This document shows, piece by piece, positions 1 to 64,000 of a DNA stretch of 64,000 nucleotides. Made by a program: the position numbers and the translations under genes. The notes under the pieces were generated by a model. It searched no databases. It had not been told where the DNA came from and worked only from the letters and a program-made list of their open reading frames with translations. Origin of the DNA: an uncultured bacterium (lineage in GTDB: Bacteria; Omnitrophota; Omnitrophia; Omnitrophales; Abzuiibacteriaceae); assembly GCA_964387845.1 (NCBI GenBank), contig CAYLXA010000001.1, forward strand, positions 256,001 through 320,000. The letters are read 5' to 3'. The first letter of the stretch is position 1. Every line of letters starts with the position of its first letter.

Positions 1-10015: not shown

Positions 10016-10350
10016 CCTTTTCATTGCTATCTACAGCCTAAAGTCAACTCTATTCAAAGATCAAGTCCAACGTATCAAAATTTGCGCTTTCTCTACTGAC
10101 ACTAGATGAAAATCTATCCACACTAGATAAATCTGAAAATAAGTTTTAATAAAGTAACTATTTAGTCAAACAAAAGACCACATATTTTAGCCGAAATTAC
10201 TAACCGACTCGGCCAACCCATCACGGCTGCTTCTTCAACAAGGCTCTAAGAGAGCTCCTGTTTCCATTTCAACCTGTCTTACCCGTATCCAATAAATCCG
10301 AAGCCAGCGGATATTTCGCTTCATCAGTTTCTTGAATGTCAATTTCTGTT

Positions 10351-10899
10351 TCATTTCGCTTCACCTTTCTTCGTAACAATTGTTTGGATTTTCTCAAATT
10401 CTGAATTAGGAAAACATTTTTCAGCATGACCGTAATGTTCGGCGAGCTCTCTGATGACGTTCCAATGGCTATAAATGAACTTTGTCCAACTAGCATGATC
10501 AATTGGAGCTTCAGCCTGGATCGCATCAATTAGTTCAGAAAGAATCTTTCTTAAACTCATAGCTTCATCCGAAACAAACTCTCTCAAGCAAATTAGGTGG
10601 GCAAGCGTTTTAAACGCCTTCTTCTCTGTCGAGAAACTTGGATTCTCATGCGTAATCCCGTAAACGACCATCCCGAGAAACCAAAGCGCATGTCCGGAAT
10701 TGTGATGCTCCTGCATGAGTCTCTTGTCAATTTGAGGCAAGCTATCGGCTTGAGGCATAACGACACCCTCGAGGCCTACCGCTTCACTTTCGAGGACGAG
10801 TTTCACCTTGTTTTGATAGTTTTCCTCAAGTTGTTTAATATCGATATTTTCTTGATATTTGCTATCCTGTATTTTGTTGTCTTTTGATTGGTTAGTCAT
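10351..10899 (-). CDS. Hypothetical protein, 182 aa, His-rich (HHNSGHALW...H...H; possible metal-dependent fold)
   Basis: ORF with an ATG start. I recognise no confident family. Confidence 0.4.
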   Translation of the reverse strand: MTNQSKDNKIQDSKYQENIDIKQLEENYQNKVKLVLESEAVGLEGVVMPQADSLPQIDKRLMQEHHNSGHALWFLGMVVYGITHENPSFSTEKKAFKTLAHLICLREFVSDEAMSLRKILSELIDAIQAEAPIDHASWTKFIYSHWNVIRELAEHYGHAEKCFPNSEFEKIQTIVTKKGEAK

Positions 10900-11090
10900 G
10901 TCTTATTTCCACCTTTGACTGAACCTTACATGGCCTTTTTTAAAGTGTCAAGGAACTCAATTAAGATAGTTTCTGACATATTTATATCTATATTTGACAT
11001 CCCACGTAAGTTCATGTAGACTTGATACTTATAGGGTAAAACATCTTCTTTTTGACCAGTTAGCCGTTGAAACTTTTTTGAGGTTTTCCT

Positions 11091-12416
11091 GTGTATGATC
11101 AGATATTAGCCAAATACCAAGAGCTATTGCCGGGCTTCCCACAGCTAAGGCGTTCCTTGATTGGATCTATCATTAAGGAGACACGTGTTGATAAGGGTGT
11201 CCGGCAGATGGATTTTGCGAAGCAAATTGGCCTTAACGAAGCAACCCTTAAATCCATCGAGAACGACCACCAATTGGCAACCACTGTCTCAAACCTCGAG
11301 AAATGCGCCAAGGCGCTTGGTGTAAGCGTGGATGAACTTATCCTTCGGGGCCGAGAACATGACCCGGCTAATTTTTTCATCTTTAAGAAGAAAGCCCCTG
11401 CCGTTGTAAAAGGGATACGAAAGCGCAAACGTATTCAAGATGAGTGGCATGAGAGCAAACGGCTCCAATTTAGAAGTTTTGATATGACGCCCTGCTCACC
11501 GCCCATTAATACCAAAAAGGATTTTTTTGTAAGTCGCGTAGTTTTGCCTCCTAAACGTTCAATAGATCAATTAAGCTTGGGCGCTCATCATCACGTGCTC
11601 GGATTTGTTCTGGCGGGTTTTCATATCAAGATTCATTATGCGGGACAAGAATCGGTCGTAACGACAAATCAAGGGTTCCTCTTGGACGGCTTTTTTCCTC
11701 ACAGTATCGTCAATGAGGATGAAGACAACGCGGCTTTGATCTATCTCGTGACGAGAATCCCCCATCCGGAGTCCACTAAGACGAAGTTTGAAACCGCTTT
11801 AAAGACGGTTGAATCCATCGACATTGCCAAGGGCATTGAATACATCCGGAAATATAAATCAGACCGCCCTAACGTCTTGATTGCGGTCAAACATTTAGCC
11901 GACCTAACAGATTCCCTGGATCACGAGCAAATTGCAAAATTGATGAAGCTCAAGAAGGGCTCGTCTGTTATTCATTGGGCAAAGATTGAAGACTTGCTCT
12001 CGGGTGTCGGCGTTTCTATGGAAGAATTTCTGACTTGGTGCCATCATAGAGAAGAAAAACCAATATCACTTGCCACGATTTCAAGCCGCGCCATGATTGA
12101 TTTCACTGCCTATTACGGACTTAAGATTTATTCTGCCGTGCCGCCCAATGTGAATAGCGAATATTTTTTCGGCGAGCTCATGATCGAAGGCAAGAATAGC
12201 GGGAAAAAGAATTGGAAGAGAAAAGACAAAGCCATGGTTGCTATATTTGTAGAAGACGGTGAATTAGAAATCACGGTTGGTAAAAAACGAAGCGCCATGA
12301 CGCTTCTGAAGGGCGAAAGTATTTACTTCGACGGCAATCTGGGTTATATGCTAAGGAATCCTGCAACCGATCAAATGCGGGGGATTTTTACTACTTATCC
12401 TGCTGTGCAATTTTAA
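11091..12416 (+). CDS. XRE-family HTH transcriptional regulator with a long C-terminal domain, 441 aa; the only long plus-strand gene in this block
   Basis: GTG start. HTH_XRE signature QMDFAKQIGLNEATLKSIENDHQLATTVSNLEKCAKALGVSVDELI. C-terminal region of unknown fold. Confidence 0.6.
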   Translation: MYDQILAKYQELLPGFPQLRRSLIGSIIKETRVDKGVRQMDFAKQIGLNEATLKSIENDHQLATTVSNLEKCAKALGVSVDELILRGREHDPANFFIFKKKAPAVVKGIRKRKRIQDEWHESKRLQFRSFDMTPCSPPINTKKDFFVSRVVLPPKRSIDQLSLGAHHHVLGFVLAGFHIKIHYAGQESVVTTNQGFLLDGFFPHSIVNEDEDNAALIYLVTRIPHPESTKTKFETALKTVESIDIAKGIEYIRKYKSDRPNVLIAVKHLADLTDSLDHEQIAKLMKLKKGSSVIHWAKIEDLLSGVGVSMEEFLTWCHHREEKPISLATISSRAMIDFTAYYGLKIYSAVPPNVNSEYFFGELMIEGKNSGKKNWKRKDKAMVAIFVEDGELEITVGKKRSAMTLLKGESIYFDGNLGYMLRNPATDQMRGIFTTYPAVQF

Positions 12417-12422
12417 GAACGA

Positions 12423-13235
12423 TTAACCAAGCGTTCCCAACTCGGTTGCATAGACTTTAATATGTTCAACCATCGTCGGAATATCAAAAGGTTTTTCGAC
12501 CAATTTTTCAGGCGGGAATCCCACCTTTTGCAAAAGGGCTTTCATTTCTTTCGCATACGAAGCAGAAATTGGAATTATCTTGAGGTTCGGCTTTTTATCC
12601 ATGAGTTCTTTGATTAAATTTTGCCCATCCATGCCCGGTATCTTCATGTCAATGATAGCCACATGGCATTCGTCATTCAGAATATGGTCAAGAGCCTTCT
12701 TGCCGTCTGTGAAAATTGTGAGATTGTAGCGCCTTCCCTCCAACACTTCCTTCATGAAATCATTGAGTTCAAGCTCATCGTCCACCAAAACAATTTTGGT
12801 TCGGTTTTCATAGTAAATTTCATCTTCATATTCACTATTGACTTGGCCGGGAGTAACGACACGATTCAATTTTTTATTGATCTTATCTTCAATCTTTGCG
12901 AAATCCCTAAATGGCTTTTCGATCACGTCATCTTGGGTAATGCCAACACTCTTGAGCTTTTCTTTCTCATCGTGATAATAAGCTGTAATAATGAGAACGG
13001 GAGTATTAATATTATTCTCGCGAAGCTTCTTAAGAACTTCGTAGCCGTTCAACCTCTCCATCCGTAAGTCCAAGAGAATTAGATCAACTCGATATGCTTC
13101 GAGCGTCTGATTGACTATAGTCGGATTTGCGGTCGCAATCGGTTCATAATTTCGCCTTCTGAAATGCGTTACAAGCTGTTCAATCACGACTTTATCATCG
13201 TCAACAATTAGGATTGTGCTTTGTTTATCAGTCAT
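12423..13235 (-). CDS. Response regulator with two tandem receiver domains, 270 aa
   Basis: ILIVDDDKVV...LILLDLRM...K in the first half and IVLVDDELELNDFM...VAIIDMKIPGMDG...K in the second half. Confidence 0.75.
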   Translation of the reverse strand: MTDKQSTILIVDDDKVVIEQLVTHFRRRNYEPIATANPTIVNQTLEAYRVDLILLDLRMERLNGYEVLKKLRENNINTPVLIITAYYHDEKEKLKSVGITQDDVIEKPFRDFAKIEDKINKKLNRVVTPGQVNSEYEDEIYYENRTKIVLVDDELELNDFMKEVLEGRRYNLTIFTDGKKALDHILNDECHVAIIDMKIPGMDGQNLIKELMDKKPNLKIIPISASYAKEMKALLQKVGFPPEKLVEKPFDIPTMVEHIKVYATELGTLG

Positions 13236-13651
13236 TTCTTCTCCGGTTCATTTGATAATATTTTCTTTATTCTGCTCATAAAAATATCGGGTTTTAGATC
13301 AGTTGGTTTCTCCAAATAATCTTTTATTGAAAAGATTTCACCTCTATTTTCAAACATGTCCTTAAGAAGTTTATATGGGGTCGCAGAGATAACGGCAACC
13401 TTGGGCTTCCCTGGTGCAAATTTGCACATTTTTACAACTTCAACACCGCTCAATGGCCCTTCAAGCCTGATATCAACCAATATCAAATTGAAAAGCCCAT
13501 GCCCCAGATGTTCCATAGCTTCGTCGCTGGAAGCCGCTGTGTCAACTTGAAAACCTTCGTATTCAAGCGTTTCTTTGAGAACGCTCCTGATATCGATTTC
13601 GTCATCGATGATAAGTACCCTATTCTTTTGAGATTTGATTGCATCCGCCAT
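13232..13651 (-). CDS. Single-domain response regulator (CheY-like), 139 aa
   Basis: RVLIIDDEIDIRSVLKETLEYEGFQV...LILVDIRLEG...VAVISATP...EKP. Overlaps the next gene by 4 nt. Confidence 0.75.
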   Translation of the reverse strand: MADAIKSQKNRVLIIDDEIDIRSVLKETLEYEGFQVDTAASSDEAMEHLGHGLFNLILVDIRLEGPLSGVEVVKMCKFAPGKPKVAVISATPYKLLKDMFENRGEIFSIKDYLEKPTDLKPDIFMSRIKKILSNEPEKK

Positions 13652-13663
13652 TTTTTCTATCTA

Positions 13664-14155
13664 TCACGCCTTATTTGATGAATCTTCTCTTTGTGGCCCC
13701 AAAATCTTCTTCAAAGCTGTAATCAAATTCAAATGAAAGGACTCATTTTTTGGAATAACAGCATGAAATAAAACTCCTTCTAACTGATAGTACCATTCCA
13801 TCCGTGGAAATTCATCTGTCGTGAGGCAAAGCATTGGGAGTTTTATGCCAGCATTTTTTATTCTGCGCGCAAGCTGAATTCCCCAATTAAAATCGATCTT
13901 GGTATCTTTCAATTTTAACAAATGTTTGGCGAGCGGTAGATTTGATTGCGTTCTCATGGACAAAGCAAGAGATTCTCCCCCAATTCGCATTTCTTTGGAA
14001 ATCACAATTGCATCGACTTCATGCCTCCTAATGGCTTCTTCAATAAAGTTTTCACTAGATATTCCTATAACCTCATAGGCAAAGGATTCAAGAATTGGCC
14101 GCAAATCAGCTACCAGATAATCTTCCTCTATGAAGAGAAGTCTTTTCATAAACAT
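13664..14155 (-). CDS. Degenerate or atypical receiver-like domain protein, 163 aa
   Basis: LLFIEEDYLVADLRP...VDAIVISKEM gives a REC-like layout with substitutions at the acidic pocket. Confidence 0.45.
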   Translation of the reverse strand: MFMKRLLFIEEDYLVADLRPILESFAYEVIGISSENFIEEAIRRHEVDAIVISKEMRIGGESLALSMRTQSNLPLAKHLLKLKDTKIDFNWGIQLARRIKNAGIKLPMLCLTTDEFPRMEWYYQLEGVLFHAVIPKNESFHLNLITALKKILGPQREDSSNKA

Positions 14156-16434
14156 TACGATTCTGATTCTCGGTTCTCATTTACGGCATTTTCGGTGGGA
14201 AGCCAAAACACAAACTTTGATCCGCCTTCAAGTCGCTTCTCAAGCCAAATTTTTCCACCATGAAACTCTTCTATAATTTTCCGGCAAACATATAAACCCT
14301 GTCCATGCCCCGCATCCATTGAGATAACTGATTGTGGTTTGGGTTTCGTAGAAAACCCTTGTGAGAAAACCTTATCAAAGAGTGATTCAGGAACTCCAGG
14401 GCCCTCATCCCAATATTCAAACCATGTTACCGGTTTTTCGTTATTGTCACGTTCTGAACCAGTAAGATAAATTAAATCGTTCGGTTGTCCCGCTAAAGCA
14501 TCAATCGAATTCTTAAATAAATTCTCAAATACCTGCTCCATCATGTACACATTCCCGAATAATTTAAATCCTTCGGAGAGCGTGACTTTAAATTTTGGCG
14601 TGTCATCAATGTTCAAATTGCGCTTTGCTGTTTCCCACGGTACCCTAAAATCCATGACTTGCTTCATGTTCTTATCTCCCGCAAGAGCGCCAACAACTGA
14701 ATCCACAACTAACTTGACTCGATCTGCCATGCCTTCAATATCACGCGAATACTTAACGATCGATGCATCAATCTCTTCAAGCTGTCTAGCTTCAATATTG
14801 GTTAGTTTATCTTTAAGTTTATTTTTTAAGCGATTCACGCGGTCTGGCAAATGAAGGCGCATGTTAATGGCAGCACTTCCAACTCCCACTAACTTATTAC
14901 CAGCTTCGTGCTTTAAGCTCCTGGTGAAATTAACTTGTTCGGCAATCTTTTGCGCTTTGACTTTTTCTTCACGCTCAATAACAATATCATTTACGAGTCT
15001 TGTATTTTCTGTGGCAATGGCTGAATCCTGGGCAATTGTAAAAAAAACATCCAAATCCTCGCTTGTGTATGGCTCGTCAGATTTCTTACCGCCAAGAACT
15101 AGCACATTGGAGATTTTCTGATTAAATCCATTGCTTTCAATATCAGGCTGACCAATAAAACTAGGAATTAATGCTTCCGCTTTCAATGCATTGAAAATGT
15201 TGAGAATGTCAGACTGAGATTGAGAATCGAGTCTTTCATCTTTCATATTTTTTTCAATGGAATATGCTGTGATTGGACCATTCTGCGATGTTAATAATCT
15301 GATTACCGGGTGGTTTTCGGAAATTGTTAGCCGCGGACGATTACTTCTACCACCGTATCCTAATGGATACCTCAGATCATATTCATTATTATTGGTTCGC
15401 ATTAAGATTCCCGCATTTCTAATCCTCCCCTGTTTAACCAAATATGCGGAAACTTGTTTAGCTAATTCGTCCAAACTGTGGATGAATGCGATTTGCTTTG
15501 CATTCTCTTTGAGAAGTTTGTGGTAGTCGTATTTTTTTTGGAATAAAAATTTATCAGTAATATTGGTTAAAATTTTTTCCACGGGTCTATAAATAAAAAC
15601 AGATGCTGCAATTCCACATATCATGAGAAAAAAAGGTGATATGCCCACCGTTCTTCCAATAATCATCTGAGTCAACCCTATGGGAATAGAAATCGTCAGA
15701 ACAGATATCGTTACAACTCCAGCAAATACTAGAGTTCGCTTAATAATAAGTTTTATATCCAACAACTGATATTTAACAATTGAAAATGCCACGGTAGCAA
15801 CGTAAACCGCTACCAAAATATTTCCGACAGGTGGAATTTTTATGTTATACCACAAGAAATGATTTGTCATTCCGCCCAAGAAACCTATGAGCGTACCTAA
15901 AAGAACACTAAAATTTCTCTTCCAGACAATTGAATGCTTCTCCTTGATCAGCCAAACAATCATTAAATAATGCGAAACAGTAACATTTAAGGCAAACCAC
16001 AAATGAAATGCATAGAAAAGCGGTCCAGGAACAGGCCAATAGGCAAATGTTAAGCGTTGTTCGACAGTTTGGATGAAATAAGCATTGAATGAGAAAAATA
16101 TTATGACAACACCAAAAATCAAATTCATTAAACGAATAATTCTGTGCTCAGATTCCTTTCCCAGCAGATGGATTATAAACTCGGTAAAAGAAGGCGGTAT
16201 CAAGGTTGAGCCTACCATTGCTAAGCGTATCCAAAATAGCGCTACATCCGCACTAGCAGACGTCATTGTCCATACCCAGACAGCATAACACGCAGCCCAA
16301 AATCCAACGCTAATAGCGAATATTACAAATATAAGATTCAATCGTTTTGTGGGGTTTTTGTGAAGGACAAGAAAACTTACGGAAAAACTTGTAAGAGCGT
16401 TAATAATCGCGGACCAAAAATAATAACCTGTCAT
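14155..16434 (-). CDS. Sensor histidine kinase with an N-terminal 7-TM sensor module (7TMR-DISM-like) and a C-terminal HisKA/HATPase_c region, 759 aa
   Basis: About 7 hydrophobic helices in the first ~280 aa. H-box SLKHEAGNKL. G-boxes in DEGPGVPESLFDKVFSQGFSTK and GHGQGLYVCRKIIEEFHGGKIWLE. Confidence 0.8.
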   Translation of the reverse strand: MTGYYFWSAIINALTSFSVSFLVLHKNPTKRLNLIFVIFAISVGFWAACYAVWVWTMTSASADVALFWIRLAMVGSTLIPPSFTEFIIHLLGKESEHRIIRLMNLIFGVVIIFFSFNAYFIQTVEQRLTFAYWPVPGPLFYAFHLWFALNVTVSHYLMIVWLIKEKHSIVWKRNFSVLLGTLIGFLGGMTNHFLWYNIKIPPVGNILVAVYVATVAFSIVKYQLLDIKLIIKRTLVFAGVVTISVLTISIPIGLTQMIIGRTVGISPFFLMICGIAASVFIYRPVEKILTNITDKFLFQKKYDYHKLLKENAKQIAFIHSLDELAKQVSAYLVKQGRIRNAGILMRTNNNEYDLRYPLGYGGRSNRPRLTISENHPVIRLLTSQNGPITAYSIEKNMKDERLDSQSQSDILNIFNALKAEALIPSFIGQPDIESNGFNQKISNVLVLGGKKSDEPYTSEDLDVFFTIAQDSAIATENTRLVNDIVIEREEKVKAQKIAEQVNFTRSLKHEAGNKLVGVGSAAINMRLHLPDRVNRLKNKLKDKLTNIEARQLEEIDASIVKYSRDIEGMADRVKLVVDSVVGALAGDKNMKQVMDFRVPWETAKRNLNIDDTPKFKVTLSEGFKLFGNVYMMEQVFENLFKNSIDALAGQPNDLIYLTGSERDNNEKPVTWFEYWDEGPGVPESLFDKVFSQGFSTKPKPQSVISMDAGHGQGLYVCRKIIEEFHGGKIWLEKRLEGGSKFVFWLPTENAVNENRESES

Positions 16435-17450
16435 GTGCCATTCTTCGCAAAACAGTATTGAATAACACCTTGCTGCTCATATTCTATGCTTAAATCAGCA
16501 AGTTTAAATCCAGAATCAAGAAATATCTTCTTAAATTCATCTTCCGTTCGATAAACAAGATTCCACTCGCCGACCCATTCCATAAAGTGTATGGCCGGAT
16601 TGCTATATTTATCAAAATAATTCGCGATTACCAATACACCATTCGGGCGCAATAATTTCTTCAGATTTGAAACAAGGCGCACGGAAATCTTCTCATCCAA
16701 ATAATCAAATAATCCCGTTGAGAAAATCAAGTCATATGGTTTTGGAAACTCATGCACTATATCTTTTTTTAAAGCCATACGAACAACATTCTGCTTTACA
16801 AATGAAATGTTTGATAAATCACCTAAAAGCTTCTTTGCGTATGCAATTGCGTTTTCGTCATTGTCTAAACAATCAATATGAATATTTTCTTTGCTGAATT
16901 GAACTTGATCAATAAGTTCCTTAATATCGCGACACGGTCCCGAAGCCAGGTCCATGATATTTATTTTCTCACCATTAACTTTTCGCTCATTAATAAATTT
17001 ACTGATGATCCTTTTGAAATCGTCTTTTCTGTTCCTTGTTGCAACGGAAGCAGCGGATATTTGAAAATAATTATCAAACAATCTATCAAAACCAACGGAT
17101 GTGGGATTGTTCAAATATATATCATCGATGATTTGGAAATCGCCCGCATAACCGAAAGGTTTGTCCACACTCCATTTTATATATTGACCATAAACAAAAT
17201 CTTTCCTCAATTTTGATACAAAAAAGCGTTTCAACTTATACAGCTTTTCTTCATTGCCCCTTGCAATATTTTCCTTTTCAAATAGCATAATGTCGCGAAA
17301 AATGCCGTTTATTTCTTGATTAAATTCACTTTGAAATTTTCCCCATTTATTAGGATCAGCATACAATAATGCCTTAAGTTCCACCGCACGTTTTTTGTAT
17401 CGCTTGATTTTGCTAAGTAAAACTAAGTTTGGCTCGCCAATAGAAAACAT
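16431..17450 (-). CDS. Class-I SAM-dependent methyltransferase, 339 aa
   Basis: Motif I IMDLASGPCRD followed by an acidic motif-II region DCLDNDENAI. The N-terminal ~120 aa are of unknown function. Confidence 0.6.
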   Translation of the reverse strand: MFSIGEPNLVLLSKIKRYKKRAVELKALLYADPNKWGKFQSEFNQEINGIFRDIMLFEKENIARGNEEKLYKLKRFFVSKLRKDFVYGQYIKWSVDKPFGYAGDFQIIDDIYLNNPTSVGFDRLFDNYFQISAASVATRNRKDDFKRIISKFINERKVNGEKINIMDLASGPCRDIKELIDQVQFSKENIHIDCLDNDENAIAYAKKLLGDLSNISFVKQNVVRMALKKDIVHEFPKPYDLIFSTGLFDYLDEKISVRLVSNLKKLLRPNGVLVIANYFDKYSNPAIHFMEWVGEWNLVYRTEDEFKKIFLDSGFKLADLSIEYEQQGVIQYCFAKNGT

Positions 17451-17453
17451 TGC

Positions 17454-17831
17454 TTACACTCCCAAACAATCCATAACTGTTTTCAATAGCTCCCTTATAT
17501 CAAAGGGCTTCATTATATAAGCAATCGGATTCAGCTTTCTCGCCTCACGCTCTATATTATCATCTGCAAATCCAGTAACAAAAATAGTGGGAATTTTCTT
17601 TTGCTTTTTACTCATGTTTTCTTGAATTTGACGCACGGTTTCAACGCCGCTCAGCCCTGGCATGCGTATATCCGAAATAACAAGATCAAAGTCATCTTCG
17701 TCCATTATAGCCACCGCGTCAGACCCATTGCGCACGGTATAAACTTCGTATCCCTGCTTTTCAAGAAGCCGACTCAGAGACTTAATGAGCAATTCCTCAT
17801 CATCAATTACCAAAATTTTCTTTGCTGACAT
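17454..17831 (-). CDS. Single-domain response regulator (CheY-like), 125 aa
   Basis: KILVIDDEELLIKSL...FDLVISDIRMPGLSG...IFVTGFAD...MKPF. Confidence 0.8.
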   Translation of the reverse strand: MSAKKILVIDDEELLIKSLSRLLEKQGYEVYTVRNGSDAVAIMDEDDFDLVISDIRMPGLSGVETVRQIQENMSKKQKKIPTIFVTGFADDNIEREARKLNPIAYIMKPFDIRELLKTVMDCLGV

Positions 17832-17848
17832 TACACAGCTCCTGTTTT

Positions 17849-18088
17849 TTATTTGTTGTCTAGTTTCTCAATAACGTATTGAATGATATCTTGTACTTTG
17901 TTCATTTTTGCAGCATCTTCATCGGAAATCTCAATGTTAAACTCCTCTTCAATTGCCATAATGAGTTCGACCGAATCCAAGGAATCTAATTCGAGATCCT
18001 TAATCAGTTCAGAGTCAGGCGAAACTTCTTCAGGTTTGACTCCCAACTGATCACAAATGACTTCCCTGACTCGAGCTTCAATATTCAT
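17849..18088 (-). CDS. Acyl carrier protein, 79 aa
   Basis: Helical, acidic ACP layout with the phosphopantetheine-site motif DLELDSLDSVELIMAIEEEF. Confidence 0.7.
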   Translation of the reverse strand: MNIEARVREVICDQLGVKPEEVSPDSELIKDLELDSLDSVELIMAIEEEFNIEISDEDAAKMNKVQDIIQYVIEKLDNK

Positions 18089-18093
18089 AACAA

Positions 18094-18435
18094 CTATTTG
18101 GCGTTGAAACCATGAGTCATTACTTTCATGCGCTGAATAAGCTTCTCGATGATTTTCATACCTCTTTGCCTACTTTCACGGGACTGCCGTTCTTTTGAAT
18201 GTAGGATCTGGATAAGTTCGCGACAAAGGTCCTTGTCTTTATCCGTAAATGCCGTTGTCACTAGTATTTCATTAATTCTATTAATGAAATCCGGAATTCT
18301 TTCTTCAAGCATTCTTTCACAATCATTAGATGAAAATGCTATGTAAATTGGGTAAAGCTTATTTCTTTGATATGCCAGCAGTCTCTTGATGGCTTCCTTT
18401 TGTACTTTTGACCGTTCAAATGTCAATTTTTTCAT
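18094..18435 (-). CDS. Hypothetical protein, 113 aa, first gene of the signalling operon
   Basis: ORF only. No motif recognised. Confidence 0.4.
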   Translation of the reverse strand: MKKLTFERSKVQKEAIKRLLAYQRNKLYPIYIAFSSNDCERMLEERIPDFINRINEILVTTAFTDKDKDLCRELIQILHSKERQSRESRQRGMKIIEKLIQRMKVMTHGFNAK

Positions 18436-18637
18436 CAGATTGGTGGCAAAATTCTATCACATTTCTCTATGCAAACTGATGTGAAATAATCAGTTCGCAG
18501 GATTGGCTTAACAGTATAAATACGGCACTTTTAAGCCGTTTTTTGACTTATGATGGAATTTGAAAACAGGAGAGTTTAGCTGAATAACATTGCTGATTGT
18601 GAAATGGGTGCTATAATAAAAACGTGGCTAGAGAGCG

Positions 18638-18697
18638 CTCGACCCGGCACGGAAGAACCTCTCAGGGCATTAAGCCTTTTCGCCACGCTTGACTAAT
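18638..18697. repeat. Copy 2 of the conserved ~60-nt intergenic element
   Basis: ggctagagagcgctcgacccggcacggaagaacctctcagggcattaagccttttcgcca. About 90% identical to 9953..10015. Confidence 0.6.
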
Positions 18698-18759
18698 GTT
18701 AACTCTCCTTATAACCGCTACCTACAACGCGTTTAGGCAAATCCATTGTTCGCAATGAT

Positions 18760-20502
18760 TCAGGTAATTGAACCTGAAATGGCCTCTACAAGCCTTCTTC
18801 TAAAGTAAGCCGTCACAGATTTCTCGGAATTCATTTGGAGAAAGGCTGGGTTGACATTGCCTGTGAGGTCTCCGCGCCACCCACGAAAGATCCAACCTTC
18901 GGCAGTATTTGGAATAGCGTGCAATTGAACTTTAAATCCTTCCTGATATCGCCCGAAAGCATCAGGTAAAGGCAATTGGTTCACTATGCCGTCACCTACT
19001 ATGCCGATCTTGATTCCATGTTTCGGGAATAAGCCAGAATGTTTGCTATCTCGATGAAGTGCAGGCCATGGTAGAAAATTTGAATGAGCCTGCTGAGTGT
19101 CAAATGAAAAAAATCCAACTTCAAATGGATAACCTAGATTTTTCATGGACATCACTACATCGGTGTCTCCGTCCGTCCTTAAATCAGTGATCATTGCCGT
19201 GCCGGTCGACCCGATTTCTCCACCCGGGGGAACAGGAACTTGCGCTGGAAAGCCTGGCAGCATGTTACCCTCTTTTGACCATGCATATATTTTTCCTGAA
19301 GGAGCAAGAAAAACTAAGTCATATGAAGAGTCACCATTAATATCAGCGATGGTTACATTGCTCTTTGTGATATAGGAGTACTCAGGCATGATGGGCTGAG
19401 GCCATCCGGGAAACGGAGTTCCGTTCGATTTGAGTACGTTCACATAACCGTCCGAAAGGAATGCAATTTCAAGCGTTTGATCACCATCGAGGTCGGCCAA
19501 ACTAGGGCTCCCGAGTGAAAAGCCCCATCCCGATACAGTCCGCGGCCATCCGGTTAACTGCGTGCCATTTGCATTAAGAACATTGATGCGTGCGGTAGCC
19601 GTTGTGGAATCCTCCAAAACAACAACATTCAAATTTCCGTCATTATCAACATCGCCTACGGACAAGCTGGATATCTTTCCACCGACAGTGACCGGCCACC
19701 CAGGCAAGTCGCTTCCATCTTTACAGCGAATGGCATACACCTTGTTTTGGCCTCGGATGAGAATGTCTTCGATCCCGTCGTTGTCGAGATCGCCAACTGC
19801 CAAAGAGGACCCGGCGAAATTAGAGATGATTTTTGGGTAGGTATTATTGAATAAGGTTCCGTCATTCTTGAACAGGTAAAGCATTGCGGTAGGCGGCGTT
19901 CCAGGTGTTGTAATATATTGTGCGCTTAAAATTGCAATTTCGCTCTCACCATCGTGATCAAAATCCCAAACTAAAGGAGTGCTTACGACGCGACCGTTTT
20001 GAGTAGGACCAGAAATCGACACTCCTGCTACCGGCCAATTGGGGAAAACATTGCCATCAGGTCTAAGCACGAGCAATTTACTATCATGTATATTACCGGG
20101 TCGATTAATTCCCACGCTAGCTATAATTTCTTGAACACCGTCGCCGTCAAGGTCAGCTATGGCAGGCATCGTTTCTACAACATCATCCACACTACTAAAA
20201 GCGGGTGGATTTGCTAGTGTAAAAAGATTAACGGGAAATCCTGGCAGGTCGTTACCAAAGGAATCCACACCGTACAAGAACCCATTATTCGCCCCCGCCA
20301 GTATTTCCATTTGACCATCAGGTTTTAAATCACTGACTACAACGGGACCCAGATAATGAAACGCGGACGCGGAAATCCAGCGAATAAATGTTTCGTCGTC
20401 AGCGCGAGCTTCCTTCACACCCAAGTTTAACGTCAACAAAAAAAGACAAATGAGCAGTCTAATTAAGAATCTTCTTACGACGAATACAATTTCGTTTAAC
20501 AT
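18760..20502 (-). CDS. Secreted FG-GAP/VCBS (integrin-alpha-like beta-propeller) repeat protein, 580 aa
   Basis: N-terminal signal peptide (LLICLFLLTLNLGVKEARA). Repeated calcium-loop motifs DLDGDGVQEII, DFDHDGESEIAI, GDLDNDGIEDILI, GDVDNDGNLNVVV, ADLDGDQTLEIAF, ADINGDSSYDLVF. Confidence 0.75.
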   Translation of the reverse strand: MLNEIVFVVRRFLIRLLICLFLLTLNLGVKEARADDETFIRWISASAFHYLGPVVVSDLKPDGQMEILAGANNGFLYGVDSFGNDLPGFPVNLFTLANPPAFSSVDDVVETMPAIADLDGDGVQEIIASVGINRPGNIHDSKLLVLRPDGNVFPNWPVAGVSISGPTQNGRVVSTPLVWDFDHDGESEIAILSAQYITTPGTPPTAMLYLFKNDGTLFNNTYPKIISNFAGSSLAVGDLDNDGIEDILIRGQNKVYAIRCKDGSDLPGWPVTVGGKISSLSVGDVDNDGNLNVVVLEDSTTATARINVLNANGTQLTGWPRTVSGWGFSLGSPSLADLDGDQTLEIAFLSDGYVNVLKSNGTPFPGWPQPIMPEYSYITKSNVTIADINGDSSYDLVFLAPSGKIYAWSKEGNMLPGFPAQVPVPPGGEIGSTGTAMITDLRTDGDTDVVMSMKNLGYPFEVGFFSFDTQQAHSNFLPWPALHRDSKHSGLFPKHGIKIGIVGDGIVNQLPLPDAFGRYQEGFKVQLHAIPNTAEGWIFRGWRGDLTGNVNPAFLQMNSEKSVTAYFRRRLVEAISGSIT

Positions 20503-20528
20503 AGGGGTCTCCTTTCCACAATTAATGA

Positions 20529-21143
20529 CTATTTTTCAATGGCTTCTCTTTTTCGAATATTTTCACGGACTACGCGCAAGAAATCATCCACGGAGAAAGG
20601 TTTAAAAAGACAATCATCAACTCCAAGTTCTATTGCCTGTGTCTGTGGGTCGCCTTCATGAAAACCAGTGATCAACATTTCTCCTGCGCGAGGCCTACCT
20701 AGACTCTTTTGCGCCTTCCGAATTGCTCGAATGGTATCAAGTCCATTCATTTTCGGCATGCGAATATCGGAGATGATTAGATCGAAAAACGTTTCTTTAA
20801 TTTTCTCAATTGCGGATTCTCCGTTCTCTGCTGTTGTGACGCCATAATTCGCTTGTTTAAGCACTTTCGACAGTGAATTGCGAATAAGCTGGTCATCATC
20901 AATCAAGAGAATTTGTCTTATTTTGCCTCTGCTCTGCCGCAATTTACCCTGGCCAATAATACGAGTTACATCATTTGCATCAAAACGCAAAACACCGCCG
21001 ATCCGAATGGGAACTAACAAGCCTTTCTTTATCCAAACAAATATGGTGGAGCGATTCACTGAAAGGATCTCGGCCACTTCTTCCACACGGAGAAATTTTT
21101 GTTCCGACGCAGTATCACTTTTCAATTTCTTCTCTTTTGCCAT
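20529..21143 (-). CDS. Response regulator with an N-terminal excisionase/MerR-like HTH (HTH_17) and a C-terminal receiver domain, about 204 aa
   Basis: LRVEEVAEILSVNRSTIFVWIKKGLLVPIRIGGVLRFDANDV (HTH), then ILLIDDDQLIRNSL...LIISDIRMPKMNGLD...LITGF. The ORF track starts at a TTG at 21152. The first ATG (MAKEKK) is at 21143. Confidence 0.7.
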   Translation of the reverse strand: MAKEKKLKSDTASEQKFLRVEEVAEILSVNRSTIFVWIKKGLLVPIRIGGVLRFDANDVTRIIGQGKLRQSRGKIRQILLIDDDQLIRNSLSKVLKQANYGVTTAENGESAIEKIKETFFDLIISDIRMPKMNGLDTIRAIRKAQKSLGRPRAGEMLITGFHEGDPQTQAIELGVDDCLFKPFSVDDFLRVVRENIRKREAIEK

Positions 21144-21168
21144 TGTGAGCAATTCCTCAATAGTTAAA

Positions 21169-21208
21169 AGTCTAATTTAGTCTTAATTAGTCTTAATTAG
21201 TCGCTAAT
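21169..21208. promoter_or_regulatory. Four tandem ~10-nt direct repeats (aagtctaatt / tagtcttaat / tagtcttaat / tagtcgctaat) 25-65 bp upstream of the HTH-REC regulator gene; candidate operator
   Basis: Direct repeats are visible in the sequence immediately 5' of the gene start. Confidence 0.35.
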
Positions 21209-21423
21209 ATAACTAATATCTCGGACAAGTCAACAAAAACTTTAAAAAAATTTTCATCGATCTGTCAAGTCTGACATAGACCACGTCTTTGATGATAAGC
21301 GAGAAGCATGTGTGGTGAGTTTTTCAAGGTTTGTTAGCACCGTGTTAGCACGGAGTGATATTTGGGCACAAACAAAAAAATAGCCATCGATGTAACTATC
21401 GATGGCTATTTTATTTACGAAAC

Positions 21424-21497
<74 letters not shown>

Positions 21498-21560
21498 ATA
21501 AAAGATAAAAACGAAGATGTATTATATAAAGCGAATGACAGATTTGCAAGCGCGGCTAAT

Positions 21561-21857
21561 TTAGGGCGTTTTGGCCGGAGGTTCGGAATCTTCGGGAACT
21601 ACTTTGTAAACCACTTCGCCCGGCTTCACGAGTTTCAGCTCTTCGCGGATTACCTGCTCCAAATGCTCGGCATCGTTCCGGATCAGGTAATTTTCGCGCT
21701 CCAGATCGCTGATTTTTTTCTCAAGCGTCTCTACTTCAGCCGTCAACTTTTCTTCCGAGCGCTTAAGCTCTAAATATTTCGACAGCACCGGAAAAAACAG
21801 CAGAAACACGCCCGCCAAAATTGCGAAAATCCAAAAGAGACGGTCGATGCGCTTCAT
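21561..21857 (-). CDS. ftsB: Septum-formation initiator (FtsB/DivIC-like), 98 aa, downstream of eno
   Basis: N-terminal TM helix followed by a coiled coil (LELKRSEEKLTAEVETLEKKISDLERENYLIRNDAEHLEQVIREELKLV). The eno-ftsB arrangement is the conserved one. Confidence 0.65.
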   Translation of the reverse strand: MKRIDRLFWIFAILAGVFLLFFPVLSKYLELKRSEEKLTAEVETLEKKISDLERENYLIRNDAEHLEQVIREELKLVKPGEVVYKVVPEDSEPPAKTP

Positions 21858-21867
21858 TCAAACCGGC

Positions 21868-23202
<1,335 letters not shown>

Positions 23203-23244
23203 TTAGGATCAATCTGGTTACAAAAACGAGAGTGGCATTATAGT

Positions 23245-23324
23245 AGGGTCAGGGGTCAGGGGTCAAGTGCCAAGGCGCAAAAGACTCTTCTAAAATGGGC
23301 CTTGACACTTGCCCCTTGACCCTT
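23245..23324. repeat. Imperfect long palindrome built from GGGTCARG / CCTTGACCC units (gggtcaggggtcaggggtcaagtgccaagg ... ccttgacacttgccccttgaccc), upstream of eno
   Basis: The inverted repeat is read directly. It belongs to the same family as 38860..38965. Confidence 0.55.
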
Positions 23325-24213
23325 AATCGTAGTCGGAGATGATAAATTCTTCGTTCTGATCGCGGACAGACCGGCTGAAAAAGTCATCGAGACGTTCGAT
23401 TGCAGTCCATTCGTCAATCTGCTTCAAAACCGGAAAAGACCGGAAGGGGCGCCAAACCGTGTGCTTGACGGCGCCGACATCGTTGAACCGTTTCCACACG
23501 AGCCAATAATCGACCCGTTTTAAATCGCGCGTACCTGCCAGCGCATAAAACAGTTCGGATGTGCTATCGAAGGAGCGCTTGTATTTGAGCTCTCCGTCGA
23601 TCCGGCTGATGTCTTCGGTGTTCATGAACATTTTCCAGCTGATCGGAATTTTAATTCTCGGATGTAAGTGATGTTTTTCTTTAAATTCACGGTTCCAATC
23701 CTTGAAATAGAGATAACTCGACCAGCTGAATTTGATTCCGCGATTGATGAAAGCCGCGGGCGTTTCATCAAGCTGATCTTCTGCATAATTTTTTGTTTTT
23801 AAGATCCATTTCATTTTACGCGCTTTCACTTCGGATTTAGGCAGCGGCTCCCACGGATCCCGGAATTTGACGGATGCGGTAAAGGGATCCTCTTTGAGCG
23901 AAAGCGGCGTGACGCCGAATCCGAAATATTCATCAATAATCCACACCCGCCACCACGTGTTCCAAATAATGTGCCTCGGAAAGGGTGAGCGCCGTTTAAC
24001 ATCCGGAGGCACAGAAATCCAGGTGCTGGCTGCGCGTACTTCGGCGTTGGGGTTTGGAATGACGACTGTGACAGGTGTTTGGTCGCTCGAAAAAATAGCT
24101 GGAGAAAAAGTGAAGCTTAGACTTACTAAAATGAAGATGAAGCGGGCAATATCGGTTTTGCGGGAATTTCCAAATCTAAACCGGCTTTCCTCCCTTAACT
24201 TGTTCTCCTGCAC
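23323..24213 (-). CDS. Hypothetical secreted protein, 296 aa (Trp-rich; N-terminal TM or signal segment)
   Basis: ORF with IARFIFILVSLSFTFSPAIFS near the N-terminus. No family recognised. It overlaps the purN 3' end by 38 nt, so the true start may be internal. Confidence 0.4.
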   Translation of the reverse strand: MQENKLREESRFRFGNSRKTDIARFIFILVSLSFTFSPAIFSSDQTPVTVVIPNPNAEVRAASTWISVPPDVKRRSPFPRHIIWNTWWRVWIIDEYFGFGVTPLSLKEDPFTASVKFRDPWEPLPKSEVKARKMKWILKTKNYAEDQLDETPAAFINRGIKFSWSSYLYFKDWNREFKEKHHLHPRIKIPISWKMFMNTEDISRIDGELKYKRSFDSTSELFYALAGTRDLKRVDYWLVWKRFNDVGAVKHTVWRPFRSFPVLKQIDEWTAIERLDDFFSRSVRDQNEEFIISDYD

Positions 24214-24832
24214 ATGAATTCACGACCTTTCCGTTGACAACTTTCAATTTTCCGTCCACAAGCCACTGAACCGCCAGCGGATAAACTTCATATTCCGCTG
24301 CATGTATTTTTTGCTCCAAAGATTCCAATGTGTCGGAATCTAATCTCACAACTTTTTTCTGAAAAATAACCGGGCCCGTATCGATCCCTTCATCCACAAA
24401 ATGAACCGTGACGCCGGTTTCTTTTGCCTTAGCGTTCCACGCATCTTGAATCGCATGAGCGCCCGGAAACTTCGGCAAAAGCGCCGGATGGATATTGACG
24501 ATTCTTTGCGGATAAGCCCGGATAAACTCGGGGCTGAGGATCCGCATAAAACCCGCCAACACCACAAAATCAATTTTTTCCGCTTTCAATGAACCCAGAA
24601 TTGCGTTTTCAAAATCAGCTTTCGTTTTAAAATCTTTCCGGTCAAAAATCTGCGATTTTAAATTAAATCGCTTGCTCCGCTCGAGTGCCTTCGCCTGCGG
24701 ATTATCCGTCACGACAAGCCGGATTTCACAATTTTTAAGCCTACTTTGCCGGATTGAGTCAGCCAAATTTTCGAGGTTGGTCCCCGACCCCGATACAAAA
24801 ACCGCTAATTTTTTGACGCTTCCGTGTGCCAT
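24176..24832 (-). CDS. purN: Phosphoribosylglycinamide formyltransferase (PurN), 218 aa
   Basis: KKLAVFVSGSGTNLENL, VVLAGFMRILSPEF, IVNIHPALLPKFPG. Confidence 0.85.
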   Translation of the reverse strand: MAHGSVKKLAVFVSGSGTNLENLADSIRQSRLKNCEIRLVVTDNPQAKALERSKRFNLKSQIFDRKDFKTKADFENAILGSLKAEKIDFVVLAGFMRILSPEFIRAYPQRIVNIHPALLPKFPGAHAIQDAWNAKAKETGVTVHFVDEGIDTGPVIFQKKVVRLDSDTLESLEQKIHAAEYEVYPLAVQWLVDGKLKVVNGKVVNSCAGEQVKGGKPV

Positions 24833-24890
24833 TTAAAGTGTACCATTCAGATTATCTGAATACAAACCGCCCCAACAGATAAAAATTGCT

Positions 24891-25580
24891 CTACTCTCTT
24901 ATGCCTTCAATAATAATGACAAATTCGCCGAGAATTTTACGTTTTTCAAAGTGACGGAAAACCTCCGCCGCTCTTCCCCGCACCGTTTCTTCAAATTTCT
25001 TGGTAAGTTCGCGCGCAACCGCAATTCTGCGGTCCTGAAAAATATCGGAAATATCATGGAGCGATTTCACAAGCCGATGCGGCGACTCGTAAAAAATCAG
25101 CGTTTTTTCTTCATTCAAAACGCTTTCCAAAACTTCCCTGCGCTTTTTTTCTTTATTCGGCAAATAACCGAAAAATGCAAACGGCTCACACGAAAATCCG
25201 CTCACAACCAAAGCGCTGATAACGGCCGAAGGCCCCGGAATTGATTCGATCCGGATTTGATTTTCAATCGCTTCGCGCACAAGCGGAAATCCGGGATCCG
25301 AAATCAAAGGCGTTCCGGCATCGCTCACAAGCGCAACAGACTTTCCGGATTGAAGCTCATCGATCAATAAAAAGCGTTTTGAATCTTTGCTGTGCTCGTG
25401 AAAACTTTGAAGCGGTTTTTTAATTGCGAGATGCTTTAAAAGAGTGCCCGTGTGGCGCGTGTCTTCACATGCAACGATATCAACGGATTTCAGAATCTCG
25501 ATTGCGCGAAGCGTGATGTCCGACAAATTACCGATCGGGGTCGCAACCAAATATAAAGTTCCGGGAGTTGCAGTCTGCAT
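24891..25580 (-). CDS. rsmI: 16S rRNA (cytidine1402-2'-O)-methyltransferase RsmI, 229 aa
   Basis: GTLYLVATPIGNLSDITLRAIEIL...VACEDTRHTGTLL...SDAGTPLISDPG. Confidence 0.85.
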   Translation of the reverse strand: MQTATPGTLYLVATPIGNLSDITLRAIEILKSVDIVACEDTRHTGTLLKHLAIKKPLQSFHEHSKDSKRFLLIDELQSGKSVALVSDAGTPLISDPGFPLVREAIENQIRIESIPGPSAVISALVVSGFSCEPFAFFGYLPNKEKKRREVLESVLNEEKTLIFYESPHRLVKSLHDISDIFQDRRIAVARELTKKFEETVRGRAAEVFRHFEKRKILGEFVIIIEGIRE

Positions 25581-25603
25581 GAATGCGTCAGGCGGTGAAA
25601 CGG

Positions 25604-26587
25604 TTAACGGTTCCGTTCCAGAATGTAATCCAAAAGCAGGCCGAGACTTTTCTTGGCCGGATGATCGCCGAATGATGAAAGTTCAAGCCGTGCCAAATCC
25701 GTCAATTCCTTGGCGCGCTGATAGGAATAATCCAGCGCTTCATACTGGTTCAGGTAGTCCAACAGCCGGCGAAGCCGGTTCGGCTGTTTTTCATCTTTGA
25801 GCAATTCAATCACGTCCTGTTTCGTTTTCGGATCCGCAAGCGAAAGCAGGCGGATAATCGGAAGCGTTAAGACGCCCTGCGCTAAATCAGAGCCGAGCGT
25901 TTTTCCAAATTCGTTCTCTTCGCCGGCAAAATCAAGGCAGTCATCCACAATCTGAAACGCATTTCCAAAATGAATGCCGTAGCGTTTAAGGTGAGCGGCT
26001 TGTTCATCAGACAAGCCTGCCAACAAAGCGCCTGTTTCGAGGCAGCATGCCAAAAGCGCGGCTGTTTTCCTTTCGATGATCGTAAGGTATTTTTGCTCGG
26101 TTAACGCAAAATTTCCTTTTTCACTCAGCTCCAATATTTCGCCGTCGCAAACAATGCCGGCTGTTTCCAAAAATGATGCGATCACCTTCGGATGATTGAG
26201 CTGAAACACGGAGCCGATCGCTTTATCATGCAGAAAATCCCCCACCAAAACCGCGACTTGCGAATTCCAGGCCGCATTAATGGTCGGCATATTGCGCCTC
26301 AAGTAAGCAGAGTCTATAATGTCATCGTGGATCAAGGTTGCTGAATGGAATATTTCGAGCGCCGCGGCCATCTGAACGGCTTTGGCATCCGTTTGGCTGC
26401 CGAGACTGGCGCCAAACAGGCAAAGTGCCGGCCTTAAAAATTTGCCTTTGGCTTTGAAAAAATAACGGATAACATCGCTCGACAATTCGTTTGTTGTGGC
26501 TAAAATATCTAAGATTTTATCTTCCGCCTGAGGCAGGCGGTCTTGAATCGGAGCATAAATGGCTTCTAAATTGAGCGCTGTTTTCAT
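25604..26587 (-). CDS. Long-chain trans-polyprenyl diphosphate synthase (IspB/HepT-like), 327 aa
   Basis: First DDxxD motif LIHDDIIDSAYLRR. Second DDxxD motif FQIVDDCLDFAG. Confidence 0.85.
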   Translation of the reverse strand: MKTALNLEAIYAPIQDRLPQAEDKILDILATTNELSSDVIRYFFKAKGKFLRPALCLFGASLGSQTDAKAVQMAAALEIFHSATLIHDDIIDSAYLRRNMPTINAAWNSQVAVLVGDFLHDKAIGSVFQLNHPKVIASFLETAGIVCDGEILELSEKGNFALTEQKYLTIIERKTAALLACCLETGALLAGLSDEQAAHLKRYGIHFGNAFQIVDDCLDFAGEENEFGKTLGSDLAQGVLTLPIIRLLSLADPKTKQDVIELLKDEKQPNRLRRLLDYLNQYEALDYSYQRAKELTDLARLELSSFGDHPAKKSLGLLLDYILERNR

Positions 26588-26691
26588 GAATTTTTAGGGG
26601 TTTTGAAAGCCGTATTATGCCACGTGAAAAGCGGTGCTACAACTTTTTTCGAAACAGCCGATGATTTAGGTACAAAGTCGGCTTTTAACCT

Positions 26692-27063
26692 ATGAAAAAG
26701 ATACTCATTATCGACGACGAACCCGAGATTTGCGATGCGGTGGCTGAATTCCTGAAAGAAGACGGCTATGAAACCATTGTCGCGCACCGGGGCCATGAAG
26801 CGCTTGATAAAACACTCAAAGAAAAGCCGGATCTTTTGATTTTAGACGTCGCACTGCCGGATGTGGACGGCACGGTGGTTTATGAGACGCTCCGCAAGAT
26901 TCCCGAAACCAAAGAGATCAACGTGATTTTCCTGACCGCACTGGCATCGGGAGCGCCGCAGCAATTTGTCGGCGTTGACCGCGCACACTATTCCCTGCTT
27001 TCAAAACCGGTTGAAGTCGAGGTTCTTCGGCAAGAAGTCGTGCGCATGATCGGCAAGCCATAA
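26692..27063 (+). CDS. Single-domain response regulator, 123 aa
   Basis: KILIIDDEPEICDAVAEFL...LLILDVALPDVDG...IFLTAL...SKP. Confidence 0.75.
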   Translation: MKKILIIDDEPEICDAVAEFLKEDGYETIVAHRGHEALDKTLKEKPDLLILDVALPDVDGTVVYETLRKIPETKEINVIFLTALASGAPQQFVGVDRAHYSLLSKPVEVEVLRQEVVRMIGKP

Positions 27064-27077
27064 AACTATGATATTTT

Positions 27078-27168
27078 CCCTCTCCCTCTGGGAGAGGGTC
27101 AGGGTGAGGGAGATATCTTCTAAACTATCACCCTCATCCTAGCCTTCTCCCTCTAAAGAGGGAGAAGG
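27078..27168. repeat. Copy 1 of a tripartite palindromic intergenic element (tccctct-ggg-agaggga / agggtgaggg...ccctcatcct / ccttctccctct-aaag-agggagaagg) between convergent genes; likely a bidirectional terminator or REP-like repeat
   Basis: Three consecutive hairpins are read directly. A second copy at 47119..47210 is about 85% identical. The 3' hairpin encodes the last residues of the adjacent TrmH-like ORF. Confidence 0.6.
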
Positions 27169-27698
27169 AATATTTGAGAAAGCCCTAAGCTTTCCGCAAT
27201 CCGGTAAGCCAAAATTCCCGCAGCCACCGAAGCATTTAAAGAATTTTTCTCACCCAACATCGGAATTTCAACCGCCAGATCGGCAATTGAAACCAGGCTC
27301 TCATCAACGCCCGTAACTTCGTTTCCAATCACCAAACAAACCGGCGCTTTGGGTTTTGCTTCAGCATACGAAATACTGGAATTTGTGTGCTCAAGCACGA
27401 TGAGCTGAGTTCCGTTTTCTTTCAAATGGTTTGCAATTTCAAATGCATCCGCGCGATATTCCCACGGCACGGACATTTCGGCACCAAGCGCTGTCTTTGT
27501 AATCATCCGGCTTGGCGGCTTTCCGGTAATGCCGCATAAATAAATTTTCTCGGCGCGGATGCCGTCCGCGATTCTGAAAATGGCGCCGACATTGTGCAGG
27601 CTCCGGATATCATTCAAAAGAAGCGAGATTGGATTGCGTCTAGCGGATTGATTCTGCTCACGTAATCTGAGGATTTCTTCGTGGGTGAGTTTCTTCAT
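27153..27698 (-). CDS. SpoU/TrmH-family RNA 2'-O-methyltransferase, 181 aa
   Basis: SPOUT motifs LIVLEHTNSSISYAEA, LVIGNEVTGV, LNASVAAGILAYR. Confidence 0.8.
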   Translation of the reverse strand: MKKLTHEEILRLREQNQSARRNPISLLLNDIRSLHNVGAIFRIADGIRAEKIYLCGITGKPPSRMITKTALGAEMSVPWEYRADAFEIANHLKENGTQLIVLEHTNSSISYAEAKPKAPVCLVIGNEVTGVDESLVSIADLAVEIPMLGEKNSLNASVAAGILAYRIAESLGLSQIFLLPL

Positions 27699-27799
27699 AG
27701 CGTTCAGCGGACAGCGTTTAGCGTATAGGAAAGATAAACAAATGATTCATTTTGACTATCTCAAATCAGTCCTATCCGCTATACGCTGTGCGCTATCCG

Positions 27800-28798
27800 C
27801 TAGATTTTGAGTTTCCGGACACGCACTCCGGCTTCTTTGAGAAGATTGAGCGCCGTGCCGCCGAGCGGATAATCTACGTTATAAACCACTTCCTTCAGGC
27901 CGCTATTGATGATCATTTTGGTACACAAAAGGCAGGGTGAAAATGTTGTGTAAATCGTTGCGCCGCCGATATTGACGCCGTGGTAAGCCGATTGCGTGAT
28001 GGCGTTTTCTTCGCCGTGTGAGCAGAGGCATTCTTCTAGTTTTGTTCCGGAAGTCGTAAAGCTATTGCAGCGCGGGCACCCGCCTTCGTTGCAATTTTTA
28101 ACGCCGCGCGGCGTTCCGTTGTAGCCCGTGGAAATGATGCGTTTGTCTTTAACAATAACGGCCGCGACTTTGCGCTTCACACAATTTGACCTCAGGGAAA
28201 CGACTTTCGCGATTTCCATGAAGTATTCGTCCCAGTCAGGCCTTTTTTTTTGCGCAGAAATTTTCATGACAAGTTTCGCGATTTTATCATGAAATTCCGA
28301 AACTGTGCCCGAATTTTGCACCGTGTGATCGGCGAGCTCTAAAGTCCGGTCAAGCTGCTGGTCGCTTCCGACTTTGCTCTTCCCTTCGACATTCTCGAGC
28401 CGTTGAAATTCCGAAAAAGTAATCGGGTCTTTTTCGCGCCCGCGTTTTTTGATCCGCTGAAACCGGATTTTGGGAGAAGCCGCTACTTGAACCAACACAA
28501 AACCGTTTTTCGCGCGCAACTCCCGGACTTCTTCCGGATGCCGGATTGAATCGATCACATAATGCTTGTCGACATCTATTTTCTCGAGCGTCCGCTTCGC
28601 CAGAACACCTGCACCGTATTTTTGGCGGAGATCATTGCCGATTGCGATTAAATTTTCACGCGTGACGGGTTTTTTGCGCTTTTTGGCTTCATCCCGGACC
28701 ACATCCGAAAGCGAGAGATAATGAAAGCCGCGGTCCTTCAAAAAATCGGCAGCTACGCCCTTTCCGGAACCATTCTTGCCTGTTAAACCAATTAACAT
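27800..28798 (-). CDS. Two-domain protein, 332 aa: N-terminal P-loop nucleotide-kinase-like domain fused to a C-terminal dCMP/cytidine deaminase zinc-binding domain
   Basis: P-loop GLTGKNGSGKG. Deaminase motifs HGEENAITQ (H-x-E) and SPCLLCTKMI (P-C-x-x-C). ISTGYNGTPRG is typical of the dCMP deaminase (ComEB) family. Confidence 0.75.
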   Translation of the reverse strand: MLIGLTGKNGSGKGVAADFLKDRGFHYLSLSDVVRDEAKKRKKPVTRENLIAIGNDLRQKYGAGVLAKRTLEKIDVDKHYVIDSIRHPEEVRELRAKNGFVLVQVAASPKIRFQRIKKRGREKDPITFSEFQRLENVEGKSKVGSDQQLDRTLELADHTVQNSGTVSEFHDKIAKLVMKISAQKKRPDWDEYFMEIAKVVSLRSNCVKRKVAAVIVKDKRIISTGYNGTPRGVKNCNEGGCPRCNSFTTSGTKLEECLCSHGEENAITQSAYHGVNIGGATIYTTFSPCLLCTKMIINSGLKEVVYNVDYPLGGTALNLLKEAGVRVRKLKI

Positions 28799-28824
28799 GA
28801 ACCTTTTCTCCGACTTTACAAACC

Positions 28825-29754
28825 ATGAATGAGTGCCGAAATTCTATATTACACGCTTTCAGTGTTCAAGGTGTTATTTATATGGGAAAACTTACAAAAT
28901 CCACCCGCCGCGGCATTTTCTATATGGTTGCCGCTTCACTCGGGTTTGCCACCATGGCTGCTTTGGTGAAAATTTTGAGCCACAGCCTGCCGCCGTTTGA
29001 AATTGTATTCTTTCGCAGTTTGTTTGGTTCTCTGATCATGGCTGCTGTGCTTTTTAGAAAGCGGAAGTCATTCGTCGGGAAAAATCCAAAGTTGTTGGTT
29101 TGGCGGGGCGTGTTTGGGTTTGCAGCGCTTCTGATGAACTTTTATTCGATTTCAGAACTGAATCTCGGAACCGCAGTCATGCTGAACAACACCTCTCCAA
29201 TTTTTGTTGCGGTCCTTTCATCCATACTATTAAAAGAACGGATTTCGCTCCGGCTTTGGGTTTTAACACTTGCATGCTTCGCAGGCGTGTATTTGCTCAC
29301 GGCTCATCAGCTACTCATTGAACCATTTCCGGTTGTGGTTGGCATACTTTCAGGAGTTCTCGCAGCGGCCGCATTCTTGACCATCAGCGTGGCGGAAGAA
29401 TCAGAATCTTCTTACACTATCATTTTTTATTTTACGACTATTTCTGCAATCGGAAGCTTGCCGCTTTTGAAATTTGGATACGTAACGCCTCATTTAAATG
29501 ATTGGTGGGTCATCGGCGGCATTGCCATCACGTCATTTTTCGCGCAAGTTTATGTCACGCGCTCATTCCGGATTGCCCCGCCTTCGGTGGTAAGCCCATT
29601 TGGATATTTAATGCCGGTGTGTTCGTTTGGTTACGGATTTTTGCTTTGGAAAGACCCTGTAACGCCTAGTATGTTTTTGGGAGCGCTTCTCATCATCATC
29701 AGCGGAGTTCTTATTTACCTCTTCGAACACAAAGCTCGCCCGCTCACTGATTAG
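28825..29754 (+). CDS. EamA/DMT-family permease, 309 aa (the start may be the downstream MGKLTKS)
   Basis: Ten predicted TM helices in two EamA halves. Confidence 0.65.
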   Translation: MNECRNSILHAFSVQGVIYMGKLTKSTRRGIFYMVAASLGFATMAALVKILSHSLPPFEIVFFRSLFGSLIMAAVLFRKRKSFVGKNPKLLVWRGVFGFAALLMNFYSISELNLGTAVMLNNTSPIFVAVLSSILLKERISLRLWVLTLACFAGVYLLTAHQLLIEPFPVVVGILSGVLAAAAFLTISVAEESESSYTIIFYFTTISAIGSLPLLKFGYVTPHLNDWWVIGGIAITSFFAQVYVTRSFRIAPPSVVSPFGYLMPVCSFGYGFLLWKDPVTPSMFLGALLIIISGVLIYLFEHKARPLTD

Positions 29755-29797
29755 AAAATAAAAGGATTAAATCAGGCACGGACTCTGTGCTTTGAAC

Positions 29798-30391
29798 TTA
29801 CGAAGAAATGATGCTGACCAGAAACTCAACGTTGCGCCTGAGCGCGGCGGGATCCTGGAAAGCGCGGGCAAGCAGGTAGGCGCCCTGAATTTGCGACAAA
29901 ATCGCTTCGGCGGCTTCTCTCGGAATAATCGACTGCCGGAATTCATCCTCGTCAATTCCTTCCTGAATGACGCCTTCCAAGTGAGAAGCATAACGGATGA
30001 AGTAGTCGTTTAACTTTTCCTGAAAAAAAGAATGCCGGTCTGCAAGCTCTGCCGTTAGATTTCCGAACACATCACCCGTTTTGCCGCCGCCTGACTCAAA
30101 CTGCTTTACGAGAAACTCGGCAAGCTGCTCGAGCCGCTCCTTGGGAGAAAGTGATTTGTTGCTGAGGATTTTCTGCCAGATTTCTTCATCCACTTTTTCG
30201 AGCATCGCGTCGAATGCGGCCATCGCACAGGCCTCTTTGCTCTCGTAGTGGTAATAAAAGTTGCTTTTTTTGACGCCGCTTTTTTCGAGAATATCATCCA
30301 CGGTCATGTGGTGATAGCCCTTTTCGCGCATCAGGGCAATCGTTGCGTCAATCAATTTGAACTTGTTCCGCCTGCGGATTAGGATTTCCAT
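29798..30391 (-). CDS. TetR-family transcriptional regulator, 197 aa
   Basis: N-terminal HTH GYHHMTVDDILEKSGVKKSNFYYHYESKEA followed by a helical C-terminal domain. Confidence 0.7.
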   Translation of the reverse strand: MEILIRRRNKFKLIDATIALMREKGYHHMTVDDILEKSGVKKSNFYYHYESKEACAMAAFDAMLEKVDEEIWQKILSNKSLSPKERLEQLAEFLVKQFESGGGKTGDVFGNLTAELADRHSFFQEKLNDYFIRYASHLEGVIQEGIDEDEFRQSIIPREAAEAILSQIQGAYLLARAFQDPAALRRNVEFLVSIISS

Positions 30392-30394
30392 AGG

Positions 30395-30742
30395 TTATGT
30401 TTTGAGCTGCTTGGGTAGTTTATCAATTTTTGCAGCCAAAATAAAATCATTTTCTGAGAGGCCGCCGATCGCGTGCGTGCTGAGTTCGACGGTCAGTTTC
30501 CGGTAGGACGTTAAATGAAGGTCCGGGTGATGATTTTCCAGCTCTGCAATTTCCATGATTTTATTGATTAAATCAACGGCACATCTGAAATTTTTCATCA
30601 CGTAGCCGGCCTTAATCAATTTGGCATCCGGCGCCAAAACCCATCCCGACAAGCCCATGAGCAGTTCTTCGGATTGCGACCTTGTAAGCGGCTGCGCACC
30701 GCCTTCGCACGGCACGCATTTTTTATCGGCCAGCGAGCTCAT
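30395..30742 (-). CDS. Pterin-4a-carbinolamine dehydratase, 115 aa
   Basis: LSGWVL...KNFRCAVDLINKIMEIAELENHHPDLHLTSYRKLTVELSTHAIGGLSENDFILAAKID contains the conserved E-x-x-HHPD core. Confidence 0.8.
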   Translation of the reverse strand: MSSLADKKCVPCEGGAQPLTRSQSEELLMGLSGWVLAPDAKLIKAGYVMKNFRCAVDLINKIMEIAELENHHPDLHLTSYRKLTVELSTHAIGGLSENDFILAAKIDKLPKQLKT

Positions 30743-30984
30743 TGAACATCCGCTTTCGGAGGATTTGGATTGGTGAATTCATAGGTATCTAAAATGTAAG
30801 TTTTCTGCACTCTTTCGCCCGGTTTTTCATTCACGTAAGTCGCACCGCCCCACAAGCGAATGCAGCCGGTTTGAATCACCGATAGCGTCAATAAACAAAC
30901 GGCCAAAAGAAATAACCGGGGCCTGATTTTATTCTGTCTAAAAGAAAAGCGCATATTTGGCATACGGCGCTGCCGCTCCCGCAA
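30739..30984 (-). CDS. Small putative lipoprotein, about 60-81 aa
   Basis: Lipobox-like LSVIQTGC after a hydrophobic segment. The start is ambiguous (several Met codons). Confidence 0.35.
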   Translation of the reverse strand: MRERQRRMPNMRFSFRQNKIRPRLFLLAVCLLTLSVIQTGCIRLWGGATYVNEKPGERVQKTYILDTYEFTNPNPPKADVQ

Positions 30985-31255
30985 TATCCCACAAGCCGCT
31001 CATTAAATAAGAAACGGTTTTGGCGGTCCCGCCGACAGCTCCGTTCAGTATACCGATCGGCGGCGCTTGTGTGAAAGATTTTTGCAATAAGTGGGCCGGA
31101 AGTTGGAACGGGGCCGATACGACCTTCCCGAAACCTTGCATGAAGCGGGATGTATCAGAATACTCAACTGCATAAGCGGGTGCTAAAAAAACGAGGAAAC
31201 AGATAAAAAATCCGCCGATGACCGATAAAGAAGAGTGTGTCTTTTTCTGTTTCAT
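30938..31255 (-). CDS. Hypothetical exported protein, 105 aa
   Basis: Signal peptide LSVIGGFFICFLVFLAPAYA. No family recognised. Confidence 0.35.
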   Translation of the reverse strand: MKQKKTHSSLSVIGGFFICFLVFLAPAYAVEYSDTSRFMQGFGKVVSAPFQLPAHLLQKSFTQAPPIGILNGAVGGTAKTVSYLMSGLWDIAGAAAPYAKYALFF

Positions 31256-31324
31256 GAGAAACCGTTATTTAGAAAATGCCGGTATATTGAATATCGGCCT
31301 TCGTGGAGCAAAAATAATCTCTTT

Positions 31325-31930
31325 TTACCAGCCGAGCCCTAATTTCTTAAATGCCTCAATCAAACGTGCGGGCGATATGAATTGAATGCCGTGAATACCG
31401 ACCCGTTCCGCGGCTTGTACAAATTCAGCGACATCATCAACAAAAACCGACTCCTCGGGTTTTTGCCCAGACACTTCAAGTGCATGGCGAAAGATCGCTT
31501 CATCGGGTTTACGGTAACCGACTTCGTGAGAGGGAAAATGACGCTTGAAGTGCTTTAAAACAGGAAATTTCTGTTTGATGAATTCAAAGTGAAGTTCGTT
31601 CGTGTTCGAAATCAAAAAAAGCGGATACTGTTTCGAAAGCGCTGCCACCAAATCCAGCATGCCGTCATTTTCCGTGAAAATGTCGTTCCACATTTCTGAA
31701 AATGATTCAAAAGTAATTTGAGCCGGATAACGGGCTTTGATTTGATTGAAGAATTCAAGTGACGAGATTTTTCCGGTCGTGTAAGAACGTTCCAAATCGG
31801 AAACAAAAAGGTCCCGCCATAATTGCGCCTCACTAATGCCAAATGCTTTTGACAATTTTCCGGCCGCGATATTGGCGTCAAATTTGACCAACACGTTTCC
31901 CAAATCAAAAAAGATTGCGCGAATCGCCAT
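31325..31930 (-). CDS. HAD-superfamily hydrolase, 201 aa
   Basis: Motif I IFFDLGNVL. Later ISNTN and VDD motifs. Confidence 0.7.
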   Translation of the reverse strand: MAIRAIFFDLGNVLVKFDANIAAGKLSKAFGISEAQLWRDLFVSDLERSYTTGKISSLEFFNQIKARYPAQITFESFSEMWNDIFTENDGMLDLVAALSKQYPLFLISNTNELHFEFIKQKFPVLKHFKRHFPSHEVGYRKPDEAIFRHALEVSGQKPEESVFVDDVAEFVQAAERVGIHGIQFISPARLIEAFKKLGLGW

Positions 31931-32823
31931 CAGACTGCCGTTTCTCCCTCTTTTTCCAAGTGATCCAGGAATTTCTCATCCTTTTTCCAATCTTTGCGCT
32001 CCTTGACGGTAAGTTGCAGAAAAATTTTCTTACCTAAGAACAGCTCGATGTCTTCACGCGCATTTTTGCCGATGAGTTTAATCATTTTTCCGCCCTGCCC
32101 GACCAGAATACCCTTCTGCGAATCCCGTTCCACAAAAATGGTCGCTTCAATGACTGCCAACTTTTCACTTTTTTCCTGAAAACTATCGATTTCTACCGCC
32201 ACCGAATAAGGAACTTCCTGGCTTGCCAGGCGGAAAATCTTTTCGCGGATCATTTCGGTCGCAATGAAACGCTCTGTATGGTTCGATGCCTGGTCTTCGG
32301 GAAAATAAAGCGGGTGTTCCGGCAAAATTTCAAATGTCTTTTCCAAAAGTTCCGGAAGATTGTCGCGGTGCATCGCCGAAACAGGAAAAAGCGCTTCGAA
32401 CTTAAAGAGTTTGTGATAACAATCCAAAACCGGCAAGAGTTCAGGCTTTGCAACCGTATCGACCTTGTTGACCAATAAAAAAACGGGTTTAGCTAATTTT
32501 TGGATCGTTTTCCCGATTTCTGTTTCTTCTTTTCCGGGAATTTGCGGGAACACCATCCAGTAGATAATGTCGGTTTCCAAAAACGATTTTTGCGCGTCCT
32601 TCACCATCCGTTCTCCGTAGGCATCTTTGGGCTGATGAAGCCCGGGCGTATCGAGAAAAACAATCTGGCCGCGCGGTTCGGTCAAAATACCGCGCACGGT
32701 TTGGCGGGTTGTTTGAGGTTTCGGAGAAACCGCCGCAAGCTTGGTACCGACCAATCGGTTGAGCAAGGTTGATTTTCCGACATTCGGCCTTCCAACGATC
32801 GTGACAAATCCGGCTTTGCTCAT
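31930..32823 (-). CDS. era: GTPase Era, 297 aa
   Basis: G1 GRPNVGKSTLLN, G3 DTPG, G4 NKVD, and a C-terminal KH domain (VIEATIFVERDSQKGILVGQGGKMIK). Confidence 0.9.
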   Translation of the reverse strand: MSKAGFVTIVGRPNVGKSTLLNRLVGTKLAAVSPKPQTTRQTVRGILTEPRGQIVFLDTPGLHQPKDAYGERMVKDAQKSFLETDIIYWMVFPQIPGKEETEIGKTIQKLAKPVFLLVNKVDTVAKPELLPVLDCYHKLFKFEALFPVSAMHRDNLPELLEKTFEILPEHPLYFPEDQASNHTERFIATEMIREKIFRLASQEVPYSVAVEIDSFQEKSEKLAVIEATIFVERDSQKGILVGQGGKMIKLIGKNAREDIELFLGKKIFLQLTVKERKDWKKDEKFLDHLEKEGETAV

Positions 32824-32826
32824 ACT

Positions 32827-34047
32827 CTATAAGGCAGGGTTTTTACTGGATGACTTTTGAGACTGCTGCGAAAACCGGTCCACCAGTTGTTTTAGAAGAT
32901 CCGCAGGTTTTGCTTCAGCCTTTCCGCCGGTTACAAATTTTTCAACCTGTTTCAATGAATCGGCGTTGAGGCGGTCAATGGATTTATCGAGCTTTTCATG
33001 AGCTGATGTGAAAAATGAATTTGCAAGCTCCTGCTTCAAATCAAACGAGGGATCTCCCAGGTTCCCGGATACCGAAAAATCAAACTCGAAGGGCTTGTCA
33101 TTCATCAGCGTAAAAAATTGTGACAGTGTTTTTCTTGAAAATCCAAACACAATTTCATCCGCTTTTTTGCCGTTCGTTTCTGGAATTACCACGTTCCTTA
33201 ATTTAATTTGATTATCGATCTTCAACTGATTATTTTCGCAGTAGAAGACAGAGTCAATATCTGTAAAACCGCCGGCAATCCCTGCCTGTGTCGGAACCGA
33301 GTTCAGCGAATTCACATCGCGCAGTGCAATATTTTGAAAACTGCTCTTTATTTTAAAATTTTTGTTATTCGAAAGGAAGATGCCGGTCCCCGAAATTCGA
33401 ATTTTACCTTCTTCTCGCCCGGTTAATTTCGAACTTAAATAAAATGAGGTGGTTGCTGGGCTGTTCGGCCGAGGCGGATAATTAAATTCTGAAAATGAGA
33501 AATCGATGTCCCGGAATACCCATTCCCTCTGCTCCGGCAGTGCATTGTGATTTAGATGACGGACGGTCCCGCTTTTAATAGAAAAATGCTGAATCGCATA
33601 ACGCTGAAAAAATTCGAACTTCCCAATCCGGATCTGAGGCCTGAAAAGCTGCTTAAACCGGTGCCCCAATACATCGGAATTTAAATTACCTCTCGGATCC
33701 CGCTCCAAATTCAAAACCGGGTTGATCAGACGGACTTCTTCTACGATAAATTCATTCGCCAGAAAACTCGTAAAGCTCAGATTAATTTCGAGGCGCTTAA
33801 TCGAAAGAAAGATCCGCTCCCGGGAGCCGGGCACATTACCCACTTCGAGCCCCTCCAGCCACACAGTTGCATTTAAGAAGTTAATGCCTCCCCTCTCGAC
33901 ACTCGTCGGAACGCCCAACAATGTTTTTCCGTTCTTTTCTACCATCGAGGGGATAAGAATTTGAGAAGCCAGATGAGCAGAGCTCAAGAGGATAATAAGC
34001 AATAAAACAGCGATGATAATAACAAGATGTGACTTTCTAAGCGGCAT
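32827..34047 (-). CDS. Membrane-anchored hypothetical protein, 406 aa (N-terminal TM helix, large extracytoplasmic domain)
   Basis: TM helix LVIIIAVLLLIILLSSAHLA. No confident family. Confidence 0.45.
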   Translation of the reverse strand: MPLRKSHLVIIIAVLLLIILLSSAHLASQILIPSMVEKNGKTLLGVPTSVERGGINFLNATVWLEGLEVGNVPGSRERIFLSIKRLEINLSFTSFLANEFIVEEVRLINPVLNLERDPRGNLNSDVLGHRFKQLFRPQIRIGKFEFFQRYAIQHFSIKSGTVRHLNHNALPEQREWVFRDIDFSFSEFNYPPRPNSPATTSFYLSSKLTGREEGKIRISGTGIFLSNNKNFKIKSSFQNIALRDVNSLNSVPTQAGIAGGFTDIDSVFYCENNQLKIDNQIKLRNVVIPETNGKKADEIVFGFSRKTLSQFFTLMNDKPFEFDFSVSGNLGDPSFDLKQELANSFFTSAHEKLDKSIDRLNADSLKQVEKFVTGGKAEAKPADLLKQLVDRFSQQSQKSSSKNPAL

Positions 34048-34092
34048 AGCGAGTCAGATTACTAAAAAATCTCTCCCATTTCAAGAAAGCTC

Positions 34093-35769
34093 TTACTCCC
34101 GTTCTTGCCTTACTTTGCTGCTCACCTGAAACTGCATGTAGCGGCCGAGCATCAATCTGGTTTGAGCATCCAAAGCCGGCAGCGCCAAAAGCGTAGCCAA
34201 AATGACCGGCAAGAAGAAAAATTGAAGGATAAAAGTCAGATTTTTAAACCTCGAAACATGCGAAGGCCGTTTTGGTAAAAGCAAGAAGCTGATCGCGAGC
34301 GTCACGATCACCGACAAGCCCGCCATTTGAAAAATCATAGCCGAAATTTTCGGTAAATTATAAGAAATGACGGAAAGGCCGTATTCTCTTCCGCCCCAAA
34401 TAACGGGCAGCCAGCCAAATAAACTGATGATTAATCCCCAAGTTGCCCATGAAACGTGGTTCTCGAGCATTTTGAGCCCGTGCGTGATTTTCACGGAAAG
34501 CGGAATCCTGGGATTCTGCGCAAAGCCTTCCATAATCATCGGAAAGTTTTCAATCCCCCAGGCCCATCGGCGTTTTTGTTTGTAAATTTTGATAAACGTA
34601 TCGAACCAATTTTCACCGACAATAATGCTCATGGAAAGTGTCACATTCAGCGGCACTGTTTTATAGTGCCCGTCAAAATGCAGGAAACACCGCCAAAAAA
34701 TTGCCGAATCATCGGAAATCATGTCTACAGGCCAATAATTCACATCAACCAGCGTTTGAAAATTCATACTGTGACTTGAAAATGTAACCAAATGGTCCGG
34801 ATCCGCCGATTCAATCAGCTGGCCGAACGAAGAACCGGTATCCATCATGCGCGCAAACGCCGGGACTTCCCAGACATTGTTGTGATAAACCGGGATCGGC
34901 TGAAAACTGCACCGCATCCTGTCTTCGCGGATTAGAAAATGATACGTAAGAGACGAAAAATATTCTTTTGTGACACAAGTATCCGCATCAAAACAGGAAA
35001 TGAGGACATTTTGCAATGGGATTTTCTGTTTTTCCAAAAACTCCTTTACCCTTTTCGCAGCCCAGCTCGCATTGGCACCTTTGACAGGCGTTTCACCGGG
35101 CAAACCATCCGGATGAAAGGTCACGAGAAAATTAAAAAACACGCTGGTATAGGATTTATAAAGTTCTTCGGCCTTTAATTTCGCGCCTTCGCCTTCGCGA
35201 TCTTCGAATGCCACCACCACAATCATCCGGTCAAGCGGATAGTTAGCATTCCGTATAGAATTTAAAGTATCTTTAAGGACACGCATATCTTCCCGAAACG
35301 CCGGCAGGATAACAGCGTGATAAATTAAGCCGTAATCCGGAATTTCGGTTTTTGCCCGCACGAGCCGCTCGACACGGTGCAGGTATTCCGTCTGAGACCT
35401 GAATTTGCGGACTAGTTTGATTTTATTCTCGGAGCGGTGGAGTTTTTTGATTTCCTGATAAAGCCCGTTCAATCTTTCTTTAATCTTTGTTTCAAACTCA
35501 CTCAAATTCATGAGTTCTTTGCACCGCATTTGCCAATCCGTATCCCGCTCCTGGTCCAAAATCGAGTAAGACAACACGATTAACGTTGTCATATAAAATA
35601 AGCGGAACACCCAAAATAAATTAAACAACAAAACCAGAATTGCGCCCGCGATGGGTTTGGCAGCAGCTGTGGCTATAAAAAGAATGAGCAGGCTCCAGCT
35701 GATAAGGCCTGGGACAATCTCGAAAATGCGCCGAAAAAGGTAACTTTTTTTAGTAAGTGATTCTGTCAT
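34093..35769 (-). CDS. Processive family-2 glycosyltransferase (polysaccharide synthase, cellulose/chitin-synthase-like) with multiple TM helices, about 559 aa
   Basis: D, DxD (CFDADTC) and Q-x-x-R-W (QKRRWAWG) motifs, with N- and C-terminal TM clusters. The ORF-track start at 35901 overlaps the upstream gene. The first ATG clear of that gene (MTESLTKK) is the reverse complement of 35767..35769. Confidence 0.65.
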   Translation of the reverse strand: MTESLTKKSYLFRRIFEIVPGLISWSLLILFIATAAAKPIAGAILVLLFNLFWVFRLFYMTTLIVLSYSILDQERDTDWQMRCKELMNLSEFETKIKERLNGLYQEIKKLHRSENKIKLVRKFRSQTEYLHRVERLVRAKTEIPDYGLIYHAVILPAFREDMRVLKDTLNSIRNANYPLDRMIVVVAFEDREGEGAKLKAEELYKSYTSVFFNFLVTFHPDGLPGETPVKGANASWAAKRVKEFLEKQKIPLQNVLISCFDADTCVTKEYFSSLTYHFLIREDRMRCSFQPIPVYHNNVWEVPAFARMMDTGSSFGQLIESADPDHLVTFSSHSMNFQTLVDVNYWPVDMISDDSAIFWRCFLHFDGHYKTVPLNVTLSMSIIVGENWFDTFIKIYKQKRRWAWGIENFPMIMEGFAQNPRIPLSVKITHGLKMLENHVSWATWGLIISLFGWLPVIWGGREYGLSVISYNLPKISAMIFQMAGLSVIVTLAISFLLLPKRPSHVSRFKNLTFILQFFFLPVILATLLALPALDAQTRLMLGRYMQFQVSSKVRQERE

Positions 35770-35782
35770 TTTGTGGCCAACA

Positions 35783-37270
35783 CTAATCCAAAGAAATTTG
35801 AACCGGTGAATGATAGGGTTTTGTAAATTTAATTGAAAACGGAAAAAGCGACGGCTCCAACAATTCGGCTTCGCAGATTTGCGTACGCTCATCGGAATCA
35901 CAGCCGGTCCAATATATTCTGCCGCTTAGCTCGTCCAAATGAATGGACAGCTCATCACCCGCCCAATGTTCGGCGATTGTTTGGCTCGAAACCGAATTGC
36001 CGGTTGTAAAATTCATTTCGATCAGTTCGATCGTCTTAGCGGTTGCCATGACCGCATATTTTCCCTGCCGGATCATCTGCGCAAACAAGATCGGGCGGTC
36101 ACTCTTCCAAATCAACCTTTTCTGCGGGCCCTCCTCAAAAAAACTGTCCCGCTTTCCCGCCGTTTGCAGGTCAAGCAGCCAAAGCTCTTTTGATTTCCAA
36201 AAGAGCAGCTGCTCGAGCCCGGGCATCAACCTGACCGATTTGACATCCTCATCAATAAAATAAGGCAGCCGGTTCATGAGAAGCTTGCCATCCTCCGAAA
36301 GCCAAAACATGGTGCCTTTCTCGGTCATGAAAACCCGGTACGGTTCAAAATCCTCGTCTCCGAAAAAAAACCTTTTGAATCCTTGATTCGGAAATAAATT
36401 GACGATTTTCTTTCCCTCCAAGTCAGCGGAAAAAAGATCCTGTCCGGAATCAAATCCGTAAATTTTGTCGCCGATCACTTCAAAAGAAAGAACCTTGCTG
36501 ATGAGCCCCGTTTTGTGGGAGCGGCTCCCGAGATCGATTAGATCAATCCGATCTCCGTTCAGGCAAAATAACTTTTCGGAATCATTCGGATGAAAGCGCG
36601 CGTTGGAAACCGGATCCTGAGTAAATTTTGATAGAAAAACCGGCAAGGCGTCCTCCGAAACCGTGCTGGCGACATACTCTGTCCGGGAACCGCTTTGAAA
36701 CCCGATCAATACCCTTTTTTCATCTGCTGACGAACTAATTTCGACTGAATTTACTTTTGAATCCTTTTCTTCAAACTCAACAACCGGAAAGGACTTTTTC
36801 TTTTTAACGTCATGCGCCAGAATCGTTACTTTATTGCGAGCTTGGTGAACAAGAAATAAATACTTGTCGTCGTCTGAGGGCAGAAAAGCGTTGACAGGAA
36901 AAATGGTGGATTTTGATTGATGTAACTCTTTTGGTATCAATAAGATATGCTCAATCCGAGTTACCTCCTCCTGCCGCACTTCGAGATCGCGGCTCCAAGA
37001 TTGATAATCTTTACGCACAACTTCAACATGATACCGTCCGGGCCTTAAACCCGAAATTGCCGCGGGGCTTTTCCCACGATAATGGTGGTCAACTAAAATA
37101 TCCGAAGATTTAGGCTCCGACACAACCGAGATGATTCCTGTTTTCACAAAATTTTTTGAAACAGGATCAAACACAAAACCGAGCGAATAAAGAGCGAGGA
37201 CGGGCGCAGTAAGAAAATAAAGAATGATAAACAGCCAAAAAATGACTTTGCGTAGTGTGCTGAGTCTCAT
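35783..37270 (-). CDS. PEGA-domain protein with an N-terminal TM anchor and a C-terminal beta-propeller-like region, 495 aa
   Basis: TM helix VIFWLFIILYFLTAPVLALY. PEGA signature IISVVSEPKSSDILVDHHYRGKSPAAISGLRPGRYHVEVVRKDYQSW. Confidence 0.6.
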   Translation of the reverse strand: MRLSTLRKVIFWLFIILYFLTAPVLALYSLGFVFDPVSKNFVKTGIISVVSEPKSSDILVDHHYRGKSPAAISGLRPGRYHVEVVRKDYQSWSRDLEVRQEEVTRIEHILLIPKELHQSKSTIFPVNAFLPSDDDKYLFLVHQARNKVTILAHDVKKKKSFPVVEFEEKDSKVNSVEISSSADEKRVLIGFQSGSRTEYVASTVSEDALPVFLSKFTQDPVSNARFHPNDSEKLFCLNGDRIDLIDLGSRSHKTGLISKVLSFEVIGDKIYGFDSGQDLFSADLEGKKIVNLFPNQGFKRFFFGDEDFEPYRVFMTEKGTMFWLSEDGKLLMNRLPYFIDEDVKSVRLMPGLEQLLFWKSKELWLLDLQTAGKRDSFFEEGPQKRLIWKSDRPILFAQMIRQGKYAVMATAKTIELIEMNFTTGNSVSSQTIAEHWAGDELSIHLDELSGRIYWTGCDSDERTQICEAELLEPSLFPFSIKFTKPYHSPVQISLD

Positions 37271-37285
37271 ATCTTAGGAAAATCT

Positions 37286-37999
37286 TTACGATTTTTTCTC
37301 AAGCCAACGGAACAATTGGGAAAAAAACTGCACGTACCGGTGACCGACTTCCATCGCCGACTGCTTCGTCACTTGCTGCTTAATGCGTTTCTCGCCCCAA
37401 TCCACCATTCCTCCGCACCAATGCGGCGCAATGTCGCTTGTCCATGCTCCGGTTTTTCCCTTCCCGAAACTTCCGAACACAAGAAGCGGCGCTTTCTTTC
37501 CGGACACTTTCTCAACAAGCTGTAGAATGATTTTCACATTTTTTTTCGGAATCACTTGATTATAGCCAATAATCACCGGACTGACTTTGAGCGGAATATT
37601 TTTTAAAACTGCGTGGGCGTTGACTTTTCTAAAATAAGCGCCGCTTGCAAGCTGGCGCCGGTCATCTCCCCTTTTGCAGAAAACGGGCAGCGCTTTTTCA
37701 ATGGGCGTTTTCCGGTAACCGCCATCCAAACCCGTAAAAGACCCCCACCCGCCAATCATGAGCAATCCGGTACCGCGCGAAACTTGGCTTACGATTTTCT
37801 TCATAACAGCCGGCGACAGGTTCTTTCGCGAATAATCACTGATGATAATCAGAGAAAAAGTTCTGGCGAGTACGGCGGCTGATACTTTTTTGCCGGGCGG
37901 AACATGAATGACGGAACGCTTCATGCGTTTTGCAATACCCAACAAATAACGTGCGTTGTGCTCAGCAGGGCCGTCGCCCAAATAAAGATACGGTTTCAT
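37286..37999 (-). CDS. Hypothetical protein, 237 aa (possibly class-I glutamine-amidotransferase-like fold)
   Basis: ORF only. The family is a weak guess. Confidence 0.35.
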   Translation of the reverse strand: MKPYLYLGDGPAEHNARYLLGIAKRMKRSVIHVPPGKKVSAAVLARTFSLIIISDYSRKNLSPAVMKKIVSQVSRGTGLLMIGGWGSFTGLDGGYRKTPIEKALPVFCKRGDDRRQLASGAYFRKVNAHAVLKNIPLKVSPVIIGYNQVIPKKNVKIILQLVEKVSGKKAPLLVFGSFGKGKTGAWTSDIAPHWCGGMVDWGEKRIKQQVTKQSAMEVGHRYVQFFSQLFRWLEKKS

Positions 38000-38802
38000 T
38001 ATTTATCGTATCCCAATTTTTTAAATGAAAGTTTCAGGATTTGTATCACGGTAGAGCGAGGAACTAATTTCTCAACATAATAAAGCGCCCGATTCCACAA
38101 ACCGGTGATGACACTGGCCGTACGGCGGCGTGCAATCGCGCGAAACGCTTCCTCCACAACCTCCTCGGCAGTCTGTGACGGCCGTTTATCAAGCGGATGA
38201 TGCTCGTAACCGGCTGCCTCTCCAAAATTGGTTTCGGTCCTGCCGGGGCATACATTAATAATTTGAATGCCCTTTTCCGAAAATTCGGACGCAACGGCTT
38301 CTGAAAACGACGTCACAAAAGCCTTTGATGCTGCATAAACTGAAAAGTAAGGCATCGGTTGAAAACCGGCCGTTGAAGAGACGTTGATGATCATTCCGTG
38401 CTTTTGACTCACCATGCCGGGTAAAAACAAATGCGTGAGCGCCACGAGCGCTTTGACGTTCACATCCACCATCTCTAACTGGCGCTCGAGATCTAGTCTT
38501 GTAAAACTACCGATTGCGCCAAAGCCGGCATTGTTGACGAGGCAGTCAATCACGATTCCGCCGCCTCGGATTTCTTCATAAATCTTGCGGTACAAATTGT
38601 CATGAGACAGATCGGCGGGCAAAACAACGGTTTTGATCTGATGTTTTTGTTCGAGGACACGCGCAATGGCCGTTAACTTGTCTTCAGAACGAGCCAGCAA
38701 AACGATGTTCCAACCTTCTTTGGCAAACCGCTCGGCAAACGCCTTTCCGATTCCGGATGATGCACCGGTGATCAGAGCCCATTTATTCTGTTTGGTGATC
38801 AT
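37999..38802 (-). CDS. Short-chain dehydrogenase/reductase (SDR), about 267 aa
   Basis: TGxxxGIG motif ALITGASSGIGKAF 10 aa after the Met of MITKQNKW. Catalytic YAASK. The ORF-track start at 38895 would read through an upstream terminator hairpin and palindromic repeats, so the start at 38802 is preferred. No SD sequence at either start. Confidence 0.75.
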   Translation of the reverse strand: MITKQNKWALITGASSGIGKAFAERFAKEGWNIVLLARSEDKLTAIARVLEQKHQIKTVVLPADLSHDNLYRKIYEEIRGGGIVIDCLVNNAGFGAIGSFTRLDLERQLEMVDVNVKALVALTHLFLPGMVSQKHGMIINVSSTAGFQPMPYFSVYAASKAFVTSFSEAVASEFSEKGIQIINVCPGRTETNFGEAAGYEHHPLDKRPSQTAEEVVEEAFRAIARRRTASVITGLWNRALYYVEKLVPRSTVIQILKLSFKKLGYDK

Positions 38803-38821
38803 AGCCGGTATTATAACACTT

Positions 38822-38859
38822 AAAAAAGCAAAAACCCTTGGCAATTTCTCGCCAAGGGT
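38822..38859 (-). terminator. Rho-independent terminator for nrdJ (minus strand): stem cccttggc / gccaaggg followed on the RNA by a U tract
   Basis: Plus strand aaaaaagcaaaaa-cccttggc-aatttctc-gccaaggg. The A tract is on the side that becomes 3' U's in the minus-strand transcript. Confidence 0.55.
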
Positions 38860-38965
38860 TTGTGAATCAAATGGAAAAACAGGGTCAGGTGCCAAGGGTC
38901 ATGGGTCAAGGCACAAATGAACGGTTACTCTTGCCTTGACCCTTGCTACTTGCCCCTTGACCCTA
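38860..38965. repeat. GGGTCARG / CCTTGACCC palindromic repeat cluster (gggtcaggtgccaagggtcatgggtcaaggca ... tgccttgacccttgctacttgccccttgaccc) between nrdJ and the SDR gene
   Basis: Read directly. It belongs to the same family as 23245..23324. Confidence 0.55.
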
Positions 38966-38968
38966 AGA

Positions 38969-41900
38969 TCAGGAACAACCGATGCTATTGCCGCAGTTCA
39001 AACATTTATAGCAGGAGCCGTTGCGGACAGTAATATGGCCGCAACCGTTGCAAACCGGTGCATCTCCCATCATGTGCGCCAAATGGTCGCTTAATACGGA
39101 CACGCCCCCTTTGGCTTCTGCTTCTTCCTGCACGCCACCGCCGGTTGACGTATGTGCTACCGACACAGCCGCAACTGCGGTTTGTTTCGCCGAAGAAACC
39201 GGCTCTTGCGGAATCTTTTTTGCTTCAGCGGCTTTTGCCTTTTCGATTTTTTTCTGCTTCGGCGCCTCCGTAATGGCTTCAGCATCCGTCGGGCGGTGGA
39301 TGAAATCGGTACGGCCGAGATATTCCATGCCAAGCACGCGGAACACATAGTCGATCACGGAAGTCGAGAACTTAATATTCGGATGATCCACAGGCCCTTG
39401 CGGCTCAAAGCGCGTGAAGGTAAACACATCCACGAACTCTTTCAGCGGAACTCCGTATTGAAGCCCGAGTGAAATTGAAATCGCAAAGCAGTTCATGAGA
39501 CTTCTGAACGCCGCACCTTCTTTGTGCATATCGATAAAGATTTCGCCCAACGCACCATCCTCATATTCCCCGGTGCGCAGATAAACTTTGTGGCCGGCAA
39601 CTTTGGCTTCCTGCGTAAATCCGGCGCGCTTTTTCGGCAAACGGCGCCTTGAGGGAGCTGCCACCACCGCTTCAACTTCTGCTTTCTTATCGGAATCTTT
39701 GGAATCACCGGTATTGGAACTTAAAGGCTGAGACGCTTTGCAGCCGTCGCGGTAAAGCGCGATGGCCTTCAAACCCAGCTTCCAACCTTCCATATAAATG
39801 TTGTAAATATCCTGTTCGGTTGATTCGTTCGGGATATTGACCGTCTTCGAGATCGCGCCCGAAATAAACGGCTGCGCGGCGGCCATCATGCGGATATGAG
39901 CCATCGGAGCAATAAAACGTTGGCCGTACTTGCCGCACTTATTGGCGCAATCAAACACCGCAAGATGTTCATTCTTCAAATGCGGTGCGCCTTCAACCGT
40001 CATGGTTCCGCAAACCACACGGCCGGCTTCTTCGATCTCAGCTTTCGAGAAACCAAACGCTTCAAGGAGACTAAATCCCGGCGTTTGATATTGCTCCGGC
40101 TTAAATCCAAGGCGTTTCAAAGTATCTTCTCCGAGAATCCAGGAAGCAAACCCATCTTTAAGTTCGAAAATAAACGGAAGCGCGTTTTCTACCTTTTCCA
40201 AATCTTCTTTGGTCAGGCCCTTATTCAAAAGCGCGGATTCGTTCACCCACGGCGAGGTTTTGAGTGAATTGGTTCCGAGCACATATTCAATGATTTCCTT
40301 AGACTCCACTTCGTTGTAGCCAAGATGCTTGAGCGCGGACGGCACGGATTGATTGACGATTTTGAAATAACCGCCGCCTGCGAGCTTTTTGAATTTCACC
40401 AGCGCGAAATCAGGCTCAATGCCGGTTGTGTCGCAATCCATCAAAAGGCCGATGGTGCCGGTCGGCGCAATCACAGTGGCTTGCGCGTTGCGGTAACCAT
40501 AACGCTTTCCGAAATTCACCGCATCGTTCCAATCTTCTTCCGCGGCTTTGAGTAGATAGGAAGGACACTTTTCAGCGCTAATGGCTTTCACGGCAGCGCG
40601 GTGTTTTTCCATCACACGCAAAGTCGGTTCCTGATTTTTTGCGTAACCGGGGAAAGCACCTTTGTGTTGTGCGATTTCGGCGGATACACGGTAACCATGG
40701 CCGGTCAAAATCGCCGTGAGCGCTCCGCAGATCGCAAAACCTTCTTCGCTGTCATACGGAATGCCGTTGACCATCAAAAGCGTTCCGAGATTCGCATAAC
40801 CAAGGCCGAGCGGGCGGTAATCATGGCTGTTCTGGGCAATCTTTTGTGTCGGATAAGATGAGAAATCCACCAGGATTTCCTGCGCGGTAATCAAAATGCG
40901 GATGGCGTGGCGATAACTTTCCACATCCACTGAACCATCTTCATTCAAGAATTTCATCAAGTTGATGGACGACAGGTTGCAGGCTGTATCATCCAAAAAC
41001 ATGTATTCCGAACAAGGATTGGAAGCGTTGATTTTGTCCGTGTTAGACGATGTGTGCCAATCATTGATCGTGGTATCAAATTGAACACCCGGATCCGCGC
41101 ATTCCCAAGCTGAATGGCAGATTTGGTTAAAAAGCTTGCGGGCATCTAGACTTTCGCAAACTTCGCCGGTCGTGCGGAAACGTGTTTCCCATTTTCCGCC
41201 TTCGACAACGGCTTTCATAAACTCATCCGGAACGCGGACGGAATTATTAGAATTTTGGCCGGAAACCGTACGATACGCTTCTCCGTTGAAATCAGCCGGG
41301 TAACCTGCGGCAATTAAAGCGCGGACTTTTCTTTCTTCCTTTTCCTTCCAATTAATGAAGTCGACAATTTCGGGATGGTCCATATCGAGGCAAACCATCT
41401 TGGCCGCACGGCGTGTGGTACCGCCGGATTTCGTGGCGCCCGCGCCGCGATCAAGGACTTCTAAAAATGACATGAGGCCGGATGAAGTACCGCCGCCTGA
41501 AAGTTTTTCCTGACGGCCGCGGAGTTTTGAAAAGTTGGTTCCCGTTCCGGAGCCGTATTTGAAAAGGCGCGCTTCGGCTTTCACCAAATCAAAAATGGAC
41601 ATCAAATCATCGCCGACAGATTGGATAAAGCAAGCGGAGCATTGCGGATGAGAATAAGCGTCTGTGGTCCTTTCAACTGTTCCTGTTTTCGGATTCCAGA
41701 ACCAATTGCCGCCGCTTCCTTTAATACCATATTCATGGTAGAGGCCGCAGTTGAACCATACGGGAGAATTGAAGGCCGCTTTTTGCGTCACGAGGAGATG
41801 GGTAAGCTCCATTTCAAATGCTTCGGCATCTTCCGGAGTGGCAAAATAATTTCCGAGCTCTTCACCTGCGCGGCGGATTGTGTGCGCAATACGCTTCACC

Positions 41901-42238
41901 ACTTGCCGAACGCTGGTTTCGCCGCCGACGCTCGTAACACCGGCCTTCCGGAAATATTTTGAAACCACAATGTCCGTCGCAAGCTGCGTCCAAGACTTTG
42001 GAATTTCGGCGTCTTCCATTTTAAACACAACAGAACCATCGGGATTGCTGATCACAGATTTGCGGCGGTCCCACTCAATCTGATCGAAAGGATGAACGCC
42101 TTCTTGCGTGAATCTGCGCGCAATATGAATCCCTTCACGCGAACTAACACCGGCACCGGCAGAAAAATGTGCTTTTCCGTTTGATCCTGCTTCAGCCGAT
42201 TTATTCGCTTGTTTGGTTTTTTGTGTTTTTGCTGACAT
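38969..42238 (-). CDS. nrdJ: Adenosylcobalamin-dependent (class II) ribonucleotide reductase with a C-terminal Cys4 zinc-ribbon extension, 1,089 aa
   Basis: Large single-chain RNR with NrdJ-type blocks (PCSEY..., thiyl-radical region CNLSSINL, and C-terminal [27 protein letters not shown]). SD sequence GGAGG upstream. Confidence 0.88.
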
Positions 42239-42300
42239 TATGAATTCCTCCGTTATCGAATCCTTAAGCTACCTTACTAAGCCGCTTAGGAGCTTTATTG

Positions 42301-42347
42301 TAGCATATATAGTGTTCTTTTAGAACTTCTCTACCATATCTAGTGCC
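42301..42347. promoter_or_regulatory. Two candidate NrdR boxes (tagCATATATAGTGtt and taCCATATCTAGTGcc), starts 31 bp apart, 60-110 bp upstream of nrdJ
   Basis: Tandem similar 16-mers with an ATAT core and ACAC/GTG-type flanks at a three-helical-turn spacing, as described for NrdR operators. The match to the published consensus is partial. Confidence 0.35.
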
Positions 42348-42504
42348 CGTAATGGACAATTCGGCACTCTTGGATTTTACTTAAGCTTATTTTTCTCCCT
42401 TTTTCGCTATCTGAATTAGTTGTTCTTTAGGCTAGATGTATTTGGACCTGGTTGACCCACAAAATTCACGATGGACTTTGTAAATAAACTGACAGGAAGT
42501 CAGG

Positions 42505-42550
42505 AAAAAAAACGACTGAACCGGGCTCTCTTTAAGAGCCTGGTTCAGTC
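42505..42550 (-). terminator. Rho-independent terminator (minus strand) downstream of mnmE: 16-bp stem gactgaaccgggctct / agagcctggttcagtc followed by U8
   Basis: Plus strand aaaaaaaa-gactgaaccgggctct-cttt-aagagcctggttcagtc. Confidence 0.65.
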
Positions 42551-42760
42551 GCTTCATTTCACTGTTGGATGTTTCGAACAAGCATTAATTATGATTCCGT
42601 TACTTTCATCCGCGACTCTGCGATTTTGATCGCTCATCGCTTCCAATCGTTCATTGAATTTTTCATCAAAGAACTTTAACTGCCGAGTGAAGAGAATTTT
42701 ATGCGAGAAATAATTCAGTGTCAACAACAAAAATATTTTTTTTTAAAATCTCGCACAAAA

Positions 42761-44137
42761 TTATTTTCCGATACAAAATTCCTTGAAAATGACATCCAAA
42801 AGGTCTTCACTGTAGATCTCGCCGATGATCTCACGCAATGCATCCAGCGCAAGTTTTAAGTCCATCGTAACAATTTCGAGAGATTCCTGCCTTCCGAATG
42901 ATTCCCTGCTCTTTTCCAGCGCTTCCAGAGACGTTTCAAGTGAACGTTTATGACGAAGCCGTATCAAAGAAGCCGATTCTTTGGCAACGCCGTTCTGCCA
43001 CACCGCTGATACGACACTTTTCTCCAGTTCTTCGAAGCCAAATTTTGTTTTTGCCGAAACCAGGCATGCTTTTTGACCCTTTACAAAGTTCTTTTCTAAT
43101 GTTTTTTCTAAAAGATCGGCTTTATTGATGACATGAATGACGGATTTTCCCTCCAACTCGGAGCGAATCTTCTGATCTTCCGAAGTGACGCCGGCCGGTG
43201 CATCGGTGACAAACAAAAAGAGGTCGCCAGCTTCTATATATTGGCGCGATCTTTGAAGCGCAGCTTGCTGCAAGGGATCACTGCTTTCCCAAAAACCAGC
43301 CGTATCAACCAGGCGGATAGGAATTCCGTCTAGTTCGATCATTTCTTCAAGCGTATCACGCGTTGTGCCCGGAATATCAGACACAATGGCCCGGTCACGG
43401 TCGAGAAACGCATTCAGGAGCGACGACTTACCCACGTTCGGCCTTCCTATAATTACCGCCAGGACGCCTTCCCGCAGGATTTCGCCCTTCGTAAAGGACC
43501 CAATGAGTGATTTCATCCGGTTTGCGGTTGATTCGTAAAGATCGAGAAAGGCTTTGTTCTCATAAATCTCCAAATTTTCATCCGGAAAGTCGAGATAAGC
43601 CTCCATATGCGCGTACATTTTCATTAGGCCGTCTTTGATCCCATGAATTTCTCGGGAAAGCGAGCCTCCGAGCTGATCCATGGCGGCCTTCAACGCACGA
43701 TCCGTCTTGGCTTGAATCGCATCCAGCACGGCTTCAGCTTGCGTAAGGTCAAGCCGGCCGTTCAAGAACGCGCGCTTTGTGAATTCGCCGCGCTCAGCCA
43801 TGCGCGCACCGGCTTTGAGTACCGCATCCAGAATCCGGTGCAAAGATACCGCGCCGCCGTGCGCGCTAATCTCGACCACATCTTCCTTGGTGTATGAATT
43901 CGGCGCCCGAAAAACACTCGCCAGCACCTCATCCAGCGTTTCGTGATTTGAATCCGTGATCACGCCGTGCCGGATGGTGTGCGTTTTGGCGGAAGCAAGC
44001 GGCCGGCCGTGTTTGGATCTAAAAATTTTATCCGCGATTTGGATTGCGTCTTTTCCGCTGAGGCGGATCATGCCGATTCCGCCTTCACCGGCCGGTGTTG
44101 AAATCGCTGCAATCGTATCTTCTGAATTGATTATCAT
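42761..44137 (-). CDS. mnmE: tRNA-modification GTPase MnmE (TrmE), 458 aa
   Basis: G-domain motifs GRPNVGKSSLLN, DTAG, NKADL. C-terminal CIGK. Confidence 0.9.
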   Translation of the reverse strand: MIINSEDTIAAISTPAGEGGIGMIRLSGKDAIQIADKIFRSKHGRPLASAKTHTIRHGVITDSNHETLDEVLASVFRAPNSYTKEDVVEISAHGGAVSLHRILDAVLKAGARMAERGEFTKRAFLNGRLDLTQAEAVLDAIQAKTDRALKAAMDQLGGSLSREIHGIKDGLMKMYAHMEAYLDFPDENLEIYENKAFLDLYESTANRMKSLIGSFTKGEILREGVLAVIIGRPNVGKSSLLNAFLDRDRAIVSDIPGTTRDTLEEMIELDGIPIRLVDTAGFWESSDPLQQAALQRSRQYIEAGDLFLFVTDAPAGVTSEDQKIRSELEGKSVIHVINKADLLEKTLEKNFVKGQKACLVSAKTKFGFEELEKSVVSAVWQNGVAKESASLIRLRHKRSLETSLEALEKSRESFGRQESLEIVTMDLKLALDALREIIGEIYSEDLLDVIFKEFCIGK

Positions 44138-44139
44138 AG

Positions 44140-44200
44140 TTTTAAGTCGTAAGTGGTAAGGGCTAAGTTATTCGATCGCTTAACACTTACCACTTATCAC
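44140..44200. repeat. Structured palindrome (gtaagtggtaagggctaag ... cttaacacttaccacttatcacttatccc) filling the folC-mnmE spacer
   Basis: The inverted repeat is read directly. It has the same short-unit architecture as the GGGTCAAGG family but a different sequence. Confidence 0.45.
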
Positions 44201-45529
44201 TTATCCCTTCTTCAATTGTTCGCTCGCTTCTGCGACAAGAAATAACGATCCGGTAATCACCGTGATTGCATTCCGGTCACTGAGCCGCTTTGAATATTCC
44301 AAGGCTTCTTTTATATTTTCAGCCGGGATCATCAAATCAAAATATGCTTTGCCGGCTTCCATCATGACTTTCAAATCCTGCGCTCTCGGCTGATCAGCTT
44401 TTGTGAGAATGACTAGCTGCGCAACACCGGCCAAAGCACCGAGCATTGATTTTAAATCTTTTTCCCGTGAGGCGCCAAAGATAACCTGGATTTTCTTTCT
44501 TGGCAATAAGCGCCTGATGTTTCGGGCTAATGCGCTCATGGAAGCATCGTTATGAGCGCCATCCAAGATAAACATGCGGCCCTTCTTATTAATCACTTCA
44601 AAACGGCCGGGCCATTTAGCCGATAAAAGACCTGTTTTTATCTGAGATTGGGATATTCCGAGACCCATTTGACGGTTTAAAACATGAATACCGGCTAAAG
44701 CCGTTGCAGCGTTTTCTGTTTGAATATCGCCGATCAAGTGTATTCGGCAACGTGCCAGCTTGATTTTCTTCATACTGAAATCAAACACAGAGCCATTAAT
44801 ATCCATCCGGCGAATTCGAGCTTGGAAATCCGTGCCCGAAAAGATACCCTTCACGCCAAGCGTGCGGCATCTTTTTTGAAGTACTGATTTTGCTTCAGAT
44901 GTTTGTTTCGACGATACAAACGGCGTGTTGCGCCGGATGATCATGGATTTGTCTTTCGCGATTTTGGCAATGGTGCTGCCCAGATGCTCCTGATGATCCA
45001 AACTGATCGGCATCATCACCGACAAATTCGGATGAACGATGGTCGTTGCGTCAAGCCGTCCGCCCATTCCGACCTCGAGAACCGCCCAATCAATTTTTTG
45101 CTCCGCAAAATATAAAAAAGCAATCAGTGTTGAAATTTCAAAAAATGTGATGGGTTCAAGCAATTTAATCTCGCGGCGTCTTTTCTCGATGGTCCTTTTT
45201 ACTTTCGATACCAGCTTCGCGAGTTCCGATTTTGATATCATTTTCCCGTTAACGCGGATCCGCTCGCGAAAATCAATCAAGTGCGGCGATGTGTACATCC
45301 CGGCTTTGAATCCGGCAGATTGGAGAATCGATTGAAAAAAGACAGCGGCCGAACCTTTTCCCTTTGTTCCGCCGATTAAAATGGACGGATACTTTTTCTC
45401 GGGATTGCCGAACCAGCGCGCAAGCACACGCATCCGCTCGATGTTGAGCTCGCGTTTGTATTCGAAATGCGACACTTTCTCGAGGTTAAAGAAGGAATAA
45501 AGATACTGAAGCGCCGAAGCGTAGGTCAT
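44201..45529 (-). CDS. folC: Folylpolyglutamate synthase / dihydrofolate synthase (FolC), 442 aa
   Basis: Mur-ligase P-loop GGTKGKGS and the overall FolC layout. Confidence 0.85.
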   Translation of the reverse strand: MTYASALQYLYSFFNLEKVSHFEYKRELNIERMRVLARWFGNPEKKYPSILIGGTKGKGSAAVFFQSILQSAGFKAGMYTSPHLIDFRERIRVNGKMISKSELAKLVSKVKRTIEKRRREIKLLEPITFFEISTLIAFLYFAEQKIDWAVLEVGMGGRLDATTIVHPNLSVMMPISLDHQEHLGSTIAKIAKDKSMIIRRNTPFVSSKQTSEAKSVLQKRCRTLGVKGIFSGTDFQARIRRMDINGSVFDFSMKKIKLARCRIHLIGDIQTENAATALAGIHVLNRQMGLGISQSQIKTGLLSAKWPGRFEVINKKGRMFILDGAHNDASMSALARNIRRLLPRKKIQVIFGASREKDLKSMLGALAGVAQLVILTKADQPRAQDLKVMMEAGKAYFDLMIPAENIKEALEYSKRLSDRNAITVITGSLFLVAEASEQLKKG

Positions 45530-45541
45530 GGAAAGCGGGGT

Positions 45542-47104
45542 TTAATGTTTGAAATGACGTTCGCCGGTAAAAACCATGGCAATGCCGTAATGATCGCAGG
45601 CCGCGATAACTTCCGAATCTTTAATCGAGCCGCCCGGCTGAATGATGGCACGGATACCGTTCTGATGGGCGACTTCGATATTATCCGGCATCGGGAAAAA
45701 CGCATCACTCGCAAGCATGCTTCCGCGCGACCATGATTTTGCTTTTTCGCAGGCCAATTTGACGGCATCGACCCGGGACGTCAAGCCGCCGCCGATTCCC
45801 ACGGTCTGCGTTCCGCGCACAAGCACAATCGCGTTTGACTTCGTGACTTTGACGCAGCGCCAAGCAAAAAGCAGAGATGCCAATTCTTCTTTCGACGGCT
45901 TTGATTTCGTAACGGTTTTCAAATTTTTATTCAGCCTGGCTAAATGATGGTCAATCGGGTCGTCTCGGTCCTGCAGCAAAACGCCGCTTTTCACGTACCT
46001 CAAATCATACGGCCCGATGTGGCGAAACTCTGGCACTTCAATAACGCGGAGATTTTTACGCTCCTGGAATATTTTGAGTGCTTCTTTTGAAATTTTAGGC
46101 GCAACAACGACTTCGAAGAAAGTAAGTTTGGCAAAAAGCATCCGCGCAGCAGCGGCCGTCACTGGCTGATTGACGCCCACAATACCGCCGAACGCCGAAA
46201 GCGGATCGCAATCGACAGCCTGCGCAATCGCAGTTTCCAGATCCTGATTCACGGAAATGCCGGAAGGATTGTTGTGCTTCACCACACACGCCGCGGTTTC
46301 TTTGAATTCGCGCATGATGTCGACCGTTGCATCGATATCAAGAATATTGTTATATGAAAGTTCTTTGCCCTGAAATTGAGTAAACGAAAATTTGGGCGCC
46401 GAATCAAGCCGCGTGTAAAGCGCCGCGCGCTGGTGCGGATTTTCGCCGTACCTGAGCGTGGCGGATTTCTTAAACGGAACGCTCAAAAATTCAGGCAGGC
46501 CTTCTTCTTTCACAAATTGCTTTTCAAGATAATGCGCAATGGCATGATCATAAGCCGATGTATGCTGAAACGCTTTCAGAGCAAGTTTCTCTAGCGTTTC
46601 TGCCGATAATTTTCCGCCGTTCTTCTGCAATTCTTCAGCCAACACTGTGTAATCCGCTGCATCGGTAACGACCGCAACCGATTCGTGATTCTTCGCCGCC
46701 GAACGGATCATCGCCGGGCCGCCGATGTCGATATTTTCAATAGCTTCGGCCAGTTTCACCTTCGGATTTTTGACCGTTTCCTGGAACGGATAAAGATTGA
46801 TGACCACCATATCGATCGGCTGAATGCCGTGCTGTTTGGCTTGTTTGGCGTGCGATTTAAGGGAACGCCGGAATAAAATGCCGCCGTGAACTTTGGGGTG
46901 AAGGGTTTTGACGCGCCCGTCCATCATTTCAGGAAAGCCGGTAAGATCCGAGATATTTTTAACCTTGAGACGCGCTTTCTTGAGCGCCGCCTCCGTACCG
47001 CCGGTTGAAATCAACTCAACGCCTAATTTGGCAAGCGTTTTTGCGAAATCCACGACGCCGGTTTTATCGGATACGCTGATGAGTGCGCGTTTAATTTTTG
47101 CCAT
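45542..47104 (-). CDS. purH: Bifunctional AICAR transformylase / IMP cyclohydrolase PurH, 520 aa
   Basis: MAKIKRALISVSDKTGVVDFAK...GGTEAALKKA...VVINLYPF ... GGIVGVNQPV... are canonical PurH blocks. Confidence 0.95.
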   Translation of the reverse strand: MAKIKRALISVSDKTGVVDFAKTLAKLGVELISTGGTEAALKKARLKVKNISDLTGFPEMMDGRVKTLHPKVHGGILFRRSLKSHAKQAKQHGIQPIDMVVINLYPFQETVKNPKVKLAEAIENIDIGGPAMIRSAAKNHESVAVVTDAADYTVLAEELQKNGGKLSAETLEKLALKAFQHTSAYDHAIAHYLEKQFVKEEGLPEFLSVPFKKSATLRYGENPHQRAALYTRLDSAPKFSFTQFQGKELSYNNILDIDATVDIMREFKETAACVVKHNNPSGISVNQDLETAIAQAVDCDPLSAFGGIVGVNQPVTAAAARMLFAKLTFFEVVVAPKISKEALKIFQERKNLRVIEVPEFRHIGPYDLRYVKSGVLLQDRDDPIDHHLARLNKNLKTVTKSKPSKEELASLLFAWRCVKVTKSNAIVLVRGTQTVGIGGGLTSRVDAVKLACEKAKSWSRGSMLASDAFFPMPDNIEVAHQNGIRAIIQPGGSIKDSEVIAACDHYGIAMVFTGERHFKH

Positions 47105-47118
47105 TTTTGTTTCCTAAT

Positions 47119-47210
47119 TCCCTCTCCCTTTGGGAGAGGGCTAGGGTGAGGGATTTCTATAAATCCCACCACCCTCATCCTAACCTTCTCCCTCTAAAGA
47201 GGGAGAAGGG
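47119..47210. repeat. Copy 2 of the tripartite palindromic element (ccctctccctttgggagagggctagggtgaggga...caccctcatcctaaccttctccctctaaagagggagaaggg)
   Basis: About 85% identical to 27078..27168. Again the 3' hairpin encodes the last residues (SLEGEG) of the upstream ORF. Confidence 0.6.
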
Positions 47211-48007
47211 ATAAATCGTTTCATTAACCTGCTTGTTATAACGCCCGGAATTTCCGTGCCGATTTGACGGCCATCGAGCGACCGCACCGGCACGATGATA
47301 CCTGTTGAATTGGTTAAAAAGGCTTCATCCGCATTAAATACATCGTGACGCGTTAAGAAGGATTCTTCCGCCGAAATACCCAATTCGAGCGCATATTTTA
47401 ACACAAAACGGCGGACGACTCCATTCAGGATTCCGGCTGTGGGAGGCGTTTTCAACGCGCCTTCCTTCACCATGAAGAAGTTCCAGACTCCGGCCTCGCG
47501 TACATACCCGTCTGGCCCCAGATAAATCCGGTCAAACGAATCGGTACAATCTAAAAAAGCAAGCAGCCCATTGACCAGATCGCCTGATTTTGCTTCCGGC
47601 GGAACGCTGTTTGAGAGGTTGCGCCTCACAGCGGAAGTTTTAAGATCAACGCCTTCCCGATAAATCTTTTCGGGATAAGAGCGCACGGATACGATCGTGA
47701 AAATATTTTTCTCCGAAACAGCCAGACGAATTGAATGGTTTGGATTTTCTTTGGCGATTTCGGCAAGTTCTTTTTCAATCCGTTCACGTTCGGTGGGAAC
47801 TTCAATCCCTGAAGTTTTTGCGGATTCAAACAAACGGTCCAAATGTTCATTCAAATGCAGAATTTTACCGCTCCGGGATTGCATGGTTTCGAAAACGTTT
47901 AATCCAAGCTCCGCCGGCGATATTATAGGAAGCTCTGCCGGTTTTATCTGTTTTCCGTTGATAAAGAGAAGCATATCCGTAAGTGACATGGGAAAAGTAT
48001 AAAGCAA
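47180..48007 (-). CDS. Class-IV (fold-type IV) PLP aminotransferase: branched-chain aminotransferase or aminodeoxychorismate-lyase-like, 275 aa
   Basis: Fold-type-IV layout with EAFLTNSTGIIVPV and LNGVVRRFVL blocks. The neighbouring folC/purH genes favour, but do not prove, an ADC-lyase (PabC) role. Confidence 0.7.
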   Translation of the reverse strand: MLYTFPMSLTDMLLFINGKQIKPAELPIISPAELGLNVFETMQSRSGKILHLNEHLDRLFESAKTSGIEVPTERERIEKELAEIAKENPNHSIRLAVSEKNIFTIVSVRSYPEKIYREGVDLKTSAVRRNLSNSVPPEAKSGDLVNGLLAFLDCTDSFDRIYLGPDGYVREAGVWNFFMVKEGALKTPPTAGILNGVVRRFVLKYALELGISAEESFLTRHDVFNADEAFLTNSTGIIVPVRSLDGRQIGTEIPGVITSRLMKRFIPSPSLEGEG

Positions 48008-48030
48008 AAAAACAGGGCTGACTATTCGGA

Positions 48031-51000
48031 TTATGCGGAGTAGAAAACCTGCATTTGCGCGCGGAACTTGCCGACCAAATATGCCGCGGCTGATAATACA
48101 TGGTCCACAAACGCTTGGTTCCAGATTATGACCTTGTCTGCGATTTTTTCAAGAAATGGAACGGCAACCGCGTCATCTGAAACACCGATAATGGCCATGG
48201 AAAGACCGAGATTTCTAAGTTCGGCGCGCGCCTTGTGGTAATCCTCAACGGGAACAATCCTATTTTTTGGATTTGCAATGGTTGCATTAATCTCGTCGAT
48301 GACGCGAAGCTCTGCGCGGTTTGTCACGATCACCATGTAAGAACCGTAAACATCCGAAAGATTCCGGCCAACCACAGCCAGACTTCCCTTTTCGCCGAAG
48401 AAAGCGTTACGCGTAAACACTTTCCCTTCCCGCATCTCTGATCGATTTTGAAGTGCTGTAACAATCTGATTGTCAAAACTGCGAGCGTTTGACACAATCC
48501 GGCGCATTTCGCTTCTCGCTACCGGTGCAATCTCAGTTTGCAAATCTCGGAATAACGGATTTTCTTTGACTTCAACTCTTCCTTTAGCAATGGTTTTTTC
48601 AGTCTTTGCAATGACGCGGAAATTAAAAACTGTTTCACCCGAAACTTCGGACTGCACCTTGGCCATAATTAGCGGGAGCCCCAAAACTTCGCTTTGCACC
48701 TTGTCTCCGATTTCAGTATTATTGAAAGCATCTGCTTGATTTAGAATCGACTTTTCAATCGCGCTTTGAAAATCGATTGGTTTGATTTTTTGAAGGCTTT
48801 CCGGCAGCAATTCCTTGTTAATTTCGCCTTCCAAATGAATACTGACATCATAACGGCTTCCAATTGTCTTTTGAGCGATTGTAAAATTCCGGTGTTCGCT
48901 TGTTAGCGATTTGACGCCCGCCTGCTCATAAAATTGAGCATCAATAACGGGAACCTCGCGGTCTGCGATCTCTTCTAAAATCCGGACCGCGCGATGAATA
49001 TATTTAGCGTGCCGGAAACTTCTTCGCTCATTTTCGCTCAGAGTCAAACTCCTGTTTTTCATCTGCAATTCCGAATACCAGCGCCGGAATAACTTCATAA
49101 TTTGAATCAGCGAAAGCGGCTGGTTAGCGCCGAGCGGATTGGATGAATTTTGTTCGTAAATTCTATTAATATCTGTCTCGCTTTGAGCTGTCCAGCTTGA
49201 TTTTTCCTGATTTAAAACCGCTTTAAGTACCGGAATATAAAAACCTGTGTCACGCTCAATCCACCAATTAAGCACATAAAGAGCGGCGAAGCGCGCAGAT
49301 TGGCGCAGCATATCCGGATTAAAGTTTTTAGGCGCTACTTCAATGAGCGGTTTCCATTCATCAACCGGAATAACCGGTTCAGCTAAGTATTGAAGCAGTG
49401 TTTCGAGGCCAACCTCATTTCCTTTTCCAAGCTCATCGGCTCTTGTCTTCCGGATTGTAAAATTAGGATGCGACAAATTTCTAAGAAGTTTTTGCACCGA
49501 ACGCAGTTCTGATTTTTGGCTGCCGGCATCAGGCCCAGGCATCGGCTCTGTCAATTTTTGGAAACGTTCGGCCAATTCGGTTTCTGAGATTTTAAACATT
49601 TCGTCAACAAACGCTTCGGAACCGCCAAGCTCCCCTCCGTCTTCTCCGAATAAACGGACTTCGACTAACTCATGAAACGCAACGGCAAATCTTTCGGCCG
49701 ATATCCTTTCTTCATCCGTTTTGAATTCAAACTGAAAAGCGAGACGCGTATCCTTAACCGCTTCAAGCGTCATCAAGGCCATCGGATTATCCGCTTCGAT
49801 CCATTCAGCACTCCCTTTGTTCAGATTTTTGATCTTAACAGAAACATTTTTTGCTAGGGCGGCTTGCGCCATTTCGACAATGAACATCGCTGGACTCGCA
49901 TGGACACCTTGCCGGTTCTTGACCGTAACATTGATCTCAATGCTGTTACTTTCCCCTTCCCGCAATTCCGACATGTTTCTATCAGTCGGCGTTACGGACT
50001 TTTTATATTCATTAATCTGATGATCGAGAAAAGCTTCGTAACTATCAATGGCCTGGCTTGTTTGCGCCAACCACTCTTCTTCTTCTTTCAATAATAGGCC
50101 ATGTTCTTCTTTCATTCCCTTCAAAGCAGACTTTGCTTTTCGAAGCTCTGGTAATATTCTGAGATAATAATCGTTCGCTTCCGCGGCTAGAGAATTGCCT
50201 CGATCCGAAACTGACAAAATAAAGCTGCTGAAACGATTCAACAAAACTTCCGTGCGGCTCAATAAAATCTTAATTCTGAGCTGCTGTTCATCCAAAGCGA
50301 TTCGCCTCGGTTTGATAAGAGAATAATAAAGGAGCGCTCCGACTCCTATGCCTATCGCGCCCGCTGAAATACCGATAACGGTATAATTTCGTAATTCAGA
50401 ACGATGTTTAGGCGGACGGGGAAAACTTTGAAAAGGCCCCCTGCGCGCAGCGCGGACAGCCTGAATTCTCGCCGTCACTTCTTCAATAGTATCTAAGTCA
50501 CCGGCTAATTCTGCGTTATGAAGCTCGACTTCCAATCTTGCCAAATCCGTCGAGTGATGCGATTGGTCTACAGCAAACGGAAGCTCGATCGGCTCCTCAT
50601 TTTCCAAATCATTGCGCAGTTCCGAACGGACACCGGATTTTTCGCGAGGCGGCTGTTCAGATTTCGGCGGAACCGGGATCCATCCTTCCCACCGGCGGTA
50701 AACATGCGTAGGCCGCGTCCCTACTTCATTGGAAATATTTTTACCGCGCACGCCATGAACCTGATGGGCTTCATCACGCCGTAAAACTTCGGCTCTTTGT
50801 GCACGAAAATAATCATCCGTAAAATGAGTGATTTCGCCGGTTTTTAAGCCCGCGCGGCGCCAGTCAATGTGCCCTTCGGGATGAACAACACGCATATCTT
50901 TCTTCAGTACCTGCAAAGCTCCGGAAAATGCGGCGTGATTAAACAAAATAACTGTTTTCCCGCGATACTGCTCGTTCATGCGTTTCCAAAAAGCGGCGGC

Positions 51001-54000
51001 GCGGATGATTAAATGGGCAAAACTTTCGCCATGCTCAGGTTTCGCCAAAACACTCCACTTTTGATAACTTCGCGCGGCCTTGAATTGTTCCCGGCCAAAC
51101 TGCGCCTTAATTTGCTCATTGGTGAGCCCTTCCCATTCGCCTTGAAAAATTTCTTTTGTATCGGGATCAATCATCACTTTCAGTTCAATTCCTAATTTTT
51201 CACGTACCAACCGGATAAATGGTTCTGCCGTATCCCGCACACGCCCAAGCGGATTAATGATCACCACAAACTGATCCGGATTTGCTGTGATTTGGTCTTT
51301 AAACTTTTCAAATAATTTTTCAGCGTCAGCTTGCGCTTGCACGCGCCCTTTTGGCGTCAACTGCGCGCCTTCGTTATCCATACCGCTTCCCTGAAACCTC
51401 TTTCTCCCTGTTCTTAGCCCTTCCGCAATGATGTGAGTTTCTCCGTGGCGGATAACGTAAAGATCCAGATCAAGCGCCGGTGGGAAATAAGGCTCTTTAT
51501 AAAAAAGCTGCCCGGTCGATTGATTGACCCAAAAACCCATTTGTTGCAATGTTTCGGAAACATTTTTTCGCAATTCCACCCTCGCCTTCATTAATAAATC
51601 CGGCTGTATTGCACTGGTCGGAACCACAAGTTTGCCGTTTTCCCAATAGACCAGCGCACTCAAAAACTGGAACATGACCGGATCATGTTTTCTCACAAAA
51701 TCAGGGTCAAGCCAGTAAAGAGACTGGGCTTCAAAGAAAAACTCTCGCGCAGAAACAATGCTGTATCGGCTCAAAAACTGCGTTTCAATTTCTTCTTGAG
51801 AATAATCAAGCACCTGCTTCTTTTTCCCAAATTGCCTTTCAAGTGCCTGCAGCCTAGTCTCATAAATCCGTTTTGCAATCTGATAAACTGCTGTTTTATC
51901 GTGTGGAATGTTCACAATAGAGAGTGGTAAATTTTTATTCGCAAAATGCTCTAAGCGCTCAAAGTTAATCGGCAGCGCATACTGATTATGCTCAACGAGC
52001 GTTTCCGCAAGTTCGTGAGTCAGGAGCCGTTCTAAATAAGTAAAGTCCTTATCCCTCACCTTCAAAAATTCATCGCTCACTGGCCCGTCATAGGAGATCG
52101 GATGATCGCCCGCATAAAGTGAAAGAAAGATCGATTTAACATTGGACAGCACAGGATGAAGGGAGTGATAGGTAACGCCTCCCAAATGATCTCCGTTGCG
52201 TCTTACGATAGAACGCGCAATAAATACTTGGGCATTGAGCATTTTAAAAAGCGGTGCAATTGCAATGCCGGCCCTATGGCTTTCAAGGAAATGATTGAGC
52301 TGGCCATATAACTTACGCGCTAATCTCCAGTCGGTTTCACTGTTTAATCCATGCAATACATCAGTCCGAATATGTGCAGAAGAGCCTTGTAGATAACCCA
52401 AAACAATTTGACGCAATTCCGCCCTTGCCCCCTTTGAAGAAACATTTTCATGATCCGCTGGGGCCGAGGGGCTTTCTTGTAGTTCTTGCAAAATTAATAT
52501 CACTTCGTCCGGAAGTCCTAATGCGCTTAAAGCATCCTTGGCGCTTTCGAGCTGATGAAAACTGAAATGATCCGCAAATCTTTCTGCGCGAGACTTATTT
52601 CCCAGCAACCCTGTCAAAAATGGGATAGCCAACTCACGAAAATGAATGCACCATGGCTCCGCTTGAAGAATCCGGTTGGTCAGATAAAGCAGTTTTTTAA
52701 GCTGTTTAAACGATAAATCGCTATCTTGAAGCGCGGCACGGATTGCGTCATGGCCTGCATCCAACAACATAGTCTTAGGGGCAGCACTTTCCGCTTCGGA
52801 ATTCCTGAGCTCGGAACGTATGGCTCTAGATTTAATAGCAACGCTGCCGAGATACACATTGCCGCTCTGGTGATAAAGAAGCGGGTTTTCGTGGCCATCC
52901 ATGCTGATAACGTCTCCATCCGCGATATCACGGCCGGCGATGAGCCAAAGATGCTTTTCCGGCTGGAACACCATGTCCGGAACGCCATAAACGGCCGAAA
53001 TGCCTTCTTTCTGCGCCAGCGTTTCCGCATGCACTGAAATGGTCTTCGCTAAAATATGAACCCCTTTTGGAATCCGGTTAATCATTTCGGGATTCACTCT
53101 GTCCAAGATCAAAATAACGCCGTCAACATCCGCTCGGGGATGAGAAACAAGTTCGCCCAAAAGCTTTTCCGCTGCTTCTATCGAATTAGCCGCCAAACCG
53201 CGAATCGCACCGCCGCTCACGCCATGGCCGCGCGCAATCGGCTGATTGTCAGTCGAGTCGGCAAATTCCGGATATTGATCCGTCACAAAATCATCATTGC
53301 TTTGGACAATCCATATCTTTCCGCGCTCAATCGTGAATTCAAACTGCTGGTTGTAACGGAAAATGTTCTTGAGCTTACGCGCGTACTCGAACACTTGTGC
53401 GTAAAGCTCCGGCTGCAATGCTTCAAATGTTTGTTCATCCGGCCGGATTCGCTCACCATTTCCGATTAAAATGTAATTTTGGCCGGCACGGCTCATCAAT
53501 TGATCGCCGATCGAGTGAAACCGAAATTTACCTTGGAGCACGTCATGGCCGTCCGGAAGTGTTCTCAAAACTGCGTGCCCCGCGCCTGAAATTTTCCCGT
53601 CATCAGTCGGCTTTAAATTTCCGAAAACGCCTTTCTGCAGAATAACGACCGTTCCCCACTCTTGCGAAATCTGATGCCGTGTACGATACGCGCGTGCCTC
53701 TTCGGAGTCCCACGATGCATAAACCGCTTCGACTGCCATCATGACCTGATCCATCATGTCGTTTGGAATTATTTTGCCGTGCCGCGCCACGATTGCTTTG
53801 CACTGTTCCACCACTGCCTTCATGCCGTCTGCCGACAAATCTTCCTTTTCTTTAACATTCAAAACCTGCTCAAATTCCGCCTCAGGAATACCGAGCACAT
53901 TGATCGAAAATGACCGGATAAATTCCGCGTAGGTGTCATACGCAAACCACGCATCGCCGCTTTTTTGGGCAAGCGCTTCGGCTTCCGCGTCGTTCATGCC

Positions 54001-57000
54001 CACATTCGACACAGTAGCCAAAAGGCCGGGCAGCATGAAAGCAGAACCGCTTCGCGCGTACAAAATAAGCTTGAGGTCGGGATACTCGGAGTAGCGTTTG
54101 AGCCGTTCGATTTCGGCTGCGATTTTTTGACGGAATTCGTCCGACCTGAAAATGTCGGGTTTCGTCACTAACTTGGCGCTCAAGATGACACCCGGCGGTA
54201 CGGGAATCCTCTCGTGCGTCATGCGGATCAAGTTCAGGCCCTTTTTGCTCCAAAGCGAGAGAAGTTCCGGCCGTTCATCCGTTTCATTTTCGCCAAACCG
54301 GTACAAATGTTGCTCGAAATCATCCGGCCTTTCCGCGCCGGCATCCTCACGGATGGCTTCGTCCTGGCCTTGCGAAAGCGCAGAAGCGAGAACAGCATCA
54401 AATTTCATGAGCGCGCGGTCAAATGCCGTCGCGCCGGAATTCCGGATCAGCTCATCAATCACCGCGGCTTCAAGTCTCTCTTTTCCTTCAGGCGGAAAGT
54501 CATAAATTTGATAAGTCTGATCATCCTCTGTTTTGGTTTTGATTTTAAAGAGGCTGGTATGTTCGCGCCATAATTTTGCCAGATCGTGATAACCAACTTC
54601 ATCCAAGCTGTATTGCATGGCCGCGCGCATGGTGTTATTTAGTTGCCGGGTAATTTTGTGGACTTCGGCCTCAAGCGTGTGGACCAAATCGTAGAGCTGC
54701 GACGCCTTAATGCTGCCCGAATCAAGCTCAACCATCAATTGATCAAAATCGACACCACCCAGCCCTGAAGCCTGAATAAACCGGCCGAGCGCAATGAGAT
54801 TGGGCAATTCGCGCCGCAAATCGTCTACAGAATTTATTTTTTCAATCTTTTCCTGGACGTGAGCAATCTTTTCCGAAGCTAAAATCGATAATTTCTCGCT
54901 CATTTCAACCAACGTGCGTAAATCATATAGATAATCACCTTCTTCATGCATATCGTTCCACTCCTGGTCTATATCATCCGCATCCTCATCGGCCGAATCT
55001 TCGCCGTCCCGCCCAATGCTCTTCTCTGCCTGTCCCAATACTTTTTTCTGATTTTCCTCTCCGGAAAGCAAAAACTCTTTAAGATCATTTTGCACTTTCA
55101 CGATGGCGGAGAAAATGGCCGCATGATCATCAGAATCGATCAACATAAGCAGCCGATCGTAATCCTCCCGCATAAACCGGGTAATGGCCGTCATTTTCTT
55201 TTTCAAGTACCCACCGTCACGCAGATCTTCAGTTTCTCCTTTTAAGAAAGGAACGATCGTCGCGACGCGAGTTCCGAAATGATCCGCAAAAGCCAAATAA
55301 AGTTGAGTCATTAATTGAACGCGTTCATAGTCAATCTCGGACACATCTTCATCCCGGTTCGCTTCTTCATAAATCGCGACTACTTCACGCTCCGGAATGT
55401 CCAGGATTTCATCCAGAAAAGCCTCCGGATCGCTTTTGCTGATTTTCCCTTTGGCCGCAAGCGCTTTGACAAAACGGTTCAAGAGTTTTGAATAAGTTTG
55501 AAGAGTCGCTGGATTGAAATCTTTTGTCATATCATCCCGCAGCAGAGTCCAGTTGCTTTCCTTTAAAATAGACTCATCAAGCGTCAACCAATAAGCAAGA
55601 ACTCTTCTCGTATTCTCAAAGTCACTTCTATTCAAGTTTCGATGAATACCGTCTCTAAAATGGCTGAACCATCCGCGGCCAAACTCGCCGGGATAAGAGG
55701 CATTATTATCAAGCCGTCTTGAATAGCTGATAATACGGTCCTGCGAATTATCCGTAGAGACGCCGCCCTTGCGTTCGGCTTCGATGACTTTCATTAAATA
55801 AAAATAGGCCGCTCGGGCGTTTGGTTGATGGAGCAAATACAAGGACATCTGCGGATACTCTATGCGCTTTCTGCCTTCGCTTGGAATATCACGCACAAGG
55901 CCTTGGGCTGCCACAAAAGCAGCGGCAAGCGGATCCGCCGGTGAAACGCTCAGCAAGATAGAAATCAGTTCCCTGAAAAATTCGTGGCCTATGGTTCGGA
56001 GGTGCAGCAGAAGGTGAATCAGTTTACCCAAGTCGTCAGGACTTGCTTGGCGGAAAGTTGCTTCTAAATCATGGTGGATATCAGCTTTGATGTAATGCTC
56101 ATTAAAGTAAGCGGCTGCCAACTCAAGAAAAATCCGGTTCTCTTCCGGCGAATTTGTTTTAGAGAGGTAAATCGGAATCAAATGCTCTTTAAAGAAAGCA
56201 TCCGTCATTCTATAGCGGTCGGGCGACATCGCGCTCGACACGTACCACAAGTAGCTCTGTTTCTTATCCAGCGGTAAATCTGCTTTTAAAATAAACTCGC
56301 GAATCAAATTCTGCAGATGCTCTTTAGAATTTTTTTTAAGTAGGTCGATAATCGCCTCTTTCCTCGCCCCGACGGCTTGATTTTGCTCAAACGACAGGTG
56401 CTTGCCGCCTCTTCCAAAACTTAGTTTCATGAGTGTTTGGTAATCGCGCAGCGCTTTTTCGAATTCTTTATAAGACATTGGGTTTGTACGACCGTCCGAC
56501 CTGAGCTCGGAACGTTTTTGGGCAGTAAGTGTTTTTAAATTCGGAAAAAGTGTGCGGAACGGTTCGCCGAAAAAGAGGCGGCGTCGGACAGCCTCTTTGC
56601 GGCGATGAATAAATGCGGCTTGAGTCGGAAAAATAAGATGCCTCGGCAGAGGAGCGTATTTTAAATAAACAGGAGCTGATGTATTGATACCAACATTTAA
56701 TTCCGGGTCTTGCAAATTCGGCAGCGGAAGCGTGAGCACCGCATCCCGCAGAGGATTTTTACTGCGGTCACCGATTGTGCGAATCAGCATGCTGGCTTGA
56801 ACCTCGCTTACATCCCACGGTGAACGGAATCCCAGCCGAACCCAGTCAGATTCATTACGCGATAAAACTTCCGCGACCAGTTTTTCTATTTTTTCATTCG
56901 AAATTTTTCGGCCCGTTTCAACACCGTTCTGATCCAGTTCGGGAACATCGGTCAGCATCCGGCTTAGATATTCCGTCATGGATTGTTTTCCGGTGCGGCG

Positions 57001-60000
57001 TTTTGTATCGTCCGGCCAAAATCTGGCGCCATACTTCAGTGAGAATATTTTTACGCCCAGATCTGTGGATCTGTAACCAAACTTCCAATCATGAACGTCT
57101 TGATCCAGCATGACCGATAAGGCCCATAGCATCAAATTTCGATACGTGAAACCCGGATAAGACTGCGAGAATTTTCGTGTAGACGGCGGTATATCGGCCA
57201 AACGTTCTTCGGGCCATGCCGATACAACACTAATGAACCGCTTGACATAATCGGCCAGCAGCTCGTTGTCCGAGGGTTTCTTGATTTCTTTCCCGTCAAA
57301 TTCCTCAATATGAAGACCGGTCGGACGCAGATGTATGACTTGCGTCAAGCCCAATGTCCAGTAAGCGTAAAATAAATCCTCTAAACCACCCGCAAGCAGA
57401 TGATCCAGACGGCCTGCAAATTTTTCAAATTCGTCCAGGTCTTTGAAATAGGGATCGATTAACGTTGCCAAAAATTGGTTGAGGTTGCCGAATTTCTTGT
57501 CAAGGCCCCGGTTTTCCCATTCCCGGCGCAATTCGACGCCGAGCTCGCGTAATTCCCTATTCGAAAATCCTTCGGGCAATACCTTGCTCCAATAAATGCG
57601 CCTGTCCTCTGAGCCGCTTCTGGGCCAAAACCGATTGGAGTCGTGCGGGCTCAATAGAAACGTCAGAGCTTCAAGGATATCGCCTTCCGTCAGACTGTCA
57701 TAAATCTTATTCGGAGAGCCCGCTTGATCCATCAAATCGCGAATCACATCCATAACTTGATCGACTTTTGAACGTTGGGTGACCGCGGCAGTTTGCCTAA
57801 GTTCCGAACGGTTTTTCAGAATTTGCCGCCGTTCTTCGAGCGTAAAAAATTGTTTTTCGTAAGCTCTTTTTGCGGCTTCCCGGATTTTTCTATTAAACCG
57901 GTCTAAATCAGTTATTTCCTTCTTTAAAAAATCAAGCCACTGTTTTGGTTCAATGGTCATTTCCCCGAAAAATTCGTCGCTCAAAAGCATCAACAGCTGC
58001 ACAAATGCGACTTTGTACAAAGGATCTTCCTGATCCAAGGCAGCCCGCATCGCATCTGATACCGGAAGTACCGGATTCAGATAAGGGAACAGGATTTGAG
58101 CCGGATAGGACGACCGGATTAATTCATTCAATTTAGCTTCTACTTCAAAGTAAGCATGGGCCAACAACCCCTGCTGATCGCCTTCATACCCGCCCAGCGC
58201 ATGAGCCAGCAAACTTCCGGGACGCAGGATAGCTTTCATCACATTAATCCAATAGAGCGATGTTGAGTAATCGTTTTCTCCCTTATAAAATTCGTTTGCA
58301 AACACATAGGCATCGGAATGGCTAAGTTCCTCCTCTAAAACTCCGCTCCGGTATAATTGTGCGACATACCCATAATCGCCCAAACTATAAAAATGCATTT
58401 GAATCCAATCTCGTAAGTAAGCGACGGGTGATTGATCAAAATTGGGAAATTGATACTGGCCCGTTTCATATAACTTTTTCAAATTTTGGTAATAATCAAA
58501 ATTTTCTATCGAAGGAACGTCGGTGCCTTCAATAATGACAATATGCCTGTCTTTCGCAAATGCACTTAGGTAACTGTCGCTCTTTCCGTCTCTCGATTTG
58601 AGGCGAACGGTGTAAACCGGAACAAACCGGCCTGCCGCAGAGCGCTGAGATTCCCTTTTGATAATTTTACCGACCAAGAGTCCGCTGCCGTTCACTATGT
58701 CCACGATCAGGCCACGTGGAATTAAAATATCGTCCGCGATTTTTGTTCCTATTTTTCCGATATCATAAATAGAAATCAAATCTTTGTGGCCAAATGAAAA
58801 AGCGGCATCAAAATCCGGTGAAAGAGGCCTGAGAACCTGGTTGAATGTTTCAACGGCCTCAAGACGGTTTAAGTCATTTAGACTGGCTTTTTCGACTAGG
58901 TACTTTAGCTTCGGCCAATAGCTCACCCAAAACCATTCCACAACATCAAAGCTGGGGCTATCCGGATTTAGGAGCCTAAACTCTCTGATTAAGTTGAGAA
59001 TTTGATTCGCCTGGCTGGTGTTGAGCGTGATCTTTCCGCGCAAAGCTTTGATAATGCCTTGCGCATTTAAATTTTGAGTTTCCAAAAATTCTTTCAGAAC
59101 ATCTACGGTAAAAAAGCGTTTAATATTTTTTACGCTTAATTTCGAAATGATGAGAGCATGCAGCGTTTGAACCGGATCCGTATTTACTGCTTGTGCCGTC
59201 TGATTGCGCAATTCAGAGCGGAGTAGCTCAGACTGCGGGGCAGCGGTTTGACCTTGCAACGGGATTTCCCAGAAATTGCGGGCGTTGCGGGCAGAATCGA
59301 AGAATGCTCTGGCTTTCGCACGGTTGCCTTTGGTTAACTCGAATAATCCAAAAATAATTGCGTAAGCTCTTTCCGTAAAGCTACGCGACTTTTTTAGCAC
59401 AAAGTCACGGGCCAGCCACCGGTAACGGAATGCGTCAAAATGATACTGAAAACCGGCTTCCGGATCGTGAATCTTTTTAATTGTATTGCGCGAGGCTCCC
59501 TGAGAGTAGTGCTGATCTAAATAATCGCGGCCGTAGTTGGTAATCCCTGCATAGATCTTCTTAAAGCCCGAACGCCGCGCGACATCTTGAAGAATCTGAA
59601 TCGCTTCCGGCATCAGTTCATCGAAATATTTTGCACCGTCATTGTTAAACTCGAAACTGTTGACCGTTAGTACCGGATCTCCATTGTCTTCCGATGCAAT
59701 CATCCACATCTGTGCCCGATGCTGATAGGCATCGCCTGAACCCTTGTGATCGATGTCCGCCAGGATAATTCCGTCGTCACTCAGGAGAGAGGGCAAAATC
59801 CAGGAGACAAAATGCTGCAGAGAAATACAATTTCCGATGGCTTCACTTGAAGTGAGAAAATCTATCGCGCCTTTCAGGGTCTTTTTGTCGTGAATTCTTA
59901 TTCGAATTCCCTTTTCTTTATTTTCGTAAACCCTGCCCTTCTCAAATTCAGAAACATTGATGCCGATTGCCTGCATTTTTTTCTCAATGGCTGAAACATG

Positions 60001-63000
60001 GCCTGTTTTGCGAAGTCTTTCTGACAAATAATCACGCAATCTTTTGTAATACAAAATTCCGGGCGCAATATTGAGCCGCGTGCTGATCAAAAAAGTTCCT
60101 GGCGCGATAATTCCCATCAAAATAAAAAACAAGGCAGCATTTGAAATGAGAGGATAAATGGTAAAAACGCCGAACCCGACCAGAAACGCGAAAGCGGTCG
60201 GCGCCACCCAAGCATAAATGGGCCTTGGCGGCTTTCTAAGGCCTTTCAAAATGCGTGGATTCATCGTGACAATGTCGAGAGCATCTGCAATGCTGATCCC
60301 GAGTGCGCGCCGCACTTTGGCAATTTCGGAAATTTTCATGCGGCTCAGGCGCGTGGCTTTCATAAATTTCTGAACCGCCATGAGTTTGTCAAAAGCGTCT
60401 TTTTTAAGACTGTCCCGCACCGCTTTGTCTTCGGAAAGCCTGCGCATAGCTTCTTGATTTGAGGCTGACCAGACTACGGCAATAACTTCTTCCGTTTTTT
60501 TCCGCTGGTCAGGCGAAAGTTTATCCAAAAACTTAAGCACATTGACGAGATCGCCGTCTTTAACGGACACGTTGTACAGAATTTCTTCAAAAAAGTACCG
60601 CAAATTCCGGTTTGGACTTGGAAAATATTCGAGCAACTTTTCAAGTTTCGCGATTGCGCGCGGAGGATAGCTCATTTTCTGCGCAACGGGATTTTCATTA
60701 ATTTCAGCGAGAATGGTTTCGATAAATTTTGGATATGCGCGGAGCTCGGATCGCTGCTCATCGGTTTTTTTTGCGATTGCCCTCCTTTCAGACTTATGCT
60801 GAAACCACCACATTCCTCCAAAAAGAAGCAGAAGCGGCGGGATCAAGGAAGCATTGTCCGTAAGCCAGGCAACGGGCCCGGTCACAACAAGAACAAGCGA
60901 GGCTGTAATTGCCTTAAGAAAATATTGTTTCCGGAACTTAAACCACCACGTTTTATACTGAGTCGGAAAAATCTTAACGCGGTTCGATGGTTGAATTAAA
61001 TCCGTTACATAACCAATCACTTCACCTTTTGGGAAAGCATACTCCAAAGGCTCGACCGGATACCCATAAACGTCTAAATATTGTTTTTGGGAAGGATCGG
61101 CATATTCGATCGATACAAGCTCGGGCTGTTTGCCGGATTTCTTAACATAATCGACAAGCCTCTTAGGCCCTTGATTGAGCGGATAAGCAAAATAAAGAAC
61201 TGATTTAAATCCGCATGCCCGGGCATAGTTCTCGATGATTTTTTGAATTCCCTTCGCCTTTGCATCAAAAATTCGCCCCTCCACACCGTCCACAAATAAA
61301 ATCGGCTGTTCTTTTCCGTCTTGATCCTTATAAATCGCGGCGGCGATTCTGGCCCGTACCCGGCGGCCTTCGCGCGTACGGAAATCAATCGCTGAAATAC
61401 TTTTGTTGTGCAAATAATTAAACGGGCCCAGCGCACCTTTTGTTCTCCGGTTTAATTTGTCAAGCCACGTGTTGCCGCGAAGCGACGCCGAAGAAAAGAA
61501 ATCCTTTTGATTGGTTAAATCAAACCACGGATCGCGCCGCCAAATCCGGGCTTCTACAATTGAGTCCGGTAAATTTCCCCAATCGTCAATCTTGGAGATA
61601 CTTTTCTGAAGGTATTGATTGGCCTTCGCGGCATTGGGGTTTACATATTGGCCCAGCTCTTGCAGCAACTTTTTTCCTTCCTCGACAGGCAATTCACCTC
61701 TTTTATTCCTGGCCAATTCTTCTTTGTGCGCATTGAAAAATTGAGTGACCGACTTCTTACCCTCCTTTAAATTGGGCGTGTACTGTCCGGGCTTAAACTG
61801 GCGGTCTTCGGTTGAACCCAAAAAATCCCTGAGTATTTTCTGGATAAACTCGGGGATGGTTTGATTTTCCGCGTCTTCGAATTCCCCTGCCGGTACTTTT
61901 TCAATATTATCCCCGCGAATTTGATAATAGACTTTGTAATCCGGATTATCCCAATTTTCGTTGATGCCGACCGATTTGAGACGCTCCATGGTTTGAATCG
62001 CTGCCTCGGTCTGGTCAAACCATTGCCGGTAACTTCGCCGCTTAAGCATGGAGGCCAGATCCAACGCGGAAATTGTTTTCCACGAAAAAATGAACATTCG
62101 TTTCGCAAATACCGCCAAAATGTAAACCAAGGCTGTGAAACCTGACGCCACAAACAAGCTTTCAATCCATCCTGCGGGATCAGAATTGTTGATCATTTCC
62201 CTAATATTTAAGCTTGCTAAATTTCCATCCATCCAAAAAGAAATAGCGGAATAGAAAATTGTGAGCGCTGCGCGTTGAACCGAAGCATAGAAATATCCAA
62301 TAACGCCAGTGAAGGAAACCGCGAGAAGATGCAGCCACGGGTTCTGAATGAGCGCCGTACGGGCGTGCGCAATCCGTGCGCGTTCTAATTTTTCTTCGTT
62401 AATTTTGTTCAAGTCAATCTTTAAACTTTTAAACTTTTTCCACAAAAATTTCAGCTCCGGGAAACCGTCTTTCTCCATCCGCTCGTCGATTTCGGCAATG
62501 GTGAGATCTGAATTCTCACGCAGTTCACTGGCTGCCTTTGGATTTTTGCTTTTTCCGTTTCCGGAAAAAGCGTTGCGCGTCAGAACACCGATCGTTTTAA
62601 ACACCAGCGCGGTGTTATAAAGTGCCGACCGGTCCCGGATATCGTTTAACTCCAGCTCTATGTCATGCGTGTCCATGCCAAACTTTCCGGTTCCGATACC
62701 CCGCTTTAGAGCGCTTGAGCTGAGAAAACCCGGCTTGGTGTGATGTAAAACACTTTCGATATAATTTTGATCAACTTCCAAAGGTAAGCGCGGCCTTGGC
62801 CCAAACCATTGCATGTCACCGCGGACAATCGACAAGAGCTGCGGAAGCTCATCAAGCCCCGTTCTGCGCAAAAACCATTCGTAAGGCGTAATGCTTTCAT
62901 CTGAAATGTTGAAATCAAGTTTCATGGTTTTAATTTTTCGTATCACAATCGTCTTGCCCTGAAAACCGATTCGCTCTTGAATAAAAAACATGGGGCCGCT

Positions 63001-63996
63001 TGTGATAATTTTCCGGATAAAGGCAAGCAAATAAACCAGCGGAAGAGTTAAAACCCACAAAACGAGCGCTGTGATTCTCCCTGCCGCCTCGGACAGATCA
63101 GGTTTCTTTGCCGCGGGAAGCGATAAAGCATTGGTTTCCTTCAAGCGCAATTCCGAGCGCGCTTTATCGATGTCGTTCGATTGAGAAGCCGAAGTCGGTA
63201 TTTCTCCGGTTGGGTGATTGCTGCTTACCGCATTTGCTTTTCCTTTTGAATGCAAATAAAAGGTGCCGACGGCGGATGTTAAATGTCCCAATCCGGCCAG
63301 AAGCACAACCTCGTTTGAATCTTTTCTGGATCCAAGATACGCGGTTTCTGCCATAAAAGATCCTCTGTCTTTTGCTTTGTCGTTGGGATGTGTCAAATAA
63401 TCAGGGGCGAATAACTGGTGCGACTCGATAGATTTCAACCATTTGGTAAAAAGCAGAATGAGAGAAACCACAAGAAACCACGGTGCAAAAAATGCAGCTA
63501 TTAAACTATCCCGAAGCGAATCCCCATGATCAAATATTTCACTGCCAACCTGCAATTTGTAAAGCAGGCGAAAATTTCGCTCGTGAAAAAATGGGATGCC
63601 TTCTCTCGCTAAGAAATAAGATAACTCCCGTACTTTTTTCTTGTTTAGCAGCATAAATTCAGAACCATGCACAATGCCAATCACATGAAAAGTACGCCCG
63701 CCGATTTTGACCATCTTACCGGAAAAACCAAAGCGTTCCGCAATCGGCGAATCTTGAAATTGCGCCATGGTTTCAGAAGCCGCCTTTCGCCAAATTGGAG
63801 TAGCGAAGTCTGAAAATACTCGGCGGTGATAACCGATATTTTTGCCTAAAAGACCGGCTTTTTTAAATTTCTGAAACAATTCGATGGGTTTTGATGATTC
63901 AATCATCCAAGTTCCGATAGTCCTTTCTGAAATTTTTAATTCACCCGCTCGATCCCAAAATTGTTTCTCAGACGGGTAACGTAAAACATTGATCAA
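48031..63996 (-). CDS. Giant polytopic membrane multidomain protein, at least 5,321 aa (15,966-nt uninterrupted frame). Domains identified from N- to C-terminus: possible TraB-like region, PGT (polyprenyl-phosphate hexose-1-phosphate transferase) domain, several TM clusters, PPDK/PEP-synthase-like ATP-grasp plus PEP-utilizer phospho-His domain, histidine phosphatase (PGAM-like), HPr-like domain, and an unassigned C-terminal ~540 aa
   Basis: Single ORF ending at a stop at 48031. The frame is still open at 63997..64000 (the track start at 63996 is a TTG), so the true 5' end may lie beyond the window. PGT domain: FIQERIGFQGK...TGLDELPQLLSIVRGDMQWFGPRP. PPDK_N region: GLNLIRMTHERIPVPPGV, ARSGSAFMLPGLLATVSNVG, RAYRTRHQISQEWGTVVILQKGVFGN...SGAGHAVLRTLPDGHDVLQGKF. 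Phospho-His domain: AKTISVHAETLAQKEGISAVYG. PGAM-like: LYVIRHGETH. HPr-like: KNRQGVHASPAMF. Confidence 0.85.
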   Translation of the reverse strand: MINVLRYPSEKQFWDRAGELKISERTIGTWMIESSKPIELFQKFKKAGLLGKNIGYHRRVFSDFATPIWRKAASETMAQFQDSPIAERFGFSGKMVKIGGRTFHVIGIVHGSEFMLLNKKKVRELSYFLAREGIPFFHERNFRLLYKLQVGSEIFDHGDSLRDSLIAAFFAPWFLVVSLILLFTKWLKSIESHQLFAPDYLTHPNDKAKDRGSFMAETAYLGSRKDSNEVVLLAGLGHLTSAVGTFYLHSKGKANAVSSNHPTGEIPTSASQSNDIDKARSELRLKETNALSLPAAKKPDLSEAAGRITALVLWVLTLPLVYLLAFIRKIITSGPMFFIQERIGFQGKTIVIRKIKTMKLDFNISDESITPYEWFLRRTGLDELPQLLSIVRGDMQWFGPRPRLPLEVDQNYIESVLHHTKPGFLSSSALKRGIGTGKFGMDTHDIELELNDIRDRSALYNTALVFKTIGVLTRNAFSGNGKSKNPKAASELRENSDLTIAEIDERMEKDGFPELKFLWKKFKSLKIDLNKINEEKLERARIAHARTALIQNPWLHLLAVSFTGVIGYFYASVQRAALTIFYSAISFWMDGNLASLNIREMINNSDPAGWIESLFVASGFTALVYILAVFAKRMFIFSWKTISALDLASMLKRRSYRQWFDQTEAAIQTMERLKSVGINENWDNPDYKVYYQIRGDNIEKVPAGEFEDAENQTIPEFIQKILRDFLGSTEDRQFKPGQYTPNLKEGKKSVTQFFNAHKEELARNKRGELPVEEGKKLLQELGQYVNPNAAKANQYLQKSISKIDDWGNLPDSIVEARIWRRDPWFDLTNQKDFFSSASLRGNTWLDKLNRRTKGALGPFNYLHNKSISAIDFRTREGRRVRARIAAAIYKDQDGKEQPILFVDGVEGRIFDAKAKGIQKIIENYARACGFKSVLYFAYPLNQGPKRLVDYVKKSGKQPELVSIEYADPSQKQYLDVYGYPVEPLEYAFPKGEVIGYVTDLIQPSNRVKIFPTQYKTWWFKFRKQYFLKAITASLVLVVTGPVAWLTDNASLIPPLLLLFGGMWWFQHKSERRAIAKKTDEQRSELRAYPKFIETILAEINENPVAQKMSYPPRAIAKLEKLLEYFPSPNRNLRYFFEEILYNVSVKDGDLVNVLKFLDKLSPDQRKKTEEVIAVVWSASNQEAMRRLSEDKAVRDSLKKDAFDKLMAVQKFMKATRLSRMKISEIAKVRRALGISIADALDIVTMNPRILKGLRKPPRPIYAWVAPTAFAFLVGFGVFTIYPLISNAALFFILMGIIAPGTFLISTRLNIAPGILYYKRLRDYLSERLRKTGHVSAIEKKMQAIGINVSEFEKGRVYENKEKGIRIRIHDKKTLKGAIDFLTSSEAIGNCISLQHFVSWILPSLLSDDGIILADIDHKGSGDAYQHRAQMWMIASEDNGDPVLTVNSFEFNNDGAKYFDELMPEAIQILQDVARRSGFKKIYAGITNYGRDYLDQHYSQGASRNTIKKIHDPEAGFQYHFDAFRYRWLARDFVLKKSRSFTERAYAIIFGLFELTKGNRAKARAFFDSARNARNFWEIPLQGQTAAPQSELLRSELRNQTAQAVNTDPVQTLHALIISKLSVKNIKRFFTVDVLKEFLETQNLNAQGIIKALRGKITLNTSQANQILNLIREFRLLNPDSPSFDVVEWFWVSYWPKLKYLVEKASLNDLNRLEAVETFNQVLRPLSPDFDAAFSFGHKDLISIYDIGKIGTKIADDILIPRGLIVDIVNGSGLLVGKIIKRESQRSAAGRFVPVYTVRLKSRDGKSDSYLSAFAKDRHIVIIEGTDVPSIENFDYYQNLKKLYETGQYQFPNFDQSPVAYLRDWIQMHFYSLGDYGYVAQLYRSGVLEEELSHSDAYVFANEFYKGENDYSTSLYWINVMKAILRPGSLLAHALGGYEGDQQGLLAHAYFEVEAKLNELIRSSYPAQILFPYLNPVLPVSDAMRAALDQEDPLYKVAFVQLLMLLSDEFFGEMTIEPKQWLDFLKKEITDLDRFNRKIREAAKRAYEKQFFTLEERRQILKNRSELRQTAAVTQRSKVDQVMDVIRDLMDQAGSPNKIYDSLTEGDILEALTFLLSPHDSNRFWPRSGSEDRRIYWSKVLPEGFSNRELRELGVELRREWENRGLDKKFGNLNQFLATLIDPYFKDLDEFEKFAGRLDHLLAGGLEDLFYAYWTLGLTQVIHLRPTGLHIEEFDGKEIKKPSDNELLADYVKRFISVVSAWPEERLADIPPSTRKFSQSYPGFTYRNLMLWALSVMLDQDVHDWKFGYRSTDLGVKIFSLKYGARFWPDDTKRRTGKQSMTEYLSRMLTDVPELDQNGVETGRKISNEKIEKLVAEVLSRNESDWVRLGFRSPWDVSEVQASMLIRTIGDRSKNPLRDAVLTLPLPNLQDPELNVGINTSAPVYLKYAPLPRHLIFPTQAAFIHRRKEAVRRRLFFGEPFRTLFPNLKTLTAQKRSELRSDGRTNPMSYKEFEKALRDYQTLMKLSFGRGGKHLSFEQNQAVGARKEAIIDLLKKNSKEHLQNLIREFILKADLPLDKKQSYLWYVSSAMSPDRYRMTDAFFKEHLIPIYLSKTNSPEENRIFLELAAAYFNEHYIKADIHHDLEATFRQASPDDLGKLIHLLLHLRTIGHEFFRELISILLSVSPADPLAAAFVAAQGLVRDIPSEGRKRIEYPQMSLYLLHQPNARAAYFYLMKVIEAERKGGVSTDNSQDRIISYSRRLDNNASYPGEFGRGWFSHFRDGIHRNLNRSDFENTRRVLAYWLTLDESILKESNWTLLRDDMTKDFNPATLQTYSKLLNRFVKALAAKGKISKSDPEAFLDEILDIPEREVVAIYEEANRDEDVSEIDYERVQLMTQLYLAFADHFGTRVATIVPFLKGETEDLRDGGYLKKKMTAITRFMREDYDRLLMLIDSDDHAAIFSAIVKVQNDLKEFLLSGEENQKKVLGQAEKSIGRDGEDSADEDADDIDQEWNDMHEEGDYLYDLRTLVEMSEKLSILASEKIAHVQEKIEKINSVDDLRRELPNLIALGRFIQASGLGGVDFDQLMVELDSGSIKASQLYDLVHTLEAEVHKITRQLNNTMRAAMQYSLDEVGYHDLAKLWREHTSLFKIKTKTEDDQTYQIYDFPPEGKERLEAAVIDELIRNSGATAFDRALMKFDAVLASALSQGQDEAIREDAGAERPDDFEQHLYRFGENETDERPELLSLWSKKGLNLIRMTHERIPVPPGVILSAKLVTKPDIFRSDEFRQKIAAEIERLKRYSEYPDLKLILYARSGSAFMLPGLLATVSNVGMNDAEAEALAQKSGDAWFAYDTYAEFIRSFSINVLGIPEAEFEQVLNVKEKEDLSADGMKAVVEQCKAIVARHGKIIPNDMMDQVMMAVEAVYASWDSEEARAYRTRHQISQEWGTVVILQKGVFGNLKPTDDGKISGAGHAVLRTLPDGHDVLQGKFRFHSIGDQLMSRAGQNYILIGNGERIRPDEQTFEALQPELYAQVFEYARKLKNIFRYNQQFEFTIERGKIWIVQSNDDFVTDQYPEFADSTDNQPIARGHGVSGGAIRGLAANSIEAAEKLLGELVSHPRADVDGVILILDRVNPEMINRIPKGVHILAKTISVHAETLAQKEGISAVYGVPDMVFQPEKHLWLIAGRDIADGDVISMDGHENPLLYHQSGNVYLGSVAIKSRAIRSELRNSEAESAAPKTMLLDAGHDAIRAALQDSDLSFKQLKKLLYLTNRILQAEPWCIHFRELAIPFLTGLLGNKSRAERFADHFSFHQLESAKDALSALGLPDEVILILQELQESPSAPADHENVSSKGARAELRQIVLGYLQGSSAHIRTDVLHGLNSETDWRLARKLYGQLNHFLESHRAGIAIAPLFKMLNAQVFIARSIVRRNGDHLGGVTYHSLHPVLSNVKSIFLSLYAGDHPISYDGPVSDEFLKVRDKDFTYLERLLTHELAETLVEHNQYALPINFERLEHFANKNLPLSIVNIPHDKTAVYQIAKRIYETRLQALERQFGKKKQVLDYSQEEIETQFLSRYSIVSAREFFFEAQSLYWLDPDFVRKHDPVMFQFLSALVYWENGKLVVPTSAIQPDLLMKARVELRKNVSETLQQMGFWVNQSTGQLFYKEPYFPPALDLDLYVIRHGETHIIAEGLRTGRKRFQGSGMDNEGAQLTPKGRVQAQADAEKLFEKFKDQITANPDQFVVIINPLGRVRDTAEPFIRLVREKLGIELKVMIDPDTKEIFQGEWEGLTNEQIKAQFGREQFKAARSYQKWSVLAKPEHGESFAHLIIRAAAFWKRMNEQYRGKTVILFNHAAFSGALQVLKKDMRVVHPEGHIDWRRAGLKTGEITHFTDDYFRAQRAEVLRRDEAHQVHGVRGKNISNEVGTRPTHVYRRWEGWIPVPPKSEQPPREKSGVRSELRNDLENEEPIELPFAVDQSHHSTDLARLEVELHNAELAGDLDTIEEVTARIQAVRAARRGPFQSFPRPPKHRSELRNYTVIGISAGAIGIGVGALLYYSLIKPRRIALDEQQLRIKILLSRTEVLLNRFSSFILSVSDRGNSLAAEANDYYLRILPELRKAKSALKGMKEEHGLLLKEEEEWLAQTSQAIDSYEAFLDHQINEYKKSVTPTDRNMSELREGESNSIEINVTVKNRQGVHASPAMFIVEMAQAALAKNVSVKIKNLNKGSAEWIEADNPMALMTLEAVKDTRLAFQFEFKTDEERISAERFAVAFHELVEVRLFGEDGGELGGSEAFVDEMFKISETELAERFQKLTEPMPGPDAGSQKSELRSVQKLLRNLSHPNFTIRKTRADELGKGNEVGLETLLQYLAEPVIPVDEWKPLIEVAPKNFNPDMLRQSARFAALYVLNWWIERDTGFYIPVLKAVLNQEKSSWTAQSETDINRIYEQNSSNPLGANQPLSLIQIMKLFRRWYSELQMKNRSLTLSENERRSFRHAKYIHRAVRILEEIADREVPVIDAQFYEQAGVKSLTSEHRNFTIAQKTIGSRYDVSIHLEGEINKELLPESLQKIKPIDFQSAIEKSILNQADAFNNTEIGDKVQSEVLGLPLIMAKVQSEVSGETVFNFRVIAKTEKTIAKGRVEVKENPLFRDLQTEIAPVARSEMRRIVSNARSFDNQIVTALQNRSEMREGKVFTRNAFFGEKGSLAVVGRNLSDVYGSYMVIVTNRAELRVIDEINATIANPKNRIVPVEDYHKARAELRNLGLSMAIIGVSDDAVAVPFLEKIADKVIIWNQAFVDHVLSAAAYLVGKFRAQMQVFYSA

Positions 63997-64000
63997 TAGC

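Follow-up and report, generated by a model that had tools for sequence, protein, structure and literature searches.

An uncultivated Omnitrophota bacterium was found to encode an eight-gene signalling operon in which an acyl carrier protein (ACP) and a class I SAM methyltransferase (MTase) are combined with a membrane sensor histidine kinase (HK) and a set of receiver (REC) proteins. The core of this operon, consisting of receiver, MTase, seven-helix kinase and further receivers, recurs across this phylum, whose members are mostly ultra-small and possibly host-dependent, and seems to have gone undescribed. Our preferred reading, to which we assign a probability of about 0.4, is that a receiver-controlled MTase methylates an ACP-derived acyl compound which is sensed by the adjacent kinase.

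Gene content and layout of the operon

The operon occupies positions 12423 to 18435 on the minus strand of the window (the entire 64-kb stretch of DNA that was analyzed). All eight ORFs of the preliminary description were confirmed on this strand, with junction spacings of -4 to +17 nt (Table 1). As had been proposed, the operon was found by Pfam analysis to be devoid of DNA-binding domains, and CheA, CheW and MCP domains were all absent by Pfam and NCBIfam, which distinguishes it from a che operon.

Table 1. Features of the operon, listed in 5' to 3' order, and of its flanking regions.
Feature	Coordinates	Strand	Basis	Spacing to next gene (nt)
hyp113, small orphan protein, 113 aa, first gene	18094..18435	-	no Pfam or NCBIfam match	+5
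ACP, 79 aa, FAS/AcpP type	17849..18088	-	PP-binding, 62 bits; TIGR00517, 92 bits (cut-off 70)	+17
REC125, stand-alone receiver, 125 aa	17454..17831	-	Response_reg, 97 bits	+3
Class I SAM MTase, 339 aa, N-terminal helical cap	16431..17450	-	Methyltransf_31/12/25, weak Methyltransf_20	-4 (ATGA overlap)
Membrane sensor HK, 759 aa	14155..16434	-	HisKA_7TM and HATPase_c (Pfam); hydropathy	-1
Pseudo-receiver (probable), 163 aa	13664..14155	-	hhalign to REC profile	+12
REC139, stand-alone receiver, 139 aa	13232..13651	-	Response_reg, 57 bits	-4
Tandem receiver REC-REC, 270 aa, no output domain	12423..13235	-	Response_reg, 132 bits, two stretches	
Putative promoter region, about 325 nt, intergenic	18436..18759	-	sole long non-coding gap, from FG-GAP gene to hyp113, same strand	
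HTH_17-REC response regulator	20529..21152	-	Pfam HTH_17 and Response_reg; 2 kb upstream of operon	
HTH_3 and cupin regulator, convergent	11091..12416	+	Pfam; syntenic neighbour, membership uncertain	

The sensor part of the HK was found by hydropathy to be almost wholly membrane-embedded, with a HisKA_7TM region, two more hydrophobic helices and a divergent, GAF-like middle whose homologous region in relatives contains GAF. In an alignment with more than 40 homologues, His509 falls on the conserved H-box histidine, and HATPase_c was scored at 65 bits. Five receiver-type domains are encoded in addition, one of them degenerate, but these are distributed over four proteins and not five as initially counted. 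REC125, REC139 and both halves of the 270-aa protein retain the DD...D...T/S...K pattern, and in REC125 the residues D10, D11, D54 and K108 show no variation and T86 hardly any. Orthologues of REC139 were detected in two related loci (L115 with 47% identity, L024 with 38%), and the tandem receiver shares 65% identity with its orthologues from the same two loci. As judged from these residues, the parts of a phosphorelay (an H-box kinase and receivers with an acidic pocket) are present, and phosphotransfer between them is predicted.

The 163-aa protein, which had been described as a degenerate REC, is plausibly just that. It aligned end to end with the receiver profile by hhalign (E=1.6e-4, probability 50%, with a 29-aa insertion), which is moderate support, and it had no Pfam match. 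A serine replaces the phospho-acceptor aspartate (Asp54). A single-sequence AF2 model of low confidence (pLDDT 53) opens with a beta-alpha-beta-alpha-beta order, and counterparts were found at the same position in L090 and in L177, the latter with a 'faint' Response_reg match.

The ACP carries Ser36 within a DSLD motif (LDSLDSVEL), so that the conserved serine expected of such a carrier is in place. Its best relatives of solved structure are the AcpP proteins of Aquifex and E. coli (E=1e-19 to 1e-21, with 1e-19 for E. coli AcpP). No fab genes were detected within the 64-kb window, and thus the ACP is not part of a fab cluster there. The closest homologues of this ACP on short contigs (L087 and L088) were uninformative. 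For the neighbouring hyp113, a search of 1.84 billion representative proteins gave only three relatives (at 97, 44 and 34% identity); the gene for the 44%-identical homologue (L175) also adjoins an ACP gene and lies upstream of a receiver, a REC125 counterpart and an MTase. A relationship of hyp113 to degenerate receivers was ruled out (hhalign probability of 2.7%).

Within the putative promoter region, a candidate extended -10-like element, TGATAGAAT, was read by eye from the sequence some 20 nt ahead of the ATG of hyp113; a generic scan for promoters and terminators gave a signal at chance level. The HTH_17-REC protein encoded upstream is a possible DNA-binding partner of the operon, of uncertain membership. 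At the other end, the convergent HTH_3 and cupin regulator has a counterpart in L115, where a 442-aa gene of this architecture is in an equally convergent position after the tandem receiver. No LysR gene was detected in the operon or beside it.

Recurrence of the module and of its acyl and lipid enzymes

A survey of 125 distinct homologous MTase genes, of which 105 were scored for the upstream and 107 for the downstream gene, was used to define the module. In 84 of the 105 loci, the gene directly upstream of the MTase encodes a receiver (median gap 1 nt), and orthologues of REC125 (at least 100 bits) hold this position in 77, with 27 overlaps. Directly downstream, a 7TM sensor gene was found in 97 of the 107 loci (median gap of 5 nt), and a census of third genes (n=64) returned HisKA_7TM in 59, GAF in 46, HATPase_c in 46 and HD-GYP in 4. 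Of 57 loci, 36 have a small REC after the 7TM gene and 11 encode a tandem-REC protein within 2.5 kb of it. The window has the same arrangement, with REC125 at +3 nt, an MTase with the KPxGYAGD motif and a HisKA_7TM protein at -4 nt. With its core order repeated in well above 100 independent loci, the arrangement of genes is not attributable to chance. Several module paralogues per genome or locus were also observed (L015 and L038, L099, L103, L062). Nothing relevant emerged from the searchable literature on PF12147, HisKA_7TM, Omnitrophota response regulators with methyltransferases, or REC-HMG-CoA reductase fusions.

Conservation of gene order thus extends across Omnitrophota for the REC-MTase-7TM kinase-REC series, and it reaches the ACP in part. 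Among the seven nearest relatives with visible upstream sequence, a homologous ACP gene precedes the REC125 gene in four (L090, L115, L175, L177) and is missing from three (L178, L180, L181). About 94% of modules lack the ACP, which is therefore a sub-lineage accessory and no defining part; together with its absence from three of the seven nearest relatives, this implies that the core function is independent of a dedicated ACP. In a neighbor-joining tree of the MTases, the sole resolved clade comprised the window, L090 and L175/L091, and the tree therefore does not show monophyly of the ACP-bearing loci.

A search of about 1.29 Mb turned up eight other distinct loci with a same-strand ACP gene inside the cluster, where it takes at least four positions. 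Approximately 1 to 2.5 such loci are expected by chance, at an assumed and not measured density of one to two ACP genes in each genome. In four loci where the ACP lies elsewhere in the cluster (L019/L125, L124, L159, L015), its partners are a thioesterase, a receiver-fused ketoacyl synthase, an HMG-CoA reductase or a hydrolase. The order in L019/L125 is MTase, ACP, 4HBT thioesterase, hydrolase/REC, second MTase and 7TM, and that in L015 is MTase, REC/HMG-CoA reductase, REC/4HBT, ICMT, ACP, REC/ketoacyl synthase, ICMT/MTase and 7TM. If the preferred reading is right, fusions of receivers to HMG-CoA reductase, ketoacyl synthase and thioesterase (L015, L166) would imply direct phospho-control of lipid biosynthetic enzymes, for which no description was found in the searchable literature. 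A PlsC-type acyltransferase and MGDG synthase are among the neighbours of the L180 and L181 modules, and a hydrolase-REC with a second MTase was found as a pair in L007, L125, L137 and L149.

The preliminary description had suggested control of, or by, an acyl or lipid modification rather than transcription. The first part gains support from the ACP, 4HBT, REC-ketoacyl synthase, REC-HMG-CoA reductase and hydrolase-REC genes of relatives, and from the homology of the MTase to a polyketide synthase (PKS) domain that follows an ACP (see below). The exclusion of transcription is less secure: an HTH_17-REC gene lies 2 kb upstream, the module is headed by a small HTH_17 gene in 9 of 93 relatives, and HTH_17-MTase fusions exist.

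Relationship of the methyltransferase and operon to known systems

The window MTase has more than 1296 homologues (E <= 1e-5), those named being from Omnitrophota, and carries the motifs KPFGYAGDF (residues 97-105), RNRK, GLFDYL and WNLVYR. The family motifs KPxGYAGD, RNR and GLFDY are common to the window enzyme, a Paraburkholderia MTase of 468 aa with clear homology to it (hhalign E=1e-21) and the terminal domain that follows the ACP in a KS-ACP-MT polyketide synthase from an Enterobacter ludwigii plasmid. The Paraburkholderia MTase is encoded by the first gene of an MTase-HK-RR-RR operon whose layout and protein sizes resemble those of phcBSRQ; a tblastn search of plasmids with this enzyme returned no match beyond itself. 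Searches of PDB with the window MTase as a single sequence gave weak, generic MTase matches, and its alignment profile gave one spurious capsid match and nothing else. Relatives in rhizobia occur as MTase/GGDEF-EAL pairs. The relationship to enzymes that act on ACP-bound substrates or fatty acids suggests that the operon may produce or perceive a signal of lipid-like nature, and the MTase is most likely a small-molecule enzyme.

By analogy of architecture, the closest known system is the MTase, kinase and receiver operon of the phcBSRQ type, which the preliminary description had missed. In Ralstonia, PhcB produces methyl esters of 3-hydroxy fatty acids, which the kinase PhcS senses, while signal synthesis is influenced by the PhcQ receiver (PMC6989110, PMC8578825); PhcB homologues have been reported in Paraburkholderia (PMC6989110). 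Both operons combine a SAM MTase with a multi-pass membrane HK and receivers that lack DNA-binding domains. Unlike phcBSRQ, the window operon has a receiver before the MTase, includes an ACP and a pseudo-receiver, encodes REC-only or REC-REC proteins devoid of PhcR-type and PhcQ-type C-terminal domains, and has no PhcA (LysR); the module furthermore belongs to another phylum and occurs as many paralogues per genome. The sensors also differ, as the window kinase is of the HisKA_7TM and GAF-like type and its similarity to the phc-like kinase (the P. graminis HK) was confined to the catalytic domain (E=2e-6); the phc-like kinase has no HisKA_7TM, and by its sensor the window HK is not a PhcS homologue. 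NCBIfam contains no PhcB model, and the proposed link of the MTase to PhcB (RSc2735) is drawn from the architecture of the operon, the sizes of the proteins and the published Paraburkholderia PhcB homologues.

Other systems share single features with the window. The terminal MT domains of PKSs (KS-ACP-MT of the E. ludwigii plasmid and, structurally, those of CurJ, AprA MT2 and citrinin CMeT) are relatives of the MTase, whereas the window enzyme is free-standing in a signalling operon, its ACP is separate and of the AcpP type, and no KS, AT or other PKS domains were detected in the window. BioC, the malonyl-ACP O-methyltransferase, is likewise a class I enzyme and acts on an ACP-bound carboxylate. 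It was the best NCBIfam match, yet a weak one (27 bits against a cut-off of 185), and BioC identity was rejected on this score; BioC furthermore lacks the helical cap and KPxGYAGD motif, and no bio genes are nearby. Chemotaxis systems also place an MTase beside a membrane receptor together with several CheY-like single-domain receivers, and some relatives of the module carry REC-fused hydrolases. By contrast to these systems, the window has no MCP, CheA or CheW and its receptor is itself a histidine kinase. Identity of the MTase with CheR was discarded, as it scored below the Pfam cut-off, had no CheR_N domain and did not have CheR among its top structural neighbours. A structural-genomics MTase from Bordetella parapertussis ('putative exported protein', 3ocj) shares 17% identity with the window MTase and, being uncharacterized, is uninformative on function.

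Proposed pathway and alternative explanations

The eight genes form one operon, which in the preferred reading encodes a branched two-component pathway of a module family that ends in one or more receivers devoid of outputs. The MTase would methylate a compound of acyl or lipid-like nature, either still attached to the co-encoded ACP or set free from it, to yield a product that is probably a carboxyl methyl ester, and this hydrophobic product or its precursor would serve as ligand or membrane cue for the adjacent seven-helix kinase. The kinase is predicted to autophosphorylate on His509 and to pass the phosphate to the stand-alone receivers. REC125, which is translationally coupled to the MTase, may feed back on enzyme activity, and the other receivers and the pseudo-receiver may serve as sinks for phosphate, as connectors or as outputs that bind proteins. 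Several observations speak against this reading. The sensor domains of the window and P. graminis kinases are not homologous, the ACP is a typical AcpP that could be a housekeeping carrier, and the HTH_17-MTase fusions and rhizobial MTase/GGDEF-EAL pairs are fitted equally well by a regulatory or sensory role of the MTase.

A somewhat unlikely alternative is that the module serves membrane-lipid homeostasis or remodelling, with the 7TM kinase sensing a property of the membrane, be it physical or chemical, and the receivers switching lipid-modifying enzymes. The MTase would then act on acyl-ACP or a membrane lipid, and its product would be structural and no signal; such a system would be loosely analogous to DesK/DesR control of desaturase, but would operate post-translationally through REC partners. 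The membrane-embedded sensor, the absence of DNA-binding domains from the operon, the fusion of receivers to bulk lipid enzymes in L015 and L166 and the lipid enzymes near L180 and L181 are all consistent with this explanation. However, several paralogues per genome or locus suit diversified pairs of signal and receptor better than a single loop, most modules have no lipid enzyme beyond the MTase, and some third genes have HD-GYP outputs in place of a kinase.

It is improbable that the MTase instead methylates the 7TM kinase or a receiver and, under control of REC125, tunes sensitivity as CheR does in adaptation. The REC-fused hydrolases of relatives would then take the role of CheB, and the ACP would be irrelevant. 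MTase and 7TM sensor are nearly always adjacent, the hydrolase-REC and second MTase pairs resemble a phospho-controlled writer and eraser, and the MTase has weak similarity to the SAM-binding region of CheR (Pfam E=0.0017). Equally doubtful is a purely coincidental ACP, whereby the module would be unrelated to acyl chemistry and the ACP (with hyp113) would be a housekeeping acpP or spare copy that shares the promoter. Its score as a canonical AcpP, its absence from most modules and from L178, L180 and L181, and the lack of any other fab gene in the window are in keeping with such a coincidence. Against it stand the eight other loci with an in-cluster ACP, in excess of the number expected at the assumed density, the proximity of several of these ACPs to a thioesterase or REC-ketoacyl synthase, and the fusion of the MTase family behind an ACP in a PKS.

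An extension of the preferred reading to the whole phylum is more speculative, and we regard it as unlikely. According to this extension, Omnitrophota would use diversified lipid-ester signalling modules, in which a receiver-gated, PhcB-like MTase makes a methyl-ester signal out of an acyl chain derived from ACP, the cognate seven-helix kinase perceives this signal, and the same kinases directly switch lipid enzymes through fused receivers (REC-ketoacyl synthase, REC-HMG-CoA reductase, REC-thioesterase). Lipid metabolism would then be under post-translational phospho-control, and the signals would constitute a novel class, acting between cells or between cell and host, beyond the Proteobacteria. 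Should the lipid-signal reading be wrong, the REC-MTase-7TM kinase triad would still be a phylum-wide signalling unit of unassigned function that deserves a name. If the reading is correct, an MTase family that is functionally known only from Ralstonia phc quorum sensing has undergone a large, unnoticed radiation in an uncultivated phylum, where its genes are wired to the poorly understood sensor domain HisKA_7TM. This would provide a concrete, testable class of ligands for the HisKA_7TM sensor.

Layout and protein content of the operon

Eight minus-strand ORFs were found in the operon, with junctions of +5, +17, +3, -4, -1, +12 and -4 nt in turn, a 325-nt non-coding stretch 5' of the set and a convergent HTH_3/cupin gene beyond its 3' end. 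These ORFs and their Pfam and NCBIfam domain assignments confirmed the preliminary description of eight co-directional, tightly packed or overlapping genes with the domains it had named, with one correction: its "five receiver-domain proteins" are in fact four proteins of receiver type, which between them carry five receiver-type domains. The acyl carrier protein (ACP), for which loss of the conserved serine had been a concern, retained Ser36 within LDSLDSVEL and matched E. coli AcpP at E ~1e-19. The kinase was found to have about nine hydrophobic helices, and its His509 lined up with the family's H-box His. In an hhalign comparison with a receiver profile, the 163-aa protein aligned over its full length (E=1.6e-4, probability 50%), with Ser at the position of the phospho-acceptor Asp and a 29-aa insertion relative to the profile; a single-sequence AF2 model was of poor quality and added little. 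Its assignment as a pseudo-receiver is moderately supported by this alignment. No CheA, CheW or MCP domain was detected by Pfam/NCBIfam in the eight genes; as stated earlier, this is not a che operon.

Features of the window and of fetched loci with a homologous methyltransferase (L-numbers); genes 1 to 8 in transcription order; REC, receiver; MTase, class I SAM methyltransferase; ::, domain fusion
Source	Coordinates	Strand	Feature
Window	1980-9705	-	2070-aa SpvB/TcdB/RHS-YD-repeat toxin-like protein, preceded by 503-aa Ig-like/Glucodextran_B protein
Window	12423-18435	-	eight-gene operon
Gene 1		-	hyp113, 113 aa; no Pfam/NCBIfam family
Gene 2		-	ACP, 79 aa; PP-binding 62 bits, TIGR00517 92 bits (cut-off 70)
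Gene 3		-	REC*, receiver, 125 aa (Pfam/NCBIfam)
Gene 4		-	MTase, 339 aa; helical extension of ~150 aa
Gene 5		-	kinase, 759 aa; HisKA_7TM + HATPase_c
Gene 6		-	163-aa protein; no Pfam/NCBIfam family
Gene 7		-	receiver, 139 aa (Pfam/NCBIfam)
Gene 8		-	REC-REC protein, 270 aa (Pfam/NCBIfam)
Window	18760-20502	-	580-aa FG-GAP/VCBS-repeat secreted protein, between operon and HTH_17::REC gene
Window	20529-21152	-	HTH_17::REC regulator
Window	48031-63996	-	giant ORF, at least 5321 aa, extending to a few bases short of the window edge
L015 (=L001)	10974-18144		REC::HMG-CoA reductase, REC::4HBT thioesterase, REC::ketoacyl synthase; ACP and ICMT/PEMT-type methyltransferases alongside
L090	2356-2550		64-aa ORF between ACP and REC*
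L125 (=L019)	852-7121		insert between MTase and 7TM kinase
L166	2303-3859		REC::HMG-CoA reductase
L172 (Sinorhizobium/Rhizobium)	1289-4753		distant MTase homologue divergent to GGDEF-EAL protein
L174 (Sinorhizobium/Rhizobium)	1631-4846		distant MTase homologue divergent to GGDEF-EAL protein
L175	2161-2355		stand-alone HTH_17 gene
L180	1375-2946		~520-aa Polyketide_cyc/START-like + ornithine-cyclodeaminase/shikimate-DH protein, upstream of module
L181	23-1588		as L180

The toxin-like and Ig-like domains were taken from the precomputed annotation of the corresponding region in L089. The G+C content was 36-42% in window 1-18000, lowest (36-38%) over the methyltransferase and kinase genes, and 44-50% in the housekeeping-rich 18000-64000; this contrast could reflect an island or a mere gene-content effect.

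Conservation of the module in Omnitrophota

Homologues of the MTase numbered more than 1296 in the protein collection; the best were 54-66% identical, and every source-named match among these was from Candidatus Omnitrophota. In all, 80 loci of GTDB species representatives, 80 metagenomic loci and a dozen obtained by exact-protein look-up were compared, with genes called by a simple longest-ORF procedure on contigs that were often short and ORFs classified by phmmer searches with the proteins of the window. By this approach, 125 distinct MTase genes were examined, and a receiver was found directly upstream in 84 of the 105 with visible upstream DNA; 77 of these receivers were REC* orthologues (at least 100 bits, versus 20-60 bits for other receivers). 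A 7TM protein was directly downstream in 97 of the 107 with visible downstream DNA. Median gaps were 1 nt (receiver/MTase) and 5 nt (MTase/7TM), and start/stop overlaps were frequent. By Pfam, the third gene carried HisKA_7TM in 59 of 64 cases, GAF in 46, HATPase_c in 46 and HD-GYP in 4, and was followed by a small receiver (36/57 loci) or a tandem receiver (11/57). Additional kinases were often upstream of the module and GAF-HD-GYP proteins often downstream, and several genomes or loci had at least two copies (L015 with L038; L099, L103, L062). Taken together, these neighbours, gaps and copies reveal that the REC*-MTase-7TM sensor-REC core is a conserved, paralogous, phylum-wide unit; the core of the gene order in the preliminary description thus recurs in relatives. 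No account of this unit was found in the searchable literature.

The ACP, missing from about 94% of loci, is outside the general core, yet is not a one-off. Among the nearest relatives, it was positioned as in the window in L090 (MTase 66% identical; REC-ACP-REC*-MTase-HK-pseudo-REC), L175 (66%; HTH_17-REC-ACP-hyp112-REC-REC*-MTase-7TM), L177 (61%; ACP-REC*-MTase-HK-degenerate REC-REC-REC) and L115 (56%; REC-ACP-REC*-MTase-HK-REC-REC/REC, then the convergent HTH_3/cupin gene as in the window). Three other near relatives had no ACP (L178/L179, L180, L181). Four further loci carried it elsewhere within the cluster: among downstream receivers in L124 and L159, and in L019/L125 (MTase-ACP-4HBT thioesterase-alpha/beta-hydrolase::REC-second, canonical Methyltransf_20 methyltransferase-7TM kinase) and L015 (MTase-REC::HMG-CoA reductase-REC::4HBT-...-ICMT-ACP-REC::ketoacyl synthase-ICMT::MTase-7TM). 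The L125-type insert recurs in L007, L137 and L149 and is possibly a methyl-ester writer/eraser set. The 64-aa ORF of L090, which weakly matched (38 bits) a Methyltransf_20-type second methyltransferase, may be a remnant of this larger insert. L114 also had a ketoacyl synthase, and both L070 and L103 had thioesterases; the ~520-aa protein of L180 and L181 was near a PlsC-type acyltransferase or MGDG synthase.

Just three relatives of hyp113 were detected among 1.84 billion representative proteins, and one of these (44% identical) is encoded by the gene adjoining the ACP in L175; thus, hyp113 is a real, lineage-restricted ACP companion. Its candidacy as a receiver was rejected on receiver-profile comparison.

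The earlier claim of no DNA-binding output held for the eight genes but not for their surroundings, as an HTH_17::REC regulator is encoded 2 kb upstream on the operon strand. In 9 of 93 relatives, L175 among them, the module begins with a small stand-alone HTH_17 gene, and HTH_17 is fused to the MTase N-terminus in at least two distinct loci plus the homologues P0079 and P0115. Based on these heads and fusions and the upstream regulator, the pathway may have a transcriptional branch. Sites of this excisionase-type domain, in its three forms (receiver fusion, stand-alone and MTase fusion), include L047 and L111.

Relatives of the methyltransferase in ACP and signalling contexts

A tblastn search of plasmids with the MTase detected distant relatives of 25-28% identity. 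A Paraburkholderia graminis plasmid carries a 468-aa methyltransferase at the head of a gene series that continues with a 445-aa histidine kinase, a 134-aa receiver and a second receiver, of 344 aa, whose C-terminal part is uncharacterised. The Omnitrophota MTase alignment matched this enzyme at 99.4% probability (hhalign E=1e-21), with KP(F/L)GYAGD(F/Y), RNR, GLFDY and W.L(I/V)YR as common motifs outside the SAM fold. This operon agrees in layout and protein sizes with Ralstonia phcBSRQ, in which PhcB is ~470 aa (from coordinates in PMC6989110) and PhcQ has a receiver followed by an unknown C-terminal part (PMC6989110); PhcB homologues have been reported in Paraburkholderia (PMC6989110). From layout, sizes and the Paraburkholderia homologue, and not PhcB sequence itself, we infer that the window MTase is a putative member of the PhcB family. 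In a KS-ACP-MT polyketide synthase encoded on an Enterobacter ludwigii plasmid, the relative (BLASTP E=3e-24 across residues 42-327) is the C-terminal domain and comes immediately behind the ACP. With the Sinorhizobium and Rhizobium loci, these contexts reveal that the family is repeatedly associated with either an ACP or signalling proteins.

Proposed function and alternatives

Functional statements on the operon draw on homology and gene context. PhcB produces methyl 3-hydroxymyristate or methyl 3-hydroxypalmitate, which is sensed by PhcS (PMC6989110, PMC8578825). The operon appears to work most like such a methyltransferase/kinase/receiver system. It was not assigned to phc, from which it differed in its sensor, its receiver architectures and the lack of a PhcA regulator. 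In the reading we prefer, at a probability of about 0.4, the substrate of the MTase would be a small acyl or lipid-like molecule that the ACP supplies or from which it is released. Carboxyl methylation would be the simplest reaction, based on the thioesterase/ACP/methyltransferase/esterase sets of L125 and the ICMT-type enzymes of L015. The adjacent 7TM-GAF kinase would read either this hydrophobic product or the precursor of it and phosphorylate the stand-alone receivers, and REC*, translationally coupled to the MTase, would gate the enzyme, comparable to the influence of PhcQ on PhcB output.

A membrane-lipid homeostasis circuit, with a structural product, is a rather doubtful alternative. 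Methylation of the sensor in a CheR-like fashion is improbable, being weakened by the structural neighbours of the MTase and by family members that are polyketide synthase domains or stand alone without a kinase. That the ACP is a coincidental housekeeping gene is quite unlikely. In favour of this reading, the window ACP resembles an ordinary AcpP; against it, eight ACP-bearing loci other than the window were found in about 1.29 Mb, versus one to 2.5 expected by chance at an assumed density of 1-2 ACP genes per genome. The window operon is one member, of the ACP-bearing sub-lineage, of a large, apparently undescribed family of Omnitrophota modules.

Follow-up and report, generated by a model that had tools for sequence, protein, structure and literature searches.

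A branched, sequence-conserved intergenic element in a tRNA-adjacent island, and its possible role as an intrinsic-terminator-like 3'-end module

The 64-kb stretch of DNA analysed here (the window) carries a 61-base intergenic sequence that occurs twice in an island flanking tRNA-Met. Read along the minus strand, the region opens with tRNA-Met (21423-21498), the gene for an HTH_17 response regulator and that for a 580-aa FG-GAP protein (ORF 18760-20502, minus strand; Pfam FG-GAP_3, E 8e-26), after which lies the first copy to be met, here called copy 2. It is followed by genes encoding a 113-aa protein, an acyl carrier protein, a receiver, a methyltransferase, a 7TM histidine kinase, a 163-aa protein and two further receivers. 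An HTH_3/cupin gene on the opposite strand and a gene for a 182-aa protein then precede copy 1, and beyond copy 1 are genes for a 503-aa Big/Glucodextranase_B protein, a 2070-aa SpvB/TcdB/FG-GAP/RHS toxin, a TPR protein and a 210-aa protein. Both copies are on the minus strand, matching all flanking genes, and are separated by 8.7 kb within one low-GC segment, the GC content being 40% at positions 1-21400 and 46-48% in the remaining window. The first 30 nt of the Logan contig carrying the region stop precisely where tRNA-Met has its 3' end. Since Logan assemblies are built with k = 31 (PMC12424806), this contig start, together with the low GC content, suggests that the two copies reside within one strain-variable genomic island next to tRNA-Met. 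No integrase, recombinase, transposase or RAYT was found among the island genes examined, and no RNA-binding protein domain was detected in the island. Elsewhere, the window encodes a 332-aa protein (27800-28798, minus strand) that resembles anti-phage dCTP deaminase (NCBIfam E 2e-43, below the curated cut-off), as well as a giant ORF of more than 5321 aa (48031-63996, minus strand) that runs past the window end.

The two copies and the sites in the spacer around copy 2 are as follows.

18620-18690, minus strand: copy 2 (core 18625-18685), placed by predicted fold, repeat and covariance model
18612-18622, minus strand: U-rich tail of copy 2, GUUUUUAUUAU, directly 3' of the closing helix P1; its first three U can pair with the 5' flank
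18522-18539, no strand assigned: small hairpin in the spacer between copy 2 and the 113-aa gene, terminator-like mainly on the plus strand, where there is a T run
18451-18459, minus strand: candidate extended -10 promoter, TGATAGAAT, recognised by eye only, for the operon that opens with the 113-aa and acyl carrier protein genes
9942-10022, minus strand: copy 1 (core 9952-10013), with the same three-way junction as copy 2

The first-pass annotation had placed a second copy of a 60-nt element at 18620-18700. That copy is real; the element spans 18620-18690, with a tail reaching to 18612. The extended closing helix of copy 2 begins (at 18690) 69 nt after the stop codon of the FG-GAP gene, and, approximately 185 nt past the copy, the downstream operon begins with a gene that starts at 18435, so that the distances given earlier were correct within a few bases. 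The candidate -10 sequence TGATAGAAT is unchanged in a closely related strain and was left uncalled by the consensus scan, which demands a -35 hexamer. The small hairpin at 18522-18539 could stop antisense transcription coming from the operon side. On the other side of the signalling genes, the spacer between the 182-aa gene and copy 1 is 335 nt long; it contains the direct repeats AGATTTATCTAGTGT and AGATTTTCATCTAGTGT (approximately 10093-10135, minus strand), which may be a regulator binding site. A degenerate third copy that had been suspected in the same neighbourhood, at 10190-10270, was rejected, as its local alignment was no better than that obtained with shuffled sequence.

The repeat finder paired 9952-10007 with 18625-18680 over 56 gapless nucleotides (89% identity), and the full cores, which run from TGGC to GCCA, are approximately 93% identical with one 1-nt indel. 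When a 26-mer derived from the element was searched with up to three mismatches, 0.00 chance matches were expected from shuffled sequence. A covariance model (R1), trained on the window's two copies, recovered these two only when the 64-kb window was scanned (103.5 and 101 bits; E 4e-24 and 2e-23), and with the filters off the next match had an E value of 0.28, revealing no third copy in the window; altogether, the element was counted twice in about 69 kb of scanned sequence. A coding function was ruled out because the 1-nt indel shifts the frame and the copies share no ORF. The element is real and non-coding, and it is absent from the descriptions in Rfam. The Rfam scan of the whole window at the gathering threshold returned tRNA-Met only; a short stretch around copy 1 gave no match at E values up to 10, and the stretch around copy 2, at the same limit, gave ctRNA_pND324 as the sole match, with a chance-level 15-17 bits against a threshold of 45 bits. 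Several known classes of structured element were considered and rejected. The junctions of 5, 2 and 2 nt, inspected by eye, show no CUGANGA/GAA/UH arrangement of a hammerhead or other ribozyme core, for which Rfam was also negative; a tRNA-like element was rejected; and an attC site was discarded because the structure differs from the simple hairpin, with its R and L boxes, of such sites and because no integron integrase is present.

As minus-strand RNA, each copy is predicted to fold into the same three-way junction. The closing helix, P1, has the core UGGC/GCCA and is followed by the junction sequence GAAAA. P2 is a 3-bp hairpin, GGC-UUAA(A)U-GCC (GGC-UUAAU-GCC in copy 2), which a CU linker connects to P3, a long hairpin (GAGAG...CUCUC) with internal loops and the apex UUGCCGGGUCGAGC; a UA linker leads from P3 back to P1. 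In copy 2, P1 is formed by 18682-18690 and 18620-18628, and the minus-strand minimum free energy is -31.5 kcal/mol (z = -3.25), with none of 200 shuffled sequences folding as well. The corresponding minus-strand fold of copy 1 has an energy of -29.2 kcal/mol (z -2.0). The plus strand of copy 2 folds less well (-25.0 versus -31.5 kcal/mol), and the G-U pairs of the structure (U34-G53 and one in the P1 extension of copy 2) become A-C mismatches on that strand. Both observations favour the minus strand as the meaningful one, in agreement with the earlier reading.

Conservation of the element was followed in one close and one distant relative. The close strain (L002 and L003) is 95.5% identical overall. 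Its substitutions in the copy 2 spacer are unevenly distributed: the 72 nt that separate the FG-GAP stop codon from the element carry six, the element itself is unchanged, and the 184 nt beyond it carry one. One of the six turns TAACAT, the closest approach to a -10 hexamer ahead of copy 2, into TAACAC, so that the T at position 6 is lost. Because this 72-nt upstream flank is the most variable part of the spacer between the strains, a promoter of copy 2's own is less likely. Homologues of the 113-aa protein were found in one 97%-identical strain only, and those of the FG-GAP protein were at most 40% identical, the best such locus being without the element.

The distant relative (L084, ERR3478686) encodes an ortholog of the 503-aa protein that is 51% identical. 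Its contig opens inside the element with CCTTAGCCGGGTTGAGCGCTCTCTAGCCAC, which is followed by ACTTTTAAC; the 3' half of the element is thus present at the orthologous position, with 89-91% identity to both window copies. For comparison, coding DNA is approximately 70% identical in the best stretches, and the spacer beside the element cannot be aligned. In the alignment of the window and L084 spacers three conserved blocks stand out, namely the element, a sigma-70-like promoter with an A tract, and the leader of the following operon. The first 30 nt (k-1) of the L084 contig end one base past GCCA, the 3' boundary shared by the window copies. Given the Logan k of 31, a break at the repeat boundary would mean at least two copies of the element in that genome, and the contig break hints that the element is probably multi-copy there.

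With three loci in hand, the variable and invariant parts of the structure can be told apart. Outside the core there is no sequence similarity between the window copies, yet the flanks of each copy are mutually complementary and lengthen P1. In copy 2, AAGCG pairs with CGUUU and adds five pairs, and in copy 1, GAAAAGGGUU pairs with AACCUUUUUC, adding approximately nine pairs and extending P1 to 13. In the consensus fold, two P1 pairs show two-sided changes between the copies and one shows a one-sided change. P2 and P3 are invariant across the known sequences. All five core differences (three between copies 1 and 2, two in L084) fall at unpaired positions, which make up approximately 45% of the core; the probability of this is about 0.02 by our own estimate. 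P1 comprises 9 to 13 pairs, and a run of four to five U lies 0-3 nt away from it in copy 1, copy 2 and L084. The tails that contain the run differ among the three loci (CCUUUUUC, GUUUUUAUUAU in copy 2, and ACUUUUAAC), and in copy 1 an upstream A run can pair with most of the U run. An A-rich plus-strand tract had been described before copy 2 and interpreted as a U tract after the element on minus-strand RNA. This holds, since 'ataataaaaac' at 18612-18622 is GUUUUUAUUAU on the minus strand, right after the helix, and a U run is seen at all three loci.

These features lead us to a tentative reading, to which we give somewhat less than an even chance, that the element is a branched intrinsic terminator or 3'-end module belonging to a small repeat family. 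The element would be transcribed as the 3' end of the upstream unit, that is, of the FG-GAP gene at copy 2 and of the 182-aa gene at copy 1. The GC-rich P1, extended by the locus-specific flanks and followed by the U run, would end the upstream transcript, which would probably retain some 70-80 nt of stably folded RNA at its 3' end, and the next operon would be insulated by the element and driven from its own promoter. A stop of transcription at the element is predicted from the modelled helix and U run, and the folded 3' end may have a further role. The element has the helix-plus-U arrangement of an intrinsic terminator, and it is the first hairpin-plus-U structure past both upstream genes on the minus strand. 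Its position at the 3' end of the upstream transcript, and not in a 5' leader, is suggested by the promoter lying downstream of copy 1 and by the variable upstream flank at copy 2. The element is not found between a promoter and a start codon, as a 5'-leader cis-regulator would be, and it lacks the conserved promoter of its own that an independent small-RNA gene would have; the consensus scan found no promoter-like site upstream of either copy. Several observations count against termination as the whole explanation. The helix does not close a simple short loop (3-8 nt) and instead encloses a 50-nt branched insert, a 'loop' unusual for an intrinsic terminator, and neither copy was called by the terminator scanner. 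The approximately 90% conservation over the entire core, stems included, exceeds the needs of a terminator, and a covarying inverted repeat formed by the apex of copy 1 and a downstream leader, described below, is unexplained by termination alone. The terminator reading rests on three loci, one of which is partial.

The spacer between copy 1 and the 503-aa gene contains the following features.

9964-9977, minus strand: segment A, the P3 apex of copy 1 (UUGCCGGGUCGAGC), one arm of a 14-nt inverted repeat
9856-9883, minus strand: sigma-70-like promoter TTGACC-16-TAAAGT, preceded by an A tract and situated between copy 1 and the 503-aa gene
9800-9813, minus strand: segment B (GCUCAACCCGGCAA) in the leader of the 503-aa/Rhs operon, complementary to A and predicted to be single-stranded between two leader hairpins
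9741-9775, minus strand: leader terminator hairpin (9751-9773) with its U tract, the tip of the long conserved leader hairpin

A promoter, TTGACG-16-TAGATT, is found at the matching place in L084, and this conservation after copy 1 implies that the downstream operon has its own promoter. The leader of the 503-aa/Rhs operon is itself conserved (9700-9850, minus strand; 130-285 in L084). Its 5' hairpin shows compensatory changes between the species and is followed by segment B, predicted to be single-stranded, and then by a long hairpin of approximately 85 nt, composed of three stacked stems and tipped by a strong terminator whose U tract lies immediately ahead of the start codon. This leader is a probable attenuator, as judged from the predicted structure, and it matched no Rfam family at the gathering threshold in the whole-window scan. 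At the end of the Rhs operon, tandem terminator hairpins (436-500, minus strand) share an ACCCGGC/GCCGGGT stem with the leader terminator, and this stretch is 84% similar to the leader terminator of L084. The idea that the two ACCCGGC/GCCGGGT terminators form a repeat module bracketing the Rhs operon was rejected, as 436-500 is simply a tandem hairpin pair.

Of the 14 positions at which A faces B, 13 are complementary (93%), and 150 nt separate the two arms. Segment A also matches, at 12 of 13 positions, the complement of the leader terminator's 5' strand (9763-9775). In L084 the A:B pairing extends to 15 contiguous pairs and that between A and the terminator strand to 11 of 11. The differences between the species are two-sided: the L084 apex has gained an A (UUAGCC) and the leader has gained the matching U (GGCUA), the single A:B mismatch (C opposite A) is replaced by a U-G pair, and a C-G pair between A and the terminator strand has become U-A. 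When a read-through transcript was folded, A paired with B in the minimum-energy structure of either species. The chance of a 13/14 complement within 300 nt is approximately 2e-3 by our own estimate, and the proximity of the arms together with the two-sided changes places the A:B relation above chance. It is conceivable, if unlikely, that the element is half of an undescribed switch of an Rhs/Tc-type toxin operon, in which apex and leader co-evolve either through an RNA-RNA interaction or as the arms of an invertible promoter. In the RNA version, the 3' end of the upstream transcript would set the level of read-through at the leader terminator, and copy 2, behind the FG-GAP gene, would be a paralogous input.

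The same relation can be explained by a regulatory RNA, either a small RNA derived from the 3'UTR or a read-through transcript, whose P3 apex would pair with the toxin leader and alter attenuation; such pairing, whether with segment B or with the terminator's 5' strand, would then couple the upstream signalling and surface genes to the toxin operon. This possibility, compatible with the terminator reading, is one to which we assign a low but appreciable probability. It gains from the extent of the complementarity in both species, from the paired A/U insertion and the replacement of the A:B mismatch by U-G, from the C-G to U-A change opposite the terminator strand, and from the position of B between two conserved leader hairpins, and the predicted read-through fold and the small chance estimate agree with it. 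However, no partner segment was found near copy 2, site B ranks only fourth to sixth of 6400 windows by duplex energy, and cofolding in trans gains nothing (0 kcal/mol) with copy 1 and 4 kcal/mol with copy 2. An equally good match to enolase mRNA is clearly due to chance: although 14 of 15 positions agree within the conserved ALDPA codons, the match scores like other chance matches, so that enolase mRNA was rejected as target or origin. Moreover, A resembles the 3' strand of the terminator stem, so that the complementarity could reflect common origin, and the covariation comes from one species pair. The arrangement of A and B may alternatively be read at the level of DNA, the two being arms of an invertible promoter that switches the toxin operon, or the two full copies being att-like sites around the 8.7-kb signalling module. 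The inverted repeats at 9800-9813 and 9964-9977 do enclose the promoter at 9856-9883 in the geometry of an inverton, at copy 1 only and likewise in L084, and the conserved-promoter segment of 150-155 bp that they flank precedes a surface/toxin operon. Between species the two arms have changed in concert, as homogenising recombination predicts; the full copies are direct repeats bracketing 18094-10351; and the whole region is apparently a strain-variable island adjoining tRNA-Met. Nevertheless, we consider recombination improbable. The island genes examined include no recombinase or integrase, none being found between or beside the direct repeats, and both assemblies show the promoter segment in one and the same orientation. 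An inverted partner is missing at copy 2, and the L084 contig break fits the repeat boundary and not the outer edge of the inverted repeat. Furthermore, recombination would account for only 14 of the 61 conserved bases and leaves the compensating flanks and the U runs unexplained.

Conservation beyond the needs of a plain terminator, which includes the GAAAA junction and the loops, raises the question of whether termination could be conditional, the three-way junction serving as an aptamer or protein-binding site whose occupancy would decide P1 closure and hence read-through into the next operon. P1 directly abuts the U run, as such a device would require, and the HMP-PP thiS riboswitch, a terminator-embedded aptamer, provides a precedent (PMC6478431). 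On the other hand, no riboswitch or other Rfam family was matched even at E values up to 10, the downstream genes have no common metabolic theme, the operon downstream of copy 1 has its own promoter, the island encodes no RNA-binding protein domain, and the sequences are too few to show aptamer-like conservation; a conditional terminator thus seems to us a poor prospect. Slightly better placed, though still rather unlikely, is the view that the element is a dispersed palindrome of the REP or MITE type, selfish or neutral, and lacks a function of its own where it stands. More than one copy exists here and probably also in the relative, and searches outside the lineage yielded no genuine copy. 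The pattern GGCGAAAAGGC-N4-8-GCCCTGAGAG had no match in GTDB species genomes, JGI metagenomes or IMG/VR; BLAST against plasmids and phages did not detect the element; and four pattern matches (two metagenomic with the 3' half, two viral with a 16-mer) were dismissed as chance, the covariance model finding nothing at any of these sites. The element was also absent from 80 enolase loci (1.35 Mb) of the nearest genomes, whose enolases are at most 70% identical (Melioribacteraceae, Crocinitomicaceae and Ignavibacteriaceae among the best); no GTDB species genome exceeds this value, so that there is no close reference, and by these best matches the host belongs to the FCB group. In addition, the genome has another structured intergenic repeat family. 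On the opposite side, the conserved ends are just TGGC and GCCA, terminal inverted repeats of only 4-5 nt where a MITE would have about 10 nt or more, and the flanks are complementary and not direct repeats; no target-site duplication, RAYT or transposase was seen. Similarity ends at the core, so that neither copy is the remnant of some larger mobile element, an outcome that the first-pass annotation had named as one that would overturn its proposal. The orientation relative to genes is constant in both copies and in the ortholog, the flanks are co-adapted to lengthen the helix, and identity of approximately 90% persists at the orthologous site even though the adjoining spacer has diverged beyond recognition.

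The other repeat family is approximately 100 nt long, structured and intergenic, and occurs at 27076-27172 and 47118-47213. Its helices are CCCTCTCCC-TCT-GGGAGAGGG, AGGGTGAGGGA pairing with CACCCTCATCC over an unconserved spacer, and CCTTCTCCCTCT-AAA-GAGGGAGAAGG, and its conserved arms are 92-95% identical between copies. This family looks REP/BIME-like.

Both copies of the branched element had been associated with loci for secreted FG-GAP/VCBS-repeat proteins, from which a shared regulatory input was proposed. The proposal draws on two copies only, 8.7 kb from each other in a single low-GC island. The region is indeed rich in FG-GAP, Rhs and signalling genes, but the placement of the copies relative to FG-GAP-type genes is opposite, as copy 2 is downstream of the FG-GAP gene and copy 1 is upstream of the Big-domain/Rhs operon. 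The position of the promoter at copy 1 and the variable flank at copy 2 make a shared regulatory input less likely. We regard the element as a small, lineage-specific curiosity whose role as a shared regulator is at most putative. If the terminator reading is true, the element would be an unusual, sequence-conserved and branched terminator in a poorly sampled lineage of the FCB group; it would help annotation and show that terminator stems can hold conserved inserts, and no concept would be changed. If the A:B complementarity is functional, it would represent a compact wiring of a contact-dependent toxin locus to neighbouring signalling genes.

Some known systems resemble parts of this arrangement. 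Invertons are invertible promoters of surface-structure loci in Bacteroidota, and copy 1 similarly contributes to a short inverted repeat around a promoter segment of approximately 150 bp upstream of a surface/toxin operon; in contrast to invertons, no invertase is nearby, one orientation was seen, copy 2 lacks an arm, and the arm is a small part of an RNA-like element. CpxQ and SdhX of enterobacteria are small RNAs derived from 3'UTRs that share the terminator of the mRNA. Like them, the element would be a folded RNA that closes a coding transcript ending in a terminator, with a part complementary to the leader of another mRNA, but its putative target lies only 150 nt downstream on the same strand, and its host lineage is distant and uncultivated. 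In the HMP-PP (thiS motif) riboswitch, an aptamer is embedded in a terminator stem (PMC6478431), and the element likewise has a conserved structured domain inside what may be a terminator stem; unlike the riboswitch, it is not in the 5' leader of a biosynthetic gene, shows no similarity to it by sequence or covariance model, and has no indicated ligand. With intrinsic terminators the element shares a GC-rich closing helix, a U run 0-3 nt after it, an upstream A-rich stretch that can pair with the U run, and a location between the end of a gene and the promoter that serves the next unit, as is also the case for bidirectional A-tract types. It differs from them in that the loop is a conserved 50-nt two-hairpin insert rather than 3-8 nt, and in that its sequence, and not its shape alone, is kept between copies and species. 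REP/BIME repeats are short, structured, intergenic, multi-copy and lineage-specific sequences that at gene 3' ends stabilise or terminate transcripts. The element is likewise short, structured, intergenic, lineage-specific and present in more than one copy, and it lies at gene 3' ends, whereas it is branched and not a simple imperfect palindrome, and no REP-associated transposase was seen. By analogy, the element appears most like an intrinsic terminator or a REP-type element at a gene 3' end.

Follow-up and report, generated by a model that had tools for sequence, protein, structure and literature searches.

BoxC-type inverted pairs at two tight gene junctions in an Omnitrophota genome

Why do two genes in a 64-kb stretch of Omnitrophota DNA end inside nearly the same palindrome? 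The stretch, which was analysed as a whole and is called the window below, contains two copies of the element: copy A at 27076-27172 and copy B at 47118-47213. Each copy is ~95 bases long and zero would be expected by chance. The palindromes named in the original prediction are present at both sites. The third hairpin, CCTTCTCCCTCTAAAGAGGGAGAAGG, is identical in the two copies, for which shuffled sequences gave an expectation of 0.00. No further match to this hairpin was detected in the 64 kb with up to 3 mismatches allowed. The junction motif GGGAGAGGGYNAGGGTGAGGG is found on both strands of both copies (0.01 expected). According to the repeat finder, copies A and B are 92% identical over the left 36 nt and 95% identical over the right 44 nt.

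Anatomy and family of the element

Each copy is an inverted pair of units, of ~33-38 nt, with a 19-20-nt spacer between them. Within a unit, a loop joins the pyrimidine arm (CCCTCTCCC) to a purine arm (GGGAGAGGG), and 3 nt further on comes a mirror purine arm (GGGTGAGGG). The parts of the two copies are as follows.

27078..27110, + strand: copy A unit U1, CCCTCTCCC-TCT-GGGAGAGGG-TCA-GGGTGAGGG
27111..27130, no strand: copy A spacer, 20 nt, A+T-rich
27131..27168, - strand: copy A unit U2 (variant), CCTTCTCCC-TCTTTAGA-GGGAGAAGG-CTA-GGATGAGGG
47120..47152, + strand: copy B unit U1, CCCTCTCCC-TTT-GGGAGAGGG-CTA-GGGTGAGGG
47153..47171, no strand: copy B spacer, 19 nt
47172..47209, - strand: copy B unit U2, CCTTCTCCC-TCTTTAGA-GGGAGAAGG-TTA-GGATGAGGG

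The spacer sequence differs between copies A and B and is not conserved. The element is small and non-coding, and it encodes no protein. RNA folds of the elements, on both strands, have predicted energies of -56 to -61 kcal/mol and z-scores of -5.4 to -6.2. The predicted fold alternates between three hairpins and one long hairpin. The middle hairpin consists of the paired tails of U1 and U2, and hence a single long hairpin fits equally well. Three consecutive hairpins had been proposed; such folds are indeed seen, but two inverted units, with their tails forming the middle hairpin, are the better description.

Relative to the unit tail, the long U2 hairpin has its loop in either orientation (CTAAAG or CTTTAG), with the arms unchanged. 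Loci L259, L262, L263, L266 and L268 form one orientation group; the window, L155, L260 and L264 form the other. The loop can evidently invert without any change in the arms.

The unit fits a pattern published as TM_ECO: CCCTCNCCC N3-6 GGGNGAGGG N3 GGGNGAGGG, with one mismatched triplet tolerated (PMC4666352). That paper equates TM_ECO with the BoxC repeat of the 1990s and with the PIT (potential intrastrand triplex) element of Hoyne/Maher 2000. Holder (2015) counted 3610 such motifs in 262 proteobacterial genomes and 23 in E. coli K-12 (PMC4666352). The same sequences were described by Kaplan (2016) as HPG1/HPG2 (HPGQ), which switch between G-quadruplex, hairpin and duplex (PMC5100583). In both window copies, U1 is an exact fit to the TM_ECO pattern. 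U2 departs from it by one coordinated change in all three arms, from C-G.G to T-A.A at position 3, and the triad scheme is kept.

A 109-nt query covering the whole pair aligned to E. coli at the BoxC pair between hrpB and mrcB (75% identity, 88% of the query length), and it matched 4205 of 5426 E. coli genomes. The hrpB-mrcB pair has the layout of the window copies (unit, spacer, inverted unit), and RefSeq carries no annotation for it. Inverted pairs of two unit types were found in both window copies and in 30 pairs at other loci. The exact fit of U1, together with the alignment to the E. coli pair, shows that the family is already known. By their sequence, both elements are assigned to the BoxC / PIT / TM_ECO / HPGQ family of E. 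coli and other bacteria, which supplies a name for a repeat that had at first gone unrecognised.

Searches of Rfam at gathering thresholds returned nothing at either element. Permissive E-values gave only generic miRNA-hairpin noise, a weak sX13 and a weak whalefall-1 (RF01762). The last of these is a metagenome-only motif that gives the same sub-threshold match at 27076-27111 and at 47118-47153. Like U1, it has a CUCUCC/GGAGAG hairpin with AGGGUGAGG downstream, but the model has 24 nt where U1 has 3. With 18.0 and 18.3 bits for U1 in the two copies, against a gathering score of 37, membership was rejected. The motif is at most a distant look-alike, and it may share a remote ancestry with the BoxC unit.

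Gene junctions with and without the element

The window is very compact, with many genes overlapping or abutting. Copy A lies at a junction of convergent genes. Here, a SpoU/TrmH-like ORF (27153-27698, minus strand) ends in ...SQIFLLPL, of which FLLPL is encoded by U2. Its TAG (27153-27155) is in the loop of hairpin 3. The corresponding junction in two relatives (L243 and L246, among loci L243-L248; SpoU 80% identical) has a SpoU gene of 190 aa and a convergent response regulator gene of 123 aa. These genes overlap by 63 nt and the element is absent. Alignment with L243 and L246 delimits the following features.

27064..27179, no strand: copy A whole insertion, 116 nt, made up of the element and the A+T-rich ends AACTATGATATTTT and AATATTTGAGA
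27055..27063, no strand: flanking duplication copy 1, AAGCCATAA, the final codons and stop of the response regulator
27180..27188, no strand: flanking duplication copy 2, AAGCCCTAA, encoding SpoU L-G-L on the minus strand
27010..27060, - strand: remnant of the ancestral SpoU tail, GAT CAT GCG ... CGG TTT TGA = DHAHDFLPKNLDFNRF*, now separated from SpoU

Copy A is thus flanked by an imperfect 9-nt duplication, identical at 8 of the 9 positions. The duplicated sequence is single-copy in the relatives, where the other strand reads [CT]TAGG[GC][CT]TT. SpoU has lost 17 residues and gained SQIFLLPL. The loss is outside the conserved SPOUT core, at a place where more distant homologues already end. 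The DNA of the ancestral tail persists because, on the opposite strand, it codes for the last part of the response regulator. The closest SpoU homologue (93% identity) has the longer tail and keeps the ancestral PDHF..K motif; no element was found past its stop, in the 25 nt that its contig extends there.

Copy B lies between a class-IV aminotransferase gene and purH. The aminotransferase ORF (47180-48007, minus strand) ends in ...PSPSLEGEG, and its TAG (47180-47182) is between hairpins 2 and 3. The whole U2 hairpin is translated as PSPSLEGEG, and the stop is made of loop 2 and the first G of the third arm. In relatives L249 and L252 (among loci L249-L254; 70% and 69% identical), the aminotransferase gene shares 11 and 14 nt with purH and there is no element at the junction. 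The boundaries of copy B were set by manual, codon-based realignment; automatic alignment puts the gap in the wrong place. The window aligns up to ...AAA CGA TTT and picks up again at AAACAAAAATGGCAAAAATTAA, which gives two further features.

47113..47212, no strand: copy B whole insertion, 100 nt, from the manual codon realignment with the relatives that have the 11-14-nt overlap
47084..47112, - strand: purH start region, AAACAAAAATGGCAAAAATTAA..., matching the overlap region AAACAAAATGGTCAAAATTAA of L252; a remnant of the aminotransferase tail, KQNGQN*

No duplication is visible on the flanks of copy B. The end of the insertion, CCTAATT (AATTAGG on the minus strand), contributes the AGG of an AGGAAAC just upstream of the purH ATG. 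This AGGAAAC may be the purH ribosome-binding site.

Where homologues of the two flanking proteins carry an organism name, it is Candidatus Omnitrophota. As had been claimed, the element supplies the stops at the 3' ends of minus-strand genes in two different frames (SQIFLLPL and PSPSLEGEG). The orthologues without the element do not share these C-termini. They keep longer tails and overlap their neighbours, so the view that the element was inserted at gene ends and redefined the C-termini stands. All three frames on the strand of the truncated genes meet a stop within 14 codons of entering the element. The stops are a TAG in loop 1, a TAG from loop 2 plus G, and a TGA within GGATGAGGG. On the opposite strand, all three frames are likewise closed within the element. 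Because all frames are stopped, the interrupted genes were shortened only by dispensable C-terminal tails, and the element now provides their ends.

Could the sequence instead be ancestral at both junctions, and have been deleted in the relatives? BoxC pairs in E. coli are often collapsed or deleted. At hrpB-mrcB there are alleles with the full pair, with the pair collapsed to one hairpin in which the outer arms of the two units are fused, and with a short sequence (L255, L257, L258). Furthermore, the relatives with empty sites are only 70-80% identical in protein, so that loss in a lineage is formally possible at copy B. Against this, each locus has two independent relatives with intact overlapping genes and full-length tails, and in the window, past the element, the ancestral tails can still be recognised. 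At copy A, the relatives have only one copy of the sequence that is duplicated in the window. Precise, overlap-restoring deletions in four lineages are also much less likely than two insertions. We regard the ancestral alternative as extremely improbable.

The short hrpB-mrcB allele was considered separately as an empty site and rejected, since 8 unrelated bases stand in place of the element. A 441-nt query from the full-pair allele is covered over at least 80% in 3536 of the 5426 E. coli genomes.

Comparison of filled and empty junctions shows that both elements inserted in this Omnitrophota lineage, into very tight gene junctions. One BoxC-type pair entered where SpoU and the response regulator, which converge, overlapped by 63 nt, and the other where aminotransferase and purH overlapped by 11-14 nt. 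We hold with good confidence that the elements are BoxC-type pairs inserted at two junctions, small and non-coding, with stops that close all frames.

Several other features of the window were recorded. Between a FolC-like gene and mnmE, a different imperfect palindrome, TAAGTCGTAAGTGGTAAGGGCTAAG ... CTTAACACTTACCACTTATCACTTA (44138-44200), fills a 63-nt gap. The same genes overlap by 4 nt in L252, and the palindrome may be a second kind of junction insertion. At 38881-38964 there is an inverted repeat with 33-nt arms (AGGGTCAGGTGCCAAGGGTCATGGGTCAAGGCA / TGCCTTGACCCTTGCTACTTGCCCCTTGACCCT) that are 79% complementary, in sequence unrelated to BoxC. Its left arm overlaps the start of a short-chain dehydrogenase gene (38895), and the rest spans the gap to a class II ribonucleotide reductase gene. 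A 56-nt direct repeat (9952-10007 and 18625-18680; 89% identical; TGGCTAGAGAGCGCTCGACCCGGCA.GGAAGAA.CTCTCAGGGCATT...) is in two of the few long intergenic regions, and might represent a small RNA or a regulatory site. There are also two giant ORFs, both on the minus strand: 48031-63996, which has 5321 aa and runs to the window end, and 1980-8192, which has 2070 aa. The relatives' counterpart beside the aminotransferase is also very long, with 3804 aa called.

Terminator activity and mobility

A bidirectional terminator had been proposed for copy A. The broader alternative is a selected 3'-end element, either a bidirectional terminator or an mRNA-stabilising hairpin, kept for its effect on the flanking genes. 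The very stable RNA hairpins on both strands, and the place of copy A between convergent genes, agree with such a role. Most copies in related metagenome loci also adjoin a gene's 3' end; in a compact genome, however, nearly any intergenic insertion does so. A terminator scan found no intrinsic terminator, meaning a G+C-rich hairpin with a T/U run, at either element on either strand, and a T-run is absent after every hairpin. Copy B is within a co-directional pair, with the purH start 15 nt downstream; a terminator at this place would do harm. The relatives do without the element and their genes overlap. In earlier assays of the family, as reported in PMC4666352, promoter and terminator activity were absent. 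The missing T-run, the position of copy B, the element-free relatives and the negative assays lead us to rate the terminator idea low. The proposal of a bidirectional terminator is therefore not supported, and a selected 3'-end function of either kind seems unlikely.

The element would rather be tolerated or selfish DNA. As side effects, the two gene pairs would be uncoupled and a very stable hairpin would be placed at the 3' end of the upstream mRNAs. Such hairpins may also have a passive effect on mRNA 3' ends.

How such a pair could move is a separate question. A REP/BIME element with a RAYT transposase had been suggested, and the alternative that follows is a REPIN, in which a RAYT gene at another place in the genome would copy the REP doublet. 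REP/BIME and REPIN sequences are short, palindromic, dispersed intergenic repeats that form inverted doublets (PMC3116915 and PMC3733652). The window element is alike in having two inverted palindromic units with a short spacer, in being dispersed, and in differing in presence or absence among relatives. However, the GTAG or CGTC tetranucleotide that defines RAYT-linked REPs, according to PMC3733652, is absent. The hairpin is instead followed by TCAG, CTAG or TTAG, with none before it; this tetranucleotide differs among family members, and loop 2 is variable across 235 units. No Y1 transposase (RAYT) was found among the window genes scanned; the scan covered every RAYT-size ORF and, apart from the 2070-aa and 5321-aa ORFs and four others, all the rest. 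No protein family was enriched next to the units in about 130 genome loci. Moreover, no link of TM_ECO to transposons or mobile elements was found in PMC4666352. RAYT transposition leaves no duplication, whereas copy A has one of 9 nt. REP families are also usually confined to one genus, whereas the BoxC unit is nearly identical across phyla. The RAYT-linked assignment is not borne out, and copying of the pair as a REPIN is very unlikely.

A MITE would have terminal inverted repeats and a target-site duplication of fixed length. Inverted ends are present here; the imperfect 9-nt duplication is found at copy A and none at copy B. In the 30 inverted pairs found elsewhere, exact flanking direct repeats were no commoner than in shuffled pairings. 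ORFs near the units were also clustered. This gave only prophage structural genes at viral loci and common families, such as ABC ATPases and histidine kinases, at genome loci. The TM_ECO motif has been tied to local instability (PMC4666352).

Conservation, spread and relation to known repeats

The three arms were compared in 235 distinct units from all collected loci; the counts below are of sequences, not of independent events.

Position 1, hairpin pair T-A: third arm A in 7 of 7
Position 1, hairpin pair C-G: third arm G in 217 of 221
Position 3, hairpin pair T-A: third arm A in 63 of 63, partly forced by the search pattern
Position 6, hairpin pair C-G: third arm G in 4 of 4
Position 6, hairpin pair T-A: third arm A in 210 of 211

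Thus, the arms covary in mirror fashion at positions 1, 3 and 6. A purine-motif triplex requires this pattern, and neither a plain hairpin nor a G-quadruplex would. Some of the covariation could stem from a few subfamilies having expanded and not from independent events. The conserved property may be that one strand can form a hairpin with an added third strand (triplex) or else a G-quadruplex. The isolated BoxC strand forms a triplex in vitro, and DMS footprinting found no stable triplex in vivo in E. coli (PMC4666352). Hence, structure of this kind may play only a passing part, if any.

The E. coli HPGQ motifs have been proposed to act as G-quadruplex/hairpin/duplex switches controlling nearby genes. 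U1 of the window could be read in this way, since it has four G3 tracts, GGGAGAGGGNNAGGGTGAGGG, which make a formal G-quadruplex motif, and CD shows ion-dependent switching of the E. coli motif (PMC5100583). Conversely, U2 breaks 2 of the 4 G3 tracts (GGGAGAAGG..GGATGAGGG) and yet is abundant and conserved, and the mirror-correlated changes in the arms are of no need to a G-quadruplex. The E. coli motifs were, in addition, without association to gene function (Holder 2015, PMC4666352). Because the U2 variant breaks the G3 tracts, a G-quadruplex was rejected as the main constraint, and we see very little prospect that a regulatory switch explains the window copies.

The units are widespread. 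The motif GGGAGARGGNNAGGRTGAGGG was found in at least 120 stretches in viral contigs of 33-73% G+C. Among the matches listed, nearly all are preceded by the complementary arm CCCTCTCCC, which was not part of the search, and a short loop. A 22-mer of the U2 variant was searched in species-representative genomes. The matches listed include Dehalococcoidia, Anaerolineales, Omnitrophota, Nitrospinota, Nitrospirota, Verrucomicrobiota, Desulfobacterota, Melainabacteria, a Daviesbacteria MAG (CPR), Clostridia, and Alpha- and Gammaproteobacteria. Isolates of Bacteroidota (Rufibacter, Nibribacter and Aquimarina) are also among them. Such a spread of the unit across phyla is wider than PMC4666352 and PMC5100583 report. 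The breadth is credible from the isolates and the number of matches, and single matches could be MAG contamination.

Closer to the window, the exact 26-mer of hairpin 3 is present in 11 JGI metagenome stretches, mostly within the same two-unit pair in tight or short junctions. Three of the 11 come from the metagenome that holds the 70% relative. Related metagenome contigs have 1-2 exact hairpin-3 copies per contig of 90-450 kb. L155, from an Omnitrophota MAG, has an almost identical pair, and ORFs end inside the element in L155, in L264 and probably in L261.

Other matches have longer common flanks. In L125, L132, L142, L170, L221 and L229, from MAGs of Opitutia, Nitrospinae/Nitrospina and Emcibacteraceae, the unit runs on into almost the same sequence, gggactttttgcttcctctcccttg, and L132, L170 and L221 have a common ...gcatgagtaaa... 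motif upstream of it. These flanks suggest a longer composite element that would extend across phyla. In one Gammaproteobacteria MAG and its relatives (L127, L145, L150, L189, L200, L222 and L239), a single unit is within longer inverted ends, ccaatcccaataagttgc ... gagaacttattgggattgg. The element with these ends is MITE-like, with the BoxC unit inside.

Tentatively, the BoxC unit could be near-invariant in sequence across most bacterial phyla, including Chloroflexota, as well as in many viral contigs, and still be inserting. If so, copying would proceed via a universal host process or the DNA structure itself, since no transposase is seen within the element or next to it. Closing all frames on entry is a property that lets the element settle in the gene ends of compact genomes.

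For annotation, a BoxC pair accounts for two odd C-termini, ...FLLPL and ...PSPSLEGEG, and translated repeats of this kind yield many spurious peptides of the 'PLPLGEG/ERVRVR' type. The filled and empty junctions show that, in a phylum remote from E. coli, a BoxC-type pair inserted after the split from relatives whose proteins are 70-93% identical. The window element is of a known kind and is not a new system. How BoxC spreads, unexplained since the 1990s, is the only part of the finding that could become important. Two sites, one with a 9-nt duplication and one with none, together with the wide distribution, are concrete material for this.

Two descriptions of the family can be set beside the window copies. 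Like HPG1/HPG2 (PMC5100583), in which the motifs are often paired on opposite strands <50 bp apart, the window copies have a C-rich 5' flank, four G-tracts and opposite-strand pairs at such distances. They differ in that U2 is without four intact G3 tracts and a regulatory role is not evident. With BoxC (PMC4666352), the window copies share the three-arm unit, the inverted pair of two unit types (there are five such pairs in E. coli), a lack of associated transposase, and presence or absence that varies between relatives. The differences from E. coli BoxC are the host, which belongs to Omnitrophota and has about 45% G+C, and U2, which is a triple-substituted variant (CCTTCTCCC/GGGAGAAGG/GGATGAGGG) with a longer hairpin. 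Finally, the E. coli copies are reported as always intergenic (PMC4666352), which is a descriptive property and not a definition of BoxC, whereas the window copies overlap coding ends, with 16 nt of copy A and 30 nt of copy B inside ORFs (stops included), and give those ORFs their stop codons.

Follow-up and report, generated by a model that had tools for sequence, protein, structure and literature searches.

A 64-kb stretch of DNA (the window) carries most of a giant bacterial gene whose product, P0001, strings together 17 or more modules that are unrelated to one another and each have the size of a protein (about 70 to 1,230 aa). Between these modules recurs a pentapeptide, R-[S/A]-E-[L/M]-R, that was overlooked by an earlier note made on this DNA. 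We infer that P0001 may be a cellular polyprotein that is processed by a protease at these lineage-specific junctions, a reading to which we give about an even chance.

A frame scan of the window showed an open frame on the minus strand in which 5,322 codons (48034-63999) run without interruption to a stop codon at 48031-48033. The ORF listing gives this gene as 48031..63996, with 5,321 aa counted from the first TTG inside the window; these are exactly the coordinates of the earlier note. That note had described an uninterrupted giant frame, and the frame is real: at the base composition of the window, the chance of 5,322 stop-free codons is ~1e-138. It had also proposed that the protein might continue past the window edge. 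The frame indeed makes up the C-terminal 89% of P0001, a protein of 5,975 aa in a public protein collection (source, NCBI) that is encoded on a 409-kb contig and has its N terminus beyond the right edge of the window; residue i in window numbering is residue i+653 of P0001. The full-length protein has an N-terminal signal peptide, at least 10 candidate transmembrane (TM) helices, and 5 to 6 distinct families, and it ends in -YSA. Hydrophobic helices are present where the note had placed them, so that its description of a membrane protein holds in the sense of a membrane-associated one. The gene is chromosomal and is set among housekeeping genes. The nearest relatives of its phosphoglycosyl transferase (PGT) module are annotated Candidatus Omnitrophota or Omnitrophica, and P0012, which carries an R-SELR-type junction motif, is annotated Candidatus Omnitrophota. 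The frame is confirmed as a genuine gene, and its host appears to be an Omnitrophota-like diderm bacterium.

The junction peptide is specific to this gene within the window. P0001 has 17 copies of the strict motif [RK][SAVPG]E[LM]R, against 0 in the remaining open frames of the window, which total 19,418 aa, and exact SELR was observed 11 times against 0.2 expected (Table 1). Position -1 is Arg in 30 of 39 sites, though this position was absent from the search pattern; conservation ends with the five residues, and the flanks are poor in hydrophobic residues. At about 30% of motif sites, Ala, Val, Pro, or Gly stands in place of Ser, which makes phosphorylation or O-modification of this Ser unlikely. 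The codons of the motif vary (TCN and AGC for Ser, CGN and AGR for Arg, TTR and CTN for Leu). Because synonymous codons vary while the amino acids stay invariant, selection appears to act on the peptide. Across four giant proteins, no motif site lies within any annotated domain (combined chance, about 1e-4). A loose match inside module S10 has no Arg at the conserved -1 position, and it probably does not mark a junction. The four copies clustered in the last 160 aa may belong to a small folded domain rather than mark junctions, and they are doubtful as cut sites because cleavage there would give fragments of 20 to 60 aa. A search for the motif strings in the literature returned nothing relevant.

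Table 1. Modules, domains, and motif copies of the giant frame (positions in the window; residues in window numbering)
Feature	Positions	Strand	Residues	Description
Giant ORF	48031..63999	minus		5,322 codons + stop
Module S5, C-terminal part	63157..63999	minus		Polytopic membrane module, no family match
Junction KA-R-SELR-L	63145..63159	minus	281-285	Upstream bracket of PGT module
Module S6	62530..63144	minus		Complete small monotopic phosphoglycosyl transferase by sequence, 205 aa site to site
Junction A-SELR-E	62518..62532	minus	490-494	Downstream bracket of PGT module
Module S7	60751..62517	minus		589 aa; TM helices and soluble region, no family match
Junction R-SELR-A	60739..60753	minus	1083-1087	
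Module S8	59218..60738	minus		507 aa; two TM helices, no family match
Junction R-SELR-N	59206..59220	minus	1594-1598	
Module S9	57808..59205	minus		466 aa; no family match
Junction R-SELR-Q	57796..57810	minus	2064-2068	
Module S10	56512..57795	minus		428 aa; no family match
Loose match G-VELR-R	57526-57540	minus	2154-2158	Inside S10
Junction R-SELR-S	56500..56514	minus	2496-2500	
Module S11	52816..56499	minus		1,228 aa; ~730-aa stretch, then PPDK-type dikinase head
PPDK-type ATP-grasp nucleotide-binding domain	53293..54300	minus	about 3234-3569	In S11
Phospho-histidine swivel domain	52882..53124	minus	about 3626-3706	In S11; placed by alignment to PPDK
Junction R-SELR-N	52804..52818	minus	3728-3732	
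Module S12	52423..52803	minus		127 aa
Junction R-AELR-Q	52411..52425	minus	3859-3863	
Module S13	51580..52410	minus		277 aa
Junction R-VELR-K	51568..51582	minus	4140-4144	
Module S14	50626..51567	minus		314 aa; branch-1 histidine phosphatase
Junction R-SELR-N	50614..50628	minus	4458-4462	
Module S15	50401..50613	minus		71 aa
Junction R-SELR-N	50389..50403	minus	4533-4537	
Module S16	49972..50388	minus		139 aa; TM anchor from residue 2 after junction (NYTVIGISAGAIGIGVGALLYYSLIKPRR), then coiled-coil-like region
Junction M-SELR-E	49960..49974	minus	4676-4680	
Module S17	49513..49959	minus		149 aa; HPr/NPr-like phosphocarrier, motif GVHASPA
Junction K-SELR-S	49501..49515	minus	4829-4833	
Module S18	48514..49500	minus		329 aa
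C-terminal 160 aa	48034..48516	minus		Four clustered motif copies
C-terminal copies R-SEMR		minus	5162-5166, 5186-5190	
C-terminal copies R-AELR		minus	5228-5232, 5258-5262	

Profile and PDB searches upheld all four enzyme families that the earlier note had recognized, and its residue ranges for these domains are correct to within a few residues. S6 matches Bac_transf (PF02397) at window residues 309-473 (E=1.7e-27; 96.6 bits versus a cutoff of 27) over profile positions 7-177 of 179. It contains the motifs GLDELPQL and FGPRPR and an N-terminal membrane helix with a helix-breaking Pro (ITALVLWVLTLPLVYLLAF); by analogy with PglC, the Asp-Glu dyad (DE of DELPQ) presumably provides the catalytic residues. 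NCBIfam PGT subfamily and equivalog models match S6, but under their full-length cutoffs, because those models depict the larger WbaP/WcaJ type. With its full-length match, DELPQ and GPRP motifs, and Pro-containing N-terminal helix, S6 resembles the small monotopic PGTs (PglC-type), and the size of the module in the giants (205-221 aa) is comparable to that of standalone relatives (222-254 aa). Unlike the standalone enzymes, S6 is embedded in a giant ORF between junction motifs and is not its own gene in a glycan-synthesis cluster. On these sequence features we assign S6 to the polyprenyl-phosphate phosphoglycosyl transferase family, and sugar-1-phosphate transfer to a polyprenyl phosphate is its predicted activity. 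In genome and metagenome scans, PGT identities were mostly 45% or less and close orthologues of P0001 were not found.

S11 ends in a PPDK-type dikinase head. Its ATP-grasp domain aligns with PDB entry 2r82 (E=4e-47 over PPDK residues 7-338), and the module matches Pfam PPDK_N (44 bits) and NCBIfam TIGR01828, the latter with E=1.7e-62 limited to model positions 2-334 of 865. The swivel domain aligns to PPDK residues 422-504, and its His falls on the catalytic one of PPDK (TSHAA versus SVHAE); its match to Pfam PEP-utilizers (PF00391) is sub-threshold (15.4 bits versus a cutoff of 23.1). After the swivel there is no PF02896 match for the PEP/pyruvate TIM barrel, as the earlier note had observed, and S11 ends at a junction where the barrel would start. 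Because the barrel is absent, the TIGR01828 match is partial, and a junction follows the swivel, S11 is just a PPDK-like dikinase head and not a PPDK. An ATP-grasp domain followed by a probable His-bearing swivel likens the module to PPDK and PEP synthase and to the barrel-less rifampin phosphotransferase and glucan-water dikinase; in contrast to PPDK, the ~730 aa upstream in the same module are extra.

The other two enzyme-family matches are shorter modules. S14 matches His_Phos_1 at residues 4180-4362 (E=3e-20; 73.1 bits versus a cutoff of 21.7), has the motifs RHGET and NHAAFSG (second catalytic His), and has PhoE, Shb17, and CobC as PDB relatives. S17 matches Pfam PTS-HPr at residues 4688-4762 (32.7 bits versus a cutoff of 23), while the NCBIfam HPr model TIGR01003 scores under its cutoff (23.2 versus 47.9). 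Its best PDB relative is NPr (5t17), with G-x-HA-x-PA kept (GVHASPA versus GMHARPA); it shares the active-site His motif and the above-threshold Pfam match with HPr and NPr of the PTS and differs by ~60 extra C-terminal residues. Neither P0001 nor the 64-kb window encodes Enzyme I or EII partners. Three of the P0001 modules could together make up an ATP-driven phospho-histidine relay, with the dikinase head as its writer, the HPr-like protein as its carrier, and the histidine phosphatase as its eraser.

The cargo also includes a SAM methyltransferase, a lipoprotein-like HEAT module, and several polytopic membrane modules. One of the latter, S5, carries a GxxH...E..R...GxGH pattern, which is reminiscent of TraB/PrgY/Tiki and would make S5 a candidate protease; as a TraB/PrgY/Tiki-like module it has no Pfam match even at E<=1, none of the other giants shows this pattern, and its AF2 model is poor (pLDDT 44.8).

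We compared P0001 with a handful of sequences, all picked via the PGT module. The closest relative, P0002 (5,133 aa), matches P0001 in the N-terminal leader and in the PGT module and nowhere else; it carries methyltransferase and DHH modules and no PPDK, HPr, or His_Phos. Even so, it has 14 sites of the R-SELR motif, placed between modules unrelated to those of P0001. The cargo of remoter relatives comprises histidine-kinase ATPase, malic enzyme, GNAT, starch synthase, VTC, Ser/Thr kinase, and subtilase modules. Because P0002 and the remoter relatives carry other modules, the module set is variable cargo and not a conserved pathway. The earlier note had seen one integrated PGT-PTS/PPDK system with a novel domain logic; this is not supported, since the combination is not conserved.

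Sister lineages punctuate the same PGT module with other motifs: T-N-A-A-V-L, SSSPV, and KPEAPDMA. At both ends of the module stands R-SELR in P0001 and P0002, V-N[AS][AS]VL in L004, and an SSSPV-type motif in P0008 as well as P0006. Unbiased k-mer discovery retrieves these motifs well above shuffles, and third codon positions vary in them as well. Among P0004, P0010, and L003, the ends of homology blocks fall 0-10 aa from KPEAPDMA sites. A clear junction motif is absent in P0003, P0102, P0011, and P0013, and the KPEAPDMA lineage has no junction between HATPase_c and PGT or between alpha/beta hydrolase and malic enzyme. Reading E-T-N-A-S as an N-glycosylation sequon was rejected, as it fits just 2 of 15 L004 sites.

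If P0001 is a polyprotein, the whole module chain would be translated as one unit and then cut at the R-[S/A]-E-[L/M]-R junctions by a putative lineage-specific endopeptidase. The scissile bond may be the one that joins the first Arg to the small residue, and the new N termini would then be Ser, Ala, Pro, Val, or Gly. The products would be sorted to the cytoplasm, the membrane, or the periplasm, each to the compartment where it belongs, with the net effect that an operon would be expressed as one protein, in the style of an RNA virus polyprotein. Picornavirus, potyvirus, and nidovirus polyproteins have protease-specific junction motifs. P0001 likewise has protein-sized units in one ORF and a short linker peptide that varies by lineage, and its relative P0008 has a protease module in cis as viral polyproteins do; in contrast to these, P0001 is a cellular chromosomal gene, no cognate protease was found for the RSELR type, and its cleavage is a prediction. 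Among cellular proteins, RgpA, Kgp, and HagA of Porphyromonas gingivalis are multi-domain precursors cut at recurring Arg/Lys sites into catalytic and adhesin products. Those are secreted and consist of a few related adhesin domains with their own protease, whereas P0001 strings together unrelated cytoplasmic, membrane, and exported enzymes. A broader generalization, that Omnitrophota and allies make operon-sized sets of cytoplasmic, membrane, lipoprotein, and Tat/Sec-exported proteins as one polyprotein cut at lineage-differing peptides that co-evolve with a dedicated protease, is more tentative, and we hold it at somewhat less than even.

Targeting signals at the junctions bear on whether the chain is cut. 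Module S3 of P0001 begins, directly behind a junction, with the lipoprotein-signal-like sequence AFKILKLIQLFSLIGLASVGC. In L004, two internal Tat signals lie 10 and 21 aa past junctions, and one of them is a Pfam TAT_signal match. In a global test for hydrophobic stretches or TM helices right after junctions, 4 were observed versus 2.7 expected, which is not significant (p about 0.28), and the post-junction signal peptides might be left over from gene fusion and no longer function. As for a protease, P0008 (SSSPV-type) has its Peptidase_S8 module in cis, and HExxH motifs are enriched across the giant family (13 versus about 2 expected). The HExxH segment of P0002 has no Pfam match and a poor AF2 model (pLDDT 41.4). 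No HExxH motif occurs in P0001; searches for a protease within P0001, across the window, and beside P0002 found none, and no conserved neighbouring gene or protease was found to adjoin the giants.

The negative protease searches would fit an uncleaved megaprotein, a single membrane-tethered multi-enzyme chain in which the pentapeptide would be a conserved linker element that serves to dock a lineage-specific partner or regulator, as a folding or translation pause between modules, or as a hinge. So would the bunching of motif copies in the C-terminal 160 aa and the unpunctuated domain boundaries of the KPEAPDMA lineage, and a recent study regards such proteins as intact membrane-anchored architectures (bioRxiv 10.64898/2026.06.07.730766). 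In an uncleaved chain, however, the internal Tat and lipoprotein-like signals just past junctions cannot function, and the SAM methyltransferase of P0001, which lies between the signal peptide and the next helix, would be expected to end up in the periplasm. Pausing motifs should be universal rather than lineage-specific. Moreover, we know of no precedent for a docking motif that is repeated ~20 times and has wholly different chemistry in sister lineages. We consider the uncleaved chain rather unlikely, though a serious alternative.

The motifs might instead be DNA-level scars or targets of cassette exchange or recombination that shuffle modules, the peptide itself being functionless. Modules are indeed shuffled among relatives with breakpoints at motifs, and P0001 and P0002 have the motif in common but almost no cargo. 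We rejected this explanation, which seems to us highly improbable, on codon-level variation: the nucleotides are not conserved, third positions are free, and both codon families are used for Ser, Arg, and Leu. In addition, fifteen degenerate nucleotides are too few for homologous recombination.

We give still less credence to the junctions as internal translation starts, or to the frame as an artefact of assembly or annotation by which separate genes were joined: the conserved Met-Ala of KPEAPD-M-A does resemble a native N terminus, but the DNA of this motif is without GGAGG and varies at third positions, the SELR junctions have neither a Met or other start codon (Leu is often CTC, CTT, or TTA) nor a Shine-Dalgarno-like sequence, so that internal initiation cannot yield separate products there, and an artefact is countered by the improbability of the stop-free run, by another entry, P0151 (source Logan), that repeats the sister protein P0002 with a single substitution over its 5,133 aa, and by the presence of giant frames in several Omnitrophota MAGs.

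Cleavage at the junctions, the reading that we prefer, would matter beyond this gene. Whether bacterial giant proteins exist as a single chain or as cut pieces has been raised as a question, and their cleavage points have been named as unknown, a lack that hinders analysis (bioRxiv 10.1101/2023.11.21.568195; PMC11573180). A junction peptide that can be read from sequence predicts exact product boundaries and gives the cleavage question a direct test; it also enables structure prediction segment by segment and a search for the protease by co-variation. If cleavage occurs, cellular bacteria would have a virus-like polyprotein expression strategy, the motifs would supply the missing cleavage map for giant proteins, each "giant gene" would have to be annotated as many proteins, and the lineages would be a possible source of orthogonal protease/site pairs for synthetic polyproteins. 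If it does not, the motif remains an unexplained sign of strong selection at module boundaries.

The earlier note had also proposed P0001 as the best candidate for an undescribed system, and this holds in part. No protein of the same architecture was found: in a 5.8-billion-protein search, whose index is weak on giant proteins, the self-hit alone covers the query. On the other hand, membrane-anchored multi-enzyme giants of Omnitrophota, termed "multi-enzyme metabolic cluster" proteins (class 1 of Nielsen & Lui), have already been described (Nielsen & Lui, bioRxiv 10.64898/2026.06.07.730766; West-Roberts et al., bioRxiv 10.1101/2023.11.21.568195), with sequences mostly unique to each genome. 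P0001 likewise joins many enzyme families on one polypeptide with a signal peptide as well as TM helices, and the cargo of those giants (methyltransferases, kinases/phosphotransferases, and sugar-metabolism enzymes) is of the P0001 type. Inter-module junction motifs and Bac_transf appear in neither of these two studies. At 5,975 aa, P0001 falls short of the catalogue thresholds of at least 10,000 aa (bioRxiv 10.64898/2026.06.07.730766) and at least 30,000 aa (bioRxiv 10.1101/2023.11.21.568195).

A C-terminal domain common to P0001/P0002 and the P0003/P0004 lineage was considered and rejected. A MAFFT alignment was suggestive, but the hhalign probability was 0.2%, and the C-terminal 160 aa of P0001 have no homology to the P0003-type C-terminal domain. 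A profile search with that domain recovered giant-gene fragments only, with neither P0001 nor P0002 among them.

The giant gene occupies the minus strand; its open frame comprises 5,322 codons and runs from the right window edge (63999) to a stop codon at 48031-48033. An ORF caller returned exactly the interval in which the earlier note had placed a megaprotein (48031..63996, 5,321 aa when started at the first TTG inside the window). The probability of an equally long stop-free run at window composition is ~1e-138; GC content is 44.7% over the 64 kb, and base composition is even along the giant frame. In NCBI, the full-length protein (P0001, encoded on a 409-kb contig) has 5,975 aa, of which the window frame represents the C-terminal 89% (window residue i is P0001 residue i+653). 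The closest relative, P0002 (5,133 aa), has a second entry in Logan (P0151) that differs at one residue in 5,133; giant frames are therefore reproducible. Because ordinary chromosomal genes surround the giant on the same strand (see table), its locus is the chromosome of a diderm bacterium and not a mobile element, and we infer an affiliation with Omnitrophota from the relatives of the giant.

The tetrapeptide SELR occurs 11 times in the giant translation versus 0.2 expected, a feature absent from the earlier note. A logo built on 39 sites in P0001, P0002, and P0012 (a partial Candidatus Omnitrophota protein carrying the variant SEMR) is a sharply bounded pentapeptide, consisting of Arg (position -1), Ser/Ala, Glu (39/39), Leu/Met, and Arg (39/39). 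The Arg at -1 is present at 30 of the 39 sites, although it lies outside the search pattern. Beyond these five residues there is no conservation; the flanks are poor in hydrophobic residues, and only small residues (S/A/P/V/G) directly follow the conserved Arg. The strict motif is found 17 times in P0001 versus 0 times in 19,418 aa from the window's other open frames. At the DNA level, the junctions share only what the amino acids require (Ser as TCN and AGC, Arg as CGN and AGR, and Leu as TTR and CTN), and these varied synonymous codons indicate that selection acts on the junction peptide. With these sites as boundaries, P0001 falls into 22 segments; 16 are the size of a module (71-1,228 aa), and all recognizable domains sit between two sites. 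Four copies are crowded together within 160 residues of the C terminus, possibly inside a folded domain.

Features of P0001, its relatives, and its chromosomal neighborhood (window aa, numbering within the giant frame)
Feature	Position	Strand	Remarks
P0001 PGT (Bac_transf)	window aa 309-473		flanking sites window aa 282 and 491
P0001 PPDK head			ends at site, window aa 3729
P0001 histidine phosphatase (His_Phos_1)	window aa 4180-4362		flanking sites window aa 4141 and 4459
P0001 HPr (PTS-HPr)	window aa 4688-4762		flanking sites window aa 4677 and 4830
L003 junction peptide			KPEAPDM, 8 sites
L004 junction peptide			x-T-N-[AS]-[AS]-V-L, 15 sites
P0008 junction peptide			SSSPV, 6 sites
L004 Tat signal peptides	aa 3657-3675 and 4742-4775	+	protein >6,800 aa
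HExxH sites	P0002 aa 4582; P0003 aa 1831; P0004 aa 4013; P0010 aa 2402
HExxH sites	L006 aa 153, 661, 3023; P0042 aa 1547, 2217
Duplicated polytopic membrane module	P0003 aa ~1085-1260 and 3319-3500; P0010 aa 2742-2917 and 3191-3369
Class IV aminotransferase	starts ~24 nt past the giant's stop	-
PurH, Mur-ligase family protein, MnmE		-	same-strand neighbors
Class II ribonucleotide reductase	38972-42268	-	same-strand neighbor; 1,099 aa
AsmA-like protein, enolase, PurN, polyprenyl synthetase		-	further same-strand neighbors
tRNA-Met (CAT)	21423-21498	-
SpvB/TcdB-middle/FG-GAP/RHS-repeat protein	1983-8222	-	2,080 aa
Ig-like/Glucodextran_B protein	8197-9738
Two-component signaling genes	2-649, 12426-13247, 14158-16476, 20532-21176	-
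AAA_17/AAA_18 kinase-like/deaminase fusion	27803-28843	-

Profile and structure-based matches bore out the enzyme families that the earlier note had recognized from the sequence. The small phosphoglycosyl transferase (PGT) domain matches Pfam Bac_transf (E=1.7e-27) and carries the DELPQ and GPRP motifs and a Pro-containing helix, which makes it catalytically plausible. Over PPDK residues 7-338, the nucleotide-binding domain is matched by the Clostridium enzyme (PDB 2r82; E=4e-47), a relationship far stronger than the Pfam result by itself would indicate; the NCBIfam PPDK model gives E=1.7e-62, limited to positions 2-334 of 865. The swivel domain aligns with PPDK residues 422-504, where its His coincides with the catalytic His (TSHAA versus SVHAE), and Pfam PEP-utilizers covers the whole domain at a subthreshold 15.4 bits (cutoff, 23.1). 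No PEP/pyruvate barrel follows it, as had also been noted. The histidine phosphatase (E=3e-20) is a generic branch-1 enzyme whose nearest solved structures are PhoE, Shb17, and CobC, and the HPr domain (E=8e-8) has NPr as its best solved relative. About 84% of P0001 is without any family match, even at E<=1.

Only four proteins match the giant at E<=1e-10, every one of them a giant. Between P0002 and P0001, similarity is confined to the N-terminal leader and the PGT module; among the remaining modules of P0002, only a methyltransferase and a DHH domain could be identified. P0002 carries 14 copies of the P0001 motif, only between domains. In an exhaustive HMMER search the nearest relatives of the PGT module often lay inside very long proteins, and genome scans placed PGT relatives in Omnitrophota metagenome-assembled genomes, in frames of >3,700 aa that run off contig ends. 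Using unbiased k-mer discovery with shuffle controls, we found that each lineage has its own overrepresented peptide (see table), again with free third-position codon variation; several relatives are without a clear motif.

The decisive comparison concerns the PGT module, which has 205 aa in P0001, 208 in P0002, and 221 in the giant of locus L004, the size of standalone PGTs from metagenomes (222 to 254 aa). It is flanked on both sides, at equivalent positions, by R-SELR in P0001 and P0002, by V-N[AS][AS]VL in L004, and by SSSPV-type peptides in the related proteins P0008 and P0006. This bracketing by different motifs argues that the motif is punctuation and not part of the module. P0004, P0010, and L003 have common modules in shuffled order, with homology-block ends 0 to 10 residues from KPEAPDMA sites. 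In the KPEAPDMA lineage, some neighboring domains have no intervening junction. Across four giants, 0 junctions fall inside annotated domains (combined chance, ~1e-4). Every relative came through the PGT module, which limits the reach of any claim that the PGT is a hallmark or that the punctuation is general. A polytopic membrane module is duplicated within each of two giants, P0003 and P0010; in P0003 it is preceded by PEAPAGLR, a degenerate form of KPEAPDMA.

Viral polyproteins are organized in this way: linker-like sequence between their protein-sized units carries a short peptide, sharply bounded and specific to the lineage. On this likeness we propose that the P0001 chain would be cut at its junctions into separate products. 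Targeting signals, topology, and the lack of another route favor real product separation over a merely historical fusion. Modules bring targeting signals of their own directly behind junctions. Segment S3 of P0001 starts with AFKILKLIQLFSLIGLASVGC, which looks like a lipobox-bearing lipoprotein signal, and segment S16 opens with a transmembrane anchor. L004 contains two internal twin-arginine (Tat) signals, 10 and 21 residues after T-N-A-A-V-L junctions; one is a Pfam TAT_signal match and the other shows an AYA|DE cleavage site of textbook form, and the sequence behind them has no Pfam family match. Tat signals require a free N terminus to work. If P0001 stayed intact, its SAM-dependent methyltransferase, which lies after the N-terminal signal peptide and before the next hydrophobic helix, would be periplasmic; SAM is not available in the periplasm. 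Tested globally, hydrophobic stretches were not significantly enriched after junctions. No start codon is present at the SELR junctions, so separate products could arise only via proteolysis. The conserved Asn of the L004 motif is followed by A or S and the Asp of KPEAPD by Met-Ala; speculatively, the scissile bonds may be R|S, N|A, and D|M, leaving native-like, stable new N termini. Such bonds would suit a peptidase of clan-CD-like specificity (Arg/Asn/Asp).

P0008, of the SSSPV lineage, includes a Peptidase_S8 module and thus a protease in cis. HExxH occurs 13 times across the family versus ~2 expected, with none in P0001; it is a zinc-metalloprotease-type motif, one example of which lies in a conserved 'WLLCERLNHELSHS' module. 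No peptidase is encoded within the 64-kb window or adjacent to P0002, and single-sequence AF2 models were both unusable.

Membrane-anchored multi-enzyme giant proteins of Omnitrophota have already been described (bioRxiv 10.1101/2023.11.21.568195; bioRxiv 10.64898/2026.06.07.730766), and the architecture class is therefore not new. The described giants, of which the catalogue of Nielsen & Lui contains 916, have at least 10 kAA and junction motifs are not mentioned for them, whereas P0001 is shorter and carries such a motif. Lack of cleavage-point information blocked per-segment analysis of giants (bioRxiv 10.1101/2023.11.21.568195), and a survey of proteins >5,000 aa counts the protease motifs of huge proteins among the open problems (PMC11573180). 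A full-text literature search for the motif strings gave nothing relevant. The junction motifs could be the first cleavage code to become legible for polyproteins of a cellular organism, a possibility that we take seriously while leaning slightly against it.

The termini of the giants are also distinctive. Nearly all complete members compared (P0001-P0005, P0013, P0015, P0021, P0022, P0033, P0035, P0064, P0067, and P0102) begin with a signal peptide of the Sec type that has an A-x-A-like site (e.g., ...IAYG|D and ...IAWA|NPD); the leader of P0001 and P0002 is ~80 aa long, is 30% identical, and stops at the first junction. Complete PGT giants and C-terminal fragments (P0001-P0004, P0011, P0015, P0022, P0033, P0064, P0067, P0102, and P0152-P0158) almost always finish in a small dipeptide (-YSA, -KAA, -RAA, -HAA, -EAA, -AAA, -RSA, -NAA, -TKA, -ESA, and -IAA), resembling ssrA/ClpX or Prc/Tsp C-terminal recognition signals. 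The final Ala is invariant in an alignment of the P0003-type C-terminal domain, and ordinary PGTs have different endings.

The earlier note had joined the PGT and phosphotransfer domains into one system. The cargoes of P0001 and P0002 are completely different, and there is thus no evidence for such a specific pathway. PPDK and PEP synthase autophosphorylate a His from ATP, and by analogy the PPDK-type head of P0001 would do the same. The acceptor domain usual for such a head is missing; farther along the chain, ~950 and ~420 residues past the head, come an HPr/NPr-like carrier and the histidine phosphatase, respectively. Together, the three might form a writer-carrier-eraser phospho-histidine relay, a reasonable guess that we hold less likely than not. 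The combination is not conserved in relatives.

Several other features of the window merit mention. The tRNA-Met gene is the sole RNA gene detected. The ribonucleotide reductase is B12 dependent with a C-terminal TSCPD domain, and its barrel domain is matched as two stretches, such that an insertion could be present. The SpvB/RHS-repeat protein is Tc-toxin or RHS-like and adjoins the Ig-like protein. Two-component signaling genes are unusually dense; they include a 7TM-HisKA histidine kinase and several response regulators, of which one is a fusion with a MerR-type HTH. Finally, an AAA_17/AAA_18 kinase-like domain is fused to a CMP/dCMP-type or MafB19-like deaminase domain.

Follow-up and report, generated by a model that had tools for sequence, protein, structure and literature searches.

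A recurrent RSELR-type pentapeptide marks module junctions in a family of giant mosaic bacterial proteins

A short linear peptide, R-[SA]-E-[LM]-R, is under purifying selection in a family of leader-bearing, multi-enzyme mosaic giant membrane proteins of one bacterial lineage, where it marks the junctions between modules. Orthologous genes of this family differ by modules acquired, lost or replaced, and these changes fall exactly at the motif. The lineage is most likely Omnitrophota: the nearest named PurH homolog comes from Candidatus Abzuiibacterium of that phylum (61% identity), and a related giant protein containing a phosphoglycosyl transferase (PGT) carries the name 'Candidatus Omnitrophica bacterium'. 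Proteolysis of Omnitrophota giants has been suspected, with cleavage points unknown, and the missing cleavage points blocked further analysis (West-Roberts et al. 2023, 10.1101/2023.11.21.568195). A later giant-protein catalogue applies a 10-kaa cut-off and places multi-enzyme proteins in class 1 (Nielsen & Lui 2026, 10.64898/2026.06.07.730766), and a recurrent junction peptide is reported in neither study. The RSELR copies described here provide the first concrete candidates for processing sites in these proteins, and bear on whether Omnitrophota giants work as single chains or as cut pieces.

Architecture of the giant ORF

The window, a stretch of 64,000 nucleotides, encodes the C-terminal 5,322 residues of a 5,975-residue protein (P0001). 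Its ORF runs off the window end, so an apparent TTG start at 63996 is artefactual. The 653 N-terminal residues beyond the window hold a leader, a methyltransferase, a lipoprotein-like module, the start of a transmembrane (TM) module and five motif copies. P0001 strings many distinct enzyme families along one very long ORF, with no family dominant in copy number; Pfam and NCBIfam profiles matched Methyltransf_25, Bac_transf, PPDK_N with PEP-utilizers, His_Phos_1 and PTS-HPr, and the remainder had no family match. Inspection indicated a Sec-type signal peptide at the N-terminus, and a Kyte-Doolittle scan gave about 10 hydrophobic segments. Downstream lie a pabC-like aminotransferase gene and purH. 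The main features of the window are as follows.

48031..>64000, minus strand: giant mosaic ORF
62581..63075, minus strand: Bac_transf (PGT) module; the unit between motif copies (209 aa) has the full extent of a small stand-alone PGT
52888..54312, minus strand: PPDK-like ATP-grasp and PEP-utilizer swivel domain, ending ~24 aa before the next RSELR
50914..51462, minus strand: His_Phos_1 domain within a motif-bounded module
50329..50385, minus strand: hydrophobic TM or signal-anchor segment, 5 aa past RSELR and followed by KPRR
49714..49938, minus strand: PTS-HPr domain (profile match)
48514..49500, minus strand: C-terminal module common to P0001 and its orthologs in loci L100 (50% identity) and L097 (39% identity)

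Recurrence of the motif

Including variants, P0001 contains about 20 copies of the RSELR-type pentapeptide, of which those in the window are listed here.

63145..63159, minus strand: RSELR, window aa 281-285 (P0001 934-938), N-terminal boundary of the PGT module
62518..62532, minus strand: A-SELR, window aa 490-494, C-terminal boundary of the PGT module
60739..60753, minus strand: RSELR, window aa 1083-1087
59206..59220, minus strand: RSELR, window aa 1594-1598
57796..57810, minus strand: RSELR, window aa 2064-2068
56500..56514, minus strand: RSELR, window aa 2496-2500 (P0001 3149-3153); the L097 homology block (58% identity) stops at its last Arg
52804..52818, minus strand: RSELR, window aa 3728-3732
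52411..52425, minus strand: RAELR variant, window aa 3859-3863
50614..50628, minus strand: RSELR, window aa 4458-4462
50389..50403, minus strand: RSELR, window aa 4533-4537 (P0001 5186-5190), immediately followed by a TM helix; L100 homology starts at its first Arg
49960..49974, minus strand: M-SELR, window aa 4676-4680, 7 aa before the HPr domain
49501..49515, minus strand: K-SELR, window aa 4829-4833 (P0001 5482-5486), where homology with L097 and L100 resumes
48502..48516, minus strand: RSEMR near-copy of uncertain status, window aa 5162-5166, not kept in orthologs
48430..48444, minus strand: RSEMR near-copy, window aa 5186-5190, RSELR in the L100 ortholog
48304..48318, minus strand: RAELR near-copy, window aa 5228-5232, RSELR in the L100 ortholog
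48214..48228, minus strand: RAELR near-copy, window aa 5258-5262, RAELR in the L100 ortholog

The initial annotation had counted at least 11 SELR tetrapeptides and five RSEMR or RAELR near-copies in the giant protein. The window holds exactly 11 of the former and all five of the latter, at positions that agree to within 2 residues, and the DNA strings quoted with coordinates are correct as reverse complements. Its hexamer R-S-E-L-R-N is too long: the RSELR core recurs, but RSELRN occurs only 4 times and position +1 is merely small or polar. Similarly, its span of 50386..59220 holds copies but takes in only part of a set that covers 48214..63159 within the window, with five further copies upstream of the window end.

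Only the shortness of the motif speaks for a compositional or chance origin, which the counts refute and whose probability we consider negligible. With the protein's own composition as background, the window part contains 11 SELR versus 0.19 expected (Poisson P = 2e-16) and 8 RSELR versus 0.013; SELR counts are 14 versus 0.21 in full-length P0001 and 10 versus 0.20 in a second giant protein, P0002, and P for the motif counts ranges from ~1e-16 to 1e-21. Across 500 shuffles of full-length P0001, the highest count of any 4-mer was 5, compared with 14 for SELR. Equal frequency in other proteins, named at the outset as the mark of an artefact, was not found in the window, as [SA]E[LM]R is absent from the real frame of all its other ORFs of at least 250 aa. 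Long ORFs (at least 250 aa) other than the giant genes likewise had no motif copies in the window, L001, L097, L100 and L103, and across 96 loci with 263,000 aa of long ORFs at least two copies were found only in the P0002 gene.

Constraint at the peptide level

Conservation resides in the peptide, as first proposed, and a tandem or dispersed DNA repeat was rejected because the copies are not alike at the nucleotide level. Glu is kept in 34/34 copies, Arg in 33/34 and Leu in 32/34, whereas synonymous sites and all flanking positions are randomised. Codons of every Ser, Leu and Arg family are in use, third codon positions carry ~0-0.3 bit (0.9 bit for Glu, whose codons end in A or G alone), and the 24 nt on either side show no conservation. 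Because synonymous positions are essentially random, the constraint acts on the peptide. The 15-nt coding sequence could instead serve as a DNA-level microhomology or recombination site for cassette exchange, with the peptide as a by-product. Ortholog homology does break exactly at the motif, and the first three codons are mildly biased (Ser 29/30 TCN, first Arg 72% CGY, Glu 53% GAG versus 25% background). Against the uninformative third positions and flanks and the full range of codon families, however, we regard a DNA-level site as quite improbable; the tolerated variants are amino-acid-conservative (S/A, L/M/F/I), and S/A/P interchange through single mutations accounts for the TCN/GCN/CCN pattern.

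The motif as module junction

The stretches between copies match entire proteins or complete domains, and none of the Pfam domains contains a copy. The PGT unit corresponds to complete stand-alone PGTs of 189-206 aa, and the HPr domain begins 7 aa after M-SELR. In L104, position 1 of an asparaginase profile falls 2-3 aa after RAELR, and in L100 a DUF218 domain sits between two copies. Not every boundary carries a motif; the start of the PPDK-like part is a fusion boundary that has none. Within the conserved C-terminal region, 3 or 4 copies are spaced 24-42 aa apart, and one copy in L104 stands 5 aa before the stop codon. A looser match, LPELRK (P0001 aa 5270), falls within a helix predicted with confidence and probably arose by chance. 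The early description of copies as standing just before TM helices applies to a minority and not to the rest, whereas its reading as a domain-boundary signal, offered alongside cleavage sites and docking or modification sites, is borne out by the modules themselves, by motif retention in homologs and by the positions at which homology blocks break.

Syntenic giant genes of four related genomes keep the motif in the same or a drifted form (R-[SA]-E-Φ-R, RAELR). These relatives, with PurH identities of 89, 85, 74 and 65%, have 7, 7, 9 and 10 copies, respectively, where at most 0.2 would be expected. For the two closest relatives, homology starts or stops 0-4 residues from the motif at five of six internal BLAST block ends (P ~1e-6). 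The HPr module (to 49516) is missing from the L100 ortholog as a single motif-to-motif indel, and the K-SELR at P0001 5482-5486 is invariant across three orthologs whose 12 preceding residues share nothing. The C-terminal module (48514..49500) contains an internal RSELR in L100 and L097 that has degenerated to SRYDVS in P0001.

Breakpoints in linkers are expected of any modular protein, and the motif could primarily serve linker structure, for example as a helix N-cap or hinge, and have no dedicated reader; breakpoints would then coincide with it because recombinants survive only where the break is in a linker. In a structure model of low confidence, the copies at P0001 5111 and 5186 head helices that come after low-pLDDT coil. 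Generic linkers, however, keep no specific pentapeptide amid randomised flanks, and chemically unrelated peptides occupy the same place in other lineages, which makes a purely structural role improbable.

Those peptides flank the PGT module in more distant mosaic proteins, where SSSP[VA], N[AS][AS]VL or KPEAPDM occur at the same places as the motif; one of these proteins, P0009, has a Peptidase_S8 module. Within the motif-bearing lineage, nothing links P0001 and P0002 beyond the leader (E=4e-9), the PGT module and the motif. This leader recurs in a third long protein, from L097, which carries KSELR at aa 82, versus aa 77 and 79 for the first pair.

Candidate readers of the motif

Since a strict pentapeptide persists in otherwise unconserved linkers, some macromolecule must read it, and since the junction peptide changes between lineages (RSELR, R[SA]EΦR and RAELR; SSSPV, NAAVL and KPEAPDM), the reader would be lineage-specific. 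The ribosome is a very improbable candidate. Action in translation, through 2A-like peptide-bond skipping or programmed pausing by the nascent chain in the ribosome tunnel, would also predict peptide-level conservation at module ends. The tunnel is highly conserved, though, while the junction peptide differs wholly between related lineages; moreover, its informative part is just 5 residues, and no mechanism of this kind is known in bacteria.

The reader would most likely be a site-specific endopeptidase encoded in trans. Cuts would fall at the motif or beside it, following either the invariant Glu or an Arg, and would split the precursor into single enzymes, membrane proteins and one or more prolipoproteins, such that the giant ORF would be a bacterial polyprotein and the motif its cleavage code. 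A textbook-like lipoprotein signal peptide with a lipobox directly follows SSELR at P0001 aa 287-311 and uses one of only 5 Cys in 5,975 residues. Between the Sec-type signal peptide at the N-terminus and this internal lipoprotein signal sits a SAM-methyltransferase module; an intact single chain would be predicted to place it in the periplasm, a topology that makes sense if the pieces separate. The signal after SSELR and the placement of the methyltransferase thus argue for cleavage specifically. Several points count against cleavage: intact insertion of the chain would probably put copies on both sides of the membrane, cutting the closely spaced copies of the C-terminal region would yield tiny peptides, and some fusion boundaries carry no motif. 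A peptidase family was not detected by Pfam and NCBIfam, including precomputed Pfam matches for the loci, in P0001, P0002, the ortholog fragments or the neighbouring window genes, nor do P0001 and P0002 have a common module that could act as a cis protease. These searches covered ~170 kb of the lineage, so a trans-encoded protease may lie elsewhere.

Alternatively, the motif may be recognised without being cut, as a modification site or a docking site for a scaffold, chaperone, or insertion or secretion factor in a single-chain protein. A conserved island within variable linkers that varies by lineage is equally consistent with such a role, as are the lack of a protease in the regions searched and the copies where cutting seems pointless, in the C-terminal region and before the L104 stop. 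We consider docking or modification unlikely, as it leaves unexplained the exact match of inter-motif units to whole proteins, the N-terminal-type signals (lipoprotein signal peptide, signal anchor) directly after copies and the free swapping of modules at the motif; beyond the leader and PGT module, P0001 and P0002 have no common candidate binding domain. Overall, a lineage-specific junction motif read by a trans-acting endopeptidase that cuts a polyprotein is the best explanation, and from the sequence we infer cleavage at roughly even confidence. More tentatively, and somewhat short of even confidence, Omnitrophota giant ORFs in general may be true polyproteins, equivalents of operons made as a single chain, with junction codes of each lineage's own, a co-evolving endopeptidase and cassettes shuffled between genes and genomes.

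Comparison with known systems

P0001 resembles viral polyproteins in that several whole proteins share one ORF, with inter-junction units that are whole proteins and a conserved short junction motif that drifts by lineage. Viral polyproteins are cut by proteases with specific cleavage motifs, such as picornavirus 3C and potyvirus NIa. In contrast, P0001 is encoded in a cellular genome, its cleavage would be by a cognate protease that our searches did not find, and some of its modules, as membrane or exported proteins, carry targeting signals of their own. MARTX toxins are likewise giant bacterial mosaics whose modules are shuffled between strains, and their effector modules are freed by cleavage in inter-module linkers by an internal cysteine protease domain (CPD). 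RTX repeats and the CPD (Peptidase_C80) were not detected in P0001 by Pfam or NCBIfam; its modules are housekeeping-type enzymes instead of toxins, and the MARTX site is a loose X-Leu as opposed to a five-residue motif.

Multi-core RiPP precursors such as the cyanobactin PatE also combine an N-terminal leader with cassettes each flanked by the same short sequence. RiPP cores, however, are peptides of less than ~20 aa handled by PatA/PatG-type proteases, whereas P0001 cassettes are proteins of 60-1,400 aa and no PatA/PatG-type protease was found. In polymorphic toxins, a short peptide (VENN in CdiA, PxxxxDPxGL in Rhs) marks where allele homology stops and a replaceable cassette starts, as the motif does here. 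Those toxins have one C-terminal junction, a toxin cassette and an adjacent immunity gene; P0001 has ~20 internal junctions and enzyme cassettes, and the genes downstream of it include no immunity gene.

P0001 is also like the Omnitrophota multi-enzyme giants, very long ORFs in which unrelated enzyme domains (methyltransferase, sugar transferase, kinase-like, phosphatase) follow one another, with a signal peptide and TM helices, poor conservation between genomes and suspected cleavage. At 5,975 aa, P0001 differs from members of the 2026 catalogue in falling under the 10-kaa threshold. The genes studied here are shown to evolve through whole-cassette exchange at the motif. The junction peptide gives exact, testable candidate sites and a rule by which giant ORFs can be split into modules before their structures are predicted and their parts annotated. 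A further use is as a handle on the reader enzyme, through correlation of motif type with protease families across genomes.

Recurrence and consensus of the motif

The giant protein is encoded by a single minus-strand ORF (48031..>64000) that runs to the window end without a stop, which makes the TTG listed as its start an artefact. Database searching retrieved its complete product, P0001 (5,975 aa), on a 409-kb NCBI contig; the window encodes the C-terminal 5,322 aa. The initial annotation held that a SELR-centred peptide recurs along this protein, and it does: the window-encoded part contains 11 copies of SELR and 8 of RSELR, where the composition of the protein itself predicts 0.19 and 0.013. 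Its five near-copies (RSEMR twice, RAELR three times) were found as well, and all of its positions, DNA strings and coordinates proved correct. Full-length P0001 has 14 SELR copies, or 21 matches when S/A/P, L/M and R/H variants are counted (Poisson probability ~4e-21, and 2e-16 for the window part). When full P0001 was shuffled 500 times, no 4-mer occurred more than 5 times. Recurrence by chance is therefore unlikely, a chance or compositional origin being ruled out by the shuffles together with control ORFs.

Alignment of 34 copies from two proteins revealed only five informative positions, with R in 26/34, S in 27/34, E in 34/34, L in 32/34 and R in 33/34, affording the consensus R-[SA]-E-[LM]-R. 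The following position is merely small or polar, with Asn in only 7 of the 34 copies.

Confinement to mosaic proteins

The other window ORFs of at least 250 aa contain no copy in their real frame; they include purH, folC, mnmE, class II ribonucleotide reductase, enolase and the first of the following features.

1980-8192, minus strand: SpvB, TcdB_toxin_midN, FG-GAP and RHS-repeat protein of 2,070 aa (Tc-toxin BC/Rhs-like), no RSELR
8194-9705, minus strand: Glucodextran_B/Big-domain protein, preceding the 2,070-aa Rhs/Tc-like protein

In the long ORFs of 96 unrelated loci (263,000 aa in all), a single gene has at least two copies. Its product, P0002 (5,133 aa, JGI metagenome 3300028648), carries 10 SELR and 3 variants. 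By BLAST and phmmer, P0001 and P0002 have in common only an N-terminal leader of 76-78 aa and a phosphoglycosyl transferase (PGT) module with 52% identity. The leader comprises a Sec-type signal peptide, with the first motif at aa 77 in one protein and 79 in the other. No closer relative emerged when 1.84 billion representatives were searched exhaustively by HMMER with the PGT module. Apart from the P0002 contig, scanning genome and metagenome contigs with the PGT alignment recovered nothing but generic sugar transferases.

A further protein of 2,492 aa, encoded at the related locus L097, carries this leader, has KSELR at aa 82 and contains two additional copies, which indicates that the motif belongs to the mosaic proteins of the lineage rather than to a single gene. 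L097 and P0002 come from the same sample and have the same tetranucleotide signature (r=0.98). The leader is thus found in three different long mosaic proteins.

P0001 aa 1-81: leader of the giant protein
L001:10001-10243: leader of P0002
L097:18574-18830: leader of the 2,492-aa protein

Each leader (76-82 aa) opens with a signal peptide that terminates in ..[ST][IV]AY[GSA]D, continues for ~50 variable residues and closes with the first junction motif. A short C-terminal ending (..[IF]YSA or ..AA) is common to all three proteins and is seen in many such giants. Cysteine is strongly depleted, with 5 residues in the 5,975 aa of P0001 and 2 in the 5,133 aa of P0002 (L001:10001-25402), versus 0.75% in the other 33 window ORFs.

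Homology breakpoints in related genomes

Relatives were located via PurH homologs, and the gene order giant gene - pabC - purH - folC - mnmE - RNR is kept in them. Conservation of the motif in homologs, one of the checks proposed for the initial observation, was found in all four syntenic giant genes.

Motif copies in syntenic giant genes of related genomes
L100: PurH identity 89%; fragment of 1,284 aa; 7 copies vs 0.07 expected
L097: PurH identity 85%; fragment of 3,062 aa; 7 copies vs 0.15 expected
L103: PurH identity 74%; fragment of 2,464 aa; 9 copies, as R[SA]E[LMFI]R, vs 0.13 expected
L104: PurH identity 65%; fragment of 2,544 aa; 10 copies (8 RAELR, expected 0.008, and 2 RSELR)

Two further loci, L105 and L106 (63% PurH identity), have no giant gene at this position. 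A homolog search using an alignment of the conserved C-terminal module recovered no sequence, P0001 included. In L104 (7666-9952), L105 (7711-10025) and L106 (7655-10011), pabB (Chorismate_bind) lies directly upstream of pabC-purH; it is missing in the window (47180-48031), L097, L100 and L103, where the giant gene abuts pabC.

Similarity between giant proteins starts and stops at motif copies. P0001 aa 2802-3153 aligns to L097 with 58% identity up to the last Arg of an RSELR, after which the next 2.2-2.3 kaa are unrelated. Similarity to L097 returns 4 aa ahead of KSELR (aa 5482-5486) and is over 3 aa ahead of RSEMR (aa 5815). Similarity to L100 sets in at aa 5186, on the first Arg of an RSELR, and once more at KSELR (aa 5482). 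The HPr module and its M-SELR, present in P0001 and missing from L100, constitute a single motif-to-motif indel. Overall, 5/6 internal block ends fall within 4 aa of a copy (P about 1e-6, as only 4.5% of the protein lies that near one). KSELR is invariant in the three-way alignment, and the 12 residues ahead of it share nothing. Orthologous copies swap S/A and L/M, such that RSEMR and RAELR in P0001 correspond to RSELR in L100. One copy of L100 and L097 has decayed to SRYDVS in P0001, and neither ortholog has a counterpart of the P0001 near-copy RSEMR at 48502-48516.

Modules between motif copies

No motif copy lies inside a Pfam domain, in P0001 or in any relative examined. The PGT (Bac_transf) domain sits within a 209-aa motif-to-motif unit that covers complete stand-alone PGTs (189-206 aa) from first to last residue. 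HPr starts 7 aa past M-SELR, and a PPDK-like ATP-grasp and swivel domain ends ~24 aa ahead of a copy; the start of this PPDK-like part has none, so not all fusion boundaries are marked. In relatives, position 1 of the asparaginase profile falls 2-3 aa past RAELR, and DUF218 is flanked by copies on both sides. Upstream of the window end, a textbook lipoprotein signal peptide (P0001 aa 287-311) comes directly after SSELR. In this segment, AFKILKLIQLFSLIGLASVG-C, a basic n-region and a hydrophobic core are combined with a PROSITE-type lipobox whose Cys is 1 of only 5 in 5,975 aa. Between the N-terminal Sec-type signal peptide and this internal signal lies a SAM-methyltransferase module.

49714-54312, minus strand: PPDK N-terminal ATP-grasp and swivel without the PEP/pyruvate-binding barrel, histidine phosphatase, HPr

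These ATP-grasp/swivel, histidine phosphatase and HPr modules could form a phosphotransfer set.

The suggestion that the motif marks domain boundaries is thus strongly supported by the placement of copies outside Pfam domains, the equivalence of units to whole proteins and the homology breaks. Overall, these data establish the motif as a peptide-level, lineage-specific junction signal bounding exchangeable, protein-sized cassettes.

Constraint on the peptide

Conservation had been attributed to the peptide rather than to a DNA repeat, and codon analysis of 47-58 copies pooled from six genes agrees. Every Ser, Leu and Arg codon family is in use, third codon positions hold 0.03-0.3 bit (0.9 bit for Glu, restricted to A or G at that base), and no information is contained in the 24 nt on each side. 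A mild codon bias (Ser nearly always TCN, first Arg preferring CGY, GAG enriched) is consistent with junctions of common descent and with S/A/P interconversion via NCN codons rather than with a nucleotide signal. A DNA-level recombination signal is therefore an unlikely role for the motif, any such signal or repeat at the DNA level being ruled out by the third positions and flanks. In the L104 giant gene, one peptide, RAELRNLKVGSSSLSS, follows both the junction at aa 831 and that at aa 1580, and the junction DNA is identical, indicating recent internal duplication of a cassette start.

Junction peptides of other lineages

In more distant mosaic proteins with the same PGT module, other over-represented peptides occupy these flanking positions, which lie 210-226 aa apart.

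Junction peptides of distant PGT-bearing mosaic proteins
P0009 (also P0007): SSSP[VA], 13 observed vs 0.13 expected
P0024: N[AS][AS]VL, 6 observed vs 0.015 expected
P0011 and P0004: KP[EQ]xPDM, 5 and 3 observed vs 0.001 expected
P0013: R[SAP]EMR, 3 observed vs 0.004 expected

P0009 also includes a Peptidase_S8 module with the protein's own junction peptide at its boundaries, and P0003 and P0004 have modules in common in shuffled order.

Possible readers of the motif

Generic linkers do not keep a pentapeptide amid randomised flanks and synonymous sites, from which we infer a specific macromolecular reader; a purely structural linker is unlikely. Translational mechanisms are likewise unlikely, and a universal machine such as the ribosome is disfavoured because the motifs of sister lineages are chemically unrelated, a divergence that it would not accommodate.

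There is about an even chance that the reader is a trans-encoded, site-specific endopeptidase, making the giant ORF a bacterial polyprotein. Such an enzyme would split the chain at motif copies and would leave every piece in a sensible location. Cleavage, a role already suggested for the initial observation, is plausible and is favoured because the units equal whole proteins, because N-terminal-type targeting signals come straight after motif copies, and because the predicted topology of a single chain would put the SAM-dependent methyltransferase in the periplasm. Against it, no protease was found in cis or in ~170 kb of readable lineage DNA, and Pfam and NCBIfam detected no peptidase, sorting-signal or RTX families in the giant protein or among its window neighbours. 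Closely spaced copies within the conserved C-terminal region also argue against cleavage, as does the end of the L104 giant protein (..YRAELRLAEAA), where the motif lies 5 aa ahead of the stop codon. The main rival, a docking or modification site on an uncut chain, is possible if rather doubtful.

Structure models from single sequences were of low confidence (mean pLDDT 35 over the C-terminal 220 aa, 57 over P0001 aa 5100-5500) and were given little weight. In the latter model, the copies at 5186 and 5329 are located within or beside linkers of low confidence that separate better-predicted elements; a loose match, LPELRK, is within a confidently modelled helix and is probably a chance match. 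Separately, a by-eye assignment of P0001 aa 740-934 as a TraB/PrgY/TIKI-like protease was rejected, as Pfam returned no family even at E<=10.

Relation to known giant proteins

Among named PurH homologs, the closest (61% identity) belongs to Candidatus Abzuiibacterium of the phylum Omnitrophota, and one PGT-bearing giant is annotated Candidatus Omnitrophica. The protein class is already known: P0001 has the architecture of the 'multi-enzyme' class that Nielsen & Lui (10.64898/2026.06.07.730766) described for long proteins of Omnitrophota. Term searches of that preprint and of West-Roberts et al. (10.1101/2023.11.21.568195) revealed no junction motif. Literature searches for RSELR, or for polyprotein plus Omnitrophota, gave nothing relevant. 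Neither the junction code nor cassette exchange at the motif emerged from these searches of the two preprints and the literature.

Other features of the window

GC content is 0.36-0.42 over window positions 1-18 kb versus 0.45-0.50 elsewhere, and because it lies in this lower-GC part, the region of the Rhs/Tc-like protein may be an acquired island. Two listed minus-strand ORFs, 34093-35901 and 35783-37270, overlap by 119 nt; one of them has probably been extended too far by the choice of its upstream GVG/ATG start.
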